Assembly: GCA_041498295.1 (NCBI GenBank) | Contig: JBGQIB010000005.1 | Location: 1 to 58,293 of the forward strand | DNA: 58,293 nt | Direction of reading: 5' to 3' | DNA from: a bacterium | Lineage (GTDB): Bacteria; Myxococcota_A; UBA9160; SZUA-336 | Part shown: one piece after another, positions 1 to 58,293 of the stretch | Layout: each line of letters opens with the position of its first letter | How positions within the stretch are numbered: the stretch's first letter is position 1 | Notes under the pieces: model-generated | The model's input: only the letters and a program-made list of their open reading frames with translations | The model's database searches: none | Told to the model about the DNA's origin: nothing | Program-made: the position numbers and the translations under genes

Positions 1-25
1 CGCTTGCGCCGCGTATGATGGCGCG

Positions 26-1183
26 ATGACGCAGACAGCGGCGCTCTCGGGTGCTCGATTGGTCGAGCGCGCGCGCGAGCTCCAGCCGCTCGTGCGCAGC
101 TTCGCGGACCGGGGCGAAGCGGAGCGCACGCCGCCGCTCGAGGTCGTGCGCGCGCTGCGCGAGGCGGGGCTGTTCCGGATCGCGGTCGCGGCCGAGGTCG
201 GCGGCGCGGAGGCGACGCCGCGTGAGCAGATACTCGCGATCGAGGCGATCTCGGAGGCGGACGGCGCGGCCGGCTGGGCGCTGATGATCGGCGTCGAGAA
301 CCTCGGCTTCGCGAGCGCGCATCTCCAACCCGACGTCGCGGAGCAAGTAATCGCGAAGCACCCCGAGGTGATCTTCTCGGGCGCGCTGAATCCACTCGGC
401 CGCGCGTCGCGCGTGGACGGAGGCGTGCGCGTGAGCGGACGCTGGCCGTTCGCGAGCGGCTGCCTGCACAGTGACTGGTTCTGGGGTCAGTGCGTGCTCG
501 ACCAGGACGGCAAGCCGGAGCTCCTCGAGGTTCTCGTTCCGCGGACTGACTTCGAGGTGCTCGACACCTGGCACGTCGCGGGGCTGCGCGGCTCCGGAAG
601 TCACGACGTGGAGATCCGCGACGTGTTCGTGCCCGAGCGCTTCACCACGCGCGTGGGCCTGGGGCACGTGCACGCGAAAGGGGCACTGTTCCGCTTGCCG
701 CCGTTCAGCCGCCTCGCGTACAACAAGGTCGGAGTGGCGACGGGCATCGGGCGCGCCGCGCTCGACGCGTTCATCGAGCTCGCGTCCGAGCGCGTACCGC
801 GCGGCATGCGCGCGCCGCTGCGCGAGCGCCGCTTCGCTCAGGAGTCGATCGCCGAAGCGGAGACCGTGCTGCGCTCCGCGCGCGCGTTCGTGTTCGAGTC
901 GGTCGAGGAGCTGTGGCAGGAGACTTGCGCCGGGCGCACACCCAGCGCGAAGCAGCGCGCGCTCGTGCAGCTCGCGTGCTCGAAGGCGGTCGCGGCCGCG
1001 GCGCGCGCGGTGGAGATCGTGCACGCCGCGGCGGGCACGAGCGCGAACACGCTGTCGAGCCCGCTCGAGCGGCGCATGCGCGACGTACACGTGGTCGGGC
1101 AACACATCATCGTGTCGCCCGCGCTCATCGAGCCGGCGTCGCGCGTCCTGCTGGGGCTCCCTTCGGGTACGTTTTTCTTCTGA
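26..1183 (+). CDS. Acyl-CoA dehydrogenase-fold flavin-dependent hydroxylase (HsaA/IacA-like)
   Basis: 385 aa; motifs VSGRWPFASGCLHSDW, DTWHVAGLRGSGSHDV and LERRMRDVH typical of two-component monooxygenase oxygenases. Confidence 0.85.
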   Translation: MTQTAALSGARLVERARELQPLVRSFADRGEAERTPPLEVVRALREAGLFRIAVAAEVGGAEATPREQILAIEAISEADGAAGWALMIGVENLGFASAHLQPDVAEQVIAKHPEVIFSGALNPLGRASRVDGGVRVSGRWPFASGCLHSDWFWGQCVLDQDGKPELLEVLVPRTDFEVLDTWHVAGLRGSGSHDVEIRDVFVPERFTTRVGLGHVHAKGALFRLPPFSRLAYNKVGVATGIGRAALDAFIELASERVPRGMRAPLRERRFAQESIAEAETVLRSARAFVFESVEELWQETCAGRTPSAKQRALVQLACSKAVAAAARAVEIVHAAAGTSANTLSSPLERRMRDVHVVGQHIIVSPALIEPASRVLLGLPSGTFFF

Positions 1184-1517
1184 CGGCGCTGGCGACGCGA
1201 AGCGCGCGCCTAGCCCAGCCGACGAGCGCTTCCCCGTCGTCGAGCTCGGCTTCGGGCAGCGACCAGTAGCTCGCGACGCGCACCTCGCGGAGCTTGGTTA
1301 GATAGCGGAACGCCTCGGAGCCGAGTGACTCGAGCTCGCTGGCGAGCACGGCATCGGTCCGCAGGAAGAGCATCCCCTTGCTGACGAACGCGAACTGCAC
1401 GCCCCCGACGACGAGGCCGTGCCCGCCGAAGAAACGGCGCGCGCGCACGGCGCCGATGGGCACGAGCACGTCCACGAGGTACGCGACCAGCTCGTCCCCG
1501 GGCTTCGGCGCGCTCAA
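1125..1517 (-). CDS. TfoX/Sxy N-terminal domain protein
   Basis: RARRFFGGHGL, LFLRTD and SYWSLP..LDDGEALVGWARRAL motifs; TTG start overlaps upstream stop (TTGA). Confidence 0.8.
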   Translation of the reverse strand: MSAPKPGDELVAYLVDVLVPIGAVRARRFFGGHGLVVGGVQFAFVSKGMLFLRTDAVLASELESLGSEAFRYLTKLREVRVASYWSLPEAELDDGEALVGWARRALRVASAVRRKTYPKGAPAGRATPAR

Positions 1518-1873
1518 CGGAGGACGGCCTCGACGTCGCCGAAGAAGCCGCGGACGCGCTGAATGCGCCCGTCGGACCCGCTTTCGGCGAAGCTGATGCC
1601 CGGCGCGACGACCGCGCCCGCAGCGTCGAGCTGGTCCCAGCGTGCGACGCTGCAGCCGTGGTGCGCGCTCACTGCCCGGATGTGGAACGAGTGACCGGGG
1701 AAGCCGCGCTGAAATCCGGCCATGTAGTCCGAGAACGCGCGCAGCCCGGCGATCGAGACGTTCGGATCCGTGTACGAGACGTCGCCCGCGACGCACGCCG
1801 CGAGCTCTCGCTCGCGCCGGTCCGCGTCGAGTGACCAGATCCCCGCGTAGCGTCGCCATTGCTCAAGAGTCAT
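1514..1873 (-). CDS. SnoaL/NTF2-like protein
   Basis: 119 aa; YTDP and GISFAE..DGRIQRVRGFF pattern. Confidence 0.75.
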   Translation of the reverse strand: MTLEQWRRYAGIWSLDADRRERELAACVAGDVSYTDPNVSIAGLRAFSDYMAGFQRGFPGHSFHIRAVSAHHGCSVARWDQLDAAGAVVAPGISFAESGSDGRIQRVRGFFGDVEAVLR

Positions 1874-2459
1874 CGCGCTCTCCTCTGAAGGCGTCGTCCA
1901 CCAGCTCGTCGATCAGCGCTTCGAGCTCCGCCCGCTCGTGGCCGAAGCGGACCAGGACGAGCAGACCTTGGTAGGCGTGGAGCAAGCGCAGCCCCGTGCT
2001 CCGGTGCGACCGGCGAGACGCGCCCTGGCCCAGCGCGCGCGCGCGTCGCGACTGCTTCTCGAACGCATCGGCGAGCAGTCGGAAGCCCTCGTTCACCCTC
2101 GCCGTGACTGGCTTCGAAGCGCTCGAGAACTCGACGGCCGTGTTCGTGAGCAGACAGCCGAAGTGGCCGCCTCCCGGCTCGTCTAGGATCGAGCGAAACA
2201 GCGCGCGCAGCTCCTCGACCGGCGCATCGCCCAAGAGGTGAGTCTCGATGCGCTTGCGCACGACGTGCTCGTTGTAGTGGTCGAGCGCCGCGAGGAAGAG
2301 CTCCTTCTTGCCGCCGAAGCTGTGATACAGGCTGCCCGGCAGGAGACCGGTCGCGCGCTCGAGATCCTTCATCGTCGTCGCTTCGTAGCCGCGCACGCGA
2401 AACGCGCGCATCGCCGCGCGCAGTGCGTCGTCCGCGTCGAAGCTGAGGGGGCGGCCCAA
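1863..2459 (-). CDS. TetR/AcrR family regulator (NemR/ComR-like)
   Basis: GRPLSFD..GYEATTMKDLERATGLLPGSLYHSFGGKKELF HTH and GCLLTNTAVE; TTG start inferred. Confidence 0.9.
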   Translation of the reverse strand: MGRPLSFDADDALRAAMRAFRVRGYEATTMKDLERATGLLPGSLYHSFGGKKELFLAALDHYNEHVVRKRIETHLLGDAPVEELRALFRSILDEPGGGHFGCLLTNTAVEFSSASKPVTARVNEGFRLLADAFEKQSRRARALGQGASRRSHRSTGLRLLHAYQGLLVLVRFGHERAELEALIDELVDDAFRGERDDS

Positions 2460-2564
2460 GTTCTTGGTCAACCACTCAAAAATAGCGGCTCGTGCACGCA
2501 CGCACACTCCGAGGTTGACCTGCCGTCGGTGGCGAGCGTACGGTGGCGAGCGAAGGAGACACCC

Positions 2565-3713
2565 ATGCGCATACGCAGCTTCCGCTTCGCAGCAGCTTCG
2601 CTCTTGCTCCTCGCGACACCCGCCGCGGCAAAGAACTGGATCGTGCATCCAGGAGAGTCGATCCAAGCCGGCGTCGACGAGGCGCAGCCCGGCGACTCGG
2701 TGATTGTGATGGCGGGCACATACCACGAGGTCGGCGTGCCCTGCCCGACGGACGCGACTCACACCTGCGCCGTCGCCGTGACGAAGGCGGGGATCTCTCT
2801 CGTCGGCGCTCGGAACCACAAGGGCGGCGTGGTCCTCGAGAACGCCGGCGGACAAGATCAGGGAATCGCGATCGCGCCAGCGGGCGCAAACGGCGCGACC
2901 TGTTTGGACGAAGACGCGCAGCGTCTGGCTGGGGCATCGGTGACCGGCTTCACCGTGAACGGCTTCGACGGCGAAGGCATCTTCCTGTTCTGCGTCGACC
3001 GCTTCGCCGTGCGGTTCAATGAAACCAACGACAACGCCGAGTACGGCATCTTTCCGTCCCATTCGACGCGCGGCAGTGTCGCCTTCAACCTCGCCACGGG
3101 CTCGAACGACACGGGCGTGTACATCGGCCAGTCACGCGACGTCCACGTCGAGCACAATCTCGCGAGCGGAAACGTGAGCGGCTTCGAGATCGAGAACTGC
3201 AGCGCCGTTCGCCTCGATCACAACGTCGCCACCGGGAACACCGGCGGCATCCTCAGCTTCACCCTCCCCTTCCTCGACGTGAATCAGAACACGGGCAATC
3301 GCATCGACCACAACTGGGTGCAGGGCAACAACAAGCCGAATACGTGCGTCGATCCAACGGACGCGGTCTGCGGCGTGCCGCAGGGCACGGGCATCCTCGC
3401 GCTGGCGGTCGACGAGAACCGAGTCGATCACAACATGGTGCTGAACAACGACTCGTACGGCATCGCGGTCGCGAACTTCTGCATCGCGCAGGGCCTCGAC
3501 GACGCGACGTGCGCGGCGCTCGGCATCGAGCCGAACCCCGACGGGAATCAGGTCGACCACAACGCGGCGTTCGGGAACGGCAAGCACCCTTCGCCGTTGA
3601 TCCAGCCGGTGTTCGCGGTCGACCTGGCCTGGGACGGCTCCGGTGTCGGCAACTGCTGGGACAAGAACGCGTTCAAGACGGAGTTCCCGCCGGAGCTGCC
3701 GACGTGTAAGTGA
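2565..3713 (+). CDS. Secreted right-handed parallel beta-helix protein
   Basis: AGGAG RBS, signal peptide, VHPGESIQAGVDEAQPGD, NDNAEYGIFP, GSNDTGVYIGQS, GNVSGFEIEN and GNTGGILSF repeats. Confidence 0.85.
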   Translation: MRIRSFRFAAASLLLLATPAAAKNWIVHPGESIQAGVDEAQPGDSVIVMAGTYHEVGVPCPTDATHTCAVAVTKAGISLVGARNHKGGVVLENAGGQDQGIAIAPAGANGATCLDEDAQRLAGASVTGFTVNGFDGEGIFLFCVDRFAVRFNETNDNAEYGIFPSHSTRGSVAFNLATGSNDTGVYIGQSRDVHVEHNLASGNVSGFEIENCSAVRLDHNVATGNTGGILSFTLPFLDVNQNTGNRIDHNWVQGNNKPNTCVDPTDAVCGVPQGTGILALAVDENRVDHNMVLNNDSYGIAVANFCIAQGLDDATCAALGIEPNPDGNQVDHNAAFGNGKHPSPLIQPVFAVDLAWDGSGVGNCWDKNAFKTEFPPELPTCK

Positions 3714-3719
3714 TGCGAG

Positions 3720-4181
3720 TCACCGGCTGGCCCGCAGCCGAGCTACTCTTTCGGCGGGCCAGACGTCGTCGAGCTTGTAGATGCTCTGGACGGCGCGTGC
3801 GCCCTCCGGCAGCACGATCCACGGGAGCTTCGTGCACGTAAAGATGTGGATGTCGGGGACGACCGTGCTCGGGTCGTCGAGCGTACCCGCGCGCACGAAC
3901 CAGCACTCGGCGGGCACCATGCGATAGTCACTCCATACGTACGTGCCGCACGTTCCGCAGAAGTAGACGACGTGGTCTTGGCCGCTTCCGCCGGACAGCC
4001 TGAACGACCTCGGTTCGGCGCCCTTCGCCGTGACGAACTTCTTCTCGATCCAAAGATTGATCACGAACGGACCGCCCGTGATGCGCTGGCAATCCCGGCA
4101 GTGACAAGCGTGCACGATCAAAGGGTCCGCGCTGAGCTCGTAGCGGATCGCGCCGCACGAGCAGCCTCCTGTTCGAGTCAT
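3720..4181 (-). CDS. GFA (CENP-V/Mss4-like) family protein
   Basis: GGCSCGAIRY, CHCRDCQR, FCGTCGT. Confidence 0.9.
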   Translation of the reverse strand: MTRTGGCSCGAIRYELSADPLIVHACHCRDCQRITGGPFVINLWIEKKFVTAKGAEPRSFRLSGGSGQDHVVYFCGTCGTYVWSDYRMVPAECWFVRAGTLDDPSTVVPDIHIFTCTKLPWIVLPEGARAVQSIYKLDDVWPAERVARLRASR

Positions 4182-4252
4182 GTCGTCCTCCTCGCCCCTG
4201 ATGTACCGCGGACCGGCGCCGCAGACTTGGAGGAAGTTGCTCCGTCCGGAGC

Positions 4253-5536
4253 TCAGGGAATCGAGATCGCGCCCATGAACTCGTTCATGCGCTCGCGCGC
4301 GTACTCACCCTGCTCGGGGATCGGCACCTCGGCGGGAATGCGCACGATGAGCGAAATCTCGACCAGGAGATCGCGGCGCGCGAGATAGCGACTCACTCCG
4401 ATCGTGGTCGGGCTGGTATCGGGTGGGCTCTGCTTGTACGGCGCGGTCGGGAAACAGGGAGTCGCCGCGCGACTTCGAACCAGCACCTCGATGAGCGCGC
4501 CCCAGGGTCCGTCGAGCTCGCGGAGGAGCACCTCGTCGCGCGCGAGGCCGACGCTCTGGCCCTCGACCTGTTGCAGGATCGCCTTGTGCACCTGCGCGCT
4601 GCCCTGCATGCGCTTGGGCAGGATCGTGCGCACGACGGCCGCGGTGCTCGGTTGCAGCGTTCCAGCCGAGAACGCGAGATAGTCGTCTCGCACGCCGCGC
4701 GCGGTGTCGTTCAACTGAATGCGCACGTCGAGCGTCTCGACGTACGGGAGCTGCGGAAAGACCACCGCAACGTCTCCGCCGGGAAATTCGAAGCGGCCGC
4801 TCTTGCGGAGTGACTCGGCGTCTGGATGCGCGGACTGCTCGTTCGACACCCTCCCCTCGCGGCAGCTCGCGTGATCCTCCCAGATGGCGCCGATGCTCTT
4901 GGCGCGCGCGGCCGGCCCGATCTGGTACGAGGAGCCGAGTTTGTCGAACGGCCCGCCGGGTGCGCGCTTCGCGCCATCCAAGCCCGCGGCCGTATACACG
5001 CGCAGCCGCTCGAGCACCGCCTCGCTGCGCAGGCCCAGGTCATGGGCGCGCTTGAAGTCCGCGTGCGCCTCCGCCTTGCGCCCCATGCGCTCGTAGAGGA
5101 GCCCGCGGTCGAAGAGCGCCTCGTCGTCGTCCGGCCGGAGCTCGAGCGCCTGGTCGTAGTCCGCGAGCGCCTTCTCGCGGTCGCCCGCGTCCGACCATGC
5201 GGTCCCGCGACTCACGTAGTCCTCCCACGGATCGTCCGGACCGAGCGCGAGCGAGTACCCGAAGTATGCGGCCGCCTTCGCGGGCTCGCCCGTCATCCGG
5301 TAGGTGTCACCGATGTTGCGGTAGGTGCGCCCGAGTGAGTGTCGAGTCAGGTTGCCCTTGTCGATGCAACCCTCGAAGAGCCCGAGCGCTTGGTCGTATT
5401 GTCCGGACTGACTCGCGCGCGAGCCCTGCAGGCAGAGGCTCAGGTCCTCTTCCTTGCGCTCGCCGGGAGACGCACAGCCCGCGAGAAGCAGCGCCGCCAC
5501 GGCGAGGACCGGTCTCGTGCGCTCGCCGCGACTCAC
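4253..5536 (-). CDS. TPR-repeat lipoprotein with uncharacterised C-terminal domain
   Basis: Lipobox LLLAGC; TPR repeats (ALADYDQALELRPDD..ALFDRGLLY); GTG start overlaps upstream TGA. Confidence 0.75.
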   Translation of the reverse strand: MSRGERTRPVLAVAALLLAGCASPGERKEEDLSLCLQGSRASQSGQYDQALGLFEGCIDKGNLTRHSLGRTYRNIGDTYRMTGEPAKAAAYFGYSLALGPDDPWEDYVSRGTAWSDAGDREKALADYDQALELRPDDDEALFDRGLLYERMGRKAEAHADFKRAHDLGLRSEAVLERLRVYTAAGLDGAKRAPGGPFDKLGSSYQIGPAARAKSIGAIWEDHASCREGRVSNEQSAHPDAESLRKSGRFEFPGGDVAVVFPQLPYVETLDVRIQLNDTARGVRDDYLAFSAGTLQPSTAAVVRTILPKRMQGSAQVHKAILQQVEGQSVGLARDEVLLRELDGPWGALIEVLVRSRAATPCFPTAPYKQSPPDTSPTTIGVSRYLARRDLLVEISLIVRIPAEVPIPEQGEYARERMNEFMGAISIP

Positions 5537-6354
5537 CCGTCGTAGAAGAACGGCCCGTGCAGGCCGAGGAGGGTGCGCTCGCGAGGCGACCGGATGCGTG
5601 CGGTCGCTTCGGGCGAGAGGTGATTCACGTCCGCGGTGGTGCGGATCCGCTGCGCGAGGTCGCGGCGCGCGTAGTGCGCTTGCAGGAAGAGCCGGCCGAA
5701 CCCGCCCGGTTTCGCCGGCAGGCCGCGGTGCCATGCATCGGAGGCGAACAGCGCGACGTCGCCCGCGCGCGCCTCGAGCGCGACCGCGGGCCGACCCTCG
5801 TAGTCGAGCTTCTCGTCGTTCAGTCGGTCGAAGGGCGCCAGGCGACCCGAGCGATGACTCCCCGGGATGACCGCCGTCGGTCCGCACTCGAGCGGGCAGT
5901 CCTTCAGATACAAGTGAGCGCCGATCGCGAAGATCGGATACGGGATGCGGTCGTCCCAGGGGACGCCCTCGGGACGCGGAACGTGGGGCCCGGCGTCGCA
6001 ATGCCACGGCCCGCCCGCGAAGTCGGCGGGGTTCCACCAAGCGGTGTTGGCGATGACGTGGCAATCCTCGCCGAGCAGCGGCTCGATCACGGCCAGGATC
6101 CCCGGATGCCCCACGGCGGCCTGACAAGCGGCCGCGCGGTTCAGCATCTCGTAGCGGAACTCGGAGCGATCGGTCCGCCCGCGCTCGGCGGGCAGGCTCG
6201 CGAACACCTTGGCGATCTCGTCGGTCAGCTGCGCGATGAGCTCCGGCTCGAGCACCCCGCGCACCACGGCGTATCCGTCTCGTTCGAGCTGTGCGCTGGC
6301 CTCGGGGGCCTCGCCCTTCCGCAGCGTCAAGTTGCCACCGATGCGCCGGATCAT
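5533..6354 (-). CDS. Phytanoyl-CoA dioxygenase (PhyH) family 2OG-Fe(II) oxygenase
   Basis: WHCD (HxD), GPTAVIPGSH, AGDVALF..WHRG. Confidence 0.85.
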   Translation of the reverse strand: MIRRIGGNLTLRKGEAPEASAQLERDGYAVVRGVLEPELIAQLTDEIAKVFASLPAERGRTDRSEFRYEMLNRAAACQAAVGHPGILAVIEPLLGEDCHVIANTAWWNPADFAGGPWHCDAGPHVPRPEGVPWDDRIPYPIFAIGAHLYLKDCPLECGPTAVIPGSHRSGRLAPFDRLNDEKLDYEGRPAVALEARAGDVALFASDAWHRGLPAKPGGFGRLFLQAHYARRDLAQRIRTTADVNHLSPEATARIRSPRERTLLGLHGPFFYDG

Positions 6355-6469
6355 GGACCCGCAATCGGATCAGACGGCTCGCCGCGAGTCAACCGGAGGA
6401 ACGGCGTTCGAGTCAGTGGCGCTCAAGCGCGCGGCCCGCCGGGACGAATCAGGGACGGGGAGACGGCGC

Positions 6470-6979
6470 GTGACTCGACAGTCCTGCCGCGGCGTGTGGA
6501 TCCCGCTCGTGACGCTCCTGTTGGCGCTGGCGAGCCACGCGCGAAGCGACGAGCCGAAGACTTACCGGTGGGTCGGTGAAGACGGGCACGTCTACACGAG
6601 CACCACGCCGCCGCCGAACGGCGAGGGCGTCATCGAGACCAAGTCCGTCGCGCCGCCCGGGCAGGCAAAGTCAGCCGCCGCCAAGCCCGCCACGAGCGCG
6701 CCAGCGCCGGCGAGTGCCGACGGCAACGGAAGCAACTGCGCGAGATACCAGAGCTGGGTCGACCAATGGCAGCTCGCGACCCGCTCGGTCGAGTCCGCCG
6801 AGGAGAGCTTGGACCGCCTGCAGTCCGACACGGACAGCTACCTGCGCCGCAATGACTCGTACTACGAGACACAGCTCGAGTCCGCCGAGGATCGCGTCAG
6901 CCGCGCCCAGGAGCGGCTGAACCAAGTCGAAGACGACGCCAAGCGCGCCGGAGTTCCGCAGTCCTGCTTCACGCAGTGA
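6470..6979 (+). CDS. DUF4124-domain secreted protein
   Basis: Signal peptide then YRWVGEDGHVYTSTTPP; C-terminal coiled coil. Confidence 0.7.
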   Translation: MTRQSCRGVWIPLVTLLLALASHARSDEPKTYRWVGEDGHVYTSTTPPPNGEGVIETKSVAPPGQAKSAAAKPATSAPAPASADGNGSNCARYQSWVDQWQLATRSVESAEESLDRLQSDTDSYLRRNDSYYETQLESAEDRVSRAQERLNQVEDDAKRAGVPQSCFTQ

Positions 6980-6993
6980 GTCTGATTGACTAC

Positions 6994-7033
6994 GTTCGGC
7001 TGCACCTCACTGCGCGCGGCTACGCCGCTTGCG
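6994..7033. repeat. REP-like intergenic element, copy 1
   Basis: TTCGGCTGCACCTCACTGCGC-[GCGGC TAC GCCGC]-TTGC; same skeleton as 51375-51418. Confidence 0.45.
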
Positions 7034-7133
7034 GGCTCGGCTCGGGGCGGCCCTCGCCTCGCCGTCGTCGCACATCCGCCCCACGAGCCAACCGACCCCC
7101 GTTTCGGGTACGCTAGCGGCGAGGAGAATCGAG

Positions 7134-7541
7134 ATGAAGATCGAGGGCGGATGCTACTGCGGTGCGCTGCGCTACCAGGCGGAGGGCAACCCGGTGTTCA
7201 AAGGCCAGTGCCACTGCCGCGAGTGCCAGTACTTCTCGGGCGGACAGCCGAACGTCGTCATCGGGATGCCAGGCTCGGGTTTCTCGTACACCAAGGGCAA
7301 GCCGAAGGGGTTCAGCCGCAAGGATCTCGCAAAGCCCGTGACTCGCGAGTTCTGCGCGGAGTGCGGCACGCACATCCTGACTCACGCGCCTGGGCTCGCC
7401 GGCGCGGTCATCTTGAAGGTCGGCACGTTCGACGACCCGAGTCTCTTCGACGGACCGCAGATGGCGATCTACACGATCGACAAGCAGGCGTTTCACCACA
7501 TCCCGAGCGGCGTGCCGACGTTCGAGCGCATGCCGGGGTGA
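7134..7541 (+). CDS. GFA family protein
   Basis: GAGGAG RBS; GGCYCGALRY, CHCRECQ, FCAECGT. Confidence 0.9.
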   Translation: MKIEGGCYCGALRYQAEGNPVFKGQCHCRECQYFSGGQPNVVIGMPGSGFSYTKGKPKGFSRKDLAKPVTREFCAECGTHILTHAPGLAGAVILKVGTFDDPSLFDGPQMAIYTIDKQAFHHIPSGVPTFERMPG

Positions 7542-7542
7542 G

Positions 7543-8163
7543 TCACTCCGTCGTCGGCTTGCCGTCGAGGCGGAACTGGAACACCGAAGCGATGAACGCG
7601 CCGACGAGCGCGAGTCCCATGTCCTTCTGCGCGTCCCACTCGTCGCCCTGCGTGCCGAGATACGCGGTGCCCGCCGCCGGGTCGACGATGGCCGCGACGA
7701 TCCACTCGACGATCTCGTACCCCATGCTCCACAGCCCGACGCCGGCGGTGGCGAAGTAGAGCTTCGCGAAGCGGCCGAGCTTCGGATCGTTGCGGAAGCC
7801 GAGCTCCCGCATGGGGCGAAGCATCAGCAAGCCGAACGAGAAGTGCACGACTCGGTCGAAGTGATTGCGTGCGAGGCTGAGCGCGTCCTTCAGCCAGTCG
7901 CCGAGCGGGACGTTCGCGTACGTGTAGTGACCGCCGATCGCGTGCAGGATCATGAAGGCCGTCATCTGCACGTAGGCGCGGTCCGAGAAGCGAAAGCGGC
8001 GAAAGGTCGCGAGCGCGGCGCCTACACTGGCAAGTGTCAGCAGGTTCTCGAGCAGCCAATCCGTGCGGTTGTGCGGGGAGATCGCGCACACCGCCCAGAC
8101 CGCGAACCAAACGGCCAGGCACATCGCGGGAACGGTGATCGGCTGCCCCTGACTGCTGTTCAC
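7543..8163 (-). CDS. DUF2238 (YjdF-like) membrane protein
   Basis: DWLLEN, HAIGGHYTYANVP, RNHFDRVVHFSFG, YEIVEW, YLGTQGDEWDAQKDM. Confidence 0.9.
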   Translation of the reverse strand: MNSSQGQPITVPAMCLAVWFAVWAVCAISPHNRTDWLLENLLTLASVGAALATFRRFRFSDRAYVQMTAFMILHAIGGHYTYANVPLGDWLKDALSLARNHFDRVVHFSFGLLMLRPMRELGFRNDPKLGRFAKLYFATAGVGLWSMGYEIVEWIVAAIVDPAAGTAYLGTQGDEWDAQKDMGLALVGAFIASVFQFRLDGKPTTE

Positions 8164-8209
8164 TTCGCCCCATCCTACCCTGCGGGACGCCGCGCCCCCA
8201 TTCGCAGTT

Positions 8210-8228
8210 TTGGCACTAGCTGTGCCAT
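8210..8228. promoter_or_regulatory. Putative TetR operator TTGGCA-N7-TGCCAT overlapping a -10-like CATAAT
   Basis: Matches sites at 11011-11029 and 11053-11071. Confidence 0.55.
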
Positions 8229-8265
8229 AATCTCTCGATCGGCGGATTCGCCGGAGGGAGACTCG

Positions 8266-9348
8266 ATGGCGCGCTGGGTCAAATGGACGCTGGGACTGTC
8301 GGTCGGGGCGGCCTTGCTCGCGGCGATCGCGTGGCGCATTCCCGCGGTGCAGGACCGCGTGGTGCGCGGGGCGATCGAACGCATGGTCGGGCAGCGCACG
8401 GACTCCCTGTTCGCCGACGACGCGCTGCGCGTCGTGCTGTGCGGGACGGGATCGCCGCTGCCACACCGAACTCGTGCAAAGGCGTGCGTGGCCGTGTTCG
8501 CGGCGGGGCGCTTCTGGGTCGTCGACACGGGGCCCAACTCCTGGAATCGCATGGCACTGCTCGGCGTCGATCCCGCGCGCGTCGGCGGGATCATGTTCAC
8601 TCACTTCCACTCGGACCACATCGGAGACCTCGGCGAGTTCAACCTGAACACCTGGGTCGCGGGTCGCGAAGCTCCGCTGCGCGTCTTCGGCCCACCCGGA
8701 GTCGAGCGCGTCGTCGCGGGCTTCAACGAGGCGTACGCGCTCGACCGCGGCTACCGAGTCGCGCACCACGGCGCCGACTTTCTCCCGCCCGACCGAGGCT
8801 TGATGATCGCGGAGCCGATCGCCGAGCTCGCCGAGTCGGACGAGCGCGTCGTCTTCCTGAAGCAGGACGGTCTCGAGATCAGCGCGTTCGCGGTTCACCA
8901 CGATCCGATCAAGCCGGCCTACGGCTACCGCTTCGACTACAAGGGCCGATCGGTGGTCGTCAGTGGAGACACCGCGAAGAGCGACGCGGTCGTGCGCGCG
9001 GCCAAGGGCACGGACGTCCTGCTGCACGAGGCTCAGGCGAATCACTTGATCGCGATGATCGGCGAGGCGGCCGCGGCGGCGGGCCGACCGCGCGCCACCA
9101 AGATCATGGCCGACATCCTGTCCTATCACACGACGCCGGTCGAGGCGGCGGAGGTCGCGAACGCGGCGGGGGTGAAGCTACTCGTTCTGTATCACTTGAA
9201 TCCGCCGCCGCCCGCGAAGTTCATCGAGGCGGTCTTCTCCCGCGGTGTCTCCGACGTGCGCGCGACGGACTGGCTGCTGGCCGACGACGGCCTCTTGATC
9301 GAGCTGCCCGCGGGCTCGCCCGCCGTGATGACGAGGCAGCTCGACTGA
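8266..9348 (+). CDS. MBL-fold hydrolase, RNase Z/AtsA (ElaC)-like, N-terminally anchored
   Basis: LCGTGSPLP, THFHSDHIGD (HxHxDH), SGDT, LLHEA, YHTTP. Confidence 0.85.
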   Translation: MARWVKWTLGLSVGAALLAAIAWRIPAVQDRVVRGAIERMVGQRTDSLFADDALRVVLCGTGSPLPHRTRAKACVAVFAAGRFWVVDTGPNSWNRMALLGVDPARVGGIMFTHFHSDHIGDLGEFNLNTWVAGREAPLRVFGPPGVERVVAGFNEAYALDRGYRVAHHGADFLPPDRGLMIAEPIAELAESDERVVFLKQDGLEISAFAVHHDPIKPAYGYRFDYKGRSVVVSGDTAKSDAVVRAAKGTDVLLHEAQANHLIAMIGEAAAAAGRPRATKIMADILSYHTTPVEAAEVANAAGVKLLVLYHLNPPPPAKFIEAVFSRGVSDVRATDWLLADDGLLIELPAGSPAVMTRQLD

Positions 9349-9351
9349 CCG

Positions 9352-10383
9352 CTAGCCGTCGATGAGTGACTCGAGACCTGTTCCGACGAGCGCGCGGTCG
9401 ACGGCGTGGCGCGAGGCGAGCGGGAGCTGCGCGTAGTCGGCGCGCAGCCACTCGAGACACTTTCCCTGATACGGGAAAGGCTTCTGGACCCAGCGGCGGC
9501 CGTCGATCGTGCACTCGACTTGCTCGGCGCCGCGCGCGAGCGCCGCGGCGTTCGCGAGCAGGAACGGGGCGTACACGCGGCCGGCTTCGCGGAGCAGCGC
9601 GCGGAAGGTCTCGGGCACGGCGTCGCGCTCGATCCAGCCGTCCTCGGCCGGCTCGACGCCGGAGAGGTCGTCGACGAAGTCGACCCAGGCGACGACGCGC
9701 GGCGCGGTCTCGAGCGCGATCGCCGCGGGCGTCGGATCCACCTGCACGAGCTGAGTGAGTTGGCCGTACAGCGCGAAGTCACTCGCGCCCGGCCGGGCGC
9801 CCATCACGAAGCGCGACTCCGTGAGGCGCGCGGCGAGCAGCGCGAGCAGGCGCACGTAGCTCGCCTCGATCAGCGGCCCGGTCGTCTCGTTCGACCCGAC
9901 GACCCACAGCCGGTCGATCTGCCGCTTGGCGAACAGCTCGCCGAGCGCGCGCGCTTCGGCCTCGGGTTGGTCCGTTCGGCCCCAGCGCGGCAGGATCGCC
10001 GACGCGCGCGCGACGTCCGCGTCGTACGCCCAGCGGTAGTGGAACATCGCCTTGGTGAGCCACTCGTCCGCGTAGTCCTCGAGCAGTGAGTCGAGGAACG
10101 CGACGGCGGGATCCGCCGGGACGACGCTGCGCCCCGCGTACGCTCGCTCGAGCTCGCGCAAGAGCGGCGTCGAGTCGACCTGCGCCTCGAGCGCGCCGTC
10201 TGGCCCTGTCGGCCCGACGAGCTGCGGCAGGAGTGACACGCGCGGCTGCGGCAAGCCGCGGCCCTCGAGCGAGCGACTCAGCACCCACACGTGCGGGATG
10301 CGGCGATAGCGCATCGCGGCCCGCAGCTTCCGGCTGTACGGCGAGCCGGGCATGCCGACGAGCGTCCAGATCGAGTCAGTCAT
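9352..10383 (-). CDS. Glutathione S-transferase family protein
   Basis: GSPYSRKLRAAMRYRRIPH, DSTPL, EDYADEW, PGASDFALYGQL. Confidence 0.85.
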   Translation of the reverse strand: MTDSIWTLVGMPGSPYSRKLRAAMRYRRIPHVWVLSRSLEGRGLPQPRVSLLPQLVGPTGPDGALEAQVDSTPLLRELERAYAGRSVVPADPAVAFLDSLLEDYADEWLTKAMFHYRWAYDADVARASAILPRWGRTDQPEAEARALGELFAKRQIDRLWVVGSNETTGPLIEASYVRLLALLAARLTESRFVMGARPGASDFALYGQLTQLVQVDPTPAAIALETAPRVVAWVDFVDDLSGVEPAEDGWIERDAVPETFRALLREAGRVYAPFLLANAAALARGAEQVECTIDGRRWVQKPFPYQGKCLEWLRADYAQLPLASRHAVDRALVGTGLESLIDG

Positions 10384-11009
10384 CGCTTGCGTCCTTTTCC
10401 CTTCTGCGGCGCCGAGCGCGGCAGCTCCGCGACGAGCGCGAGCACCGCGGTCTCGATTGCCGCCGCCGCGCGCTCGCGCGACAGCCTCTGATCCACGCGC
10501 AGCCGGTCCCAGGCGTCGAACGAGAGTACGACGTCGAGCGCCTCGACGACGCTCTCGGGCGCGCGCGTGAGCTCCGGCAGCGCGCGCAACAGCCGCGCGC
10601 GCAGCTCGCGCACGAGTCGGCCGTGCTGTCGCTGCAGGAAGGGCGAGCGGCGGCGCCCGAGATCTCCCGCGCGCTTGTAGTGTGCGATCACCTCGTAGAA
10701 CGCCGAGCGCTGCGCGACGATCACGAGCGCGCGCTCCGCGGCGCTGCCCGTCGTCGGCGGGTCGCGCAGCAGCGGCAGCGCCTCCGCCTGCACGCGCGCG
10801 TCGAGCTCCGCATACAGCGTGTCCATGTCGGCGAAGTGGCGAAACACGCTGCGCAGGCCGACCTCGGCGCGCGCCGCGACCTTTTGAGCCGTCGGCTGCA
10901 CGTCGCCCTCGCCGATCAGCTCGAAGAGCGCGCGCACGATCGCCTCGCGGCTGCGTTCCGCGCGGCGGGCGCGGCCGTCGAGCTGCGGGCGCATCGTCAT
11001 CGCGCGCAT
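10380..11009 (-). CDS. TetR/AcrR family regulator
   Basis: DGRARRAERSREAIV..PTAQKVAARAEVGLRSVFRHFADMDTL HTH. Confidence 0.9.
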   Translation of the reverse strand: MRAMTMRPQLDGRARRAERSREAIVRALFELIGEGDVQPTAQKVAARAEVGLRSVFRHFADMDTLYAELDARVQAEALPLLRDPPTTGSAAERALVIVAQRSAFYEVIAHYKRAGDLGRRRSPFLQRQHGRLVRELRARLLRALPELTRAPESVVEALDVVLSFDAWDRLRVDQRLSRERAAAAIETAVLALVAELPRSAPQKGKGRKR

Positions 11010-11010
11010 A

Positions 11011-11074
11011 TTGACACCTCCCCTGCCAATAGCTCAAGAGCTTCGCTTGATTTTGACACTCGTACTGCCATAAT
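11011..11074. promoter_or_regulatory. Divergent promoter with two operators (TTGACA-N7-TGCCAA, TTGACA-N7-TGCCAT) and sigma70-like TTGATT-N16-CATAAT
   Basis: AT-rich 70-bp gap between tetR and the sulfatase operon; -10 ends 7 nt before ATG 11082 (possibly leaderless). Confidence 0.6.
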
Positions 11075-11081
11075 CGCGCGC

Positions 11082-11702
11082 ATGTCGACGCCGTGGATCT
11101 GGGTCGGGGCCGCATTCCTCTACGCCGCGTTCTGGGCCTGGTATCAGGGCTTCCGCCGCCCGCTCACGAAGGGCGAAGTGGACGCGTATCTCGCGAAGCT
11201 CTCGCCGGGGCTCGCGGTCGATCCCGAGCGACGCGATCGCATGCGCGCGTTCCTCGAGTCCGACGACGGCGGGGAGTTCTTCATGGTGAACCTGATCCGC
11301 CTGCACCCCGACCCCGTGCGGCCGCCCGACGGCGGCGCGCCCGCGCCCGCCGCGCGCGTGCTCCAGGCCTACACCACTCCGTTTCTGCGCGCGCTGTTCC
11401 TGCGCGCGGGTCACCCGGCGCTCGGCGGACGCGCGGCCGCGGGCTATCTCGAAGCGTGGGGCGTCGAGAAGAATCCGGGCTGGACGATGGCGGGGATCGT
11501 CCGCTACCGCAGCCGCCGCGATTTGATCGAGCTCGCGAGCGCGCCGGTGTTCGCGCCGATCCACGCGTTCAAGAACGCGGCCATGTCGAATACGCTGGCG
11601 TTCCCGATCTCGCCCGCGCGCATCTTCTTCAGCCCGCGCATCGTGGCGGCGCTCGGGCTCGCGCTCGCGGCGGCGCTCGCGACCCTGGCGTTCGGGAGCT
11701 AG
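11082..11702 (+). CDS. Membrane-anchored DUF1330-like dimeric alpha/beta barrel protein
   Basis: N- and C-terminal hydrophobic helices; DDGGEFFMVNLI, VRYRSRRD. Confidence 0.6.
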   Translation: MSTPWIWVGAAFLYAAFWAWYQGFRRPLTKGEVDAYLAKLSPGLAVDPERRDRMRAFLESDDGGEFFMVNLIRLHPDPVRPPDGGAPAPAARVLQAYTTPFLRALFLRAGHPALGGRAAAGYLEAWGVEKNPGWTMAGIVRYRSRRDLIELASAPVFAPIHAFKNAAMSNTLAFPISPARIFFSPRIVAALGLALAAALATLAFGS

Positions 11703-11703
11703 C

Positions 11704-13356
11704 GTGCGGCGCGCCCTTCTCGGCGCGCTCGTCGTCGTCGCGCTCGCGTTCGCCTCGCTGTACGCCGCGCGCGACTTCTTGATCCTGCACGTGCCGGGTC
11801 TTTTGGCGCGGCTGCGCGATCCGGTCGGGCCCAACCGCCCCGTCGTTTGGCAGCCCGGCCCCCCGACACCGGCGAGTGTCGAGCGCCCGCCGAACGTCGT
11901 CGTGATCGTCGCGGACGACCTCGGCTACAACGATCTCACGTTCGCGGGCGGCGGCGTCGCGAATGGCGCGGTGCCGACGCCGAACATCGACTCACTCGCC
12001 CGCGAGGGCGTCGAGTTCACGCACGGCTACGCGGGCAACGCCACCTGCGCGCCGTCGCGCGCCGCGATCATGACGGGCCGCTACCCGACCCGCTTCGGCT
12101 TCGAGTTCACGCCCGCGCCCAAGGCCTTCATGAAGCTCGTGGCGCACTTCAACGCCGGCTCGAAGCGCCCGCCGGTGTACTTCGACGAGCGCGAGAAGGA
12201 CGTGCCCGACATGCAGCAGGAGGGCCTCCCGGCGAGCGAAGTCACGCTCGCGGAGCTCCTGCACGGGCGCGGCTACCGCACGCTCGGGATCGGCAAATGG
12301 CACCTCGGCGAGGCGCCCGCGATGCGCCCCGAAGCGCGCGGCTTCGACGAGTATCTCGGCTTTCTGCCGGGTGGGTCGATGTATCTCGATCCGGACGACC
12401 CCAACGCCGTCAACTCGAAGCAGGACTTCGATCCGATCGACAGGTTCCTCTGGGCGAACCTCACCTTCAGCGTGCGCAAGGACGGCGGCGCGCGCTTCGA
12501 GCCCGACGCGTACATGACCGACTATCTCGCGCGCGAAGCTTCGCGCGCGATCGAGGCGAACCGCAACCGGCCGTTCTTCCTGTATCTCGCCTTCAACGCG
12601 CCGCATACGCCGCTGCAGGCGACGCGCGCCGACTACGACGCGCTGCCCGGAATCGAGAACCACGAGCTGCGCGTGTACGCCGCGATGATCCGCGCGCTCG
12701 ACCGCGGAGTCGGCCAGGTGCTCGACACGCTGCGCGCAAACGGTCTCGAGGACAACACCCTCGTGATGTTCGTGAGCGACAACGGCGGCGCCGACTACAT
12801 CGGCCTGCCCGACATCAATCGCCCCTACCGCGGCTGGAAGATGACGTTCTTCGAGGGCGGCGTGCACACGCCCTTCTTCGCGAAGTGGCCCGCGCGGCTG
12901 CCACGCGGCGCGCGCTTCGACCCGCCGGTCGGCCACGTGGACATCTTCGCGACCGCTGCGGCGGCTGCCGGCGCGACTCTGCCGGCCGATCGAGTCATGG
13001 ACGGCGTCGACCTCGTGACGCTCGTGCGCGGCGAGCCCGACGCGCACACGCACGACGCGCTGTACTGGCGCTCGGGTCACTACCGCTCGATCCTGGCCGG
13101 CGGCTGGAAACTGCAAGTCTCCGAGCGCCCGAAGGAGACCTGGCTCTTCGACATGAGCGCCGACCCGACGGAGAAGGCGAACCTCGCCGAGTCTCGCCCC
13201 GACAAGCTCGCCGAGATGAACGCGATCCTCGCGCAGCAGGACTCACAGATGGTCGCTCCGCTCTGGCCCGCGCTGATCGAAGGGCCGATCTCCATCGATC
13301 ACAACTTGGCGGACCCCGCGAGATTCGACGGCGAGTTCGTCTACTGGGCGAACTAG
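11704..13356 (+). CDS. Formylglycine-dependent (type I) sulfatase, exported
   Basis: PNVVVIVADDLG, CAPSRAAIMTGRYP (CxPxR), GKWHLG, SDNGG. Confidence 0.95.
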   Translation: MRRALLGALVVVALAFASLYAARDFLILHVPGLLARLRDPVGPNRPVVWQPGPPTPASVERPPNVVVIVADDLGYNDLTFAGGGVANGAVPTPNIDSLAREGVEFTHGYAGNATCAPSRAAIMTGRYPTRFGFEFTPAPKAFMKLVAHFNAGSKRPPVYFDEREKDVPDMQQEGLPASEVTLAELLHGRGYRTLGIGKWHLGEAPAMRPEARGFDEYLGFLPGGSMYLDPDDPNAVNSKQDFDPIDRFLWANLTFSVRKDGGARFEPDAYMTDYLAREASRAIEANRNRPFFLYLAFNAPHTPLQATRADYDALPGIENHELRVYAAMIRALDRGVGQVLDTLRANGLEDNTLVMFVSDNGGADYIGLPDINRPYRGWKMTFFEGGVHTPFFAKWPARLPRGARFDPPVGHVDIFATAAAAAGATLPADRVMDGVDLVTLVRGEPDAHTHDALYWRSGHYRSILAGGWKLQVSERPKETWLFDMSADPTEKANLAESRPDKLAEMNAILAQQDSQMVAPLWPALIEGPISIDHNLADPARFDGEFVYWAN

Positions 13357-13364
13357 AGGACGCG

Positions 13365-14260
13365 ATGATCTCCGCGAACGAGACCTTCGATGGCACCTGG
13401 CCGTTCCGCCCGCACTTCTACGAGGGCAGCGGCTTCCGCATGCACTACGTCGAGGAGGGCACGGGCGATCCGATCGTGTGTCTCCATGGCGAGCCGACGT
13501 GGGGCTATCTGTACCGGCGTTTCATCCCGCGCCTTGCGCGTCTCGGCCGCGTCGTCGTTCCCGATCACATGGGCTTCGGCAAGAGCGCCACGCCGCAGGA
13601 TCGCGACTACTCGATCCGCGCGCACGTCGACAATCTCGAGTCACTGCTCGAGCACCTGCGACTCACCGACATCACGTTCGTCGGGCAGGACTGGGGCGGG
13701 CCGATCGCGACGGGCTTCGCGCTGCGACATCCGGAGCGCGTGAAGCGCCTCTGCTACATGAACACGGGGGTGCCGGGGCGCCCGCCGCCCGGGGTCAAGA
13801 CCGTGATTGACTTCCCGTGGTTCCAGTGGGTGAAGAGCGCGGAGAGCCAGGCCGTGCTCGCGAACCTCGGCGCGACGATCTTGTCGGTGATGAAGCGGAT
13901 CGGCTTCGAGCGCACCGCGCACGTCGACGAGACCTGGATTCGTGCGTACGCGGCGCCCTTCCCCACGCCCGCGGACTGCAAGTGCGCGCTCCAGTTTCCC
14001 CGTGCATCGGCGCGGCCGAGACGATGGCGACGATCCTCGAGCACATCGGCAACCTGCCGGCGCTCGCCGCGAAGCCCGCGATGTACGTCCACGGTGAGGC
14101 CGACCGCGCCATTCCCACCGAGATGTCCGTCGGCGCCTTCCGCTCGACCTGGCCCAAGGGCCCCGTCGTCACCCTACCCGGCGTCGGTCATTTCATCCAG
14201 GAAGACGCGCCCGAGACCGCGTGCGCGCTGATCGAGCAATTCATCCAGATGACCGAGTAG
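13365..14260 (+). CDS. Haloalkane dehalogenase/OleB-like alpha/beta hydrolase with a 1-nt frameshift near 14000
   Basis: HGEPTWGYLYR, QDWGG nucleophile, GHFIQED in second frame; break at CCCC run 13998-14001. Confidence 0.8.
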
Positions 14261-14271
14261 CGACGACTGCC

Positions 14272-14457
14272 TTGACGCGCGCCGGGCTGTCGGCCAAGCT
14301 GCGCGCACAGTCGTGATCCGCGGGTAATCGGGCCCGCGCTCACTCCATCGGACCGTCCGTTCCGGCGTGACCCATCGGGTCGACCCGGATGACGACGGTC
14401 GAGTTATGGAGCGAGCGCCGGGCCTTTCGAGTCACTGGCGTCTCGCCGGAGGAGACG
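14272..14457 (+). promoter_or_regulatory. Sigma70-like promoter (TTGACG-N17-CAAGCT) plus structured 5' leader
   Basis: Long imperfect hairpin 14331-14424; second hairpin CGTCTC/GAGACG covers the GGAGGAG RBS. Confidence 0.45.
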
Positions 14458-14952
14458 ATGACCGACGTGGAGCCGAAGTCCGATCCCCACAGCCTCGTGG
14501 CGGCGCTCGCCGATCCCGTGCGTCTCGCTTCCGCGTTCGCCGCGCTCGTCGCCCTCGGGCCGAGCGCGCGCGACGCCGTGCGCGCCGGTCTCGGCGACGG
14601 GCGCTGGGAGGTGCGGCGCTGGTGCGCATATTGGTTCTTCCGCTTCGCGGAGCCGAGTGACTTGGAAGCGCTCGTGCCGCTCGTCCGCGATCCGAAGAGC
14701 CGCGTCCGGCACGCGGCGCTCATCGTCCTGGCTCACGCGCCGGGCGCGGCCGAGCGGAACGACGTCGTTCCGCTGTTTCTCGAGCGCGCCTGCGACGACG
14801 AGAGCCTGCGCGTGCGACGCCAAGCGGTGTTGCTGCTCGCGTGGGAGCGCCCGCATCCGGATCTCGCGGGCTTCTTTCGCGGGCTGCTCGAGACAGAGAG
14901 CGATGCGAAGCTGCGTCACTACGCGCGCATGGGGATCGCGCGGTCATGCTGA
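14458..14952 (+). CDS. HEAT-repeat protein
   Basis: Repeats LGDGRWEVRRW, VRDPKSRVRHAAL, DDESLRVRRQAV; GGAGGAG RBS. Confidence 0.75.
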   Translation: MTDVEPKSDPHSLVAALADPVRLASAFAALVALGPSARDAVRAGLGDGRWEVRRWCAYWFFRFAEPSDLEALVPLVRDPKSRVRHAALIVLAHAPGAAERNDVVPLFLERACDDESLRVRRQAVLLLAWERPHPDLAGFFRGLLETESDAKLRHYARMGIARSC

Positions 14953-15728
14953 GCGACGTGCAACGGAAGGAGTTCGACGAGCGGGGGATCCTCCGGCTCG
15001 CCGGCGCCGTCGACGCGCGCATCGCGGGCGAGCTGCGCGAGGAAGTGCTCGCGTTGGTCGCGGCGCGCCGCCTCGGGCCGAAGTCGTCGGCTCCCGGTTT
15101 CGCGGTGACTCCTTCGCGGACGGCGGCCGTCGCGAATGCGCACAGCTTCGAGGAGGTCTGGGGCTCGGGGCTGATCTCCGCGGTCGACGACGTCCTCGGC
15201 GTGGGCGCGTGGCACGTGCCGAAGCACGCGGGCCAACTCTTGGCGATGACCTACCCGAATCCCGGCGTGACCTGGGAGCTGCCGCACAAGATGTGGCACC
15301 TCGACTACCGCGCGCCCGGCTCACTCGAGGGCATCCCCGGCGCTCAGCTGTTTCTGTGCGTCGACCGGGTCGAGCCACGCGGCGGCGGGACGCTGGTCGC
15401 CGCGGGCACGCCGCGCTGGGTCGACGCGATCCGGCGGCGCGAGGGCGCCGAATGGCCCGGCCGCTCCGCGGACGTGCGGCAGGCGCTGCGCCGCGATGTG
15501 CCGTGGTTCAGTGAGCTGTGCGCGCTGCGCCCGGGCGAAGACCGCATCGAGCGCTTCATGAGTCACCCAAGTGACTTCTCCGGTGGGTCACTGCAAGTCG
15601 TGGAGCTCACGGGAGAGCCTGGTGACGTCTGGGTCATGCACCCGTGGATGGTGCACGACGCGTCACCGAACTGCGGAGCGCGGCCGAGGCTGGTGCTGAC
15701 GGAGCGGATTCGCGCGACCGCGCGCTAG
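14946..15728 (+). CDS. PhyH family dioxygenase
   Basis: [29 protein letters not shown]. Confidence 0.8.
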
Positions 15729-17977
15729 ACCTGGAATTCGCGCAGTAGCTCGCGGAGCTCTTCGACTTCGGCGGCGACACGCTGCGCGGTGGCCAGGGCG
15801 ATGCGCGAGACCTCGCGATTCTCCTGCGCGGAGCGGTCGACGCTGGCGACGACGGCTCGCGCGGCGCCCGCGATTCCGGCCGCGTCCTCGACCGACGTCG
15901 AGAGTCGGGCGGCGACGCTCGACAGCTCGTCCGCGCCGCTCGCCGAGCGCACGCTCGCGTCCGCCGCGCTCGTGACCGCGCGCGCGATCGCGTCGGTTCG
16001 GCCGACGACTTCGGACAGAGTCGACGAGATCTCGGCGCTGGTCGCGGTCTGTTCCTCCACCGCGGTCACCACCGCGCGCGTATTGTCCTGCATCTGGTCG
16101 ATGAGCTTCAGGATCAACTCGATGGCTTCGAAGGCGGAGCGCGTCGCGGACTGAATCGACGAGATGCGGCCCTCGATGTCCTGCGTCGCGAGCGCGGTCT
16201 GGCGCGCGAGCTCCTTGACCTCGTTCGCCACCACGGCGAAGCCGCGACCCGCCTCGCCCGCGCTCGCGGCTTCGATGCGCGCGTTCAGCGCGAGCAAGTT
16301 GGTCTGATCGGCGATGTCGCTGATCAGACCCACGACGTTTCCGATCTCTTGCGCCGATGTGTTCAGCCCCTCGAAGGCGGCGGTGGTCTGGCGAACCGTA
16401 CGCGCCGCGTTCTCGGCGATGCTCGCCGAGTGACTCGAGCTCTTGGACACGTCGCCGAGCGATGACGAGAGCTCCTCGACCGCGATGGAGACCGAGCGGG
16501 TCAGCTCGCTCACCGACTCCACGTCGGCGCGCGCCGCTTCCATTTCGCCGCGCACGGTGCGCGAGCCGCTAGCCAGCTCGTGCACGCCGTGACTCGCCTG
16601 CGCGGCGGCGGCGGCGGCGGTCGTCAGGCTCTGCGCCGCCTGCTCGATGTCGTGATCCATTTGCCGAGAGCTCTCGCCGAGCTCCGCCGAGCTGCGCTCG
16701 ATCTTCTCGGCGATCGGGGAGAGCGCTTCGACCGACTGGCCGAGGGCCTCGACGGTGCCCTTTACACGACCAACGAGCGCGCGGAGCGACTTCGCAAGTC
16801 CGCCGAGCGCCTGCGTCGCGCGCAGGATCTCGCTGGTCCCCTGGTGCTCGGCCCCGAGACTCTCCGTCGCCCTCTGTTCGCCGACGAGCGAAGCCGCCAC
16901 CGCCACTGCTTCCGCGAGCGGCCGCGTGATGTTGACTGCGATGCGCCACGCGAGCGACGCCGCCAGCGCGAGCGCGGCAATGACGACGAAGAGCGACAGC
17001 GCGCGCTCTCGGGCCAAGCTCGCACTGCGCGCCTGCAAAAGCTTCTCCAGCTCGGAGGCCGCGACGAGCCAGAGCGTATGACTCGCGGCGAGTGCCCGAG
17101 TCGCCGAGGCTGAAAACTCGGCCCGAAACGCGGCCGCGTCGCGCGCGGTCGTGAGCTCGCGCGACGCGCCGATCAAGCCGAGAAGCGCCATGCCGTGGCT
17201 CTCCAGCGCCGGCGGGAGAGAGCTCTGCAGCGACTCACTCGTGCCGTAGAAGTCGGGGTCGGAGCGCAGCGCCGTACGCCCGCTCGCGCTCGCATGCTCC
17301 AGATCGTCCGCTTGGAGCAGCGCGGACAAGGTGTACAGCTCGATCCGATCGCCGTCGTCGAACGGCCGGCCCGACGGCGCGGCGGCGCTCCTGGCAAGCA
17401 TGGCGTCCAGGTGCTGCATGCTTCCCGGAATGACCACGGTCGTCAGGTCCATGAGGTAGTAGGAGTCGAGGTCCGGATCGAGGATCAGGGTCGACGAGTC
17501 ACCGACGTGAGAGATCAGCGCGAGCACTTGCGCCCCGAACGCACGCACCTTGGCGTCGCGATCGTAGTCGGAGAGCGATGCCGCGCCGGCCCGGAGCTCG
17601 TTCCACGCCGCCTCCAGCTTCGCGAGCTCGAGATCGCCCTTCTCCTGCAGGGAGAGTGACTCGGGTGTCGTCTTCAGGCGCTCGCCGAGCTCGACCTGCA
17701 GCGACTCGAGCGCGGCGAAGCTCGCGTCGACCGCGCGCATCGCCCGTTGCGGATCCGTGCCCGCGTGCTCGCGCGCGCCCGCCGCGTACTCCACGAGGGC
17801 GACCTGCATCTCGACCAGCGGCTTCTGGTAGCGGAGGCCCGCGACTTCGAGCTGCGCGATCGAAATGTCGTGCCTGAGGTTGCGCATCAGCAGCGCGCTG
17901 GACAACGCGACCGGCAAGAGGAAGGACGCACCCATGAGCAGAAGCATCCGCCCGACGGACATCCGCTCCAGCCGCAT
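15725..17977 (-). CDS. Methyl-accepting chemotaxis protein
   Basis: Two TM helices, [11 protein letters not shown] sensor motif, [37 protein letters not shown]. Confidence 0.95.
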
Positions 17978-18044
17978 CTTGCCCTCACCGCCGACGCATA
18001 GTCGGCACTCGGTGATTCGGATGGATCGGAGGTGAACTGATGAG

Positions 18045-18500
18045 TCAGGTGGGACGGCGGCGAAGAGACTTCCGACCGGCTCGGATTCCGAGCAGCGAGC
18101 AGCCGGCGGCGATCAGCAGCGCGGTCCCGGGCTCTGGGACGCATCGGCCGCCAGAGGTCAGCCCGAAATGGATCACGGAGGTGCTCGGGGCGGCTCGCGC
18201 AAGAGCGCTGGCCGCGCCGGAAGCGCTGGCGGCGGGGTTGACGGTTCGAGATCTCGTAGCTCCGACGAGGATCCCGAAGAAGATCGTATCGTCGATCACC
18301 ATCGGCGGGCTGTTCTGGCCTGTATACAGCGACGCTGTGTCCTGATTCACGTCGCAGAACCCGCCGGAGAGACAGAATCCGTGTCCGATGGGCTCAACGC
18401 TTCGGGTCCTGCCCCAGAGAATCGGGTCCGCGCTGGCCGAGCTGGCCCATAGGCACAGAGCCGCCGCCGTGAGCGCGATCCAGCGAGCGGTCGAGTTCAT
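18045..18500 (-). CDS. Small PEP-CTERM sorting-domain protein
   Basis: Signal peptide; C-terminal VPEPGTALL + hydrophobic helix + RRR. Confidence 0.7.
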
Positions 18501-18526
18501 GCCGCCATCCTACCCGAAAGCCGAGG

Positions 18527-20407
18527 TTACTTCGAGCGCATCCGCCGCTCGACTTCCTCGTCGAGACTCTGCGTGTCCCAGGCCTCGTCGGGGGCGGAGA
18601 TCTGATGCGTCGCGAGGTCGCGGGCGAGCATGTCTTCGACCATGCCGCGGCGCGCGTTCACGGCGGAGCGGTACGCGGGCGAGTCACCCTCGCCCCAGTG
18701 CTGGAACATGGCGCGCAGGTTGCGTTCGTCGTGGCGGCGAAACAGGCCCGCGGCGCGCTCGGCTTGGTGACCGCGCCAGCCGAGCGTGCGCAGCGCGACG
18801 CTGCCGAGGCGCAGCGCCCCTTCGAAGGTCTCGCGCTCGAACGCGTCGACGTTGCGCTTCATGAGCTCGTAGACGTGACCGCGGTCGAAGGCGCGCGCGA
18901 GGATCTTCAGGTGCGGGAACTCCTTGCGCGCGATCTCCGCGATCTCGAGCGCTTTCTCCTGATTGTCGACCGCGATCACGATTAACTTCGCGTCTTCGGC
19001 GCCCGCGGCGCGCAAGAGATCCACGCGGCTCGCGTCGCCATAGTTCGCCTTGTTGCCGAAGCTGCGCACCGTCTCGACCTGGTCGGCGCTGTGCTCGAGG
19101 ATCGAGGTCGAGTAACCGTTCGCGACCAGCAGCCGGTGAACGATCTGACCGAAGCGGCCGAAGCCGGCGATGACCGCGTGCGGCGTGGCGGCCAGCGGGA
19201 AGTGCGCCGGAGCCTCGCGATCGACCGAGTGACTCATTGCGCTCGCGGCGCGCTCGCCGAGCATGAAGAGGAGCGGCGTCGCCGCCATCGACAGCGCCAC
19301 CGCCGCGACGAGCGGGTCGACCACCGAGGCGGGCACCACGCCGGCCGTCTCTGCGAACGCGAACAACACGAACGCGAACTCACCACCCTGCGCGAGCGCG
19401 AGCGCGATCATGAGCGCCTCCGGTCGCGGCCGCCGAAAAGCGCGCGCGAGCGCGAACATCACGGCCGCCTTCAGCGCAACGAGACTGGCGACGAGCGCCA
19501 GGATCACGAGCGGCCGCGCGAGAATCAGCGGGAAGTCGATGCCCGCGCCGACCGAAATGAAGAACAATCCCAAGAGCAGCGCGCGGAACGGCTCGATGTC
19601 GCTCTGCAGCTCGTGGCGGTACTCGCTGTCCGCGAGCACGACGCCGGCGACGAACGCGCCGAGCGCCGGCGAGAGTCCCACGCTCTGCATCAGGAGCGCC
19701 ACGCCGACGACGAGCGCGAGCGCGCACGCCGTGAAGATCTCGTTCAGGCGCAGGTGCGCGATCCAGCGAAACAGCGGCCGCGTGAGCACGCGCCCGCCGA
19801 GCACCACCGCGCCGACCGCGCCGATCACCGCGAGTGTCTCCGCCCAAGCCGGCAGGCCCGCGAGCGGACCCGCGTGCGCCTCCGCGCCCGACGTGACCAG
19901 CAGCGGAAACAGCGCGAGCATCGGAATCACGGCGATGTCCTGGAACAGCAGCACCGAGAACGCCGCGCGGCCCAGGTCCGTCGCCGCGAGCCCCTTCTCG
20001 CGCAGGCTCTGCATGACGATCGCCGTGGACGAGAGCGACAGGATGAAGCCCGCCGCGACCGCGACCCGCCACTCGAGCCCGAGCAAGAGGCCTACACCGG
20101 CAAGCGTCCCCCCAGTCACCGCCACCTGCGCGCCGCCCAGCCCGAGGATCGCCGTGCGCATGCGCCAGAGCAGCGCCGGCTCTAGCTCGAGCCCGATCAG
20201 GAACAGCATGATCACGACCCCGAGCTCGGCCGCGTGCATCACGCTCTCCGGATCGCCGACGAAGCCGAGCCCGAACGGCCCGATCAGCGCGCCCGCGACC
20301 AGATAACCGAGCACCGACCCTAGCCCGACCCGGTTGGCGATCAGCACCGAAACCACCGCCGCGGCGAGAAAGACGAACGCCTGAGTCAGAAACGAATCGT
20401 GCCCCAT
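18527..20407 (-). CDS. kefC: KefB/KefC-type K+ efflux antiporter (CPA2) with KTN domain
   Basis: LLFQDIAVIP, SEYRHELQSDIEPF, GFGRFGQ; adjacent to a KefF-like gene. Confidence 0.9.
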   Translation of the reverse strand: MGHDSFLTQAFVFLAAAVVSVLIANRVGLGSVLGYLVAGALIGPFGLGFVGDPESVMHAAELGVVIMLFLIGLELEPALLWRMRTAILGLGGAQVAVTGGTLAGVGLLLGLEWRVAVAAGFILSLSSTAIVMQSLREKGLAATDLGRAAFSVLLFQDIAVIPMLALFPLLVTSGAEAHAGPLAGLPAWAETLAVIGAVGAVVLGGRVLTRPLFRWIAHLRLNEIFTACALALVVGVALLMQSVGLSPALGAFVAGVVLADSEYRHELQSDIEPFRALLLGLFFISVGAGIDFPLILARPLVILALVASLVALKAAVMFALARAFRRPRPEALMIALALAQGGEFAFVLFAFAETAGVVPASVVDPLVAAVALSMAATPLLFMLGERAASAMSHSVDREAPAHFPLAATPHAVIAGFGRFGQIVHRLLVANGYSTSILEHSADQVETVRSFGNKANYGDASRVDLLRAAGAEDAKLIVIAVDNQEKALEIAEIARKEFPHLKILARAFDRGHVYELMKRNVDAFERETFEGALRLGSVALRTLGWRGHQAERAAGLFRRHDERNLRAMFQHWGEGDSPAYRSAVNARRGMVEDMLARDLATHQISAPDEAWDTQSLDEEVERRMRSK

Positions 20408-20417
20408 CGCCTGCTCC

Positions 20418-20957
20418 TCACGCGTCGCGCTGCAACGCGAGAATCTGTTCCCGGTACCGGAGCGCCGCGTCGACGAGCTGCGTCTGACTCACCAAGTGAC
20501 TCGCGTGCAGCACGAACGGCGCGAGCCAGCGCATGTGGCAGAGCTCCACCGTCGCCTCGAACGGCCGCATGAACTCCTCGACCGAGAAGCGATTGCCCCC
20601 GCGCGGCCCGTAGCTGTCCTGGCTCCCGCCCGACGTGATCGCCGACAGCCACGTCTTCCCCGCGAGGGCAGTCCCGCCCTCGCCATACGCCCAGCCGTGT
20701 GTGAGCACAAGATCGATCCACTCCTTGATCAGCGCCGGCGCCGAGTACCAATAGAACGGGTGCTGCGCGACCACCGCATCGTGCTCCACGAGCAGCCCCT
20801 GCTCGCGCGGCACGTCGACCATCAGATCCGGGTACGCCTCGTACAAATCATGGAACGTGACCCCCTCGATCCCCCGGACCGCATCCAGCATCGCGCGATT
20901 CGCGCGCGAGCGATGGTAGGCGGGGTGAGCGAAGAGGATGAGGACGCGGCGGGGCAC
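20418..20957 (-). CDS. kefF: KefF/KefG-like NAD(P)H oxidoreductase (flavodoxin-2)
   Basis: [39 protein letters not shown]. Confidence 0.9.
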   Translation of the reverse strand: MPRRVLILFAHPAYHRSRANRAMLDAVRGIEGVTFHDLYEAYPDLMVDVPREQGLLVEHDAVVAQHPFYWYSAPALIKEWIDLVLTHGWAYGEGGTALAGKTWLSAITSGGSQDSYGPRGGNRFSVEEFMRPFEATVELCHMRWLAPFVLHASHLVSQTQLVDAALRYREQILALQRDA

Positions 20958-21005
20958 AGCGGAAGGAATAGGCCGTGCGGGCGATGGGAGGAAGGGCGCA
21001 CTCGC

Positions 21006-21027
21006 CTACGGGTTCATGAACTTCAAC
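21006..21027 (-). repeat. Degenerate copy 1 of methyltransferase 3' end
   Basis: CTACGGGTTCATGAACTTCAAC matches 28836-28857 at 19/22; encodes LKFMNP* vs LKFVKP*. Confidence 0.6.
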
Positions 21028-21161
21028 GACGCGCGGCGAGGCCAGTGGTGTCCCACCGAGCGGCGCGCACTTGCGGACCCAGCCGAAACTAATCGAACAC
21101 TCAGTCGGTCGCCTGGTCTCGCCTCTCATACTGTCGCCAACTCTAGAGGGAGGGCCGCGCC

Positions 21162-21659
21162 ATGAAGAATCTCGCTCTCGCGATCATCATCGCTCTCGCA
21201 GTTGCTGCCCCGGCGCTGCTCGCGCAGACACACGAGAAGAAGATCAAGGAAGCCGAGGTCCCGAAGGCTGTCATCGAGACAGTGACGAAGAAGTATCCCA
21301 AGGCCAAGACGATCCGGTTCGAGCAGGACACGCTCGACGGCAAGAGCATCTTCGAAGTCGGCCTCGAGAACGCCGACGAGAAGCTGGATGTCAGCCTCTC
21401 GGTCGAGGGTAGGATCCTGGAGGAGGAGAAGCGGATCAAGGCGAGCGATCTGCCGGCGGAGATCAAGAAGGGACTGGCCGCTTCGAAGTACGCCAAGTGG
21501 ACCGTCAAGAGCGCGGAGCGAGTCGTCCGCGAGGAAAAGGACGACGCGCCGATATACGAGATCGTGGTGGCCGACAAGGGCGCCACGACCGAGTTGATCT
21601 TGGACAAAGCTGGGACCATCACGAAGGAAGAGCCGAAGCGGAAGAGCGACAACGACTGA
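21162..21659 (+). CDS. Secreted PepSY-like/DUF2874 two-repeat protein, copy 1
   Basis: Signal peptide; EVPKAVIETVTKKYPKA and DLPAEIKKGL repeats; paralogue at 23409. Confidence 0.75.
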   Translation: MKNLALAIIIALAVAAPALLAQTHEKKIKEAEVPKAVIETVTKKYPKAKTIRFEQDTLDGKSIFEVGLENADEKLDVSLSVEGRILEEEKRIKASDLPAEIKKGLAASKYAKWTVKSAERVVREEKDDAPIYEIVVADKGATTELILDKAGTITKEEPKRKSDND

Positions 21660-21706
21660 CTGTCGGCCACCGACTGGACGAACGGCTCATCGAGGGGAGA
21701 CTGCGG

Positions 21707-22414
21707 ATGCGCGCGAACCGAGTCGTGGTGTCCCTACTGGGCTTGGCTCTCGGAGCCGACATCGGCTGCGTCGCCTTGGGTCTCAGCGCGGCCGACTACG
21801 AGCCGAGGATCGATCCGGCGAAGTTCCAGACGACGGTCGACAACCCGTTCTACCCGTTGGTCCCGGGCACGACCTACAAGTACATCGAGAAGGCGCGGGG
21901 CGAGACGAGCGAGAACGAGATCACCGTGACTCATGAGACCAAGACGATCCTGGGAGTGTCCTGCGTGGCCGTGCACGACGTCGTCCTCAAGCGGGGCGTC
22001 GTGGCAGAAGAGACCTACCACTGGGTCGCTCAGGACGAGCACGGAACAGTCTGGTGCTTCGGCGAAGCGACCCAAGAGATCAGCGCGGGCGGCCGGGTCA
22101 GCACGCTTGGCTCGTGGGAGGCGGGAGTCGGCGGAGCTCAGCCGGGCGTCCTCATGCCGGCGAACCCGATGCCCAGCGAGCCCTACCGCCAGGAATACAG
22201 CCTCGGCGTGGCGGAAGACATGGGCCAGATCGAGGCGCTCGGCGAGTCCGTCACGGTGCCCGCGGGCACCTTCACGGACTGCGTGCGCACGCAGGAGTGG
22301 TCGCTCCTGGAGCCGGGCACCGAGAAGAAGTGGTATGCCAAGGGCGTCGGCGTCGTGCGCTCGGAGTCGACGGCAGGTGAGGTGGCGGCTCTCGTCTCGA
22401 TTACACCGGACTAA
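21707..22414 (+). CDS. Conserved exported hypothetical protein, copy 1
   Basis: VDNPFYPLVPGT, GSWEAGVGGAQPG, YRQEY..AEDMG, LEPG.EKKWYAKGVG; paralogue at 23935. Confidence 0.75.
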   Translation: MRANRVVVSLLGLALGADIGCVALGLSAADYEPRIDPAKFQTTVDNPFYPLVPGTTYKYIEKARGETSENEITVTHETKTILGVSCVAVHDVVLKRGVVAEETYHWVAQDEHGTVWCFGEATQEISAGGRVSTLGSWEAGVGGAQPGVLMPANPMPSEPYRQEYSLGVAEDMGQIEALGESVTVPAGTFTDCVRTQEWSLLEPGTEKKWYAKGVGVVRSESTAGEVAALVSITPD

Positions 22415-22470
22415 CACTCGACGCTGTCCAAACGTACTACGCCCTCTGTTGGATTTCGCTTCACTCACTC

Positions 22471-23412
22471 GTGGAGCACCGTGCCTCGCTGATCTGGAGG
22501 CGCGCGATTACGACGAGATACTGGACGCTCTTGTGTCTGGCGATCGAAGTGGCGCTCTGCACGACGGCGCGGGGAGATGAACTGAGTCTCATCGATCGGC
22601 TCAGCGGGTTTCGCGTTTGCGCCCACCGCGGTGGCTACTGGTTCGCCGATTCGAATACGATCACTCGCTTCGGAACCGCCCTCCGCCAGGGCGCGGACAT
22701 CGTCGAAACCGATCTCCAGGTCTCCAGCGACGGCGTGCCGTTCCTCTTCCACGACACGGATCTGAGCCCCGCCACGAACTGCCGGGGGCCGATCTCCCGA
22801 CACTCGGCCAGCGACATCGATCAGTGTCGCCTGCGCAGCCTCACGCGGGGCCCGGACCGCTTCGAGGCGGCGCTGAAGTGGTCGCGAGGCCGCGTCGTGA
22901 TCGATGCCGAGTTCAAGTCGCCGATGGTCGTACGGCCGGCGATCGATCTGGTGCGGCGGTACTCAGCCTACGAGTGGGTGTACTTCCAAGTAGGGGAGGG
23001 AACGCGCTTGTACGACGAAGCGCGCGCGTACGATCGGTACGTCGCGCTCGAAGTGGCTCCGCGAGGCCGAGGCGGCCAACTGACGTTGGACCGTCTCCTC
23101 TCGATCCGCGATCCGCGACTCGTGAGCGTGCAGCTCCACCCGGACCTCGCAACTGGCGCGAACCTCGAGGCGATACGACGCAGCGGCAAGCGCGCGTCCG
23201 CGGATGCATTCCGCTTCGGCACCGAACGGCGCCTTGCCATCTGGCCGCTCGGCCGCGTTGCATTCTGCACGGAGCTCTACCGGCTTGGAATCAACATCGC
23301 AGTCACGAACGTGCCGGAGGCGTGCGCCCAGCAGAGGAGCGCGGCACAGGCCTCGGCAAACGAAAGACTCGGAGTCTTGCACTCAACCGACTCATGGAGG
23401 CCCGACCCATGA
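22471..23412 (+). CDS. Glycerophosphodiester phosphodiesterase family protein, exported
   Basis: CAHRGG, VETDLQVSSDGVPFLFHD. Confidence 0.8.
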   Translation: MEHRASLIWRRAITTRYWTLLCLAIEVALCTTARGDELSLIDRLSGFRVCAHRGGYWFADSNTITRFGTALRQGADIVETDLQVSSDGVPFLFHDTDLSPATNCRGPISRHSASDIDQCRLRSLTRGPDRFEAALKWSRGRVVIDAEFKSPMVVRPAIDLVRRYSAYEWVYFQVGEGTRLYDEARAYDRYVALEVAPRGRGGQLTLDRLLSIRDPRLVSVQLHPDLATGANLEAIRRSGKRASADAFRFGTERRLAIWPLGRVAFCTELYRLGINIAVTNVPEACAQQRSAAQASANERLGVLHSTDSWRPDP

Positions 23413-23909
23413 AGAAAGTCGCTCTCGCGATCACGATCGCACTCGCCGCTTCGATCCCGTCGCTGCCTGCGCAGGCGGGCGAGAAGAAGCTCAAGGAGGG
23501 CGAGGTCCCCAGACCGGTCATCGACGCGGTGAAGAAGAAATATCCCAAAGCCAAGATGGTCTACTTCGAGCACGAGACCGAGGACGGCAACAGCGTCTTC
23601 GAGATCGGCCTCGAGAGTGTCGGCAAGAAAGTCGAGGTCGAGCTGTCGCCGGACGGCAAGATCTTGGAGGAGGCTGTGCCAATGGAGGAACGCGAGATGC
23701 CGGCCGAGGTCAAGCAGGGGCTGGCCCGTTCCAAGTACGTCAAGTGGACCGTCAAGCGGGTTGAGCGAATCGTCGTCGAGGAGAAGAACGACGCCCCCAA
23801 CTACGAGGTTCTGGTGGCCAACGATGACAGCATGACCGAGTTGGTGATGGACAAATCCGGAGTCATAACCAAAGAGGAGGCGAAGGGCGGTGACGAAGAT
23901 GACGACTGA
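23409..23909 (+). CDS. Secreted PepSY-like/DUF2874 protein, copy 2
   Basis: ATGA overlap, GGAGG RBS; paralogue of 21162-21659. Confidence 0.75.
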   Translation: MKKVALAITIALAASIPSLPAQAGEKKLKEGEVPRPVIDAVKKKYPKAKMVYFEHETEDGNSVFEIGLESVGKKVEVELSPDGKILEEAVPMEEREMPAEVKQGLARSKYVKWTVKRVERIVVEEKNDAPNYEVLVANDDSMTELVMDKSGVITKEEAKGGDEDDD

Positions 23910-23934
23910 CGAACGCGGTGCCGAGCGGCGTCCG

Positions 23935-24639
23935 GTGCCGAAGCGAGTCACAATCTCGATCGTGGGTTTGGTTCTCGCGGCCGAGCTCGGATGTGTCGCC
24001 CTGGGTCTCAGCCCCGCCGACTACAACCCGAAAATCGATCCCGCGAATTTCCGGACGACAGTCGACAACCCGTATCTGCCGTTGGTACCGGGGACGACCT
24101 ACAAGTTCATCGAAACGGTGCTGGGGGAGAAGAGCGTGAACGAAATCACCGTGACGCACGAGACGAAGGTGATCATGGGAGTGCCGTGCATGGTCGTGCA
24201 CGACGTGGTGACCAAGAACGGCATCTTGGCAGAGGACACCTACGACTGGATCGCGGCGGACAATCACGGAACCGTCTGGTACTTCGGCGAAGACACTCAG
24301 GAGATCAGCCCGGGCGGTGCCATCAGCACGATCGGCTCGTGGGAGGCCGGAGTCGGCGGGGCTCAGCCGGGTATCCTCATGCCGGCAAATCCGATGCCGA
24401 GCGGGCCGTACCGCCAAGAATACGGCCTCGGAGTCGCAGAGGACATGGGCCAGATCGACGGGCTCGGTGACTCGGTGACGGTACCCGCGGGTACCTTCGC
24501 AGACTGCGTGCGCACGCTGGAGTGGTCGCTTCTGGAGCCCGGCACGGAAAAGAAGTGGTACGCCAAGGGCGTCGGCGTCGTGCGCACCGAGTCGACCGCA
24601 GGCGAGGTGGCCGTGCTCGTCTCGATCACACGGGAATGA
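23935..24639 (+). CDS. Conserved exported hypothetical protein, copy 2
   Basis: Close paralogue of 21707-22414; GTG start inferred by alignment. Confidence 0.75.
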   Translation: MPKRVTISIVGLVLAAELGCVALGLSPADYNPKIDPANFRTTVDNPYLPLVPGTTYKFIETVLGEKSVNEITVTHETKVIMGVPCMVVHDVVTKNGILAEDTYDWIAADNHGTVWYFGEDTQEISPGGAISTIGSWEAGVGGAQPGILMPANPMPSGPYRQEYGLGVAEDMGQIDGLGDSVTVPAGTFADCVRTLEWSLLEPGTEKKWYAKGVGVVRTESTAGEVAVLVSITRE

Positions 24640-24642
24640 CGC

Positions 24643-25419
24643 GTGAACGCGAGTCCGGGACGTGCGGTCCTTTGCGGGTTGCTAGTCATATTGGGTCTGG
24701 TCGCGGGCGCTCTACCGGGATTCGCTCAATCCACCATCTACAAGACGCGCAAGTCGGCGTCCTCCACGTGGTCGACGGTATTGCCGCTCACGATCGGGAC
24801 AGCATTCGAGTTCGAGACCAACAAGGAGCAGACGGAGTGGGGCTTCCCCATCCTCATCCAATACAATTTCACCGAGACCCTGCAGGTGAGCATCGAGCCG
24901 AGCTTCGGTCACATCAAGGGAAAAACCGAAGACGTGGCGACGGTGGGAGGAGTTGGCGATCTCGAGACGTCGATCGACTGGGAATTCATGCGCGAGCGCC
25001 GCTGGACGCCCGCCCTCGGGTTCGAAGGCACGGTCCGCTGGCCGACCGCGAGCAACCCCGACCTCGGAAACCGCAACCACGACTACGCCGTCGGCCTCGT
25101 GATCAGCAAGGACCTCGTGTTCTTCGACCTCGACTCGAATGTGATCTACACGTTCTCGGGAGATCCGGACCAACAGTCCAAGCTCGAGATCTCGCTCGCG
25201 GCCGAGTATCCGCTGAACCGCTGGATCGACCTCGACGCGGAATTTGTCCAGACCATCGAGACGGGGCGGGGCCGAAGCGACAGACCTACCGAGGTCACAG
25301 TCGGCCTGGGCTGGCACGTGAATCCCTTCCTGACGATCGAGTACGGCACGCAGATCAGGAGCGACGGAAGTTGGCAGGAGCTCCTTGGCTGGCAGTACAG
25401 CTTCGGAGGAAACGACTGA
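24643..25419 (+). CDS. Putative outer-membrane beta-barrel (MetA-pathway-of-phenol-degradation-like)
   Basis: Signal peptide, GGVGDL, PTASNPDLG, amphipathic strands ending GWQYSF. Confidence 0.6.
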   Translation: MNASPGRAVLCGLLVILGLVAGALPGFAQSTIYKTRKSASSTWSTVLPLTIGTAFEFETNKEQTEWGFPILIQYNFTETLQVSIEPSFGHIKGKTEDVATVGGVGDLETSIDWEFMRERRWTPALGFEGTVRWPTASNPDLGNRNHDYAVGLVISKDLVFFDLDSNVIYTFSGDPDQQSKLEISLAAEYPLNRWIDLDAEFVQTIETGRGRSDRPTEVTVGLGWHVNPFLTIEYGTQIRSDGSWQELLGWQYSFGGND

Positions 25420-25425
25420 CTGCAG

Positions 25426-25548
25426 CTACGGCTTCACGAATTTCAGCATGAAGGGATCGCTCGAGCTTTTAGCCCGCCCCCTCGACCTCCTGAGTCAGAA
25501 AAATCTCGTTGATGCGATGGAGCTGAAGTGACTCGGTCCGCTGACGGG
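25426..25548 (-). repeat. Copy 2 of methyltransferase 3' end (two remnant segments)
   Basis: 25426-25463 matches 28836-28873 at 36/38; about 25475-25548 matches about 28971-29046 (ESLQLHRI.E.FLTQEVE). Confidence 0.85.
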
Positions 25549-26025
25549 CCGTCTGGCTCACCAAGTGACTCGCGTGCAGCGTGAACGGCGCGAGCCAGCG
25601 CATGTTGCACAGCTCCACCGTCGCCTCGAACGGCCGCATGAACCCCTCGACCGAGAAGCGGTTCCCCCGCGCCGCCCGTAGCTGCCCTCGCTCCCGCCCG
25701 ACGTGATCGCCGACAGCCACGTCTTCCCCGCGAGCGCCGTCCCGCCCTCGCCGTACGCCCACCCGTGGGTGAGCACCAGGTCGATCCACTCCTTGACGAG
25801 CACCGGCGCCGAGTACCAGTAGAACGGGTGCTGCCCGACCACCGGATCGTGCTCCGCGAGCAGCCCCTGCTCGCGCGGCACGTCGACCATCAGATCCGGG
25901 TACGCCTCGTACAAATCATGGAACGTGACCCCCTCGATCTCCCGCACCGCATCCAGCATCGCGCGATTCGTTTGCGAGCGATGGTAGGCGGGGTGAGCGA
26001 AGAGGACGAGGACCGAGCGGGACAC
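25469..26025 (-). pseudogene. Second kefF-like copy, frameshifted near 25665 and fused to a methyltransferase fragment
   Basis: Highly similar to 20481-20957; last kefF codons replaced by ESLQLHRINEIFLTQEVEGAG*. Confidence 0.8.
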
Positions 26026-26263
26026 CGCGGGAAGGAGTAGCGCGAATCCTCTGGATGGGCGCGCGCCGAATTGCCCACCGGCGGATGCGGTCGTGCCGCC
26101 GGGCAGCCTAGGGCTGACGACCGTTTTCCACCTTGCAGATTCCAACCGGTCAGCGCAATGGTAGAGTGGAAGTCTGTCGACTAGGTTCTAGACGAGTCAC
26201 TGTAGGTTCTCTTCAGTGATGGTTCAATACAGGCGCGTCGTGCGAATCGCGCGGAGACATACT

Positions 26264-27318
26264 ATGCGTGCGGCGGAGCTATTGGAGGGGCGAGTTCTAG
26301 ACGGTGGTTGGCGCGTTCTTGAGCGTGTGCAGACACCGGGGGAACGATCGCCTGGATACTTCTCCGTCGGGTACTTCGTTGAAAACGATGAGGGCGCGAA
26401 GGGCTTTCTCAAAGCCCTCGACTATGCCGGGGCACTTGCTTCCGGGGGCGATCGCGCAGAAATCCTGAGGCTGCTCACCTCGGCATACGTATACGAACGG
26501 AACTTACTCCGTTTGTGCGCCGAACGCGGCCTCAGCCGAGTCGTCCGGATCATCGGAGAGGGAAGCATACAGGTTCGGGGAAGCGACCCGGCGACCTAGT
26601 CGACTATCTGATCTTAGAGCTTGCAGAAGCTGACTCACGGGACTTTCTCGATGACTTGGATGCGGTCTGGGCTGTGCGAACTCTGCACCAGATGGCCGCG
26701 GCGCTGTCACAGCTTCATGGCGAAAGCATCGCTCATCAGGACGTGAAGCCGGCGAATGTCCTTGTGTTCGAGCCGCGTTCATCAAAGCTCGGAGACCTGG
26801 GACGAGCATCGCGCGAGGCGATCGGCGCCGTGCATGACGAATGGGACTGTCCCGGCGATGCCCGATACGCACCACCCGAACTTCAGTTCGGCTATGTCGA
26901 CCCCGATTGGCGCAAGCGCCGAATAGGCACAGATCTCTACCAGCTTGGCAGTCTCGCCGTGTTCTTCTTTTCCGGGTCCGCCATGTTTCACCTAGGCATG
27001 AGTCATCTTGCAGGCGATCACCGTCCCGGGGCGTGGACTGGGGAGTACGAAGCAGCCCTGCCGTACGTTCAGCAAGCAACGGCTCGAGCGCTCTCCGTCT
27101 TCAAGTCGGACGTCTCTCGTCGAATCCACAATGATGACCTTACGACCCGGCTCGTCGCGACTGTGAAACAGCTGTGCGACCCCGATCCAAAACGCAGAGG
27201 TCATCCCTCAGATCAAATCGGACATCACGACAAACAGTCACTGCATAGGTTCGTCTCCGAGTTTGATCTCATTGCTCGCCGACTTGAGAAAACCACGATC
27301 GAAGAGCTTCGCCGATGA
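26264..27318 (+). CDS. Hanks-type Ser/Thr protein kinase with a 1-nt frameshift near 26590
   Basis: GYFSVGY, FLKALD, HQDVKPANVL, DLG, GDARYAPPE, DLYQLG spread across two frames. Confidence 0.85.
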
Positions 27319-28823
27319 GTCAGTCTCTTAGCGAGACGGTCAGGCGTCTTGTTCCTCGTTGGCGGGGATCCGCTGTCACCGCCCGCCTCGGCGAGCTCAG
27401 ATCTCATCGACGCGCTACGCATGTTCGGAAGACAGAGCATCTCGACCTGGATGTCGAGTTGCTGCGGTGGAAGGAGCGACCAAATCTCGGAAGAGCCTCG
27501 GAGCTATTGGGCGCGGCACTCTTTGCGGGACGACCGGCAGCGGCCTCGGAAGCAGCGACATTTGTCCTGAACTCACTTGATGGGGCGCCTGCTGGAGCGC
27601 GACGCATCGGTGAAGAGATTCTGACGCGGGCGGAGAGATCGAGCAGTCGACCCGAAGTCGTATCGGCGACAAGCGTTGTAAGCCTAGGAGGAGAGATCCG
27701 GACAAATCGCGAGCTCCTCGCATTGGAACCAAGAAACGGCATCGGCTGGGCTGATCTGAGCCTTCTCTATGCGAGCCTCGGACTCTCTGCCAAAGCGGCG
27801 CGATCAATGGATATCGCTCTAGCGCTGGCTGGCGAGAATCGCTTCGTCCTTAGGTCGAGTGCACGGTTGTGGATACACCTCGATGATCCAGATCGCGCAC
27901 TTGCAGTTCTTCGCGCGACCAAATCCAGCCAGTTTGATCCGTGGGTAATGGCTGCCGAGATGGCGACGGCGCAGACAGCGGATCGACCGATCAGGAGTGT
28001 GAGACGAGTCCGCGAGATACTCTCCGGTCAGAGATTTAGCCCGAGAGATACCGCCGAGCTCGCTGGCGCCCTCGCGACTATTGAAGTCGAGTCAGGTGCG
28101 CGAAAGGTCGCACGCAAGCTCTTCCAGCAGTCCTTGGTCGATCCCACAGAGAACGCGATCGCCCAAGCGAGTTGGGCAACTCGTCAACGTGGCATCGACA
28201 CAGCGATCGTCAGCGCTCGGGAGCTGGGTGAGTCATCGGAAGCTCTCGCCATGCAACGATTCCAGGAGAGCTCTTGGGCAGCATCGGTCTCTGCCGCCAG
28301 ATCGTGGCTTGCGGACGAGAGATTTTCGTCGCGGCCCGCGATTCACGGCTCTTACACAGCGGCCGTGGCTCTTCGAGAATTTGAACTAGCCAAACTGATA
28401 GCGCAGCAGGGACTTGCAGCGAATCCAACCGAGGGCGCTCTGCTAAACAATCTCGCCTACGCCGAAGCGAATCTCGGTGAGTTGGACGCAGCTGACAAGA
28501 CTCTACAGAGTGTTCCAGCCTCAGACAAAACGGGCGCCCAGCAGATCTGTCTGGAAGCTACGCGCGGTCTAATCGAGTTCAGACGTGGCGATGCAGCTGC
28601 GGGGCGGACTTACTATCAACGGGCACTAGCTCTGGCAAGACAGTTTCCCGATCGAAGAGTGTACTCGCAAGCCTTGCTCCACCTGGCTCTTGAAGAGCTG
28701 CGCGCTAGCGGTGAAGGCGGAAGGGCAATCGCAACCGCCGCACTCGACTGTGAGGACAAGTCATCCGCGACCCTTCAACTCAAGCAGTACGTAAAGGACC
28801 GCCTGAAGGAGCTAACGAGGTAA
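27315..28823 (+). CDS. TPR-repeat protein, translationally coupled to the kinase
   Basis: ATGA overlap; EPRNGIGWADLSLLY, LLNNLAYAEANLGELDAA, ATRGLIEFRRGD TPR-like helices. Confidence 0.75.
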   Translation: MSQSLSETVRRLVPRWRGSAVTARLGELRSHRRATHVRKTEHLDLDVELLRWKERPNLGRASELLGAALFAGRPAAASEAATFVLNSLDGAPAGARRIGEEILTRAERSSSRPEVVSATSVVSLGGEIRTNRELLALEPRNGIGWADLSLLYASLGLSAKAARSMDIALALAGENRFVLRSSARLWIHLDDPDRALAVLRATKSSQFDPWVMAAEMATAQTADRPIRSVRRVREILSGQRFSPRDTAELAGALATIEVESGARKVARKLFQQSLVDPTENAIAQASWATRQRGIDTAIVSARELGESSEALAMQRFQESSWAASVSAARSWLADERFSSRPAIHGSYTAAVALREFELAKLIAQQGLAANPTEGALLNNLAYAEANLGELDAADKTLQSVPASDKTGAQQICLEATRGLIEFRRGDAAAGRTYYQRALALARQFPDRRVYSQALLHLALEELRASGEGGRAIATAALDCEDKSSATLQLKQYVKDRLKELTR

Positions 28824-28835
28824 CACCCTGGCTTG

Positions 28836-29615
28836 CTACGGCTTCACGAACTTCAGCATGAAGCGATCGCTCGTCCCGCGCCTCTCGCCCGCGACGCGCG
28901 GCGAGGTGCTCCACGTACGATCGTCGTTCGGGTTCCGCAGCGCGCTCGACGCGGCCTCGAGCTTGAACCCCGCCTTCTCGACTTCCTGAGTCAGGAACGA
29001 CTCGTGGATGCGGTGCAGCTGGAGTGACTCGGGTCCGCTGCCGGGCTTCGCACTGTGGTCGACGATTCCGTAGGCGCCGCCTTTGCGGAGCGCACGGAAG
29101 ACGATGGCGTTGATCTTGTCGCGGTCGAGGTTCTGCAAGACGAGGTCGTGGTAGTTCATGTTGATGACGACCAGGTCGAGCGAGCCGGCGGGCGCGGGCA
29201 GGAAGTCGTCCGCCATGTTCTTGTGCACGGCGACGACGTTCGCGAGCTCGGGTCGAGTGAGTCGGTCGGTCCACGCCTTCTCGATCGCTTGCATCTCGGG
29301 CGGGAAGATCGGCTCTTGCGAGTAGACTTTGCCCTTCGGGCCGACGGTCCGAGCGAGGAGTTCGGTGGTGTAGCCTCCGCCCGCGAAGAGGTCGGCGACT
29401 TTCATCCCGGGCGCGACGCCGAAGAACGCGAGCATCTGCTCGGGCAGGCGGCCGGCGTCGAGCGCCTTGTCGGCGTCGGGTCGATCGGGAGCACTCACTG
29501 CGGCGTAAATCGCAGCGGGGATCTTGTCGGGTGCGATCGGCGCGAACTGTTCGATCTTCGCCTCTCCGCTGAATGCCAGCGCGGCGATCACCGCGATAGA
29601 AAACGCTCTCATCAC
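28836..29615 (-). CDS. Class I SAM-dependent methyltransferase with N-terminal signal-like sequence
   Basis: VADLFAGGGYTTELLA, NYHDL, IVDH, SDRFMLKFVKP. Confidence 0.85.
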   Translation of the reverse strand: MMRAFSIAVIAALAFSGEAKIEQFAPIAPDKIPAAIYAAVSAPDRPDADKALDAGRLPEQMLAFFGVAPGMKVADLFAGGGYTTELLARTVGPKGKVYSQEPIFPPEMQAIEKAWTDRLTRPELANVVAVHKNMADDFLPAPAGSLDLVVINMNYHDLVLQNLDRDKINAIVFRALRKGGAYGIVDHSAKPGSGPESLQLHRIHESFLTQEVEKAGFKLEAASSALRNPNDDRTWSTSPRVAGERRGTSDRFMLKFVKP

Positions 29616-30268
29616 GCCCCGGCCCTCGCCTTCAGCCCGTGCTGCTTCATGCGCCAGACGAGTAACTCGATGCGATCCTGGCCGAAGAACGGCTCGCCCT
29701 GGAACGCCATCGTCGGCACGCCCCAGTGGCCGGCCTTGGCGAGCGCGTTCTGGTTCTCCTCGATCACGGCGTCGAGGCGCGCGGCTTCGCGCACCACCAG
29801 GGCGTCCATTTCCTCGAGGCTACAGCCCGCGCGCTTGGCGGCGTCGGCCAGGTGCGTGCCCTCGTTCCAGCCCTCGGTCCCGCCGAAGATCACGCGCGAG
29901 AGCTCGTCTAGGAACGCGAGGCCGCGGCCGCGCTCGCCGGCGAGCGCGCCCAGGCGCGTGAGGCGGTAGATGTACGGCTGGTCGGCGGCCACTTTGCGCG
30001 AGGGAAACTCCTGCACGATCGGGTCGGGGCGGGGCCAGGCGTAGGCCAGGCCGAGTGACTCGGCGATGCGCATCGTGTCGCGGAACAGGTAGGGCGGCCA
30101 GAGCGGGTTCATGCGGTCGAAGAAGCCGTCGATACGCACCGCGATCGGCAGCACCGGACGCACGTGCACGTCGAGGTCGTAGCGCTGCGCGAGCTCCACG
30201 AGCCGCGGCGTCGCCAGGTACGAGTACGGGCTGCGGAAGGACCAGAAGAGATCGATTTCGAGCGTCAT
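29612..30268 (-). CDS. DsbA-like 2-hydroxychromene-2-carboxylate isomerase (GST-kappa) family
   Basis: FWSFRSPYSYL, GHWGVPTM, FFGQDRI. Confidence 0.9.
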   Translation of the reverse strand: MTLEIDLFWSFRSPYSYLATPRLVELAQRYDLDVHVRPVLPIAVRIDGFFDRMNPLWPPYLFRDTMRIAESLGLAYAWPRPDPIVQEFPSRKVAADQPYIYRLTRLGALAGERGRGLAFLDELSRVIFGGTEGWNEGTHLADAAKRAGCSLEEMDALVVREAARLDAVIEENQNALAKAGHWGVPTMAFQGEPFFGQDRIELLVWRMKQHGLKARAGA

Positions 30269-30574
30269 GGTCCGGCCATCGTCTCAGATCCCGGTACGGA
30301 TGTCTGTGCCACGCCGGTGCAGTTCGCCACTCGTCCGGAGGGGGTGCGACCACGGGCAACGGCGCGCGACCATGGCAACCTGACTCGTAAGTCGCCTCGG
30401 AAGGGTCCTACGGAATCCCAAGTTAATCCCAGGCAAGGCTTCCGTGCGTCGGAGTAGTCTCCGCTCGGAGAGTCGCTGCAGGACGCACCTGCATGCGGGG
30501 AACACTCGTGGACATCGCACAGCCGACAGACAAACATCCGGGGCACGCGGCCGAGGTGCGCGGCTGGGGCGACC

Positions 30575-30940
30575 TTGGCTAGCAACCGACCCCACGGCGT
30601 CAGGGTGGCCTGCATTCTGGTTGCAATCGTGGGAACCGCGGCATTGGCAACTCCGCTTCGAGCGTCTGCAGACTGCACAAAGGACTCAGACTGTAAGGCG
30701 GACCGAATTTGCGAGAATGGAACTTGCGCGAGCCCGCGGCCTACGAGCGGTGACGACGCTGATGATCGACCTTCCCGGGGACGTACTTCTCGACGTTCCT
30801 CACGTGAGGACGACCTTCCTTACTACTGCTGCATCCCTACTGGGCGATTCGGACCATTCCCGAACTACAGCACCCCTGCTGGCGGGCCGTGCTGGGTGGG
30901 GTCTGCATATGGACCGATACTGGGAACCACGTGTTTCTAG
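30575..30940 (+). CDS. Small secreted Cys-rich protein
   Basis: Signal peptide, CTKDSDCKADRICENGTC, linker, YCCIPTGR..PCWV..TTCF. Confidence 0.65.
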   Translation: MASNRPHGVRVACILVAIVGTAALATPLRASADCTKDSDCKADRICENGTCASPRPTSGDDADDRPSRGRTSRRSSREDDLPYYCCIPTGRFGPFPNYSTPAGGPCWVGSAYGPILGTTCF

Positions 30941-30954
30941 CTGAATAGGCTCCG

Positions 30955-31707
30955 ATGTCTCTCGCTCGCCAGTCGAAGATCGAAAGGGTAACTGCCATGC
31001 CAGGCATCGGACCAGACAGCGCCCAGACCGCTTTTGTTGACTGGGGAATACCGGCATTCGGCGTTCTTCTCGTCGCCGGCACCTTCTTTTCGCTCTTCCA
31101 CCCTATCGCGCGATCTCTTCTCGCGCGACCGGTAAAGCTCGATACCACGCCATTCAAGTTCGAGATCACAACGATGACGCTCCTCGTTCTGGTTGGCGTC
31201 GCTATGATCACTCCGAGCGTCTATCTCAGAATCTTCGACTATCGCGGAGAGCTCGACAGCAAACAGAAAAAGCTCGAAGACACCGAGCGTCGGCTCGAAG
31301 CTGTCGAAGGAGAGGCGGAGATCCCACTCACGCCGAATGTGATTTTGGAGTCGCTACCGGACGACACACCGGTGGACGTCTTGCAGGCAAAATACAAGCT
31401 GTACGGTCACGATCCAGCGTCCGCCGCTCTTCAGGTTGTCGCAGGAGGTAAGAAGGCCAGCGACGGAAGAATCGTCGGCGCTACTCAATACAAGATCAAT
31501 ATCCCGGGAATCAAGAAAGAGAGCGTCATCCAGCGAATCGAGGTGTACGAACCCTCGAGCGGAGCCAGATGGGAGTCCGATACGATCTTCGGTCCCCTCG
31601 AACCCGTTTACACGCTCCATCGGAAGGACCACTCAACACCCGCAAGCGCTCCGGCATCGCCCGCCGTGGGCCCGCCAGTGGCCTCGAGTTCCGTGGCTTC
31701 CCCGTGA
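30955..31707 (+). CDS. Hypothetical membrane protein (2 TM, coiled coil, beta-rich domain)
   Basis: 250-aa ORF, hydrophobic segments, LDSKQKKLEDTERRLEAV. Confidence 0.55.
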   Translation: MSLARQSKIERVTAMPGIGPDSAQTAFVDWGIPAFGVLLVAGTFFSLFHPIARSLLARPVKLDTTPFKFEITTMTLLVLVGVAMITPSVYLRIFDYRGELDSKQKKLEDTERRLEAVEGEAEIPLTPNVILESLPDDTPVDVLQAKYKLYGHDPASAALQVVAGGKKASDGRIVGATQYKINIPGIKKESVIQRIEVYEPSSGARWESDTIFGPLEPVYTLHRKDHSTPASAPASPAVGPPVASSSVASP

Positions 31708-31846
31708 CGGGGTACTCCCGTCGCTCACGGCGAGTCGGCGGTTGCGACGAAGGACGGACCGTCGAACCACCCGCCACGAGTCGCGCGATTCGCATGTCGA
31801 ATCCTCCACGCACGGAACGACGCGAGAGGCGACCTGGATATAGAGA

Positions 31847-32595
31847 TCAGTGCGAAGCGCCGGCCTTCTCTTCATCCTCGGCGTGTTGCGCGAGCTGTGT
31901 CTGCAGATCTGAGAACGACCGCACCAATCCCCGCTTCAGTAGCGAGTCGTAGTGGAAGTCTGCACCGAGTACATAGAGCCAAACGACGCCTCCCTCGAGC
32001 TCAGTCACTCCACCGGACCAGACGAGCTTCCCCGTCTTGCGATCCTCAAGTCTCATCTCGAGGCGAAGCTCGCTTGAATAGGCCCCGGTCGGAAACCCGA
32101 TCAGCCAGAGAAGCGGACCTTCGACCGACATGCCGTACGTGATCACCTTCGCGTCGCAACGCGTCGAGTGGAGCTGGCTCCGAAGCACGAGATCGCCGTC
32201 CGAAGGCCGATACCCGAAGAATGTCTCCTTGAACAAGCCCAGATTCTGGAGATCCTGCGCGATCGCCTTCGCGATGTCCTCCGATGGACGGAAGTTCCAC
32301 ACGCCGCTCGTCAGATGTCTCTCTGGCCCTTCCGGAGTGTCGAAGGTCATCCAACCAAAGGGCATCAGCGGGATGAGATAGAGGAAAAAGAGATTCGAGT
32401 TCTCGTTGGTGCGAAGGTCCTCGGTTGGCAGGACGACACTGACTTGGCGAGAACCGGCTCGCGAGCCACTGGCGCCTCTGGCCGGTAGGCCCATGACCGA
32501 GTGGAAGCGCAACCAGTCAGCACGCAGAGCGATAGACCCACTGCCGCTCCGGCACCCCGTGTTGGAGATGCGCGAACTCGAGGCAGCGCAGACAT
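31847..32595 (-). CDS. Hypothetical lipoprotein with a 1-nt frameshift near 32437
   Basis: AAGGAG RBS, lipobox VLTGC in first frame; continues VVLPTEDLR in second frame. Confidence 0.6.
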
Positions 32596-32676
32596 CGTCT
32601 CTCCTTGGCCGGAGCGATCCTACCACCAAACAGAAGAGAGACGAATCAGGTTCTCGAGCCGCGATCCTTCAAACAA

Positions 32677-33030
32677 TCAAGACTGCTCGGGATGCTTGGA
32701 GAGATTGCGGCTCACGATCATTTCTGCGGCAATCTTCGTGGCGTATGACCTCGTCATCGTCTCGTCTCCTAGCTCTCGGTAGGCGGCTAGAAGTGCGTGA
32801 CAGAGCAGGTTTCGTTCAAGCGTTTCCGCCGGGAACGACGGAAACGACTCCCCGTCCTCGACGGCGTGAAGCTCGCGGAGACCTTTAGCGACACACTCTC
32901 CGCCCGCGAGAGTCCTACCCCAGGAAGCGAGGACACGAAACATTGGCCGAGGATGAACCGGGCTGAACGCGCTGCAGAGATCGTGCTCCATCGCGTCGTA
33001 GTCACTCGGATCTTGTGATTGCAGTGCCAA
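32677..33030 (-). CDS. Hypothetical protein, possibly the frameshifted C-terminus of 33002-33994
   Basis: TPR-like LLAAYRELGD; overlaps the upstream ORF. Confidence 0.35.
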   Translation of the reverse strand: MALQSQDPSDYDAMEHDLCSAFSPVHPRPMFRVLASWGRTLAGGECVAKGLRELHAVEDGESFPSFPAETLERNLLCHALLAAYRELGDETMTRSYATKIAAEMIVSRNLSKHPEQS

Positions 33031-33994
33031 TGCGATCCTCTGCGGAGTTGCCTTCAGAGGGGAGGCCGGATCGCGAGCAAGCGAAGCCCTCTTCCGCAGG
33101 AATTGCCCCGTACTCCAGCGTCATCTTCAAGTCGAGGTCACTACGAATCTTGCAAAGCATGCTCGCTGTCCAGTAGTGGTGAATCGCGAGCTGAGTGTGA
33201 ATGAGACATGCGGGATAAGTCAGAGCAGTCTGAGCCTGCCTCAGACGGTTCGCTCCAGCTTGGTAGTTCCCAAGGCCGACCCGTCGAAGCTGTAGCTGCA
33301 CAGCGGTCGCCGAGACTCTCATGGCTCGTCGGACGAGGTGTGGCAACAGCTCGACTGGATCCATCTCCGCGTGACCGTCGATCCATAGCGCCGTCATGGC
33401 CTGGAGCTGAAGAAGAAGCATCTCCAAACTGAAGGATACGATTGGCAGTCGATGCGAAAACAGCACTGAGTCGAAGAGCCGCTGGCAAACCCCTTCTAGC
33501 GTCACAGCACCCTTCCGTAGTTGTACGGCGGCCTGTCTGAAGTCACTTCGTCCGGGAAACGCCTTTGACGGATCGCCGCACAGGAGGCGAGCCGCGGTTG
33601 CAAGGAGACCGGCATTCGAGCCTGGCGCTAGCAGTCCTTGACTGACTGCCTGCTTAACGTCTTCAACTAGTTGCGAAACAGTTGCCGTCAGCGTGGGGTA
33701 CTCATCGAGATCCGGCAGCTCCATGATGAGGTCCTTCGGGCCGGTGGGCGGCTCATCGCGGTGCTCTCCAGGCGCGATGCTGATGTAGGCTGGTGGCTTT
33801 GCAATGTCTTGTTGGACTCGCCACCATACGCGGCGCCCATCGACGGCTCTCGGCCCGTTCGCCATCGCCTTCGCGATTTGCTGGCCGCGATCCGACTGCA
33901 TCGTCGGCTCGATGGCGATAGCCGCTAACGCGTGGGCGAGTGCGACTTCATAGGCGCCGAGGATGAATTCTCCGCCGAACACCTCTGCCTTCAT
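33002..33994 (-). CDS. Hypothetical protein
   Basis: Start MKAEVF from ATGA overlap with the upstream gene; atypical codon usage. Confidence 0.5.
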   Translation of the reverse strand: MKAEVFGGEFILGAYEVALAHALAAIAIEPTMQSDRGQQIAKAMANGPRAVDGRRVWWRVQQDIAKPPAYISIAPGEHRDEPPTGPKDLIMELPDLDEYPTLTATVSQLVEDVKQAVSQGLLAPGSNAGLLATAARLLCGDPSKAFPGRSDFRQAAVQLRKGAVTLEGVCQRLFDSVLFSHRLPIVSFSLEMLLLQLQAMTALWIDGHAEMDPVELLPHLVRRAMRVSATAVQLQLRRVGLGNYQAGANRLRQAQTALTYPACLIHTQLAIHHYWTASMLCKIRSDLDLKMTLEYGAIPAEEGFACSRSGLPSEGNSAEDRIGTAITRSE

Positions 33995-34524
33995 GGCTTC
34001 CGGGTCAGCGTGTCTCGGAGCGCCGCGGAGAGCTCTCCCGCGCGTTCGCGAGCTAGCTCGTCGGGCATGCCGAGTGAACGCAAGACGGCCGCGAGCTCCC
34101 GGGTTGCCGCGGCCGATTTCTGTTGCTCCAAGAGCCGCGGCTGAATGCTTGAGCTCCATGACTCCATCAACTCAGTGAGATATCGGTGAGTTTCCTTGAG
34201 CTGGGCCGTCGCGACTGTCGAAACATCCTGGAGCAGGACACCGAAGGCGTCTCGAAGCTTCTCTCCCAGCTCCTCGGCGCCGAGGAAGCCCTTGAAGAAG
34301 GCAATGCCGCACGCGAGCGCTACCGCTTGAGGGATATTGGGGTCAATCTGGTGGCGTTCGCCTGTCTCGTCGAAGCGGTAGTATGCATCGGTTCCGAGGC
34401 TGAGCTTGATGACGTCCAGGAACGCTCGTGAGTCAACCAACTCCGATGTCTCCCATCTGACTGGCATGATACCAGCGAGGAAGAAACGAGAGGGAGCGAA
34501 ATTTCGCCTATGACTCAGGGTCAC
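33991..34524 (-). CDS. Hypothetical protein
   Basis: 177-aa ORF coupled to the downstream gene; start uncertain. Confidence 0.5.
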   Translation of the reverse strand: MTLSHRRNFAPSRFFLAGIMPVRWETSELVDSRAFLDVIKLSLGTDAYYRFDETGERHQIDPNIPQAVALACGIAFFKGFLGAEELGEKLRDAFGVLLQDVSTVATAQLKETHRYLTELMESWSSSIQPRLLEQQKSAAATRELAAVLRSLGMPDELARERAGELSAALRDTLTRKP

Positions 34525-34589
34525 CTCGCTGGATTGCAGAACTCGAGGTTGGCGAGATCCCTAGATCGCCAGCGTGGGATCGCAGCTCG

Positions 34590-35369
34590 TTACAGAATCT
34601 CCGCCCCTGGCGCGTCGAAGTCGAGCGCGTGACCCGCGCCGGCGACGACTTGGATCTCGGTCCCACCGGCGAGTCCCTGCGCGAAGCGCTTCGCGTAGCT
34701 CGCGGGGACGACGCGGTCCTCCGCGCCCCAGACGAGCTTCACGGGGCAGGTGACTCGGTGGAGGCGCTTCGCGAGGCCCAGCTCACCGAGCGGCCAGAGC
34801 AGGCGCGAGGCGGACTCGGTGGCGCGGGCCTGGAGGATCGCCCACTCGGTCGCGTCGTCGGCCGAGAGACTCGCGGGCGGAGTGAGTCGCTCCTTCGCGA
34901 ACTCGGCGGGCTTTGTCGAGAACAGCGGCGCGATCTCGGGCGCGCGGCGCGCCCACGGGTCGGCGGGCGGCTCCGCCTCGTCGTAGAGCCCCAAGGGCGC
35001 GATCAGCACCAGGCTCTTCACCGAGGCGCGTGAGAACGCGGCGACTTCGGCGGCGAGCATGCCGCCGACCGAGTGACCGACCAGCGCGCGGCCGTCGAGG
35101 CCCGAAGCTTCGAGCAAGTCGAGCATGCAGATGACCCAGTCCGGGAGTGAGTCGAGCTGCTTGTGCAGGAGCCCCCCGCCCGGGAAGCCGGGCAGCGAGG
35201 GCACGATCACGCGGCGCCGCTCCGCGAGCTTGTCGAGAAACGGCGTCCACGCGAGCAAACCCCCGAGCCCGGCCAAGTAACCGAGCGGCTCGCCAGTACC
35301 CTTCTCCCAAATGCGAATCTGCTCGCCGCCGATGCGGACATAGCTCTCCTTCACGCCGGCCGCAGTCAT
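34590..35369 (-). CDS. Alpha/beta hydrolase, C-terminus apparently shortened
   Basis: GHSVGG nucleophile elbow, WGAEDRVVP, GAGH; ends 12 aa after the His. Confidence 0.85.
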   Translation of the reverse strand: MTAAGVKESYVRIGGEQIRIWEKGTGEPLGYLAGLGGLLAWTPFLDKLAERRRVIVPSLPGFPGGGLLHKQLDSLPDWVICMLDLLEASGLDGRALVGHSVGGMLAAEVAAFSRASVKSLVLIAPLGLYDEAEPPADPWARRAPEIAPLFSTKPAEFAKERLTPPASLSADDATEWAILQARATESASRLLWPLGELGLAKRLHRVTCPVKLVWGAEDRVVPASYAKRFAQGLAGGTEIQVVAGAGHALDFDAPGAEIL

Positions 35370-36619
35370 CGCACCACCACCGAGCGCGGGTTCGAGCGCT
35401 CCTCGCGCGGCAGCGGCTTCGGCCACCAGCGGTTCTCCCACTTGTCCTCGAACAGACCCTTCAGCTGCGGCGCGACGCGCTTCGCGAAGAGCTCCGTGTT
35501 GTAGAACGCGGTCTCCTTGTTCATGTTGCCGAACTGCAGAAGCATCATGAGCTGGCCGACGTTCATGTTCACCGCGACCTCGCGTAGCTTCTCGGCGACT
35601 TCGTCGGGGCTGCCGATGATCACGTAGCCTTTGTCGACGATCTCCTCGAACGGCGGCGGGCCGAAGGCGACGGCGTCCGTGGCCTTGTTCGCGGCGGCGA
35701 CGACCTGCGACGAGACACGCGCGCGGATCGTGGCTTCGCTCGAGTAACCCGCGGGGTTCGCGTAGCGCGCGTCGACGTGCAGACAGCGGTTGAAGAAATA
35801 CTCGGCCGGCTCGCGGTAGAGCTCGAGCGCTTCCTTCTTCGTCTCCGCCACGCCGACGAACTGCAGGAAGCCGGCGCGGAACGGATTGCGGTCCTTGCCG
35901 AGTCGGTCCATCTCGTTCCAGAAGCCCTCCATCGTGGCCTGGCCGAGCTTGTAACCGAAGTAGGAGAGATACGCGTAGACGTAGTCCATCTCGGCGCACC
36001 AACGCCACGTCTCGACCGAGCCGCCACCGGGGATCCAGACGGGCGGGTGCGGCTTCTGCAGCGGGCGCGGCCACGGGTTCACGTAGCGCAGCTTGTTGAA
36101 GCGGCCGTTCCACGCGAACGTGTCGGGCTCGGTCCACGACTTGATGATCAGGTCGTGCGCCTCGAGATACTTCTCGCGTAGCTGACTCGGGTTCTGGCCG
36201 TACGCGAAGCAGGTGTCCATGGGCGTGCCGACCGGGAAGCCGGCGACGAGGCGTCCGCCCGAGATGCAGTCGAGCATCGCGAACTCTTCCGCGACGCGTG
36301 TCGGCGGGTTGTAGAGCGCGAGTGAGTTGCCCATGACCACGATCGCGGCGTCGCGCGTGCGGCGCGCGAGAGCCGCGGCAATGAGATTCGGCGACGGCAT
36401 GAGCCCATACGCGTTCTGGTGGTGCTCGTTCACGCACACGCCGTCGAAGCCGATCTCTGCGGCAAACTCGAGCTCGTCAATGAAGTCGTTGTACATCGTG
36501 TGCGCCTTGGCGGGATCGAACAGGCGCGAATCGATGTCGACCCACACCGACGGGTGCTTCTTGGTGAAGTCGTCGGGCAGATCCGTGTACGGCATCAGAT
36601 GGAACCAGAGAAGCTTCAT
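35366..36619 (-). CDS. LLM-class flavin-dependent oxidoreductase
   Basis: GFDGVCVNEHH, PTRVAEEFAMLDCISGGRL, PLQKPHPPVW. Confidence 0.9.
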   Translation of the reverse strand: MKLLWFHLMPYTDLPDDFTKKHPSVWVDIDSRLFDPAKAHTMYNDFIDELEFAAEIGFDGVCVNEHHQNAYGLMPSPNLIAAALARRTRDAAIVVMGNSLALYNPPTRVAEEFAMLDCISGGRLVAGFPVGTPMDTCFAYGQNPSQLREKYLEAHDLIIKSWTEPDTFAWNGRFNKLRYVNPWPRPLQKPHPPVWIPGGGSVETWRWCAEMDYVYAYLSYFGYKLGQATMEGFWNEMDRLGKDRNPFRAGFLQFVGVAETKKEALELYREPAEYFFNRCLHVDARYANPAGYSSEATIRARVSSQVVAAANKATDAVAFGPPPFEEIVDKGYVIIGSPDEVAEKLREVAVNMNVGQLMMLLQFGNMNKETAFYNTELFAKRVAPQLKGLFEDKWENRWWPKPLPREERSNPRSVVVR

Positions 36620-37221
36620 CGGTGTACCTCTCGGGGGACGGCCGTCCCCGCCAGGTTGTGAAGTGAGTCGCGCAGCAGCGCGCGAGCGCGCTCGAAGCCG
36701 AGACGCTCGTCGAAGAACGCCGACGTGGAAAGCCCGACGATCAGCGCGTAGCCGGCCTCGGCGGCGTCTTCCGCCGAGAGACCCGGCGCGCGCCCGACCG
36801 CCGCGAAGGTGTGCGCGAGCCAGCCTTTCACCATGTGATCGAATTGCACCTTCGTGGCGTGCAGCGTCTTGTCGTGCACCGCGAGGCCGAAGAACTCGAG
36901 CGTGATGCCGAGGTCGTTCTTGTCGAGCAGCTTTCCGCCGAAGAAGTATTCGGCGACCTTCACGAGGCGCTGCTCGCATGGCGCGTCGTCGAGCGCGGCG
37001 AGGCCGGTCATGATCTGCGCGGTCACGGCCTCGAAGCACGAGTTCAGGATCTCTTCCTTGCCCTTGAAGTAGTAGAGCAGGTGACTCGGCGTCATGTGCG
37101 CCGCGCGCGCGACGTCGGCCAAGCTGGTCGCCGCGAAGCCGCGCGCGAGCATGCGCTCGCACAGCGCCGCGACGATCTGGTCGCGTCGCGACTTCTGACT
37201 CAGCATCTTCTGCGCGCTCAC
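36616..37221 (-). CDS. TetR/AcrR family regulator
   Basis: GFAATSLADVARAAHMTPSHLLYYFKGKEEIL. Confidence 0.9.
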   Translation of the reverse strand: MSAQKMLSQKSRRDQIVAALCERMLARGFAATSLADVARAAHMTPSHLLYYFKGKEEILNSCFEAVTAQIMTGLAALDDAPCEQRLVKVAEYFFGGKLLDKNDLGITLEFFGLAVHDKTLHATKVQFDHMVKGWLAHTFAAVGRAPGLSAEDAAEAGYALIVGLSTSAFFDERLGFERARALLRDSLHNLAGTAVPREVHR

Positions 37222-38000
37222 TTGCCCTTCCAGAGCGGCTTCCGCTTCTCCGCGAACGCCTTCGGCCCCTCGACGAAGTCGTGACTGCGCACCATCTCGC
37301 CGATCGCGGGATAGCGCGAGTTGTCGGTTGCCTCCTTCAAGTCGGCGACGTTCAAGCTGCCCATCACCGTCTGCTTGCTCGCGCGGATCGAGACCGGCGA
37401 GCATTCGAGAATCTGCTCCGCCCACTGGCGCGCGCGCTTCATGAGCTCCTCGTGCGGCGCGACGTCGGTGACGAAGCCGAGCTCCTTCCCTTCCTGCGCC
37501 GATACGCGCCGGCCGGTGAGGATCATGCCCATCGCCTGCTTCAGCGGCACCATGCGCGGCAGCCGCTGCAAGCCGCCCGCGAGCGCCGCGAGCCCGACGC
37601 GCGGCTCGGGCAGCGCGAACAGCGCCTTCTCCGCCGACGCGATGATCAAGTCACACGCGAGCGCGATCTCGAAGCCGCCGCCCATCGCGACGCCGTTCAC
37701 CGCCGCGATCACCGGCTTGGTCATGCCGAAACGCGCAGTGAGTCCCGCGAAGCCCTTCTCGGGTTGGCCGCGCATGTCGCCGCCGGTCGCCTGGTGCTTC
37801 AGGTCGTTGCCGGCCGAGAACGCGCGGTCGCCGGCGCCGGTGATGATGCCGATCCAGAGCAGGGAGTCGGCTTCGAACTCGTCCCACGCCGCCGACAGCT
37901 CGCGATTCGCCGCTGGGTGCAGCGCGTTCATCACGTCGGGCCGGTTCATCGTGACGGTGAAGATGTGCCCGTCGCGCTCGGTCTTGCAGAACTCGGGCAT
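37218..38000 (-). CDS. Enoyl-CoA hydratase (crotonase, CaiD-like)
   Basis: AFSAGNDLK, AMGGGFEIALACD, LPEPRVGL. Confidence 0.95.
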   Translation of the reverse strand: MPEFCKTERDGHIFTVTMNRPDVMNALHPAANRELSAAWDEFEADSLLWIGIITGAGDRAFSAGNDLKHQATGGDMRGQPEKGFAGLTARFGMTKPVIAAVNGVAMGGGFEIALACDLIIASAEKALFALPEPRVGLAALAGGLQRLPRMVPLKQAMGMILTGRRVSAQEGKELGFVTDVAPHEELMKRARQWAEQILECSPVSIRASKQTVMGSLNVADLKEATDNSRYPAIGEMVRSHDFVEGPKAFAEKRKPLWKGK

Positions 38001-38095
38001 CCCTACCCTCCCGCTTTGAACGCCATTCTACATCCCCGGTCGGGTACGATGCGCGCGCCCGCGGCGCCTCGCGCGCGGGTGGGAATGGAGATGCG

Positions 38096-38872
38096 ATGAA
38101 GCTCGACGAGCTATTTTCGGTGAAGGGGAAGGTCGCCCTCGTGACGGGCGGCACGCGCGGCATCGGGTTCATGATCGCGCGCGGGTTCGTGGAGAACGGC
38201 GTGCGCACGTACATCTGCTCGCGCAAGCAGGACGCATGCGCAGAAGCGGAGAAAGAGCTCGCGAAATTCGGCGAATGCCATGCGATCCCCGCCGATCTCG
38301 CGACCCTGGACGGCGCAGCCGTCGTGGTGCGCGAGCTCGAGGCGCGCGAGGCGGGGCTACACATCTTGGTGAACAACGCGGGCTCGAACTGGGGCGCGCC
38401 GCTCGACCAATTCCCCGAGGCCGGCTGGGACAAGGTCATGGATCTGAACCTGAAGTCGATCTTCTTTCTCACGCGTGACCTCCTGCCGCTCTTGCGCAAG
38501 GCCGCGACGCACGCCGACCCGGCGCGCGTGATCAACATCGGCTCGATCGACGGGCTGCACGTGCCGCTGCTCGAGACCTACGCGTACTCCGCCGCGAAGG
38601 CCGCGCTGCACCACATGACGCGCGTGCTCGCGCGCAAGCTCGCGCCGGAGAACATCAACGTGAACGCGATCGCGCCCGGGCCGTTCGAGAGTCAGATGAT
38701 GAAGGCGACACTCGACCGCTTCGGCGAGATGATCAAGAAGCAGAACCCGCGCGGCCGCATCGGTGAGCCCGAAGACATGGAAGGCACCGCGATCTATCTG
38801 GCCTCGCGCGCTTCCGCGTACGTGACCGGCACCGTGCTGGCGGTCGACGGCGGGAGCGTGACCACGATTTGA
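38096..38872 (+). CDS. SDR family oxidoreductase (RhlG-like)
   Basis: TGGTRGIG, NNAG, YSAAK. Confidence 0.95.
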   Translation: MKLDELFSVKGKVALVTGGTRGIGFMIARGFVENGVRTYICSRKQDACAEAEKELAKFGECHAIPADLATLDGAAVVVRELEAREAGLHILVNNAGSNWGAPLDQFPEAGWDKVMDLNLKSIFFLTRDLLPLLRKAATHADPARVINIGSIDGLHVPLLETYAYSAAKAALHHMTRVLARKLAPENINVNAIAPGPFESQMMKATLDRFGEMIKKQNPRGRIGEPEDMEGTAIYLASRASAYVTGTVLAVDGGSVTTI

Positions 38873-39861
38873 TCGCGCTCGACGACGCGGCCCTGCCCGC
38901 GTGGCTCGAGGCGCGCGGCGTGCTGCGCGCGGCCGGCGCGCGCGTCGAGGCCGCGGGCGACGGGAACATCAACTGGGTGCGGCGCGTGATCGCCGCCGAC
39001 GGCGCGCGCGTGGTCGTGAAACAGGCGCGCCCCGCGCTGGAGCGTTTTCCCCAGTATCAGGTCGACACCGCGCGCATCGTGTTCGAGGCGCGCTACGGGG
39101 CGGTGTTGCGGCGCACGGTGCCTGGACAGGCGCGCGTACTGCCGAAGCTCGTGCTCTTCGACGAGCCGGATCGCGCGCTGGTGATGGAGGACGTGAGTCC
39201 CTCCGAGAGACTCGACGCGCTGCTCGACAGCGGACGCGCCGAGCCCGCGACTCTGTTCGCGCTCGGCGAGTTTCTCGGCGCCGTGCATCGCGCGACGGCG
39301 AACGAGGCGCCGCTGCTCGCGCCCGAGTTCGCGAACGACGAGATGCGCCGGCTGCACGGCGAGCACGTCTTCAGCCTGCCCTTCGAGCCCAACGACTTTC
39401 CGATCGAGCCGCGGCTGCGCGCGCTCGCGGACGAAGCGCTGGCCAAAGCGCGGGTGCGCGCGGCAATCGCCGAGTTGCGCGCGCGCTACTACGAATCACG
39501 CGAGTCACTCGTACACGGCGACGTGCAGGCCGGGAACGTGCTGGTGCAGGGCGAGCGACCGCGCCTGCTCGACGCCGAGATCGCGCATGTCGGCGATCCC
39601 GCGTTCGATCTGGGCCAGGTATTCGCGCACGTGCACGTGCATCGCGTGCGCGCGCGCGACGCGAGCGCGTGTGAGGCATGTGAGAAGGCGCTGGTCGACG
39701 GCTACGCGCCGGAGCGCCCGGTGCTCGCGCGCGCGCGGCGCTATGCGGGGGTCGAGATCCTGCGCCGCGCGATCGGCGCCGCGCGCCTCGTCCTGCTCGG
39801 CACGACGGCGCGCGCCGAGCGCGCTCTCGAGCTCGGTACCGCGCTGCTTTCGGGCGAGTAA
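38869..39861 (+). CDS. Methylthioribose-kinase-like phosphotransferase
   Basis: GDGNINWV, VVKQARP, HGD, LDAE..GDPAFDLG. Confidence 0.7.
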   Translation: MIALDDAALPAWLEARGVLRAAGARVEAAGDGNINWVRRVIAADGARVVVKQARPALERFPQYQVDTARIVFEARYGAVLRRTVPGQARVLPKLVLFDEPDRALVMEDVSPSERLDALLDSGRAEPATLFALGEFLGAVHRATANEAPLLAPEFANDEMRRLHGEHVFSLPFEPNDFPIEPRLRALADEALAKARVRAAIAELRARYYESRESLVHGDVQAGNVLVQGERPRLLDAEIAHVGDPAFDLGQVFAHVHVHRVRARDASACEACEKALVDGYAPERPVLARARRYAGVEILRRAIGAARLVLLGTTARAERALELGTALLSGE

Positions 39862-39873
39862 GATCTAGAGGAC

Positions 39874-40779
39874 ATGCCCCGAGATCTGCCCCCCACGGCG
39901 GCGCTGCGGGCCTTCTCGTGCGCCGCGCGCACGCTCAGCTTCAAGGACGCGTCCGTCGAGCTGCATCTTTCGCCGTCGGCTCTCTCGCGCCAGATCCAGG
40001 GGCTCGAGGAGCATCTGGGTGTGCGCCTGTTCCGCCGCTTGAACCCCGGCCTCGCGTTGACCGACGAGGGCCGGCGCTATCTCGCGAGCGTCGACGCCGT
40101 GCTCGAGAGACTCTTCGCCGCGCAGGAGGCGTTCGCGCCGAAGCTGCGGCCGCTGCGCGTCTCGGCGCTCGAGTCTTTCAGCGCGAGCTGGCTCGTCCCG
40201 AATCTGCCCGACTTCGAGCGCGCGCATCCCGACGTCCAGCTCGAGATCGAGGCGACGCTGCGCTACGCAGACTTCGCGCGCGACGCCGTCGACGTCGCGA
40301 TCCGCTTCGGCCGCGGCCCGTGGGAGGGCTTGCACGCCGAGCCGCTCGTCGAGCTCGACTTCTTTCCGGTGTGCAGCCCCGCGCTCGCCGCGGGCGACGA
40401 CCCGCCGCTGCGTGCGCCCGCGGACCTCGCGCGCCATACACAGATTCATGTCGAGCAGACTCCTGGCGCGTGGCCGGCGTGGCTGCGCGCGGCCGGAGTC
40501 GAAGGGCTCCAGCCGCGGCGCTCGGTGACCTACGACCACGTGGCCATCGCGCTCGCCGCAGCCGAGTCGGGCCAGGGCGTCGCCCTCTCGACTCCGATCC
40601 TGTGCGAGCGCCGGCTGCGCGAGGGCCGATTGGTCCGGCCGTTCGAGAAGAGCGTTCGCTCTGCAGAGACTTACCACTTTGTCTGCCGCCCCGAGGACCT
40701 GGGCGATCGGCGCGTCGCGGCGCTGCGCGACTGGCTCGTGACTCGGCTTGCGTCCGCTGCAACCGCAGGTGAGAAATGA
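39874..40779 (+). CDS. LysR family regulator (GcvA-like)
   Basis: LRAF..AR.LSF..ELHLSPSALSRQI..LEEHLGVRLFRR; DVAIRFG. Confidence 0.9.
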   Translation: MPRDLPPTAALRAFSCAARTLSFKDASVELHLSPSALSRQIQGLEEHLGVRLFRRLNPGLALTDEGRRYLASVDAVLERLFAAQEAFAPKLRPLRVSALESFSASWLVPNLPDFERAHPDVQLEIEATLRYADFARDAVDVAIRFGRGPWEGLHAEPLVELDFFPVCSPALAAGDDPPLRAPADLARHTQIHVEQTPGAWPAWLRAAGVEGLQPRRSVTYDHVAIALAAAESGQGVALSTPILCERRLREGRLVRPFEKSVRSAETYHFVCRPEDLGDRRVAALRDWLVTRLASAATAGEK

Positions 40780-40818
40780 GCGTTTGCGGGGGCTCACACG
40801 CGACGCGAATGTCCGGGC

Positions 40819-41844
40819 ATGCAACAGCTGACGTGTGTCGAGAAGGGCAAGCTCGAGTGGCGCGACGTTCCGGAACCGCGGCTCGCCGCTGACTGCGAGG
40901 CGCTGATCCGGCCGCTCGCGGTCGCGCGCTGCGACATCGACCGCTTCCTCGTCTCGGGCGCGTTCCCGATCAAAGTCCCGTTCGCGCTCGGGCACGAGAG
41001 CGTCGCGGTCGTGACCGCGCTGGGCGACGGCGTGCGCGGTCTCTCGCTGGGCCAGCGGGTCGTCGTGTCGTTCCAAGTGAGCTGCGGCGCGTGCGGTCGC
41101 TGCCGCGCGGGACTCACGGCGCTGTGCGAGAAGCTGCCGGTGCTCTCCGACTATGGAATGCAGCCGCTCTCCGGGGTCGAGTACGGCGGGATGCTCTCCG
41201 ACGTCGTGCGCGTGCCGTTCGCCGAGGCGATGCTCCAGCCGATCTCGCCGTCCCTCGATCCCGCCGCGCTCGCGAGCGTCTCGGACAACGTACCCGACGG
41301 CTATCGCACAGTCGCGCCCCACCTCGCCGCGCGGCCGGGCAGCGAGATCCTGATCGTGAGTCACGGCACGCCGAGCATTCCGCTCTACGCGGCGCAGGCG
41401 GCGCTCGCACTGGGCTCGAGCCGCGTGCAGTTCGCGAGCGTCGATCGCGAGTCACTCGCGCTGGCCGAGAAGCTCGGCGCGCAGCCGATCGAGACGGACT
41501 TCAGCGTGAAGCCGCGCACGTACCCGATCGTCGTCGACGCCGGCGTGACGCAAGCGGGCCTCAACTACGCGCTGCGCGCGACCGAGCCCGAGGGCGTGTA
41601 TCAGAGCGCCAGCTTCTACCCCGGGCCGCCGATTCCCCTGCCGCTCGGCCGCCTGTACACGCTCGGCATCCGCTGCTTCATCGGCCGCTGTCACGCGGCG
41701 GCGCTCCTGCCCGAGGTCGTCGCCCTGATCGAGGCTGGCCGCCTGCGCCCTGAAGCCGTCACGACTCGGATCGTGGACTGGGACGCGGCTGCCGACGCGT
41801 GGCCCGAACCCGCGATCAAGCTCGTCGTGCGTCGGGGCCAGTAG
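40819..41844 (+). CDS. Zn-dependent alcohol dehydrogenase (MDR)
   Basis: RCDID, LGHE, CGACGRC..C. Confidence 0.9.
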   Translation: MQQLTCVEKGKLEWRDVPEPRLAADCEALIRPLAVARCDIDRFLVSGAFPIKVPFALGHESVAVVTALGDGVRGLSLGQRVVVSFQVSCGACGRCRAGLTALCEKLPVLSDYGMQPLSGVEYGGMLSDVVRVPFAEAMLQPISPSLDPAALASVSDNVPDGYRTVAPHLAARPGSEILIVSHGTPSIPLYAAQAALALGSSRVQFASVDRESLALAEKLGAQPIETDFSVKPRTYPIVVDAGVTQAGLNYALRATEPEGVYQSASFYPGPPIPLPLGRLYTLGIRCFIGRCHAAALLPEVVALIEAGRLRPEAVTTRIVDWDAAADAWPEPAIKLVVRRGQ

Positions 41845-41867
41845 CCTGGTGTAAGCTGCGCCTCCCG

Positions 41868-43181
41868 ATGGAGGCGAGCGAGGCGGTCGAGATGGTTCCG
41901 GTGGACGCGGTCGACGCCGCCCTACGAAACGAAGCCGCGTTCGCGCTCGAAGTGCGGCGCAATCTGCGGCGCAACTACATCGCGCACCTCTTCCACGGCC
42001 TGTTCGGCCAAACGGGCTTCCGGCTGGTCACCGCGCCGACGTTCATCCCCCAGTACGTGCACACGATCTCGGGCGGCTCGGCGATCTGGGTGGGAATCGC
42101 GCGCTCGGCGCAGTCACTCGGGCAGTGTCTCTCGCCGCTGTTGTCGGCGACGGTGATCGAGCACCGCCGAAAGGTGCTGCCGGTCGCCCTGCGCATCGGC
42201 AGCTTGGTGCGGCTGCAAGTGCTCGGCATGGCGCTGGCGGGCTTCTTCCTCGGCTCGGGCCAGAACCTGGCCGCGGTCTGCGTGTTTCTCGGCCTGTTCG
42301 GTTTCTTCATGGGCATGCAGGGAGTCACCTTCAACTTCCTGATGGCCAAAGTGATCCCGGTCGAGGTGCGCGGCCGGCTCTCGGGTCTGCGCAACGCGCT
42401 CGCGGGCATCACGTCGTCGAGCGTCGGGTATCTCTCGGGCGCCTACTTCGTGCAGCACGACACACTCGGGAACGGCTACGCGACCACGTTCCTGGTCGCG
42501 TTCCTGCTGACCGAGATCGGCCTCTTGATGATGTGGTTCATCCGCGAGCCCGAGTCACCCGGCGTGCGCGAGCGCATGGGAGTCACGACGCGGCTGCGCG
42601 ACCTGCCGCCGCTGGTGCGCGCCGACCCGAACTTCGGCGTGTTCCTGTTCGCGTGCGTGCTCGGCAGCCTGGGCCGGATCGCCATGCCGTACTACGTGCT
42701 GTACGCGGGCGAGCGGCTGCACATCGGCGGCAGCGAGCTCGGCGTATTGACCGCCGCGTTCCTGCTCTCGTCCACGGTGCTGAACCTGTTCTGGGGCTCG
42801 GTCGCGGATCGCATGGGCTTCCGCGCGGTGTTTCTCGGCTCGCTCGGCGTCTGGATCGCGGGCACGCTCGCTCTACTCAAGGCAGACACCTTCTTGGGTG
42901 TCGTCGGCGTCTTCGTCGCCGTCGGCACCGGCTCGGGCGGCTTCATGATGGGACAGCAGAATCTGGTGCTCGAGTTCGGCCGGCGCGAGGACTTGCCGCT
43001 GCGCATCGGCGCCGCGAACTCCACGACCGAGGCGATGGGGGTGATCGCGCCGCTCGCGGGCGGAGTCATCGCCACGCGCTACTCGTTCGCGGCGGTGTTC
43101 GCGTGCGCGATCGTGTTCAAGCTCGCCGCGGCCGCACTGATCCAGCTCCGTTTGCGCGAGCCGCGCCAGACGGCTGCCTGA
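41868..43181 (+). CDS. MFS transporter
   Basis: About 12 hydrophobic segments; WGSVADRMG, RGRLSG motifs. Confidence 0.85.
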   Translation: MEASEAVEMVPVDAVDAALRNEAAFALEVRRNLRRNYIAHLFHGLFGQTGFRLVTAPTFIPQYVHTISGGSAIWVGIARSAQSLGQCLSPLLSATVIEHRRKVLPVALRIGSLVRLQVLGMALAGFFLGSGQNLAAVCVFLGLFGFFMGMQGVTFNFLMAKVIPVEVRGRLSGLRNALAGITSSSVGYLSGAYFVQHDTLGNGYATTFLVAFLLTEIGLLMMWFIREPESPGVRERMGVTTRLRDLPPLVRADPNFGVFLFACVLGSLGRIAMPYYVLYAGERLHIGGSELGVLTAAFLLSSTVLNLFWGSVADRMGFRAVFLGSLGVWIAGTLALLKADTFLGVVGVFVAVGTGSGGFMMGQQNLVLEFGRREDLPLRIGAANSTTEAMGVIAPLAGGVIATRYSFAAVFACAIVFKLAAAALIQLRLREPRQTAA

Positions 43182-43191
43182 CGCTAGACTT

Positions 43192-45630
43192 TTGATCGTG
43201 TCGCCGCTGACTAGACTCGCCGTCGTTCTCTGCGCGTCGTGGCTCGCGCTCGTGCCGCGCGCTCGAGCCGACCTCGCACCGCCTCCGACGCCGGCGCCCG
43301 AGGAGGTCAGCACCGCCGCGGCGACGATCGCCGCCCCGGAGATCGTGACTCGCGCCGAGGAGGCGAAGGCGCTCGTGCGCCGCATCGCCGAGCAGACCTC
43401 CGACGACGGCGTGCAGCGCGAGATCGAGGAGAAGCTCCCGGAGACGGCGAGGAAGCTGCGCGAGCGTACGGCGCGCGCCGACGAGATGCTCGAGCTCTCA
43501 CCGACCTTCGACGCGGTGAACGACCTCAGCAACGAGTGGCGCGCGCGCGCGCAGAGACTCGCCGACTGGCGCCTCGCGCTGACGAAGAGTGCGCAGCTGA
43601 TCGAGACCGACCTCGTGCTCCTGCAACAGGAGCGCGTGGTCTGGGAGCGGACGCGCGATGCGCCCGAGGCGGCCGCGCTCCCGCTCGGGACGCGCGCGCG
43701 CGTGAACGAGACGATCGAGGCGCTAGCGCACGCCGAGCACACGGTGCAGCGCCAGCGCAGCTCGATCCTGACTCTGCAGAACGAGGTCGCCGGGGAGGAG
43801 CTCGTCGTGCGCGCCATGGTCGACCGCGTCGCGAAGCAGCGCGACGACCTCGACAAGCGTTTGTTCCTGCGCGACGCGCCACCCCTCTGGAGCCTGCAAG
43901 CCTACGCGCCGTCGGGTGACTCGACATTCGTGCCCGAGAAGATGCGCGCCGCGGTCGAGCGCAAGCTCGATCTGCTCCAGGAGTTCGCGAGTCTTTCCCT
44001 CTCGCGCCTCGAGCTCGAAGCGCTGTTCTTCGCGCTCGTGCTCGGCGCGCTGCTGCTCTCGCGCCGGCGCGTGCTCGCGTCCCCAGAGGTGCAGACCGAC
44101 CCCGCCCTCGCGGTGCCGACGCGAATCTTCGACCGGCCGATCTCCGCGGCGCTCGTCGTGTCGATCGCGTGGGCGGCGTGGCTCTTGCCGCGCGCGCCGG
44201 GCGTTTTGGCGGAGGCGGAAGCGCTGGTCCTACTCGTTCCGGTGTTGCGACTCCTGCCGACGGAGCTCTACGGCGAGCTGCGGCCCGGGCTCATCGGCCT
44301 GGCGCTGCTCTTCGTTGTCGGCTCGGCGCGCGGGTTCTTCTCGCTCGTGCCGACGGTGGAGCGCTTCCTGCTCCTGCCCGAGACACTCGGCACGCTCGCG
44401 CTTCTCTACTGGCTGCAGCGCCCCGAGCGCGCGCAGCGGTTCCGGAGGATCGGCGTGTTCGGCCCCTTGGTGGCGCCCGCGGCGCGCGTCGCGCTCGCGC
44501 TCTGCCTGGGCGCGGTGCTGTGCAACGTGCTCGGGCTCGTGCTTCTCTCGCGCCTGCTGTTGCGCGGCATCCTCGCGAGCATCTACGGCGCGGTCGCGAT
44601 CTACGCGCTGCTGCGTTTCGCGAGCGGCGTAGTGACTGCGCTGCTGCGCAGCGAGCCTGTGCGCCGCCTGAGACTCGTGCGCGACCACGGCGAGCTGGTA
44701 CGGCGGCGCGCGCTCGCGATCCTACACTGGGTCGGCGCGATCGCTTGGGTGCTCAGCTCGCTGCGCGTCGTCGGGCTACAGGACAATCTGACCTCCGCAG
44801 TCACGAGCGTGCTGAGCGCGAGACTCGAAGTCGGCGCGCTGTCCGTCAGCCTCGGCAACGTCATCGCGTTCTTCTTCACGATCTGGTTCACGATCCAGAT
44901 CTCGCGCTTCCTGCGTTTCGTGCTCGAGCAAGACGTGCTGCCCCGCATCGAGCTGCCGCGCGGGGTGCCCGCGGCGATCTCTACGGGCGCGCACTACGCG
45001 ATCCTCGCGGCGGGCTTCGTCATCGCGATCGGCGCGGCCGGCGTCGACCTGTCGAAGTTCGGCCTGGTCGCGGGCGCGCTCGGCGTCGGGATCGGTTTCG
45101 GCCTTCAGAACGTCGTAAACAATTTTGTGTCGGGTCTGATTCTTCTGTTCGAACGACCGGTGCAGACCGGCGACATGATCGAGGTCGGCACGCTGCAGGG
45201 CGAGGTCCGGCGCATCGGCATCCGCTCGAGCACCGTGCGCACGTTCGAGGGCGCGGACGTGATCGTGCCCAACGCGAGTCTCATCTCCGAGAGAGTCGTG
45301 AACTGGACGTTCAGCGATCGCACGCGCCGCATCGATCTTCCAGTCGGCGTCGCGTACGGCTCGGACCCGACGAAGGTGATTGCGCTCTTGGTCGCGACCG
45401 CGCGCGGGAGCTCCGAGGTGCTGTCACTCCCCGAGCCGGTCGCGCTCTTCGTCGGCTTCGGCAACAGCTCGCTCGATTTCCAGCTGCGCGTCTGGTGCCG
45501 CTTCGAGCTCGGACCGCGCGTGAAGAGCGAGCTCGGCATCGCGCTGCACGCTGCGCTGCGCGGCGCGGGCATCGAGATCCCGTTCCCGCAACAGGACGTG
45601 CACCTGAAAGTGGAGCCGCCGGGGTCCTGA
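43192..45630 (+). CDS. Large MscS/MscK-family mechanosensitive channel
   Basis: GALGVGIGFGLQNVVNNFVSGLILLFERP, GIEIPFPQQDVH; periplasmic coiled coil. Confidence 0.92.
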   Translation: MIVSPLTRLAVVLCASWLALVPRARADLAPPPTPAPEEVSTAAATIAAPEIVTRAEEAKALVRRIAEQTSDDGVQREIEEKLPETARKLRERTARADEMLELSPTFDAVNDLSNEWRARAQRLADWRLALTKSAQLIETDLVLLQQERVVWERTRDAPEAAALPLGTRARVNETIEALAHAEHTVQRQRSSILTLQNEVAGEELVVRAMVDRVAKQRDDLDKRLFLRDAPPLWSLQAYAPSGDSTFVPEKMRAAVERKLDLLQEFASLSLSRLELEALFFALVLGALLLSRRRVLASPEVQTDPALAVPTRIFDRPISAALVVSIAWAAWLLPRAPGVLAEAEALVLLVPVLRLLPTELYGELRPGLIGLALLFVVGSARGFFSLVPTVERFLLLPETLGTLALLYWLQRPERAQRFRRIGVFGPLVAPAARVALALCLGAVLCNVLGLVLLSRLLLRGILASIYGAVAIYALLRFASGVVTALLRSEPVRRLRLVRDHGELVRRRALAILHWVGAIAWVLSSLRVVGLQDNLTSAVTSVLSARLEVGALSVSLGNVIAFFFTIWFTIQISRFLRFVLEQDVLPRIELPRGVPAAISTGAHYAILAAGFVIAIGAAGVDLSKFGLVAGALGVGIGFGLQNVVNNFVSGLILLFERPVQTGDMIEVGTLQGEVRRIGIRSSTVRTFEGADVIVPNASLISERVVNWTFSDRTRRIDLPVGVAYGSDPTKVIALLVATARGSSEVLSLPEPVALFVGFGNSSLDFQLRVWCRFELGPRVKSELGIALHAALRGAGIEIPFPQQDVHLKVEPPGS

Positions 45631-45744
45631 CTGGCTTGTCCGAACGGACAGGCTTTGTTGAAAGTTCAAGGCGCCGCGTGGTACAGAACCGGGGTCGTAC
45701 CCGAGCCGCCTACCGGATTGGGCGCGCTCCAACAGGAAGAGAAC

Positions 45745-46356
45745 ATGCTGGAAAACGTTGAACGTCCTCCGCGTCGCTCGCGCGCCGAGTCGAAGGAAGC
45801 CACGCGCCAGGCTCTGCTCGAGGCGGGACTCGCGGAGCTGATCGAGCACGGTCTCGACGTGCCGAGCCTCGACGCCATCTGCGCCCGCGCCGGTTACACG
45901 CGCGGTGCGTTCTACGTGCACTTCAAGGACCGCGAGGACTTCTTCGTGGCCGTCATGGACTGGGCATTGTCGGGCATCCTGCTCGGCGTCGTCGGTGCGA
46001 ATGGGCACACGGACCTGCGCTCCGCCGTGTCGCGCTTCGCCAGCTACATGAGCCATCGTGAGTGGCCGGTCGTCGGGAAGTATCCGCTCGCATCGCATCG
46101 CCTGATCGAAGCGATCTCGCGCTCGGAACAGCTCAAGGCGCGCTGGGCCGAGGTGTTTCGCAAGATCGTCGAGGGAATGGCGGCGTTGATCGCGCGCGCG
46201 CAGGAGCGCGGCGAGGCGCGCAAGTCGCTGAACCCGCACGATGCGGCCGAGGCGATCGTGACCATGGGACTCGGCGCGATGGGCCTGCAGGACACGGGTG
46301 TCACCCGCCCCGAGAGCCAACTCATCGCTTCGGTCATGGCGCTGCTCAGCGAGTAG
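45745..46356 (+). CDS. TetR/AcrR family regulator
   Basis: SLDAICARAGYTRGAFYVHFKDRED. Confidence 0.9.
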   Translation: MLENVERPPRRSRAESKEATRQALLEAGLAELIEHGLDVPSLDAICARAGYTRGAFYVHFKDREDFFVAVMDWALSGILLGVVGANGHTDLRSAVSRFASYMSHREWPVVGKYPLASHRLIEAISRSEQLKARWAEVFRKIVEGMAALIARAQERGEARKSLNPHDAAEAIVTMGLGAMGLQDTGVTRPESQLIASVMALLSE

Positions 46357-46415
46357 TCCGCGCCGACGCCACGGCCCTGGCGGCGCAGGCGAATTTCAGT
46401 TGGAATCCGCCCCGC

Positions 46416-47510
46416 ATGAGGGTCGGGGGGATGCTTGCGGGGCTGTTCGTCGCGCTGGCTACCGGCGCGCGGGCGGAGTCCATGGTGATCCTCGGGCAGA
46501 GCATCGCGCCCGGCGAGACACGGCGCCTCGCGCTGCCGGTCGGCGAGTCGGTCGGCGGCGAGGTCTCGACCCCGGTGATCGTGGTCGCAGGTGAGCGCCC
46601 CGGCCCGGTCGTGTGTCTCACCGGCGGCATCCACGGCGACGAGCTGAACGGAGTCGAGGTCGTGCGGCGCTCCGTCGAGGGCGCGAAGCCGGCGGAGCTG
46701 CGCGGAACACTCGTCGGTGTACCCATCGTGAATCTGGCCGCGTTCCGCCGCGGCTCGCGCTATCTGCCGGATCGCCGCGACCTGAACCGCTTCTTCCCGG
46801 GCAGCGCCCGCGGCAGCTCGGCGGCGCGCTTGGCAAGGCGACTCTTCGACGAAGTGGTGCGGCGCTGCAACGCGGTCGTCGACGTGCACTCGGGCTCGTT
46901 CCACCGCACGAACCTGCCGCAGGTGCGCGGTGACTTGCGCAAGCCCGAAGTGCTGCGCCTGGCCAAGACGTTCGGCAGTCAGCTCGCGATTCACAACGAG
47001 GGCCGCGCGGGAACCCTGCGCCGCGCGGCGACGGATGCGGGGATTCCGGCGATCGCCTACGAAGCGGGCGAACCCATGCGCTTTCAAGAGGACGCCATCG
47101 ACCGCGGCGTGCGCGGCGTACAGCAGCTGCTCGTCGGGCTCGACATGCTGCCGCCGACCGGCGCCGCCACGCCGGCGCCGGCGATCTACTTCCGCTCGCG
47201 CTGGGTGCGCTCGGACGAGGGCGGGATCCTCTCCGCGCGCGCGCGTCTGGGCGACGTGGTGCAGCGGAACCAAGTGCTCGGCACGGTCTTCGACCCGATC
47301 TCGAATCAGAAGTCCAAGATCCGCGCGCCCGAGCAGGGCCGCGTGATCGGCGTCGCGCTCGATCAGCTCGTGATGCCCGGCTACGCCGCATTCCACATCG
47401 CGAGCGAGGGCGCGCCCGAGAACGGCGCCGCGCCGCCGGCCGCCGCGCTGCCCAGCGTTGACGACGGGACGGACCCGACCCGCGCCGAGCTCGAGGAGCG
47501 TCCCGATTAG
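46416..47510 (+). CDS. Succinylglutamate desuccinylase/aspartoacylase (M14 AstE-like) with signal peptide
   Basis: IHGDELNG, DLNRFFPG, DVHSG, YEAGEP; N-terminal AxA signal. Confidence 0.9.
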   Translation: MRVGGMLAGLFVALATGARAESMVILGQSIAPGETRRLALPVGESVGGEVSTPVIVVAGERPGPVVCLTGGIHGDELNGVEVVRRSVEGAKPAELRGTLVGVPIVNLAAFRRGSRYLPDRRDLNRFFPGSARGSSAARLARRLFDEVVRRCNAVVDVHSGSFHRTNLPQVRGDLRKPEVLRLAKTFGSQLAIHNEGRAGTLRRAATDAGIPAIAYEAGEPMRFQEDAIDRGVRGVQQLLVGLDMLPPTGAATPAPAIYFRSRWVRSDEGGILSARARLGDVVQRNQVLGTVFDPISNQKSKIRAPEQGRVIGVALDQLVMPGYAAFHIASEGAPENGAAPPAAALPSVDDGTDPTRAELEERPD

Positions 47511-47525
47511 CAGCGGGGCTCGCGC

Positions 47526-49109
47526 GTGAACCGCGGCGCCGCGCTCACCGGCAGTCTTCTGGTCGCGACCGGCCTGTCGATCTTCGCGTGGAAGACGCTG
47601 GTCCTACACCTTCCGGTGTTGCCCTCGAACGTCGAGAACCTGTGGCGCGTCGAGCTCGAGATCGACGCGCGCGGCTCGGGGCAGCGCGGCAGCGTGCGCG
47701 CGTCGCTGCCCGACTCCGACTCACAGCAGGAGATCTTCGACGAGCGCCAGACCAACGACCGGCTGGTGTTCACGATCCGCACCGAGAAGACCGGCCAGCG
47801 CCTCGGCGTGTGGAGCGGGAAGTTCGACGGCGTGCACAACCTGTCGCACGCCTTCCGCGTGCAGCTGGCCGAGGAGCCTCTGCCGCTGCCGACGGAGCTG
47901 GCTCTGGAGCCGCCGAAGGACGTCGTCGACTCGTACCTCCATTCGAGCGGGCGTTTTCCGTCGGACGCGCCCGAGATACGCGACCTGCTCGCGAATCTCG
48001 GGCCGCCCAACCCGTCCGACCCTCTGGGCCAGATGCGCGTGCTGCTCGGCTACGTCACCGACGAGATACTCACGGCGAACACCGGCAGCGACGACGCGCT
48101 GCTGACGCTCGCCGCGGGCGAAGGGAGTCAGGTCGGAAAGGCGCGGCTGCTGGTCGCGTTGTTGCGCGCCGCGGGCTATCCGGCGCGGATCTCGGCGGGG
48201 CTGCGCCTGCACGCCGACAAGGAAGCGCGCGAGGCGATCTGGGCCGAGGCGTGGGTGGGCGGCGCGTGGATCGCGCTCTCGCCGTCGCTCGGCTTCTTCG
48301 GCGCGCGCCCGCCGGACCTGCTCCTGCTGCGCACCGGCAGCTCGACCTTGGTCGAGGAGACCGGCCTCGATGCGCTCTCGTTTCGCTATCGCGTGCTGCG
48401 CGAGTCACTCCGCGCGAACGAGGTGGCCTCCTTCATGGTGCCGTCGAACCCGCTCTTGGCCGCGATCTCGCTGTACCGTCTGCCCGTCGGCTCGCAGTCT
48501 GCGCTGCGCATCCTGCTCGTGTTTCCGATCGGGGCGCTGATCATCGCGCTGATTCGGAACATCATCGGCGTACGCACGTTCGGCACGTTCATGCCGCTGC
48601 TCATCTCGCTCGCGCTGCGCGAGCTGCCGCTCACGCTGGGCCTCGCGCTCGTGGGCTCGGTGATCGCGCTCGGCATCGTGTCTCGCTTCCTGCTCGAGCG
48701 CCTGCAGCTCTTGCTGGTGCCGCGGCTCGGCGTGCTGTTGTGTCTCGTCGTGCTCGCGATCACCGCGCAGTCACTGCTCGGCCGGACATACGAGGTGAAG
48801 AACCTGTACGCGAGCGTGCTCTTCCCGGTGGTCATCATGACGATGCTGATCGAGCGCTTTTCGATCACGACGGCGGAAGAGGGGCTGCCCGCGGCGGTGC
48901 GGCGCCTCGCGACCTCGACCGCCGCGGCGGTCTGCGTCTACCCGATCTTCCGCATAGCGGCGCTCGAACACTTGATGTTCGGCTTTCCCGAGCTCGTGCT
49001 CTCGGTCATGGGGGTGCTCGTCTGGATCGGCGGCTACACGGGCTACCGCGCGTCGGAGCTGTGGCGCTTCCGCAGCCTCGCGCGCGGACGCGACGAGGAG
49101 CCGCGGTGA
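47526..49109 (+). CDS. Inactive transglutaminase fused to a 7TM domain
   Basis: GSQVGKARLLVALLRAAGYPARISAG (Cys absent), IWAEAW..WIALSP; IGVRTFGTFMP, LVPRL, FPVVIMTMLIERF, GYTGYR. Confidence 0.85.
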   Translation: MNRGAALTGSLLVATGLSIFAWKTLVLHLPVLPSNVENLWRVELEIDARGSGQRGSVRASLPDSDSQQEIFDERQTNDRLVFTIRTEKTGQRLGVWSGKFDGVHNLSHAFRVQLAEEPLPLPTELALEPPKDVVDSYLHSSGRFPSDAPEIRDLLANLGPPNPSDPLGQMRVLLGYVTDEILTANTGSDDALLTLAAGEGSQVGKARLLVALLRAAGYPARISAGLRLHADKEAREAIWAEAWVGGAWIALSPSLGFFGARPPDLLLLRTGSSTLVEETGLDALSFRYRVLRESLRANEVASFMVPSNPLLAAISLYRLPVGSQSALRILLVFPIGALIIALIRNIIGVRTFGTFMPLLISLALRELPLTLGLALVGSVIALGIVSRFLLERLQLLLVPRLGVLLCLVVLAITAQSLLGRTYEVKNLYASVLFPVVIMTMLIERFSITTAEEGLPAAVRRLATSTAAAVCVYPIFRIAALEHLMFGFPELVLSVMGVLVWIGGYTGYRASELWRFRSLARGRDEEPR

Positions 49110-50065
49110 TCATCTCCGCTCGCCTGCGCGCGCTGGGCGTGCTCGGCATGAACCGACGCAATGGCGTGTACACCTCGCGCTGGAACCAGCGCATGCACTA
49201 CCCGAGCGTCGACGACAAGCTCGAGACGAAGCGCTTGTTGCGCGACGCCGGAATCGCGACCGCGCCCGTGCTCGCGGTGGCGCGCCTGCACTCCGAGGTG
49301 CGCCGCATGCTGCACGATTTGGACTCCTACGCTTCGTTCGTCATCAAGCCCGCCCACGGCGCGATGGGAAACGGAATCCTGGTCGTGCTCGAACGCGACG
49401 GTGACTGGTTCATGAAGACGGGCGGACAATGGGTCGATCGGCGCGCGCTCTCCTATCACTCCGAGAGCATCATCTCGGGCGCGTATGCGCTCGGCGGTCA
49501 GCCCGACGTCGCGTTCGCCGAGGAGCGGCTGCAAGCGCATCCGGACCTGCGCGCGATCACGGCCGAGGGCGTGCCCGACGTGCGCGTCGTCGTGTATCGG
49601 GGCGTGCCCGTGATGTCGATGACGCGTCTGCCGACGCGGCGCTCGCGCGGGCGCGCGAACCTGCACCAGGGCGCCGTCGGCGCCGGCGTCGAGCTGGATT
49701 CCGGAGTCACGAACTTCGCGGTCTGCGACGGGCGCTCGGTCGACGTGCATCCCGACACGCAGCAGGCCGTGCTGGCGCGCGCGATTCCCGAGTGGGAGCG
49801 CGTGCTCGAGATCGCGGTGCGCGCGAGTGATCAGACTCGGCTCGGCTACGTCGGCGCGGACGTCGTGATCGACGCGGAGCACGGGCCGCTGGTGCTCGAG
49901 CTGAATGCGCGGCCGGGTCTCGCGATCCAAATCGCGAACCGCGCGGGGCTCGTGCCGCGCCTCACTGAGGTCGACCGCAGCGTGCGTCCCGACATGCATT
50001 GGAGCGATCGGATCGCGCTCGCGCGCGACATCGCGCGCCGCGCGCGCGGAGGCTCACTCCAGTGA
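49106..50065 (+). CDS. Alpha-L-glutamate ligase-like ATP-grasp protein (RimK-related)
   Basis: LGMNRRN, VDDKL.TK, FVIKPAHG, ANLHQGAVG, LELNARPGLAIQIAN; GTGA overlap. Confidence 0.9.
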   Translation: MIISARLRALGVLGMNRRNGVYTSRWNQRMHYPSVDDKLETKRLLRDAGIATAPVLAVARLHSEVRRMLHDLDSYASFVIKPAHGAMGNGILVVLERDGDWFMKTGGQWVDRRALSYHSESIISGAYALGGQPDVAFAEERLQAHPDLRAITAEGVPDVRVVVYRGVPVMSMTRLPTRRSRGRANLHQGAVGAGVELDSGVTNFAVCDGRSVDVHPDTQQAVLARAIPEWERVLEIAVRASDQTRLGYVGADVVIDAEHGPLVLELNARPGLAIQIANRAGLVPRLTEVDRSVRPDMHWSDRIALARDIARRARGGSLQ

Positions 50066-51303
50066 GAGTTCGGCCGCTGCTCAGCTTCGCGCTCTTCGCG
50101 GCCTTCGCGCTCCAGGGCGGGGCAGCCGCGCAGGAAGTCGCGCCCAAGCATCCGCGTTACGACCTCCACGTCGAGGCGCGCATCGTGCCGACCGAACGCG
50201 CGGCGCACGTCACGCTCGAAGTGGGCAAGGGCGCGGAGAACCTGCTCGAGCTGCGCTTCCGCATCGACCCGAAGCGCCAACTCTTGTTTCGCGGCGACGG
50301 CGAAGTGCGCACCGAGGGCGCGCACGTCACGTGGACCCCGCCGCGCACGGGCGGGAAGCTGACCTACATCTTTCGCATCGATCACCTGCGCGACGCGCGA
50401 CGCTACGACGCGCGCTGCGCGAAGACCTGGGCGATCTTCCGCGGCGAAGACCTCGTGCCGCCCGCTCGCGTGCGGGTCAGCGACGGCGCCTACTCGCGCA
50501 CGCGGCTCTCCGTGCGCTTGCCCGAAGGCTGGGGGATCGCGACGCCCTACGCAAAACTGCGTAGCGGCGAGTTCAAGATCCAGCACCACCGCCGCGGCTT
50601 CATCCGCCCTACGGGCTGGATGATCGCCGGCGACCTCGGCGTCGTGCGCGAGGAGGTCGCGGGCGTGCGCGTCGCGATCGCGGGCCCGCGCACCATGGGC
50701 GTGCGCCGCCAGGACATGCTCGCGATGCTGCACTGGACGCTCCCGACGCTGCGCACGATCCTCGGCGCGCTGCCCGAGCGCCTATTGATCGTGAGCGCGG
50801 CCGATCCGATGTGGCATGGCGGCCTCTCGGGTCCGAACTCTCTCTTCTTGCACGCGCATCGGCCGCTGATCACCGAGGAGGGGCCGAGCCCGCTGCTGCA
50901 TGAAGTCATGCATACGGCGCTCGGGCTTCGGCCCGGGAACGACGGTGACTGGGCGATCGAGGGGCTCGCGCAGTACTACGCGCTCCAGCTCCTCGGCCGC
51001 TCGGGCACGATCTCGCCCGAGCGACTGACTCACGCGCTCGAGCTCCAAGCCGAGCGCGGCAAGGAGGCCGCCCACTTGCGCAGCAAGACCATCTCGGGCG
51101 CCGGCACCGCCCGCGCGGTGACGGTGCTGCGCGCCCTCGACCTCTCGATCCGCGACTCCACGCACGGCATCAAGAGCCTCGACGACGTCGTCCGCATCCT
51201 CGTCGCCGAGGGCGGCGTCCTCAGCACCGAGCGCGTGCAGCGCGCCAGCGAGCGCGTCTCTGGAAAGGACCTCTCGGCGTTCTTCAAGTCGGAAGTCCCC
51301 TGA
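50062..51303 (+). CDS. Secreted gluzincin-type (M61/M1-like) metallopeptidase
   Basis: Signal peptide; LLHEVMH followed by WAIEGLAQYY; GTGA overlap. Confidence 0.7.
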   Translation: MRVRPLLSFALFAAFALQGGAAAQEVAPKHPRYDLHVEARIVPTERAAHVTLEVGKGAENLLELRFRIDPKRQLLFRGDGEVRTEGAHVTWTPPRTGGKLTYIFRIDHLRDARRYDARCAKTWAIFRGEDLVPPARVRVSDGAYSRTRLSVRLPEGWGIATPYAKLRSGEFKIQHHRRGFIRPTGWMIAGDLGVVREEVAGVRVAIAGPRTMGVRRQDMLAMLHWTLPTLRTILGALPERLLIVSAADPMWHGGLSGPNSLFLHAHRPLITEEGPSPLLHEVMHTALGLRPGNDGDWAIEGLAQYYALQLLGRSGTISPERLTHALELQAERGKEAAHLRSKTISGAGTARAVTVLRALDLSIRDSTHGIKSLDDVVRILVAEGGVLSTERVQRASERVSGKDLSAFFKSEVP

Positions 51304-51374
51304 CTCGCAGGGCCCGGGCGCCCCCGCGGGACATCGTCCTGCGGGCCGATGTCGGTCCGCGCCCACCTGCCTTC

Positions 51375-51418
51375 GCTCGGCTCCGCCTCGCTGCGCGCGC
51401 CGCTTGTGCGGCGCTTGC
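51375..51418. repeat. REP-like intergenic element, copy 2
   Basis: CTCGGCTCCGCCTCGCTGCGC-[GCGCCGC TTGT GCGGCGC]-TTGC between convergent genes. Confidence 0.45.
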
Positions 51419-51432
51419 CACTCCTTCGTCCG

Positions 51433-52443
51433 CTAGCGAAAGGCCGGAATCACTTCGCGGGCGAAGAGCTCGAGGTGCTCGTCGGCCCATTCGGGCGGGA
51501 GACCCGGCGGGAGCGTCCAGCCGTAGAAGCGGGTGATCGGCTGCTCGGCGGCATACTTCCGGATCGCCTCGCTCGCCTGCTCGGGTGAGACGATCATCGC
51601 GCCGCGGCTCGAGAGGTCCGCGCGGCTCTTGGCGACCGCGGCGATCTGCATGCCCGCCTCGCCAAACCACTGTGCGTACAGGTTGATCTGGTACAGGAAG
51701 TGGGCCTCCGCCTCGCGCCAGCGCTTCTCGGGGTCGCGCGAGACCAGGAGCCAAGTGACTCCCGCGGCGATCTCGTGCTCGTCGGGGTTCTTGCCCAGAC
51801 GCCGCAGCTCGTCGTGGTAGATCGCGACGAGCGGCGCGATCGGACCGGTGGAGATGTAGGCGTCGCCGAGCCGCGCCGCGCGCCGCACTGCCGGCTCGGA
51901 AAAGCCGCCCACCCAGAGCTTCAGCTTCTTCTGCACCGGCAACGGGCGCAGCTCGACGTCGCGGTAGCGGTAGAAGCGCGCGTCCTGCGTCGTGACTCGC
52001 TCGCCCGCGAAGAGCCGGCGCAGGATCGGCAGCGCCTCGTTCATGCGCGCGGCGCGCTCGCTCGCGGGGATGCCGAAGCCGGTGAACTCGCCCTTGCGGT
52101 AGCCGCCCGCGACGCCGAGCTGGAAGCGCCCGTTCGACATCACGTCGACCGTGGCCGCATCCTCCGCGACGCGCAGCGGATCGTGCAGCGGCAGGAGCAG
52201 CACGCTCGTGCCGATTTGGATCTTCTTCGTGCGCGCCGCGATCGCGCACGCGAGCGGCAGCATCGACGGCGTGTAGCCGTCGGCGATGAAGTGGTGCTCG
52301 GAAAGCCAGACGTCGTCCCAGCCGAGCGCCTCCGCGCGCTCGATCTGCGCCACGATTCCCTCGTACAGCTTCGCCGGATCCTGGCGCCACTGCGGCGGAT
52401 TGCGGAAGTCGTACCAGAGTCCGAATCGGAGTCTCTGAGTCAC
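51433..52443 (-). CDS. LLM-class flavin-dependent oxidoreductase
   Basis: GWDDVWLSEHH, HDPLRVAED, RRAARLGD. Confidence 0.9.
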   Translation of the reverse strand: MTQRLRFGLWYDFRNPPQWRQDPAKLYEGIVAQIERAEALGWDDVWLSEHHFIADGYTPSMLPLACAIAARTKKIQIGTSVLLLPLHDPLRVAEDAATVDVMSNGRFQLGVAGGYRKGEFTGFGIPASERAARMNEALPILRRLFAGERVTTQDARFYRYRDVELRPLPVQKKLKLWVGGFSEPAVRRAARLGDAYISTGPIAPLVAIYHDELRRLGKNPDEHEIAAGVTWLLVSRDPEKRWREAEAHFLYQINLYAQWFGEAGMQIAAVAKSRADLSSRGAMIVSPEQASEAIRKYAAEQPITRFYGWTLPPGLPPEWADEHLELFAREVIPAFR

Positions 52444-52461
52444 GAGTGACTCCCTTCTGGA

Positions 52462-52890
52462 CTATTCCTGCAGGCGCTTGATCAGGCGCAGCAGGCGCGC
52501 GCGCTCGACCACGACGGTCAGCATGATGAAGCCGCCGAGCAGCGCGAGCGTGCCGACGAAGATGCGCATCTGGAGCACCATGACCCCGGCGGAGAACTGC
52601 ATGTTGCGTCCGAGTGCGTGCAGCATCCTCGCTTCCGAAGGCGTCGCCGGCGCGGCGTTCTCGACGATCAGCTGGCCACGCTGAAAGATGAACGCGAGGC
52701 CGGCGATCGGCCCGTCGAAGCCCGGGTCGTCGCGCGGGTCGACGCGCTGGTCGTAGCGCAGGATTCCCCACGCGAGATATGCGCCGCCCAAGAGCGCGAG
52801 CAGCGCGCCGCCGATGGCGAGCGGGCGCTGGTGAGATCGTACGCGGGACAGAAACGCCGCCTCGCGCTGCTCGAATACCGCCATTCTCAT
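52462..52890 (-). CDS. Hypothetical membrane protein
   Basis: Two hydrophobic helices; ATGA overlap with upstream gene. Confidence 0.55.
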   Translation of the reverse strand: MRMAVFEQREAAFLSRVRSHQRPLAIGGALLALLGGAYLAWGILRYDQRVDPRDDPGFDGPIAGLAFIFQRGQLIVENAAPATPSEARMLHALGRNMQFSAGVMVLQMRIFVGTLALLGGFIMLTVVVERARLLRLIKRLQE

Positions 52891-53234
52891 CGTCCCCGGC
52901 GCCAGCCGAAGCGCGCGAGATCGACTCTCGCGCGCGCGTCGAAGCGCACCCCTTCGCGCTCGAGCAGCCGGCGCTGAATGCGCTCGACTCCCTCGAACCC
53001 TCGCTGCGAAATTTGCCCCTGCGCATTGATCACGCGCTGCCACGGCACGCGGTGCCCCTGCTCGGGGAGCGCGTGCAGCGCGTAACCCACGAGCCGCGCC
53101 GCGCCTCCAAGACCTGCGACGCGCGCGACTTGCCCGTAGGTCGCGACGCGGCCCGCCGGAATTTGGCGCACGACGGACCAAATGCGCTCGTACGACGTCG
53201 ACTTCACTCGCGCCCCCGCCCGAGATTTCGGCAC
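52887..53234 (-). CDS. Alkyltransferase-like protein (ATL/YbaZ, MGMT family)
   Basis: IPAGRVATYGQVA, ARLVG.AL, PWQRVIN, QRRLLEREGV. Confidence 0.9.
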   Translation of the reverse strand: MPKSRAGARVKSTSYERIWSVVRQIPAGRVATYGQVARVAGLGGAARLVGYALHALPEQGHRVPWQRVINAQGQISQRGFEGVERIQRRLLEREGVRFDARARVDLARFGWRRGR

Positions 53235-53293
53235 GGCGCTATGCTCTCATAAGCGAGACCGCCGGCCCGCCCAGGCGACACCCAGGAGGCTCG

Positions 53294-54391
53294 ATGAGCC
53301 AGCTCAACGAGCGCGCCGTGCTCGACGCGCTCCGCCCGATTCAAGATCCGGACTTCAAGCGCTCGATCGTCGATCTCGGGTTCGTGAAGAACCTGCGCAT
53401 CGAGGGCGGCAAAGTCGCGTTCGCGATCGAGCTCACGACGCCCGCGTGTCCCGTGAAGGAGCGCTTCGAGGGCGAGGCGCGCGCCGCGGTCGAGAAGCTG
53501 CCCGGCGTGACCTCCGTCGAGGTCACGATGACCGCGCAGACGCGCGGCTCGACGCACACGGCGCGGCCCGAGGGGCTCGAGGACGTGAAGAACGTCGTTG
53601 CGGTGGCGAGCGGCAAGGGGGGAGTCGGGAAGTCGACCGTCGCCGTGAATCTCGCGCTCGCGCTGTCCGAGACCGGCGCGAAGGTAGGGCTGCTCGACTG
53701 CGACGTTTACGGGCCCTCGATCCCGCTCATGCTGCACATCTCCGGTCGCCCGCAGGTCACACAAGACAAGAAGATCCACCCGCTCATGAGCTACGGCTTG
53801 AAGCTGATGTCGATCGGCTTTCTGGCGGGCGAGAACGCGCCGGTGATCTGGCGCGGGCCGATGGTGCACGGAGTGATCAAGCAGTTCCTCTCGGACGTGA
53901 AGTGGGGCGAGCTCGACTATCTCGTGCTCGATCTGCCGCCCGGAACCGGCGACGCGGCGCTGACCATCTGTCAGACGGCCCCGCTGGCGGGCGCGGTGAT
54001 CGTGACGACGCCGCAGGAAGTCGCACTGATCGACGCGCGCAAGGGCCTGCAGATGTTCCAGCGCGTGAACGTACCCGTGCTCGGTATCGTCGAGAACATG
54101 AGTTACTTCACCTGCGACGGCTGCGGCAAGCGCCATACACTGTTTGGTGAAGGCGGCGCGGAGCGCGCGGCGCGGGAGCTCGGCACCGACGTGCTCGGCC
54201 ACGTGCCGATGCAGCCGGACGTCGTGGCCGCCGGCGACGCTGGCAAACCCACGATCATCGGCTCGCCCGATTCGCCTGCCGCGCTCGAGCTGCGCGCGAT
54301 CGCCGGCCTCGTCGCGCGCAAGCTCTCGATGCTGGGTACCGAAACGCCGCCCGTGATCGGAACCAACATCGAGTGGGTCAACACGCCCTGA
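53294..54391 (+). CDS. mrp: Mrp/NBP35 (ApbC) Fe-S cluster carrier ATPase
   Basis: SGKGGVGKST, WRGPM, DLPPGTGD, ENMSYFTCDGC. Confidence 0.95.
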   Translation: MSQLNERAVLDALRPIQDPDFKRSIVDLGFVKNLRIEGGKVAFAIELTTPACPVKERFEGEARAAVEKLPGVTSVEVTMTAQTRGSTHTARPEGLEDVKNVVAVASGKGGVGKSTVAVNLALALSETGAKVGLLDCDVYGPSIPLMLHISGRPQVTQDKKIHPLMSYGLKLMSIGFLAGENAPVIWRGPMVHGVIKQFLSDVKWGELDYLVLDLPPGTGDAALTICQTAPLAGAVIVTTPQEVALIDARKGLQMFQRVNVPVLGIVENMSYFTCDGCGKRHTLFGEGGAERAARELGTDVLGHVPMQPDVVAAGDAGKPTIIGSPDSPAALELRAIAGLVARKLSMLGTETPPVIGTNIEWVNTP

Positions 54392-54392
54392 C

Positions 54393-54725
54393 ATGAGAGT
54401 TCAGCGCTGGGACGCGTCGGCTTGGGCGTGGAGGAGCGAGAAGCTCTCGAAGGTCCCGCTGTTCGAGTCGGAGCGCTTCTTCCTCGACCTCTATTGTCTC
54501 GAGCCCGGTCAGAGCCAGAAACCGCACGCGCACGTGGGCTGTGACAAGGTGTATCTCGTGACCGAGGGCCGCGGCCGATTCCGCGTCGGCGACGGCGAGC
54601 GCGAGCTCGGGCCGGGCGAAGCAGTGATGGCGAGCTCCGGCGAGGTGCACGGCATCGAGAACGACTCGGGCGCGCGCCTGGTCGTGCTGACCCTGATGGC
54701 GCCGCCACCGGGAAAGAGCTCGTAG
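54393..54725 (+). CDS. Cupin domain protein
   Basis: PGQSQKPHAH..DKVY..G, HGIEN. Confidence 0.85.
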   Translation: MRVQRWDASAWAWRSEKLSKVPLFESERFFLDLYCLEPGQSQKPHAHVGCDKVYLVTEGRGRFRVGDGERELGPGEAVMASSGEVHGIENDSGARLVVLTLMAPPPGKSS

Positions 54726-54733
54726 GCAGGACC

Positions 54734-55516
54734 ATGCAGTCCCAGTCACGCGCGATCGCGCTCACGATCGCGGGCTCGGATCCGACGGGTGGCGCGGGGC
54801 TGCAGCTCGATCTCCAAGTCTTCGCGCTGCACGGTGTGCACGGCATGGCCGTGCCGACGGCGCTCACGGTGCAGACCACGAAGGGCGTGCGCCGCACGAG
54901 TCCGGTGTTCCCGAGCGTGGTCGCGGAGCAAATCTCGGCGCTGCTCGACGACCTGCGGCCCCAGGCGCTGAAGCTCGGCATGCTCGCCACCGACGACATC
55001 GTGCTCGCAGTCGCGAACGCGCTCGACCGCCACGTGATTCCGCGCGTCGTCGACCCGGTGTTTCGCGCCAGCGACGGCTCGTTCCTGCTCGAGCAACGCG
55101 CGCTCGGAAACCTCGTCGAGCGCCTGATTCATGGCGCCGCGCTGGTCACACCGAATCTTCCCGAAGCCGAGGCGCTGACCGGCGAGACCGACCCCGAGCG
55201 CGCGGCGCGCGCATTTCTCGAGCTGGGCGCGGAGGCGGCGCTCGTGAAGGGAGGGCACGCCGAGGGCACGCCGGACGACTTCCTCGCGACTCGTTCGGGC
55301 GCGGGTGTCTGGCTGCGCGGCACGCGCAGCGACGTCGGCCCGGTGCACGGCACCGGCTGCGCGCTCTCGGCCGCGATCACCGCGCGACTCGCGCGCGGCG
55401 AGTCACTCGAGCCCGCGGTGCGCGCCGCGAAGGACTACGTGGCCCGAGCGATCGCCGCGTCGCAAGCGCTCGGCAAGGGCGCGCGCGTGCTAGGGCTAGG
55501 GCTCGCGCGAAGCTGA
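54734..55516 (+). CDS. thiD: Hydroxymethylpyrimidine/phosphomethylpyrimidine kinase
   Basis: IAGSDPTGGAGLQ, VTPNLPEA, VKGGH, HGTGCALS. Confidence 0.9.
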   Translation: MQSQSRAIALTIAGSDPTGGAGLQLDLQVFALHGVHGMAVPTALTVQTTKGVRRTSPVFPSVVAEQISALLDDLRPQALKLGMLATDDIVLAVANALDRHVIPRVVDPVFRASDGSFLLEQRALGNLVERLIHGAALVTPNLPEAEALTGETDPERAARAFLELGAEAALVKGGHAEGTPDDFLATRSGAGVWLRGTRSDVGPVHGTGCALSAAITARLARGESLEPAVRAAKDYVARAIAASQALGKGARVLGLGLARS

Positions 55517-58293
55517 GTCCTCTGTGCGCTCGAGCGCCGCGAGCAGCGGCGGCAGGAGCAACAGCACGGCCGGTACCGTCGCGACGAGCCCCGACAAGAT
55601 CGCGATCGCGAGCGGCTGCAGCATCGCAGAGCCGCGGCCGATGCCGAGAGCGAGCGGCGATAGGGCGAGTGCGGCGGCGAGGCCGGTCATGAGGATCGGC
55701 CGCACACGCGAGCGCGCCGCGTCGAGGAGCGCGGCCTCGTGTCCGAGGCGCGAGCGCGACTCACGCCAATGAGACAGGAAGAATACGGAGGTTTCCGAAG
55801 TGACTCCAACGACCATCGTGAGTCCCATGAGCGACGCCACGTTCAGCTCCGAGCCGGTGAGCCACAAGCCGACGAACACGGCGGAACCCGCGACCGCTCC
55901 GACGGCGGCGACCGCGAGCAATGCCTGCGCGCTCTCGTACAAGAACAGCAGCACCAGCGCGACGAGGAGCGTGGCGGCGGCGAGCACCGCGGAGAGGCTG
56001 CGGAACGAGCGCTGCTGTTCGCCGTAGAGGCCACCGTACTCGACGTAAGTGCCCGCCGGCAGCTCGAGCTTCGCGACCTCCCGCTTCACGTCGTCCATCG
56101 CCGAGCCGAGATCGCGTCCCGAGATCCGTCCGGTGACGGCGACCATCGTCTTCAAGTTCTCGCGCGTGATCTGCGGCTCGCCGGTGACTCGCGTGAGCGT
56201 CGCGATGCGCTCGAGCGACGCGGTCGTTCCGTCGGCGGCGCGCAACCGCAGCCTGCCGATACGCTCGACGCTGCCGCGCGCTTCGGCGGCGGTCCACACG
56301 CGGACGCCGACCATCTTCTCGCTGCGCTGCAACTGCGTGGCGACGTCTCCTTGCAGCGCTATGCGCGCGAGCCGAGTCACCTGCTCCGGATCGAGACCGA
56401 GCGCCTGCGCGCGCATCCGATCGACGCCGATGCGCACGGCATCCCCCGCGAGCACGACGCCGCTCTTCGTGTCGACGACGCCGGGAACCTTGTGCAGCCG
56501 CTCCGCGACCCTCTCGGCCAACGTCCGCAGCGGAGCCGCATCCGAAGCGAAGAACTTGACCTCGATCGGCTGCGGCACCGCGGTGAGATCGCCGATCAGA
56601 TCCTCGACGAGCTGCGGCAACTCGACCTCGAGCCCGGGGACTTCACGCTCGACGCGCGCGCGCACGTCGTCGATCACCTCCTCGATCCCATGGCGCGGCG
56701 GCGGCTTCAGGCGCACGAAGAAGTCGCCTTCGTTCGCCTCGGTAATGAAGCCGCCGAGCGCGAGGCCCGTGCGGCGCGAGTAAGTCGCGACCTCGGGTGT
56801 GTCCGCGAGAATGCGCTCGACCTCGCGCAGCTGCCGATCGGTCTCGGAGAGCGACGTGCCGGCCGGCGCACGGTAGTCGAGCACGAAGCCGCCCTCGTCG
56901 AGCTGCGGGAGAAAGCCGGTGCCGAGCCGTTCGAACGCGAGGGCGCCGAGGATGAGTGCGATCGCGATCGCGATTCCCGCATCGCGAGGCTTCGCCACGA
57001 GTCGCCGCAATGCCGCGTCGTACCCGCGCAGAAAGCGCGCGAACCGCGGTCCGACGTCGTCCCGCTCCGCGTCCTGTCTTCGTACCAAGGCGTGAATCAG
57101 CACGGGCACGACGAGCAGCGCGACCCCGTACGAGACGGCCAGCGCCAGCGCCATCGTCAGTGCGAGCGGTCGAAAGAACGCACCAGTCACTCCCGAGAGA
57201 TAGGCGAGCGGGACGAAGATCACCGTGGTGACGATCGACGAACCCGTAAGCGGAACCAGCATCTCGCGCGCCGATGCGAAGATCGTGCGGCGGTCACCGC
57301 CATCGCCGCTGCGCAGACGGCGCATCGCGTGCTCGATCACGACGATCGCATCGTCGACGACGAGTCCGACGGACGCGGCGATCCCGCCGAGCGTCATGAT
57401 GTTGAGCGTCATGCCCAGCGCGCCGAGCAAGAGCAGGGTGATCGCGAGCGACGCTGGGGCGGCAAGCGCGACGACGAGCGTGACTCGCCAGCTCCCGAGG
57501 AACGCTGCGATCACGGCGATCGCGAGGCCCGCACCGACGAGGATCGCGTCGCGCACCGCTCCGACCGATCCCTCGATCAGCTCGCTCTGATCGTACCAGG
57601 TGGCGACGTGGAGATCGGGCGGGAGGCCGCGCGCGTACTCGCGCAGTCGCTCCGCCACGTCGCGTGCGATCTGTACGGTGTTGCCATCGGGCTGCTGATA
57701 TACGTTCAGCAGCACGGCCTCGACCCCCGCCGCGGTGACTCGCGTCCACTCGGGCGCCGTGCCGGCGCGGATCTCGGCGACGTCTTCGAGTTGGACCACG
57801 CCGCGGGCATCGGAGCGCAGAATCACGTCGCCGAGCGTGGTCACGTCACTGACCTGAGTATCGGCGAGCAGCAGGTACAGGCGCTCGTCCTGCTCCAGCC
57901 GACCCACCGCCTCGACCACATTCGAGGCCGAGATCGAACGAACGACGTCCTCCAAGGTCAGGTCCACCGCATCGAGGCGCGCGGGGTCGAGCAGCACCTG
58001 GAACTCCGCGGAGCGTCCACCCTGGACCGCGACGCGCGAGACGCCCGTGACACTCGAGAGTCGCGGCGCGAGCTCGTAGAGCGCGCGGTCGCGCAGCTCG
58101 ACGAGCGAGCGGTTCTCGGTCGACGCGAGTGACAGACCCAGCACCGGGAACACGAACGGATCCATGCGCCGCGTCTGGAACGCGGTCCCCGACGGCAGCG
58201 CGCCCGCGACGTGCGTGATCGCCGAGTCGACCTGGAGCGTCGCAGCGACCATGTCGGTGCCCCACGCGAAGTCGACCGAGACGTCGCACGTGC
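55496..58293 (-). CDS. RND efflux permease (AcrB/CusA family), 5' end outside window
   Basis: LNIMTLGG..GLVVDDAIVVIE, FLPQLDEG, RVRPILMT. Confidence 0.92.
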   Translation of the reverse strand, partial: TCDVSVDFAWGTDMVAATLQVDSAITHVAGALPSGTAFQTRRMDPFVFPVLGLSLASTENRSLVELRDRALYELAPRLSSVTGVSRVAVQGGRSAEFQVLLDPARLDAVDLTLEDVVRSISASNVVEAVGRLEQDERLYLLLADTQVSDVTTLGDVILRSDARGVVQLEDVAEIRAGTAPEWTRVTAAGVEAVLLNVYQQPDGNTVQIARDVAERLREYARGLPPDLHVATWYDQSELIEGSVGAVRDAILVGAGLAIAVIAAFLGSWRVTLVVALAAPASLAITLLLLGALGMTLNIMTLGGIAASVGLVVDDAIVVIEHAMRRLRSGDGGDRRTIFASAREMLVPLTGSSIVTTVIFVPLAYLSGVTGAFFRPLALTMALALAVSYGVALLVVPVLIHALVRRQDAERDDVGPRFARFLRGYDAALRRLVAKPRDAGIAIAIALILGALAFERLGTGFLPQLDEGGFVLDYRAPAGTSLSETDRQLREVERILADTPEVATYSRRTGLALGGFITEANEGDFFVRLKPPPRHGIEEVIDDVRARVEREVPGLEVELPQLVEDLIGDLTAVPQPIEVKFFASDAAPLRTLAERVAERLHKVPGVVDTKSGVVLAGDAVRIGVDRMRAQALGLDPEQVTRLARIALQGDVATQLQRSEKMVGVRVWTAAEARGSVERIGRLRLRAADGTTASLERIATLTRVTGEPQITRENLKTMVAVTGRISGRDLGSAMDDVKREVAKLELPAGTYVEYGGLYGEQQRSFRSLSAVLAAATLLVALVLLFLYESAQALLAVAAVGAVAGSAVFVGLWLTGSELNVASLMGLTMVVGVTSETSVFFLSHWRESRSRLGHEAALLDAARSRVRPILMTGLAAALALSPLALGIGRGSAMLQPLAIAILSGLVATVPAVLLLLPPLLAALERTEDSASREP

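Follow-up and report, generated by a model that had tools for sequence, protein, structure and literature searches.

A short palindromic DNA word with the core AGT-N-ACT, most commonly in the form CGAGTSACTCG, arose within one genus of uncultured Myxococcota and is a strand-symmetric property of the DNA. Our tentative interpretation is that it belongs, as a genome-wide recognition word in double-stranded DNA, to the class that includes cyanobacterial HIP1 and DNA uptake sequences, and that it is kept by selection or drive and quite possibly acts as a tag of self-DNA. In the window (the whole stretch of 58,293 nucleotides that was analyzed) GAGTSACTC occurs 14 times against a mean of 0.88 in dinucleotide shuffles (maximum 3; 0 of 100 reach 14), and the count of GAGTCAC/GTGACTC is exactly 49, where the shuffles average 9.86 (maximum 19). 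An earlier note on this DNA had counted at least 14 and at least 49 copies by hand, and all 14 coordinates match exactly; its expectations of 0.3 and about 6 were somewhat low, but the excess itself is real. The genome-wide k-mer comparison that it proposed bears this out: in the genome analyzed (4,664,533 bases, 289 contigs, 69.0% GC) an order-3 Markov model predicts 46.8 copies of GAGTSACTC and 218.6 of AGTSACT where 762 and 2,090 are found, the former ranking first among 9-mers, and GAGTCAC is present in 2,980 copies. Related words named in the note are likewise enriched (TGASTCA, 672 against 136 expected; GACTCACTC, 420 against 30.6), and GACTGACTC and CAGTCACTC number 106 and 213 copies. 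The same bases recur in independently assembled contigs from four public sediment runs and at orthologous places in other species, which excludes the base-calling error that the note had considered.

The distribution of the word among related bacteria is restricted, as the note had supposed. Among 12 genomes of the genus, all of them metagenome bins that are 74-97% complete, six are motif-rich with 762, 919, 785, 601, 386 and 819 copies of GAGTSACTC and the remaining six hold 55-77; genomes of other genera hold 4-75. Only two of 401 Myxococcota genomes (G000 and G001) are motif-rich, and both belong to this genus. The density of AGTSACT is 448 per Mb in the source genome and 31 per Mb in the sister genomes G006 and G007 combined, a 14.3-fold difference for sister-genome samples of about 400 kb. 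Identity over 9,049 columns is 0.80-0.84 among motif-rich genomes, which cluster, and 0.76-0.79 between motif-rich and motif-poor genomes; a tree of one gene is consistent with a single origin, at weak support (69/64).

Several observations place the signal in the DNA. With our own, crude gene calls, coding sequence contains 656 copies of GAGTSACTC, where synonymous shuffling leaves 48.0 +/- 5.5 and codon shuffling 19.3 +/- 3.1. Enrichment is seen in every one of the five stop-free frames, at 10-41 times over the synonymous shuffle and 23-91 times over the codon shuffle. Among stop-codon contexts AG-TGA-CT ranks second (86 of 2,607 TGA genes, 37 expected), and AGTSACT is the top 7-mer of non-coding DNA (203 against 34.8), where it has no orientation bias. 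The use of otherwise rare codons, on both strands and in several frames, was also correctly described in the note: TCA provides 5.1% of Ser codons, and yet 386 of 972 Glu-Ser-Leu tripeptides are spelled GAGTCACTC. In the context GAG TCN CTC the third base is A in 386 cases, G in 65, C in 11 and T in 10, or 82% A at a synonymous position, and by hand calculation the odds of A are about 50 times those elsewhere.

Sites occur singly, in a nearly random scatter across genes, stop codons and spacers (Table 1). They lie about one per 2 kb with near-exponential spacing (CV 0.98), and any 300 bases hold at most three. Density peaks at 1.43 per kb in the gaps where convergent genes meet and is at its minimum, 0.28 per kb, in divergent promoter gaps. 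The sites have no strand polarity on contigs that are short relative to a chromosome-scale pattern, which gives no support to a polar, Chi-like signal such as the note had listed.

Table 1. Sites of the word in the window. Ten of the 14 nine-mers read GAG TCA CTC (Glu-Ser-Leu, ESL), two read AGT CAC TCG (SHS) and two lie at gene ends.
Word	Position	Strand	Context
GAGTGACTC 9-mer	1323..1331	.	Antisense of minus-strand CDS; GAG TCA CTC (ESL)
GAGTGACTC 9-mer	4808..4816	.	ESL, minus-strand TPR-protein CDS
GAGTCACTC 9-mer	7540..7548	.	Between two convergent gene ends
GAGTGACTC 9-mer	9364..9372	.	ESL by 3' end of minus-strand CDS; convergent gene junction
GAGTGACTC 9-mer	16428..16436	.	AGT CAC TCG (SHS), minus-strand MCP-domain gene
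GAGTGACTC 9-mer	17654..17662	.	ESL, same MCP-domain gene as 16428..16436
GAGTGACTC 9-mer	19227..19235	.	SHS, Na/H-exchanger gene
GAGTGACTC 9-mer	29022..29030	.	ESL, minus-strand CDS
GAGTGACTC 9-mer	30053..30061	.	ESL, DsbA-like gene
GAGTCACTC 9-mer	39502..39510	.	ESL; identical in G001, G011, G009; GAGGCGCTG/GAGGCGCTC (Glu-Ala-Leu) in motif-poor G007, G008
GAGTCACTC 9-mer	41449..41457	.	ESL; among 5 genomes compared, common to G001 only
GAGTCACTC 9-mer	48402..48410	.	ESL, transglutaminase/7TM gene; core AGTCACT also in G001, G011
GAGTGACTC 9-mer	52444..52452	.	Minus-strand CDS start; GAGTCAC adjoins at 52437
GAGTCACTC 9-mer	55400..55408	.	ESL; common to G001, G009
AGTGACT core	470..476	.	AGT GAC TGG, SDW
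AGTCACT core	3926..3932	.	Within CDS
AGTCACT core	9777..9783	.	Within CDS
AGTCACT core	13639..13645	.	GAG TCA CTG, ESL
AGTCACT core	14430..14436	.	CGA GTC ACT, RVT
AGTGACT core	14656..14662	.	SDL
AGTGACT core	15570..15576	.	SDF
AGTGACT core	20495..20501	.	Within CDS
AGTGACT core	25527..25533	.	Intergenic by own gene calls
AGTGACT core	25564..25570	.	CDS 3' end
AGTCACT core	26195..26201	.	Intergenic by own gene calls
AGTCACT core	27236..27242	.	Outside own gene calls; ORF with kinase-domain match here
AGTAACT core, central A/T	29661..29667	.	GAG TTA CTC (ELL), rarest Leu codon
AGTCACT core	32003..32009	.	Within CDS
AGTCACT core	33000..33006	.	Intergenic by own gene calls
AGTCACT core	33541..33547	.	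Intergenic by own gene calls
AGTCACT core	42112..42118	.	CAG TCA CTC, QSL; same in G001, G011, G009; CAGGCGCTC (Gln-Ala-Leu) in G007, G008
AGTGACT core	44631..44637	.	Private to source genome among genomes compared
AGTCACT core	48769..48775	.	QSL; common to G001, G011
AGTGACT core	51754..51760	.	Within CDS
AGTTACT core, central T	54101..54107	.	AGT TAC TTC, SYF
AGTGACT core	55799..55805	.	AcrB-family gene
AGTCACT core	57185..57191	.	AcrB-family gene

Comparison of orthologous sites indicates that a strong directional force holds or re-creates them in every genome of the subclade. Between motif-rich genomes the A of TCA within the motif, a synonymous base, is kept in 49-76% of cases (29 of 38 in G011, 17 of 35 in G009), versus 1 of 8 and 1 of 31 in the motif-poor G006 and G007 and 13-15% for other fourfold A sites; this retention could represent parallel re-creation at the few convertible places instead of conservation. 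Sharing of whole sites across motif-rich genomes is modest, and we count this against our reading: of the G000 sites compared, G011 retains AGTSACT at 46 of 123 and G009 at 31 of 134, and the corresponding figures for stringent control 7-mers that contain four A/T are 30.5% and 28.4%. Orthologous states in motif-poor genomes include AGTCGCT (21 of 101 in G007), AGGCGCT, AGCCGCT, AATCGCT and others, and the sites were made by many different types of base substitution, with transversions, Ala-to-Ser changes, G-to-T and two-step changes among them. The motif given in the note, GAGT(C/G)ACTC, is real but is refined here to a constrained core with any central base and weak flanks, itself part of a looser A-S-T-N-A-S-T family.

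Selection on the protein or on translation, for a favored Glu-Ser-Leu peptide or a codon-pair preference near rare codons, is a very improbable source of the word. Half of the signal could be read in this way, as 386 of the 762 9-mers are in-frame GAG TCA CTC and Glu-Ser-Leu is found 972 times where residue frequencies predict about 560 (hand calculation); moreover, a codon-pair Markov chain nearly matches the count (333.5 expected, 386 observed, 12.4 for independent codons). Such a dicodon-preserving null, which the note had offered as a refutation along with codon shuffling, does not discriminate, as it preserves the very codon pairs in which the signal resides; the enrichment survived the synonymous and codon shuffles. 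Against a protein-level cause, the four other frames are enriched 17-41 times over the synonymous shuffle and the Glu-Ser-Leu frame only about 11 times, non-motif spellings of the tripeptide are not raised, and the frame bias matches opportunity, since a Glu-Ser-Leu reading requires just one rare codon. The equal prominence of the word at stop codons, in non-coding DNA and in both orientations, antisense included, refutes this explanation, in agreement with the note's attribution of the signal to DNA. An artefact of sequencing, assembly or binning, or a remnant of mobile elements (MITE or REP ends, footprints), can hardly be credited: the trait is common to six separately assembled species bins, whose orthologous sites are embedded in sequence that diverges by 17-20%, and contigs of four independent public runs reproduce the stretch. 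Flanks of GAGTSACTC are not conserved beyond +/-1 base, so the word is not part of a longer repeat, and alignments contain substitutions, not insertions; together these refute the artefact and mobile-element readings. It is also improbable that the word is a neutral by-product, without reader or function, of a lineage-specific, context-dependent mutation or repair bias toward alternating A.T.A.T words. This would fit the high turnover of sites between genomes, the commonest single route to the word (TCG to TCA, a CpG transition), the rise of W-S-W-S-W 5-mers over sister genomes (2.6-fold in G000, 2.4-fold in G011) and the 4-10-fold increase there of many one- and two-off relatives such as ACTCACT, AGACACT, TGASTCA and GAGATAC. 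This halo is not obvious from a single tight binding site and leaves room for a mutational component. However, the diversity of substitutions does not suit one bias, all four central bases are enriched about 11-13 times, run length peaks sharply at 9, unlike the product of slippage or a periodic process, and the roughly 50-fold odds of A would demand an extreme and very specific bias. G009 moreover has the clean palindrome (79 copies where 8 are expected) and no general W-S-W shift (0.98-fold).

Two further alternatives invoke a protein that acts on the word. It is possible, though unlikely, that one of two conserved orphan DNA methylases targets the word or a part of it. The word would then have no role in uptake and would serve mismatch repair coupled to replication, replication timing or epigenetic control, with a subclade-specific reader or repair protein favoring it. 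Roles of this kind have reportedly been proposed for HIP1 by Elhai. The word contains GANTC and two symmetrically placed adenines, and the genus conserves two orphan, Type II-like genes: a beta-class N6-adenine methylase (DPPF) whose best solved relatives are M.RsrI (6e-27) and CcrM (1e-17; PADLOC MTase_II match 6e-134), and a methylase-like gene with an SPPY motif (PADLOC MTase_II match 1.7e-24). HIP1 is similarly covered by two orphan methylases (PMC4390886). In G009 alone, a genome with half the copy number and no variant halo, the SPPY gene was not found, but its flanking genes are missing with it and an assembly gap is possible. Both methylases are intact in motif-poor genomes, which means that the trait cannot be put down to their presence. 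A link to CcrM-type GANTC methylation is not supported: the sole CcrM-like enzyme, at 90.5 bits, falls short of the cut-off of 830, and motif-poor genomes carry it as well. Nor is there support for the methylation-repair route suggested in the note in a form based on Vsr and 5-methylcytosine: Vsr and C5 methylases were each found in none of the six motif-rich genomes (0 of 6), T:G-specific short-patch repair cannot yield the observed transversions, and a search for DUF559 and for MutH-type candidates other than MutH itself gave none. Rather unlikely, too, is a site for an abundant nucleoid-associated or chromosome-organizing protein, gained or retuned in the subclade and under weak selection per site, on the model of SlmA, Noc or half-parS sites. 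The palindromic architecture (the E. coli SlmA site is a palindrome of related look), the even scatter of single sites, the avoidance of divergent promoter gaps and the retention of motif bases above the neutral level agree with this. Nucleoid-occlusion and partition sites, however, number tens per genome and not thousands, 82% A at a synonymous position seems too strong for one of about 2,000 redundant sites, and motif-rich genomes have no extra ParB paralogue, with one ParB in both groups. No cognate protein emerged from the searches, which counts against our reading, and no protein among those searched differs between motif-rich and motif-poor genomes, in keeping with the note's expectation of an unknown cognate protein.

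Our preferred reading, a recognition word of the HIP1 and uptake-sequence class, would call for a sequence-specific, two-fold symmetric reader protein whose contacts fall on the A and T positions in a pair of A-S-T half-sites four bases apart. This putative reader may be a gene gained in the subclade or a conserved gene with changed specificity. The force may be selection on each site or a molecular drive through preferential uptake, recombination or repair of word-carrying DNA, and the evidence does not separate the two; the most likely use would be as a self-DNA tag in DNA uptake and/or recombination. ComEC is found in 11 of the 12 genus genomes, motif-rich and motif-poor alike, and uptake is thus compatible with gene content. 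To our knowledge, uptake sequences such as those of Pasteurellaceae and Neisseriaceae, which we place in the same proposed class, are not palindromes and often form inverted pairs, whereas AGTNACT is palindromic and no such pairs were seen. The likeness to cyanobacterial HIP1 lies in a hyper-abundant genome-wide word; HIP1 is over-represented 15-300 times and its sites are conserved (PMC5861425), and it is proposed to be an uptake watermark (PMC13756078). AGTNACT adds a lineage-specific word that resembles two kinds still unexplained in other bacteria, HIP1 and the DNA-uptake words. Its carriers are a small group of uncultured soil and sediment Myxococcota with some two thousand copies, an abundance that their sister species do not share.

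Hand counts of the word in the window, as claimed in the earlier note, proved exact: GAGTSACTC (S = C or G) occurs 14 times, position for position as it had been reported, and GAGTCAC/GTGACTC 49 times. Dinucleotide-preserving shuffles of the window yielded 0.88 ± 0.90 and 9.86 ± 3.38 copies, respectively, and none of 100 shuffles reached 14 copies of the 9-mer. In the genome to which the window belongs (G000; 4,664,533 bases, 289 contigs, 69.0% GC), GAGTSACTC is the top-ranked 9-mer with 762 copies (the plus-strand centre being C in 386 and G in 376) against 46.8 expected from an order-3 Markov model of the whole genome, and AGTSACT is the top 7-mer with 2,090 against 218.6. Because a maximum-order Markov model already predicts the counts from 8-mers up (762 observed vs 763.3), the excess sits in a core of seven bases or fewer. 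The genome-wide excess of GAGTSACTC, palindromic around a free central base, is of the size that characterizes words of the HIP1 class (at least 15-fold over composition or Markov expectation); AGTSACT is raised 14.3-fold over sister genomes and GAGTSACTC 14-34-fold over codon shuffles, with all sister-genome statistics taken from four ~400-kb samples of long contigs. The stretch compared is near-identical in at least 19 public sediment runs, and the contigs of four runs reproduce it. Base-calling error, which the earlier note had kept in view, is excluded as the source of the word by the agreement of these four runs' contigs with six separate species bins.

To place the signal relative to genes we used a home-made caller, trained on GC3-rich long ORFs and then applied with codon log-odds (4,501 genes, 91% coding), and all frame assignments rest on these crude gene calls. 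In-frame GAG TCA CTC (Glu-Ser-Leu, ESL) accounts for 386 of the 762 copies of GAGTSACTC, with 87, 77, 64 and 38 in the four other stop-free frames, 68 in intergenic DNA and 42 straddling gene ends. Occurrence in all frames of coding DNA as well as in non-coding DNA, a trait of HIP-class words, is thus seen for the word. The 656 coding copies compare with 48.0 ± 5.5 when synonymous codons are shuffled within genes and 19.3 ± 3.1 under a codon shuffle. All five frames show enrichment, by 10-41-fold over the synonymous shuffle and 23-91-fold over the codon shuffle, so that the ESL frame dominates by opportunity, needing a single rare codon beside two common ones. ESL tripeptides number 972, of which 386 are spelled GAGTCACTC and 65 GAGTCGCTC, in a genome where TCA makes up 5.1% of serine codons. 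The earlier note had named a dicodon-preserving null as a possible refutation; a codon-pair Markov chain does return 333.5 of the 386 copies of GAG-TCA-CTC, against 12.4 for independent codons, yet the codon pairs themselves carry the anomaly and this null is not discriminating. The word also reaches stop codons, where AG-TGA-CT ranks second among contexts (86 of 2,607 TGA genes vs 37 expected). AGTSACT likewise heads the 7-mers of the 408 kb of non-coding DNA (203 vs 34.8), and asymmetric relatives of the word show no orientation bias there relative to neighbouring genes. The signal resides in double-stranded DNA; selection on peptides or on codon pairs is rejected. Codon usage is distorted by the word, which encloses ~10% of TCA codons, about a quarter of TTA codons (95 of 358 lie in AG TTA CT) and 3% of TGA stops. 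On the coding sense strand AGTTACT is enriched (169 vs 23) and AGTAACT is not (15 vs 10.6), an asymmetry absent from non-coding DNA (7 vs 6 and 3 vs 4) and tentatively attributed to coding constraint.

Single-substitution analysis of the 9-mer identified the four A/T positions as most constrained and the outer G and C as weak, with all four central bases giving ~11-13-fold enrichment; the core is AGT-N-ACT. Flanking preference is limited to C at -1 (507 of 757 sites) and G at +9 (444 of 757). With no flank signal further out (0.05 bit or less beyond ±1 base), the word is not part of a longer repeat, and orthologues differ at it by substitutions, so that it does not resemble REP or MITE elements; mobile-element remnants are rejected on the same grounds. 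Every A-S-T-N-A-S-T word is raised relative to sister genomes (AGTSACT as above; AGTWACT, W = A or T, ~36-fold from a near-zero base; ACTSAGT 12-fold, ACTCACT 10-fold, AGTCAGT 4.7-fold), as is the shifted form T-S-A-N-T-S-A (TGASTCA 9.6-fold). The S-A-S-T pattern most often runs for 9 bases (528 per Mb vs 54) and becomes sharply rarer beyond 11, which identifies a fixed-length word and not a cryptic microsatellite. These features would fit a symmetric dimer that reads two A-S-T half-sites four bases apart and prefers them arranged as AGT...ACT. A second, non-palindromic word, GAGATAC/GTATCTC, is also enriched genome-wide in G000 (TAT CTC G in frame, 941 vs 136 under a codon shuffle; GAG ATA C, 95 vs 8.7), with ratios of 4.8 in G000, 6.0 and 2.6 in the word-rich relatives G011 and G009, and 1.0-1.2 in word-poor genomes; it may represent either a variant two substitutions away from the main word (GAG-AT-ACT vs GAG-TC-ACT) or a separate signal.

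The near kin of one window protein are all uncultured Myxococcota known from metagenome bins. Among 12 species representatives of the genus, which are relatives and not independent samples and, as all genomes here, are bins 74-97% complete, GAGTSACTC is bimodal: six genomes carry 762 (G000), 919, 785, 601, 386 and 819 copies and the other six 55-77. A control word, the same letters read backwards, has 3-20 copies across the genus. In other genera of the family and class the count is 4-75. In a sample of 401 Myxococcota genomes (completeness 80% or more), high counts were confined to G000 and its congener G001; the next highest (G368) had 179 copies but 287 of the control word. Identity over 9,049 aligned columns is 0.80-0.84 between high genomes and 0.76-0.79 between high genomes and the low genomes G007 and G008. 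A one-gene tree places five low genomes on one side (support 100/98) and the sixth, G006, with all six high genomes on the other, and is compatible with a single origin of the trait, at weak support (69/64). The ~400-kb samples contain 187 copies of AGTSACT in G000, 229 in G011, 79 in G009, 11 in G006 and 14 in G007, with 7-16 expected. Counts of GACTCACTC are 302-469 in five genomes, 97 in G009 and 25-40 in low genomes. No alternative iterated word was seen in the ~400-kb samples of low genomes.

At orthologous places the low genomes have ordinary GC-rich codons. Two sites of the window illustrate this (table); high and low genomes differ there by two substitutions, one of them a transversion, with an Ala-to-Ser change and no indel. 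Over ~100-300 kb of alignment per genome, AGTSACT sites of G000 are still AGTSACT in 46 of 123 cases in G011, 31 of 134 in G009, 3 of 48 in G006 and 2 of 101 in G007, where the commonest state is AGTCGCT (21 of 101, a synonymous TCG-to-TCA difference) and the remainder are diverse. Whole-site sharing (23-37%) does not exceed that of stringent control 7-mers containing four A/T (28-31%), so most sites are not common to the loaded species. The synonymous base of the motif is nevertheless maintained between relatives above the neutral level: the third-position A of in-motif TCA is kept in 29 of 38 cases in G011, 17 of 35 in G009, 1 of 8 in G006 and 1 of 31 in G007, against 13-15% everywhere for other fourfold-degenerate A sites, which is saturation. 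A strong directional force thus operates on these sites in every loaded lineage; it may conserve sites or re-create them wherever the protein sequence allows. By hand calculation, the third base of GAG TCN CTC is A in 386 of 472 cases (82%) vs 7.8% over all TCN, an odds ratio of ~53. Motif-encoded serines are replaced relative to G007 no more than other serines (32 of 53 vs a background of 0.60), and the rewriting of proteins by the word is limited to an ESL excess (972 vs ~560 expected, hand calculation); the effect on proteins is modest and this excess is its main trace. Between the stretch compared and the contigs of the four public runs, none of 40 listed differences (152 more exist) falls in its 12 core sites, but with 0.17 expected the zero says nothing on constraint.

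Positions of the sites and features discussed (window coordinates unless a contig, C, is named; L, locus)
Position	Strand	Feature	Word-rich genomes	Word-poor genomes
39503		Site of the word	GAGTCACTC in four compared	GAGGCGCT(C/G) in G007 and G008
42112		Site of the word	CAGTCACTC in four compared	CAGGCGCTC in G007 and G008
51344-51425 (core ~51369-51400)		GC-rich dispersed intergenic repeat, REP-like in look
~20000-35000		GC falls to 0.62-0.64
26.0-28.8 kb and 32.5-34.0 kb		Few confident genes (home-made caller)
G000 C44 ~25822-28224 (L062 361-2763)	minus	800-residue Type IIG restriction-methylase-like gene
G000 C127 ~1577-3635 (L172-L177)		Slot upstream of beta-class methylase, between HAD-hydrolase and aminotransferase-like genes
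G011 C53 and C84 (L168, L171)		3-4 kb SPPY methylase-like region, present twice

Among the protein families searched, no factor tracks the trait. Neither Vsr nor a cytosine-5 (C5) methylase, the pair that in word-rich genomes would denote very-short-patch repair of the Vsr/Dcm type, was detected in any of the six high genomes, and the only Vsr match of the family search was in the low genome G010. No D12 methylase and no DUF559 protein was found in the five genomes searched for each, and a search for RE_AlwI (the PleI/MlyI GAGTC family) gave no match, but its own controls were equally silent, so that it says nothing either way. A small beta-class adenine methylase with a DPPF motif is present in 12 of 12 genomes at >80% identity, high and low alike; of its solved relatives, M.RsrI and CcrM match best. 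An SPPY-motif Type II-like methylase is present in 11 of 12 genomes of both groups, so that both orphan methylases, in place of tracking the word as in the HIP class, also occur in motif-poor genomes. The SPPY gene was not found in G009, which we do not count as a loss since the flanking genes are missing there too; its neighbours have no Pfam match. G011 has the SPPY region twice, each copy sharing 74-77% protein identity with G000, which reflects either a true duplication or a bin that mixes two strains (contamination 4%). ParB (ParB_N search) has one copy in 11 of 12 genomes and no extra copy in high genomes. The Type IIG gene (PADLOC REase_MTase_IIG, 1.9e-59) was rejected as the trait factor, as the N6_Mtase search matched it in G000 alone of five genomes; the only other match, in G007, is separate and much stronger. 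An apparent difference between high and low genomes beside the beta-class methylase proved to be a variable slot of glycosyltransferase and epimerase genes unrelated to DNA. This slot, bounded by a conserved HAD-hydrolase gene, holds a GT4-type glycosyltransferase in G011, G001, G009 and G006 and an epimerase plus GT2 in G000, and is empty in G007 and G004.

The closest parallel to the word is HIP1 of cyanobacteria (GCGATCGC, with internal GATC/CGATCG methylation), which is likewise a short palindromic word found tens of times over expectation in all frames of genes and in spacers, with common one-off variants and palindromic extensions (for GAGTSACTC, the flanking C and G). AGTNACT has ~0.2-0.5 sites per kb, and HIP1 300-2,700 per Mb according to PMC4390886; sites are maintained between species, as PMC5861425 describes for HIP1, which is there 15-300-fold over-represented and for which roles in peptides, RNA and expression are excluded. 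Exceptional related genomes without the word and orphan methylases in the genome are further likenesses; PMC4390886 reports that exceptional cyanobacteria bear other iterated palindromes and that orphan methylases cover HIP1. In other work, methylated HIP1 raises natural transformation up to ~100-fold (bioRxiv 10.1101/2024.09.10.611283) and is proposed as an uptake 'watermark' (PMC13756078). AGTNACT differs from HIP1 in its sequence, odd length and free central base, and is confined to part of one genus of Myxococcota, whereas HIP1 occurs in most of a phylum; no methylase tracks it, and the high genomes searched yielded neither a C5 nor a D12-class enzyme.

Uptake sequences of Pasteurellaceae (USS) and Neisseriaceae (DUS) also occur as hundreds to thousands of copies of a 9-12-mer in clade-specific 'dialects', lie in genes where coding allows, and have an accumulation explicable by molecular drive via uptake and recombination. 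Their higher density at gene 3' ends resembles that of AGTNACT, which is densest between convergent genes (1.43 sites per kb, vs 0.68 in tandem gaps, 0.43 in genes and 0.28 in divergent promoter gaps) with a flat profile along genes. The ComEC channel gene is encoded in 11 of 12 genomes, motif-poor as well as motif-rich. Uptake sequences known so far lack symmetry and often form terminators as inverted pairs, whereas AGTNACT is itself palindromic and occurs singly. Chi and KOPS words, asymmetric and oriented with replication, share with AGTNACT a scattered over-representation of about one per few kb; AGTNACT is symmetric, far more strongly enriched and without polarity, as both C and G occupy the centre along every one of the 15 longest contigs and no orientation bias appeared in non-coding DNA.

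These features match best the class of hyper-abundant genomic words that includes HIP1 and uptake sequences. By analogy with that class, the most likely reading, which we hold tentatively, is a tag of self-DNA that a symmetric DNA-binding protein would recognise in uptake, recombination or both, and that would accumulate by drive or selection. A methylation-linked mark for repair or replication is unlikely. Likeness to the CcrM system, which acts on GANTC in Alphaproteobacteria, lies in the GAGTC within GAGTSACTC, in the 4.5-11.7-fold rise of all GANTCAC words over the codon shuffle and in the kinship of the beta-class methylase to CcrM. As differences, GAGTC alone is not enriched (ratio 0.8), the methylase is unchanged in motif-free genomes, and it is rejected as a CcrM equivalog (NF050803, 90.5 bits vs a cut-off of 830). 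Binding sites of a nucleoid protein are an improbable account. Over short range the sites are spaced approximately exponentially (CV 0.98); the longest contig is 85 kb, while the quasi-periodic spacing that marks HIP-class words is of 10-90 kb. A search for clusters that could mark an autoregulated binder found none above three sites per 300 bases, the two tightest flanking a secreted-protein gene and an acyl-CoA-dehydrogenase-like gene. That context-dependent mutation bias alone produces the word seems quite improbable. G000 and G011 have a halo of relatives (ACTCACT, AGACACT, GAGATAC) and a 2.4-2.6-fold rise of all W-S-W-S-W 5-mers, and the intermediate G009 is 'clean', with the palindrome alone raised. 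It is possible, if doubtful, that this is a hyper-abundant word system of recent origin within one genus, in which a new or retuned DNA reader drives the palindrome into ~2,000 places, stop codons and the rarest codons among them and at times at the price of an amino-acid change, and does so without Vsr or cytosine-5 methylation.

The origin and upkeep of HIP1 and uptake sequences is a decades-old question, made hard to study because the trait is old and near-universal in cyanobacteria, Pasteurellaceae and Neisseriaceae. Among the matches listed in the full-text literature, supplements aside, no description of AGTNACT or of any iterated palindrome in Myxococcota was found, and those listed for the word string were all primers. 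The novelty lies in finding the word on, off and at an intermediate level among species of one genus, so that the origin of such words can be tested directly; the series from G006 (baseline) through G009 (intermediate) to five fully loaded genomes could show their birth. As the trait switches on within a genus whose organism occurs in many sediment metagenomes, gene presence/absence and population-genetic tests of drive versus selection could name the factor. Should the reader belong to the machinery of uptake or recombination, the word would represent the first 'uptake-sequence' system of palindromic type outside Proteobacteria and Cyanobacteria. It also offers a sharp marker with which to bin contigs of the clade.

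Two other features of the window were noted. The dispersed intergenic repeat (table) has 44-50 short-BLAST matches in G000, one copy directly downstream of the SPPY methylase gene, and many copies in high- and low-motif relatives; public-contig depth spikes at its bin, and it is unrelated to the AGTNACT trait. The ORFs of the low-GC region include a protein-kinase-domain fragment, a TPR protein, a DsbA-like protein and several without Pfam match, and the region still bears core sites, two 9-mers among them.
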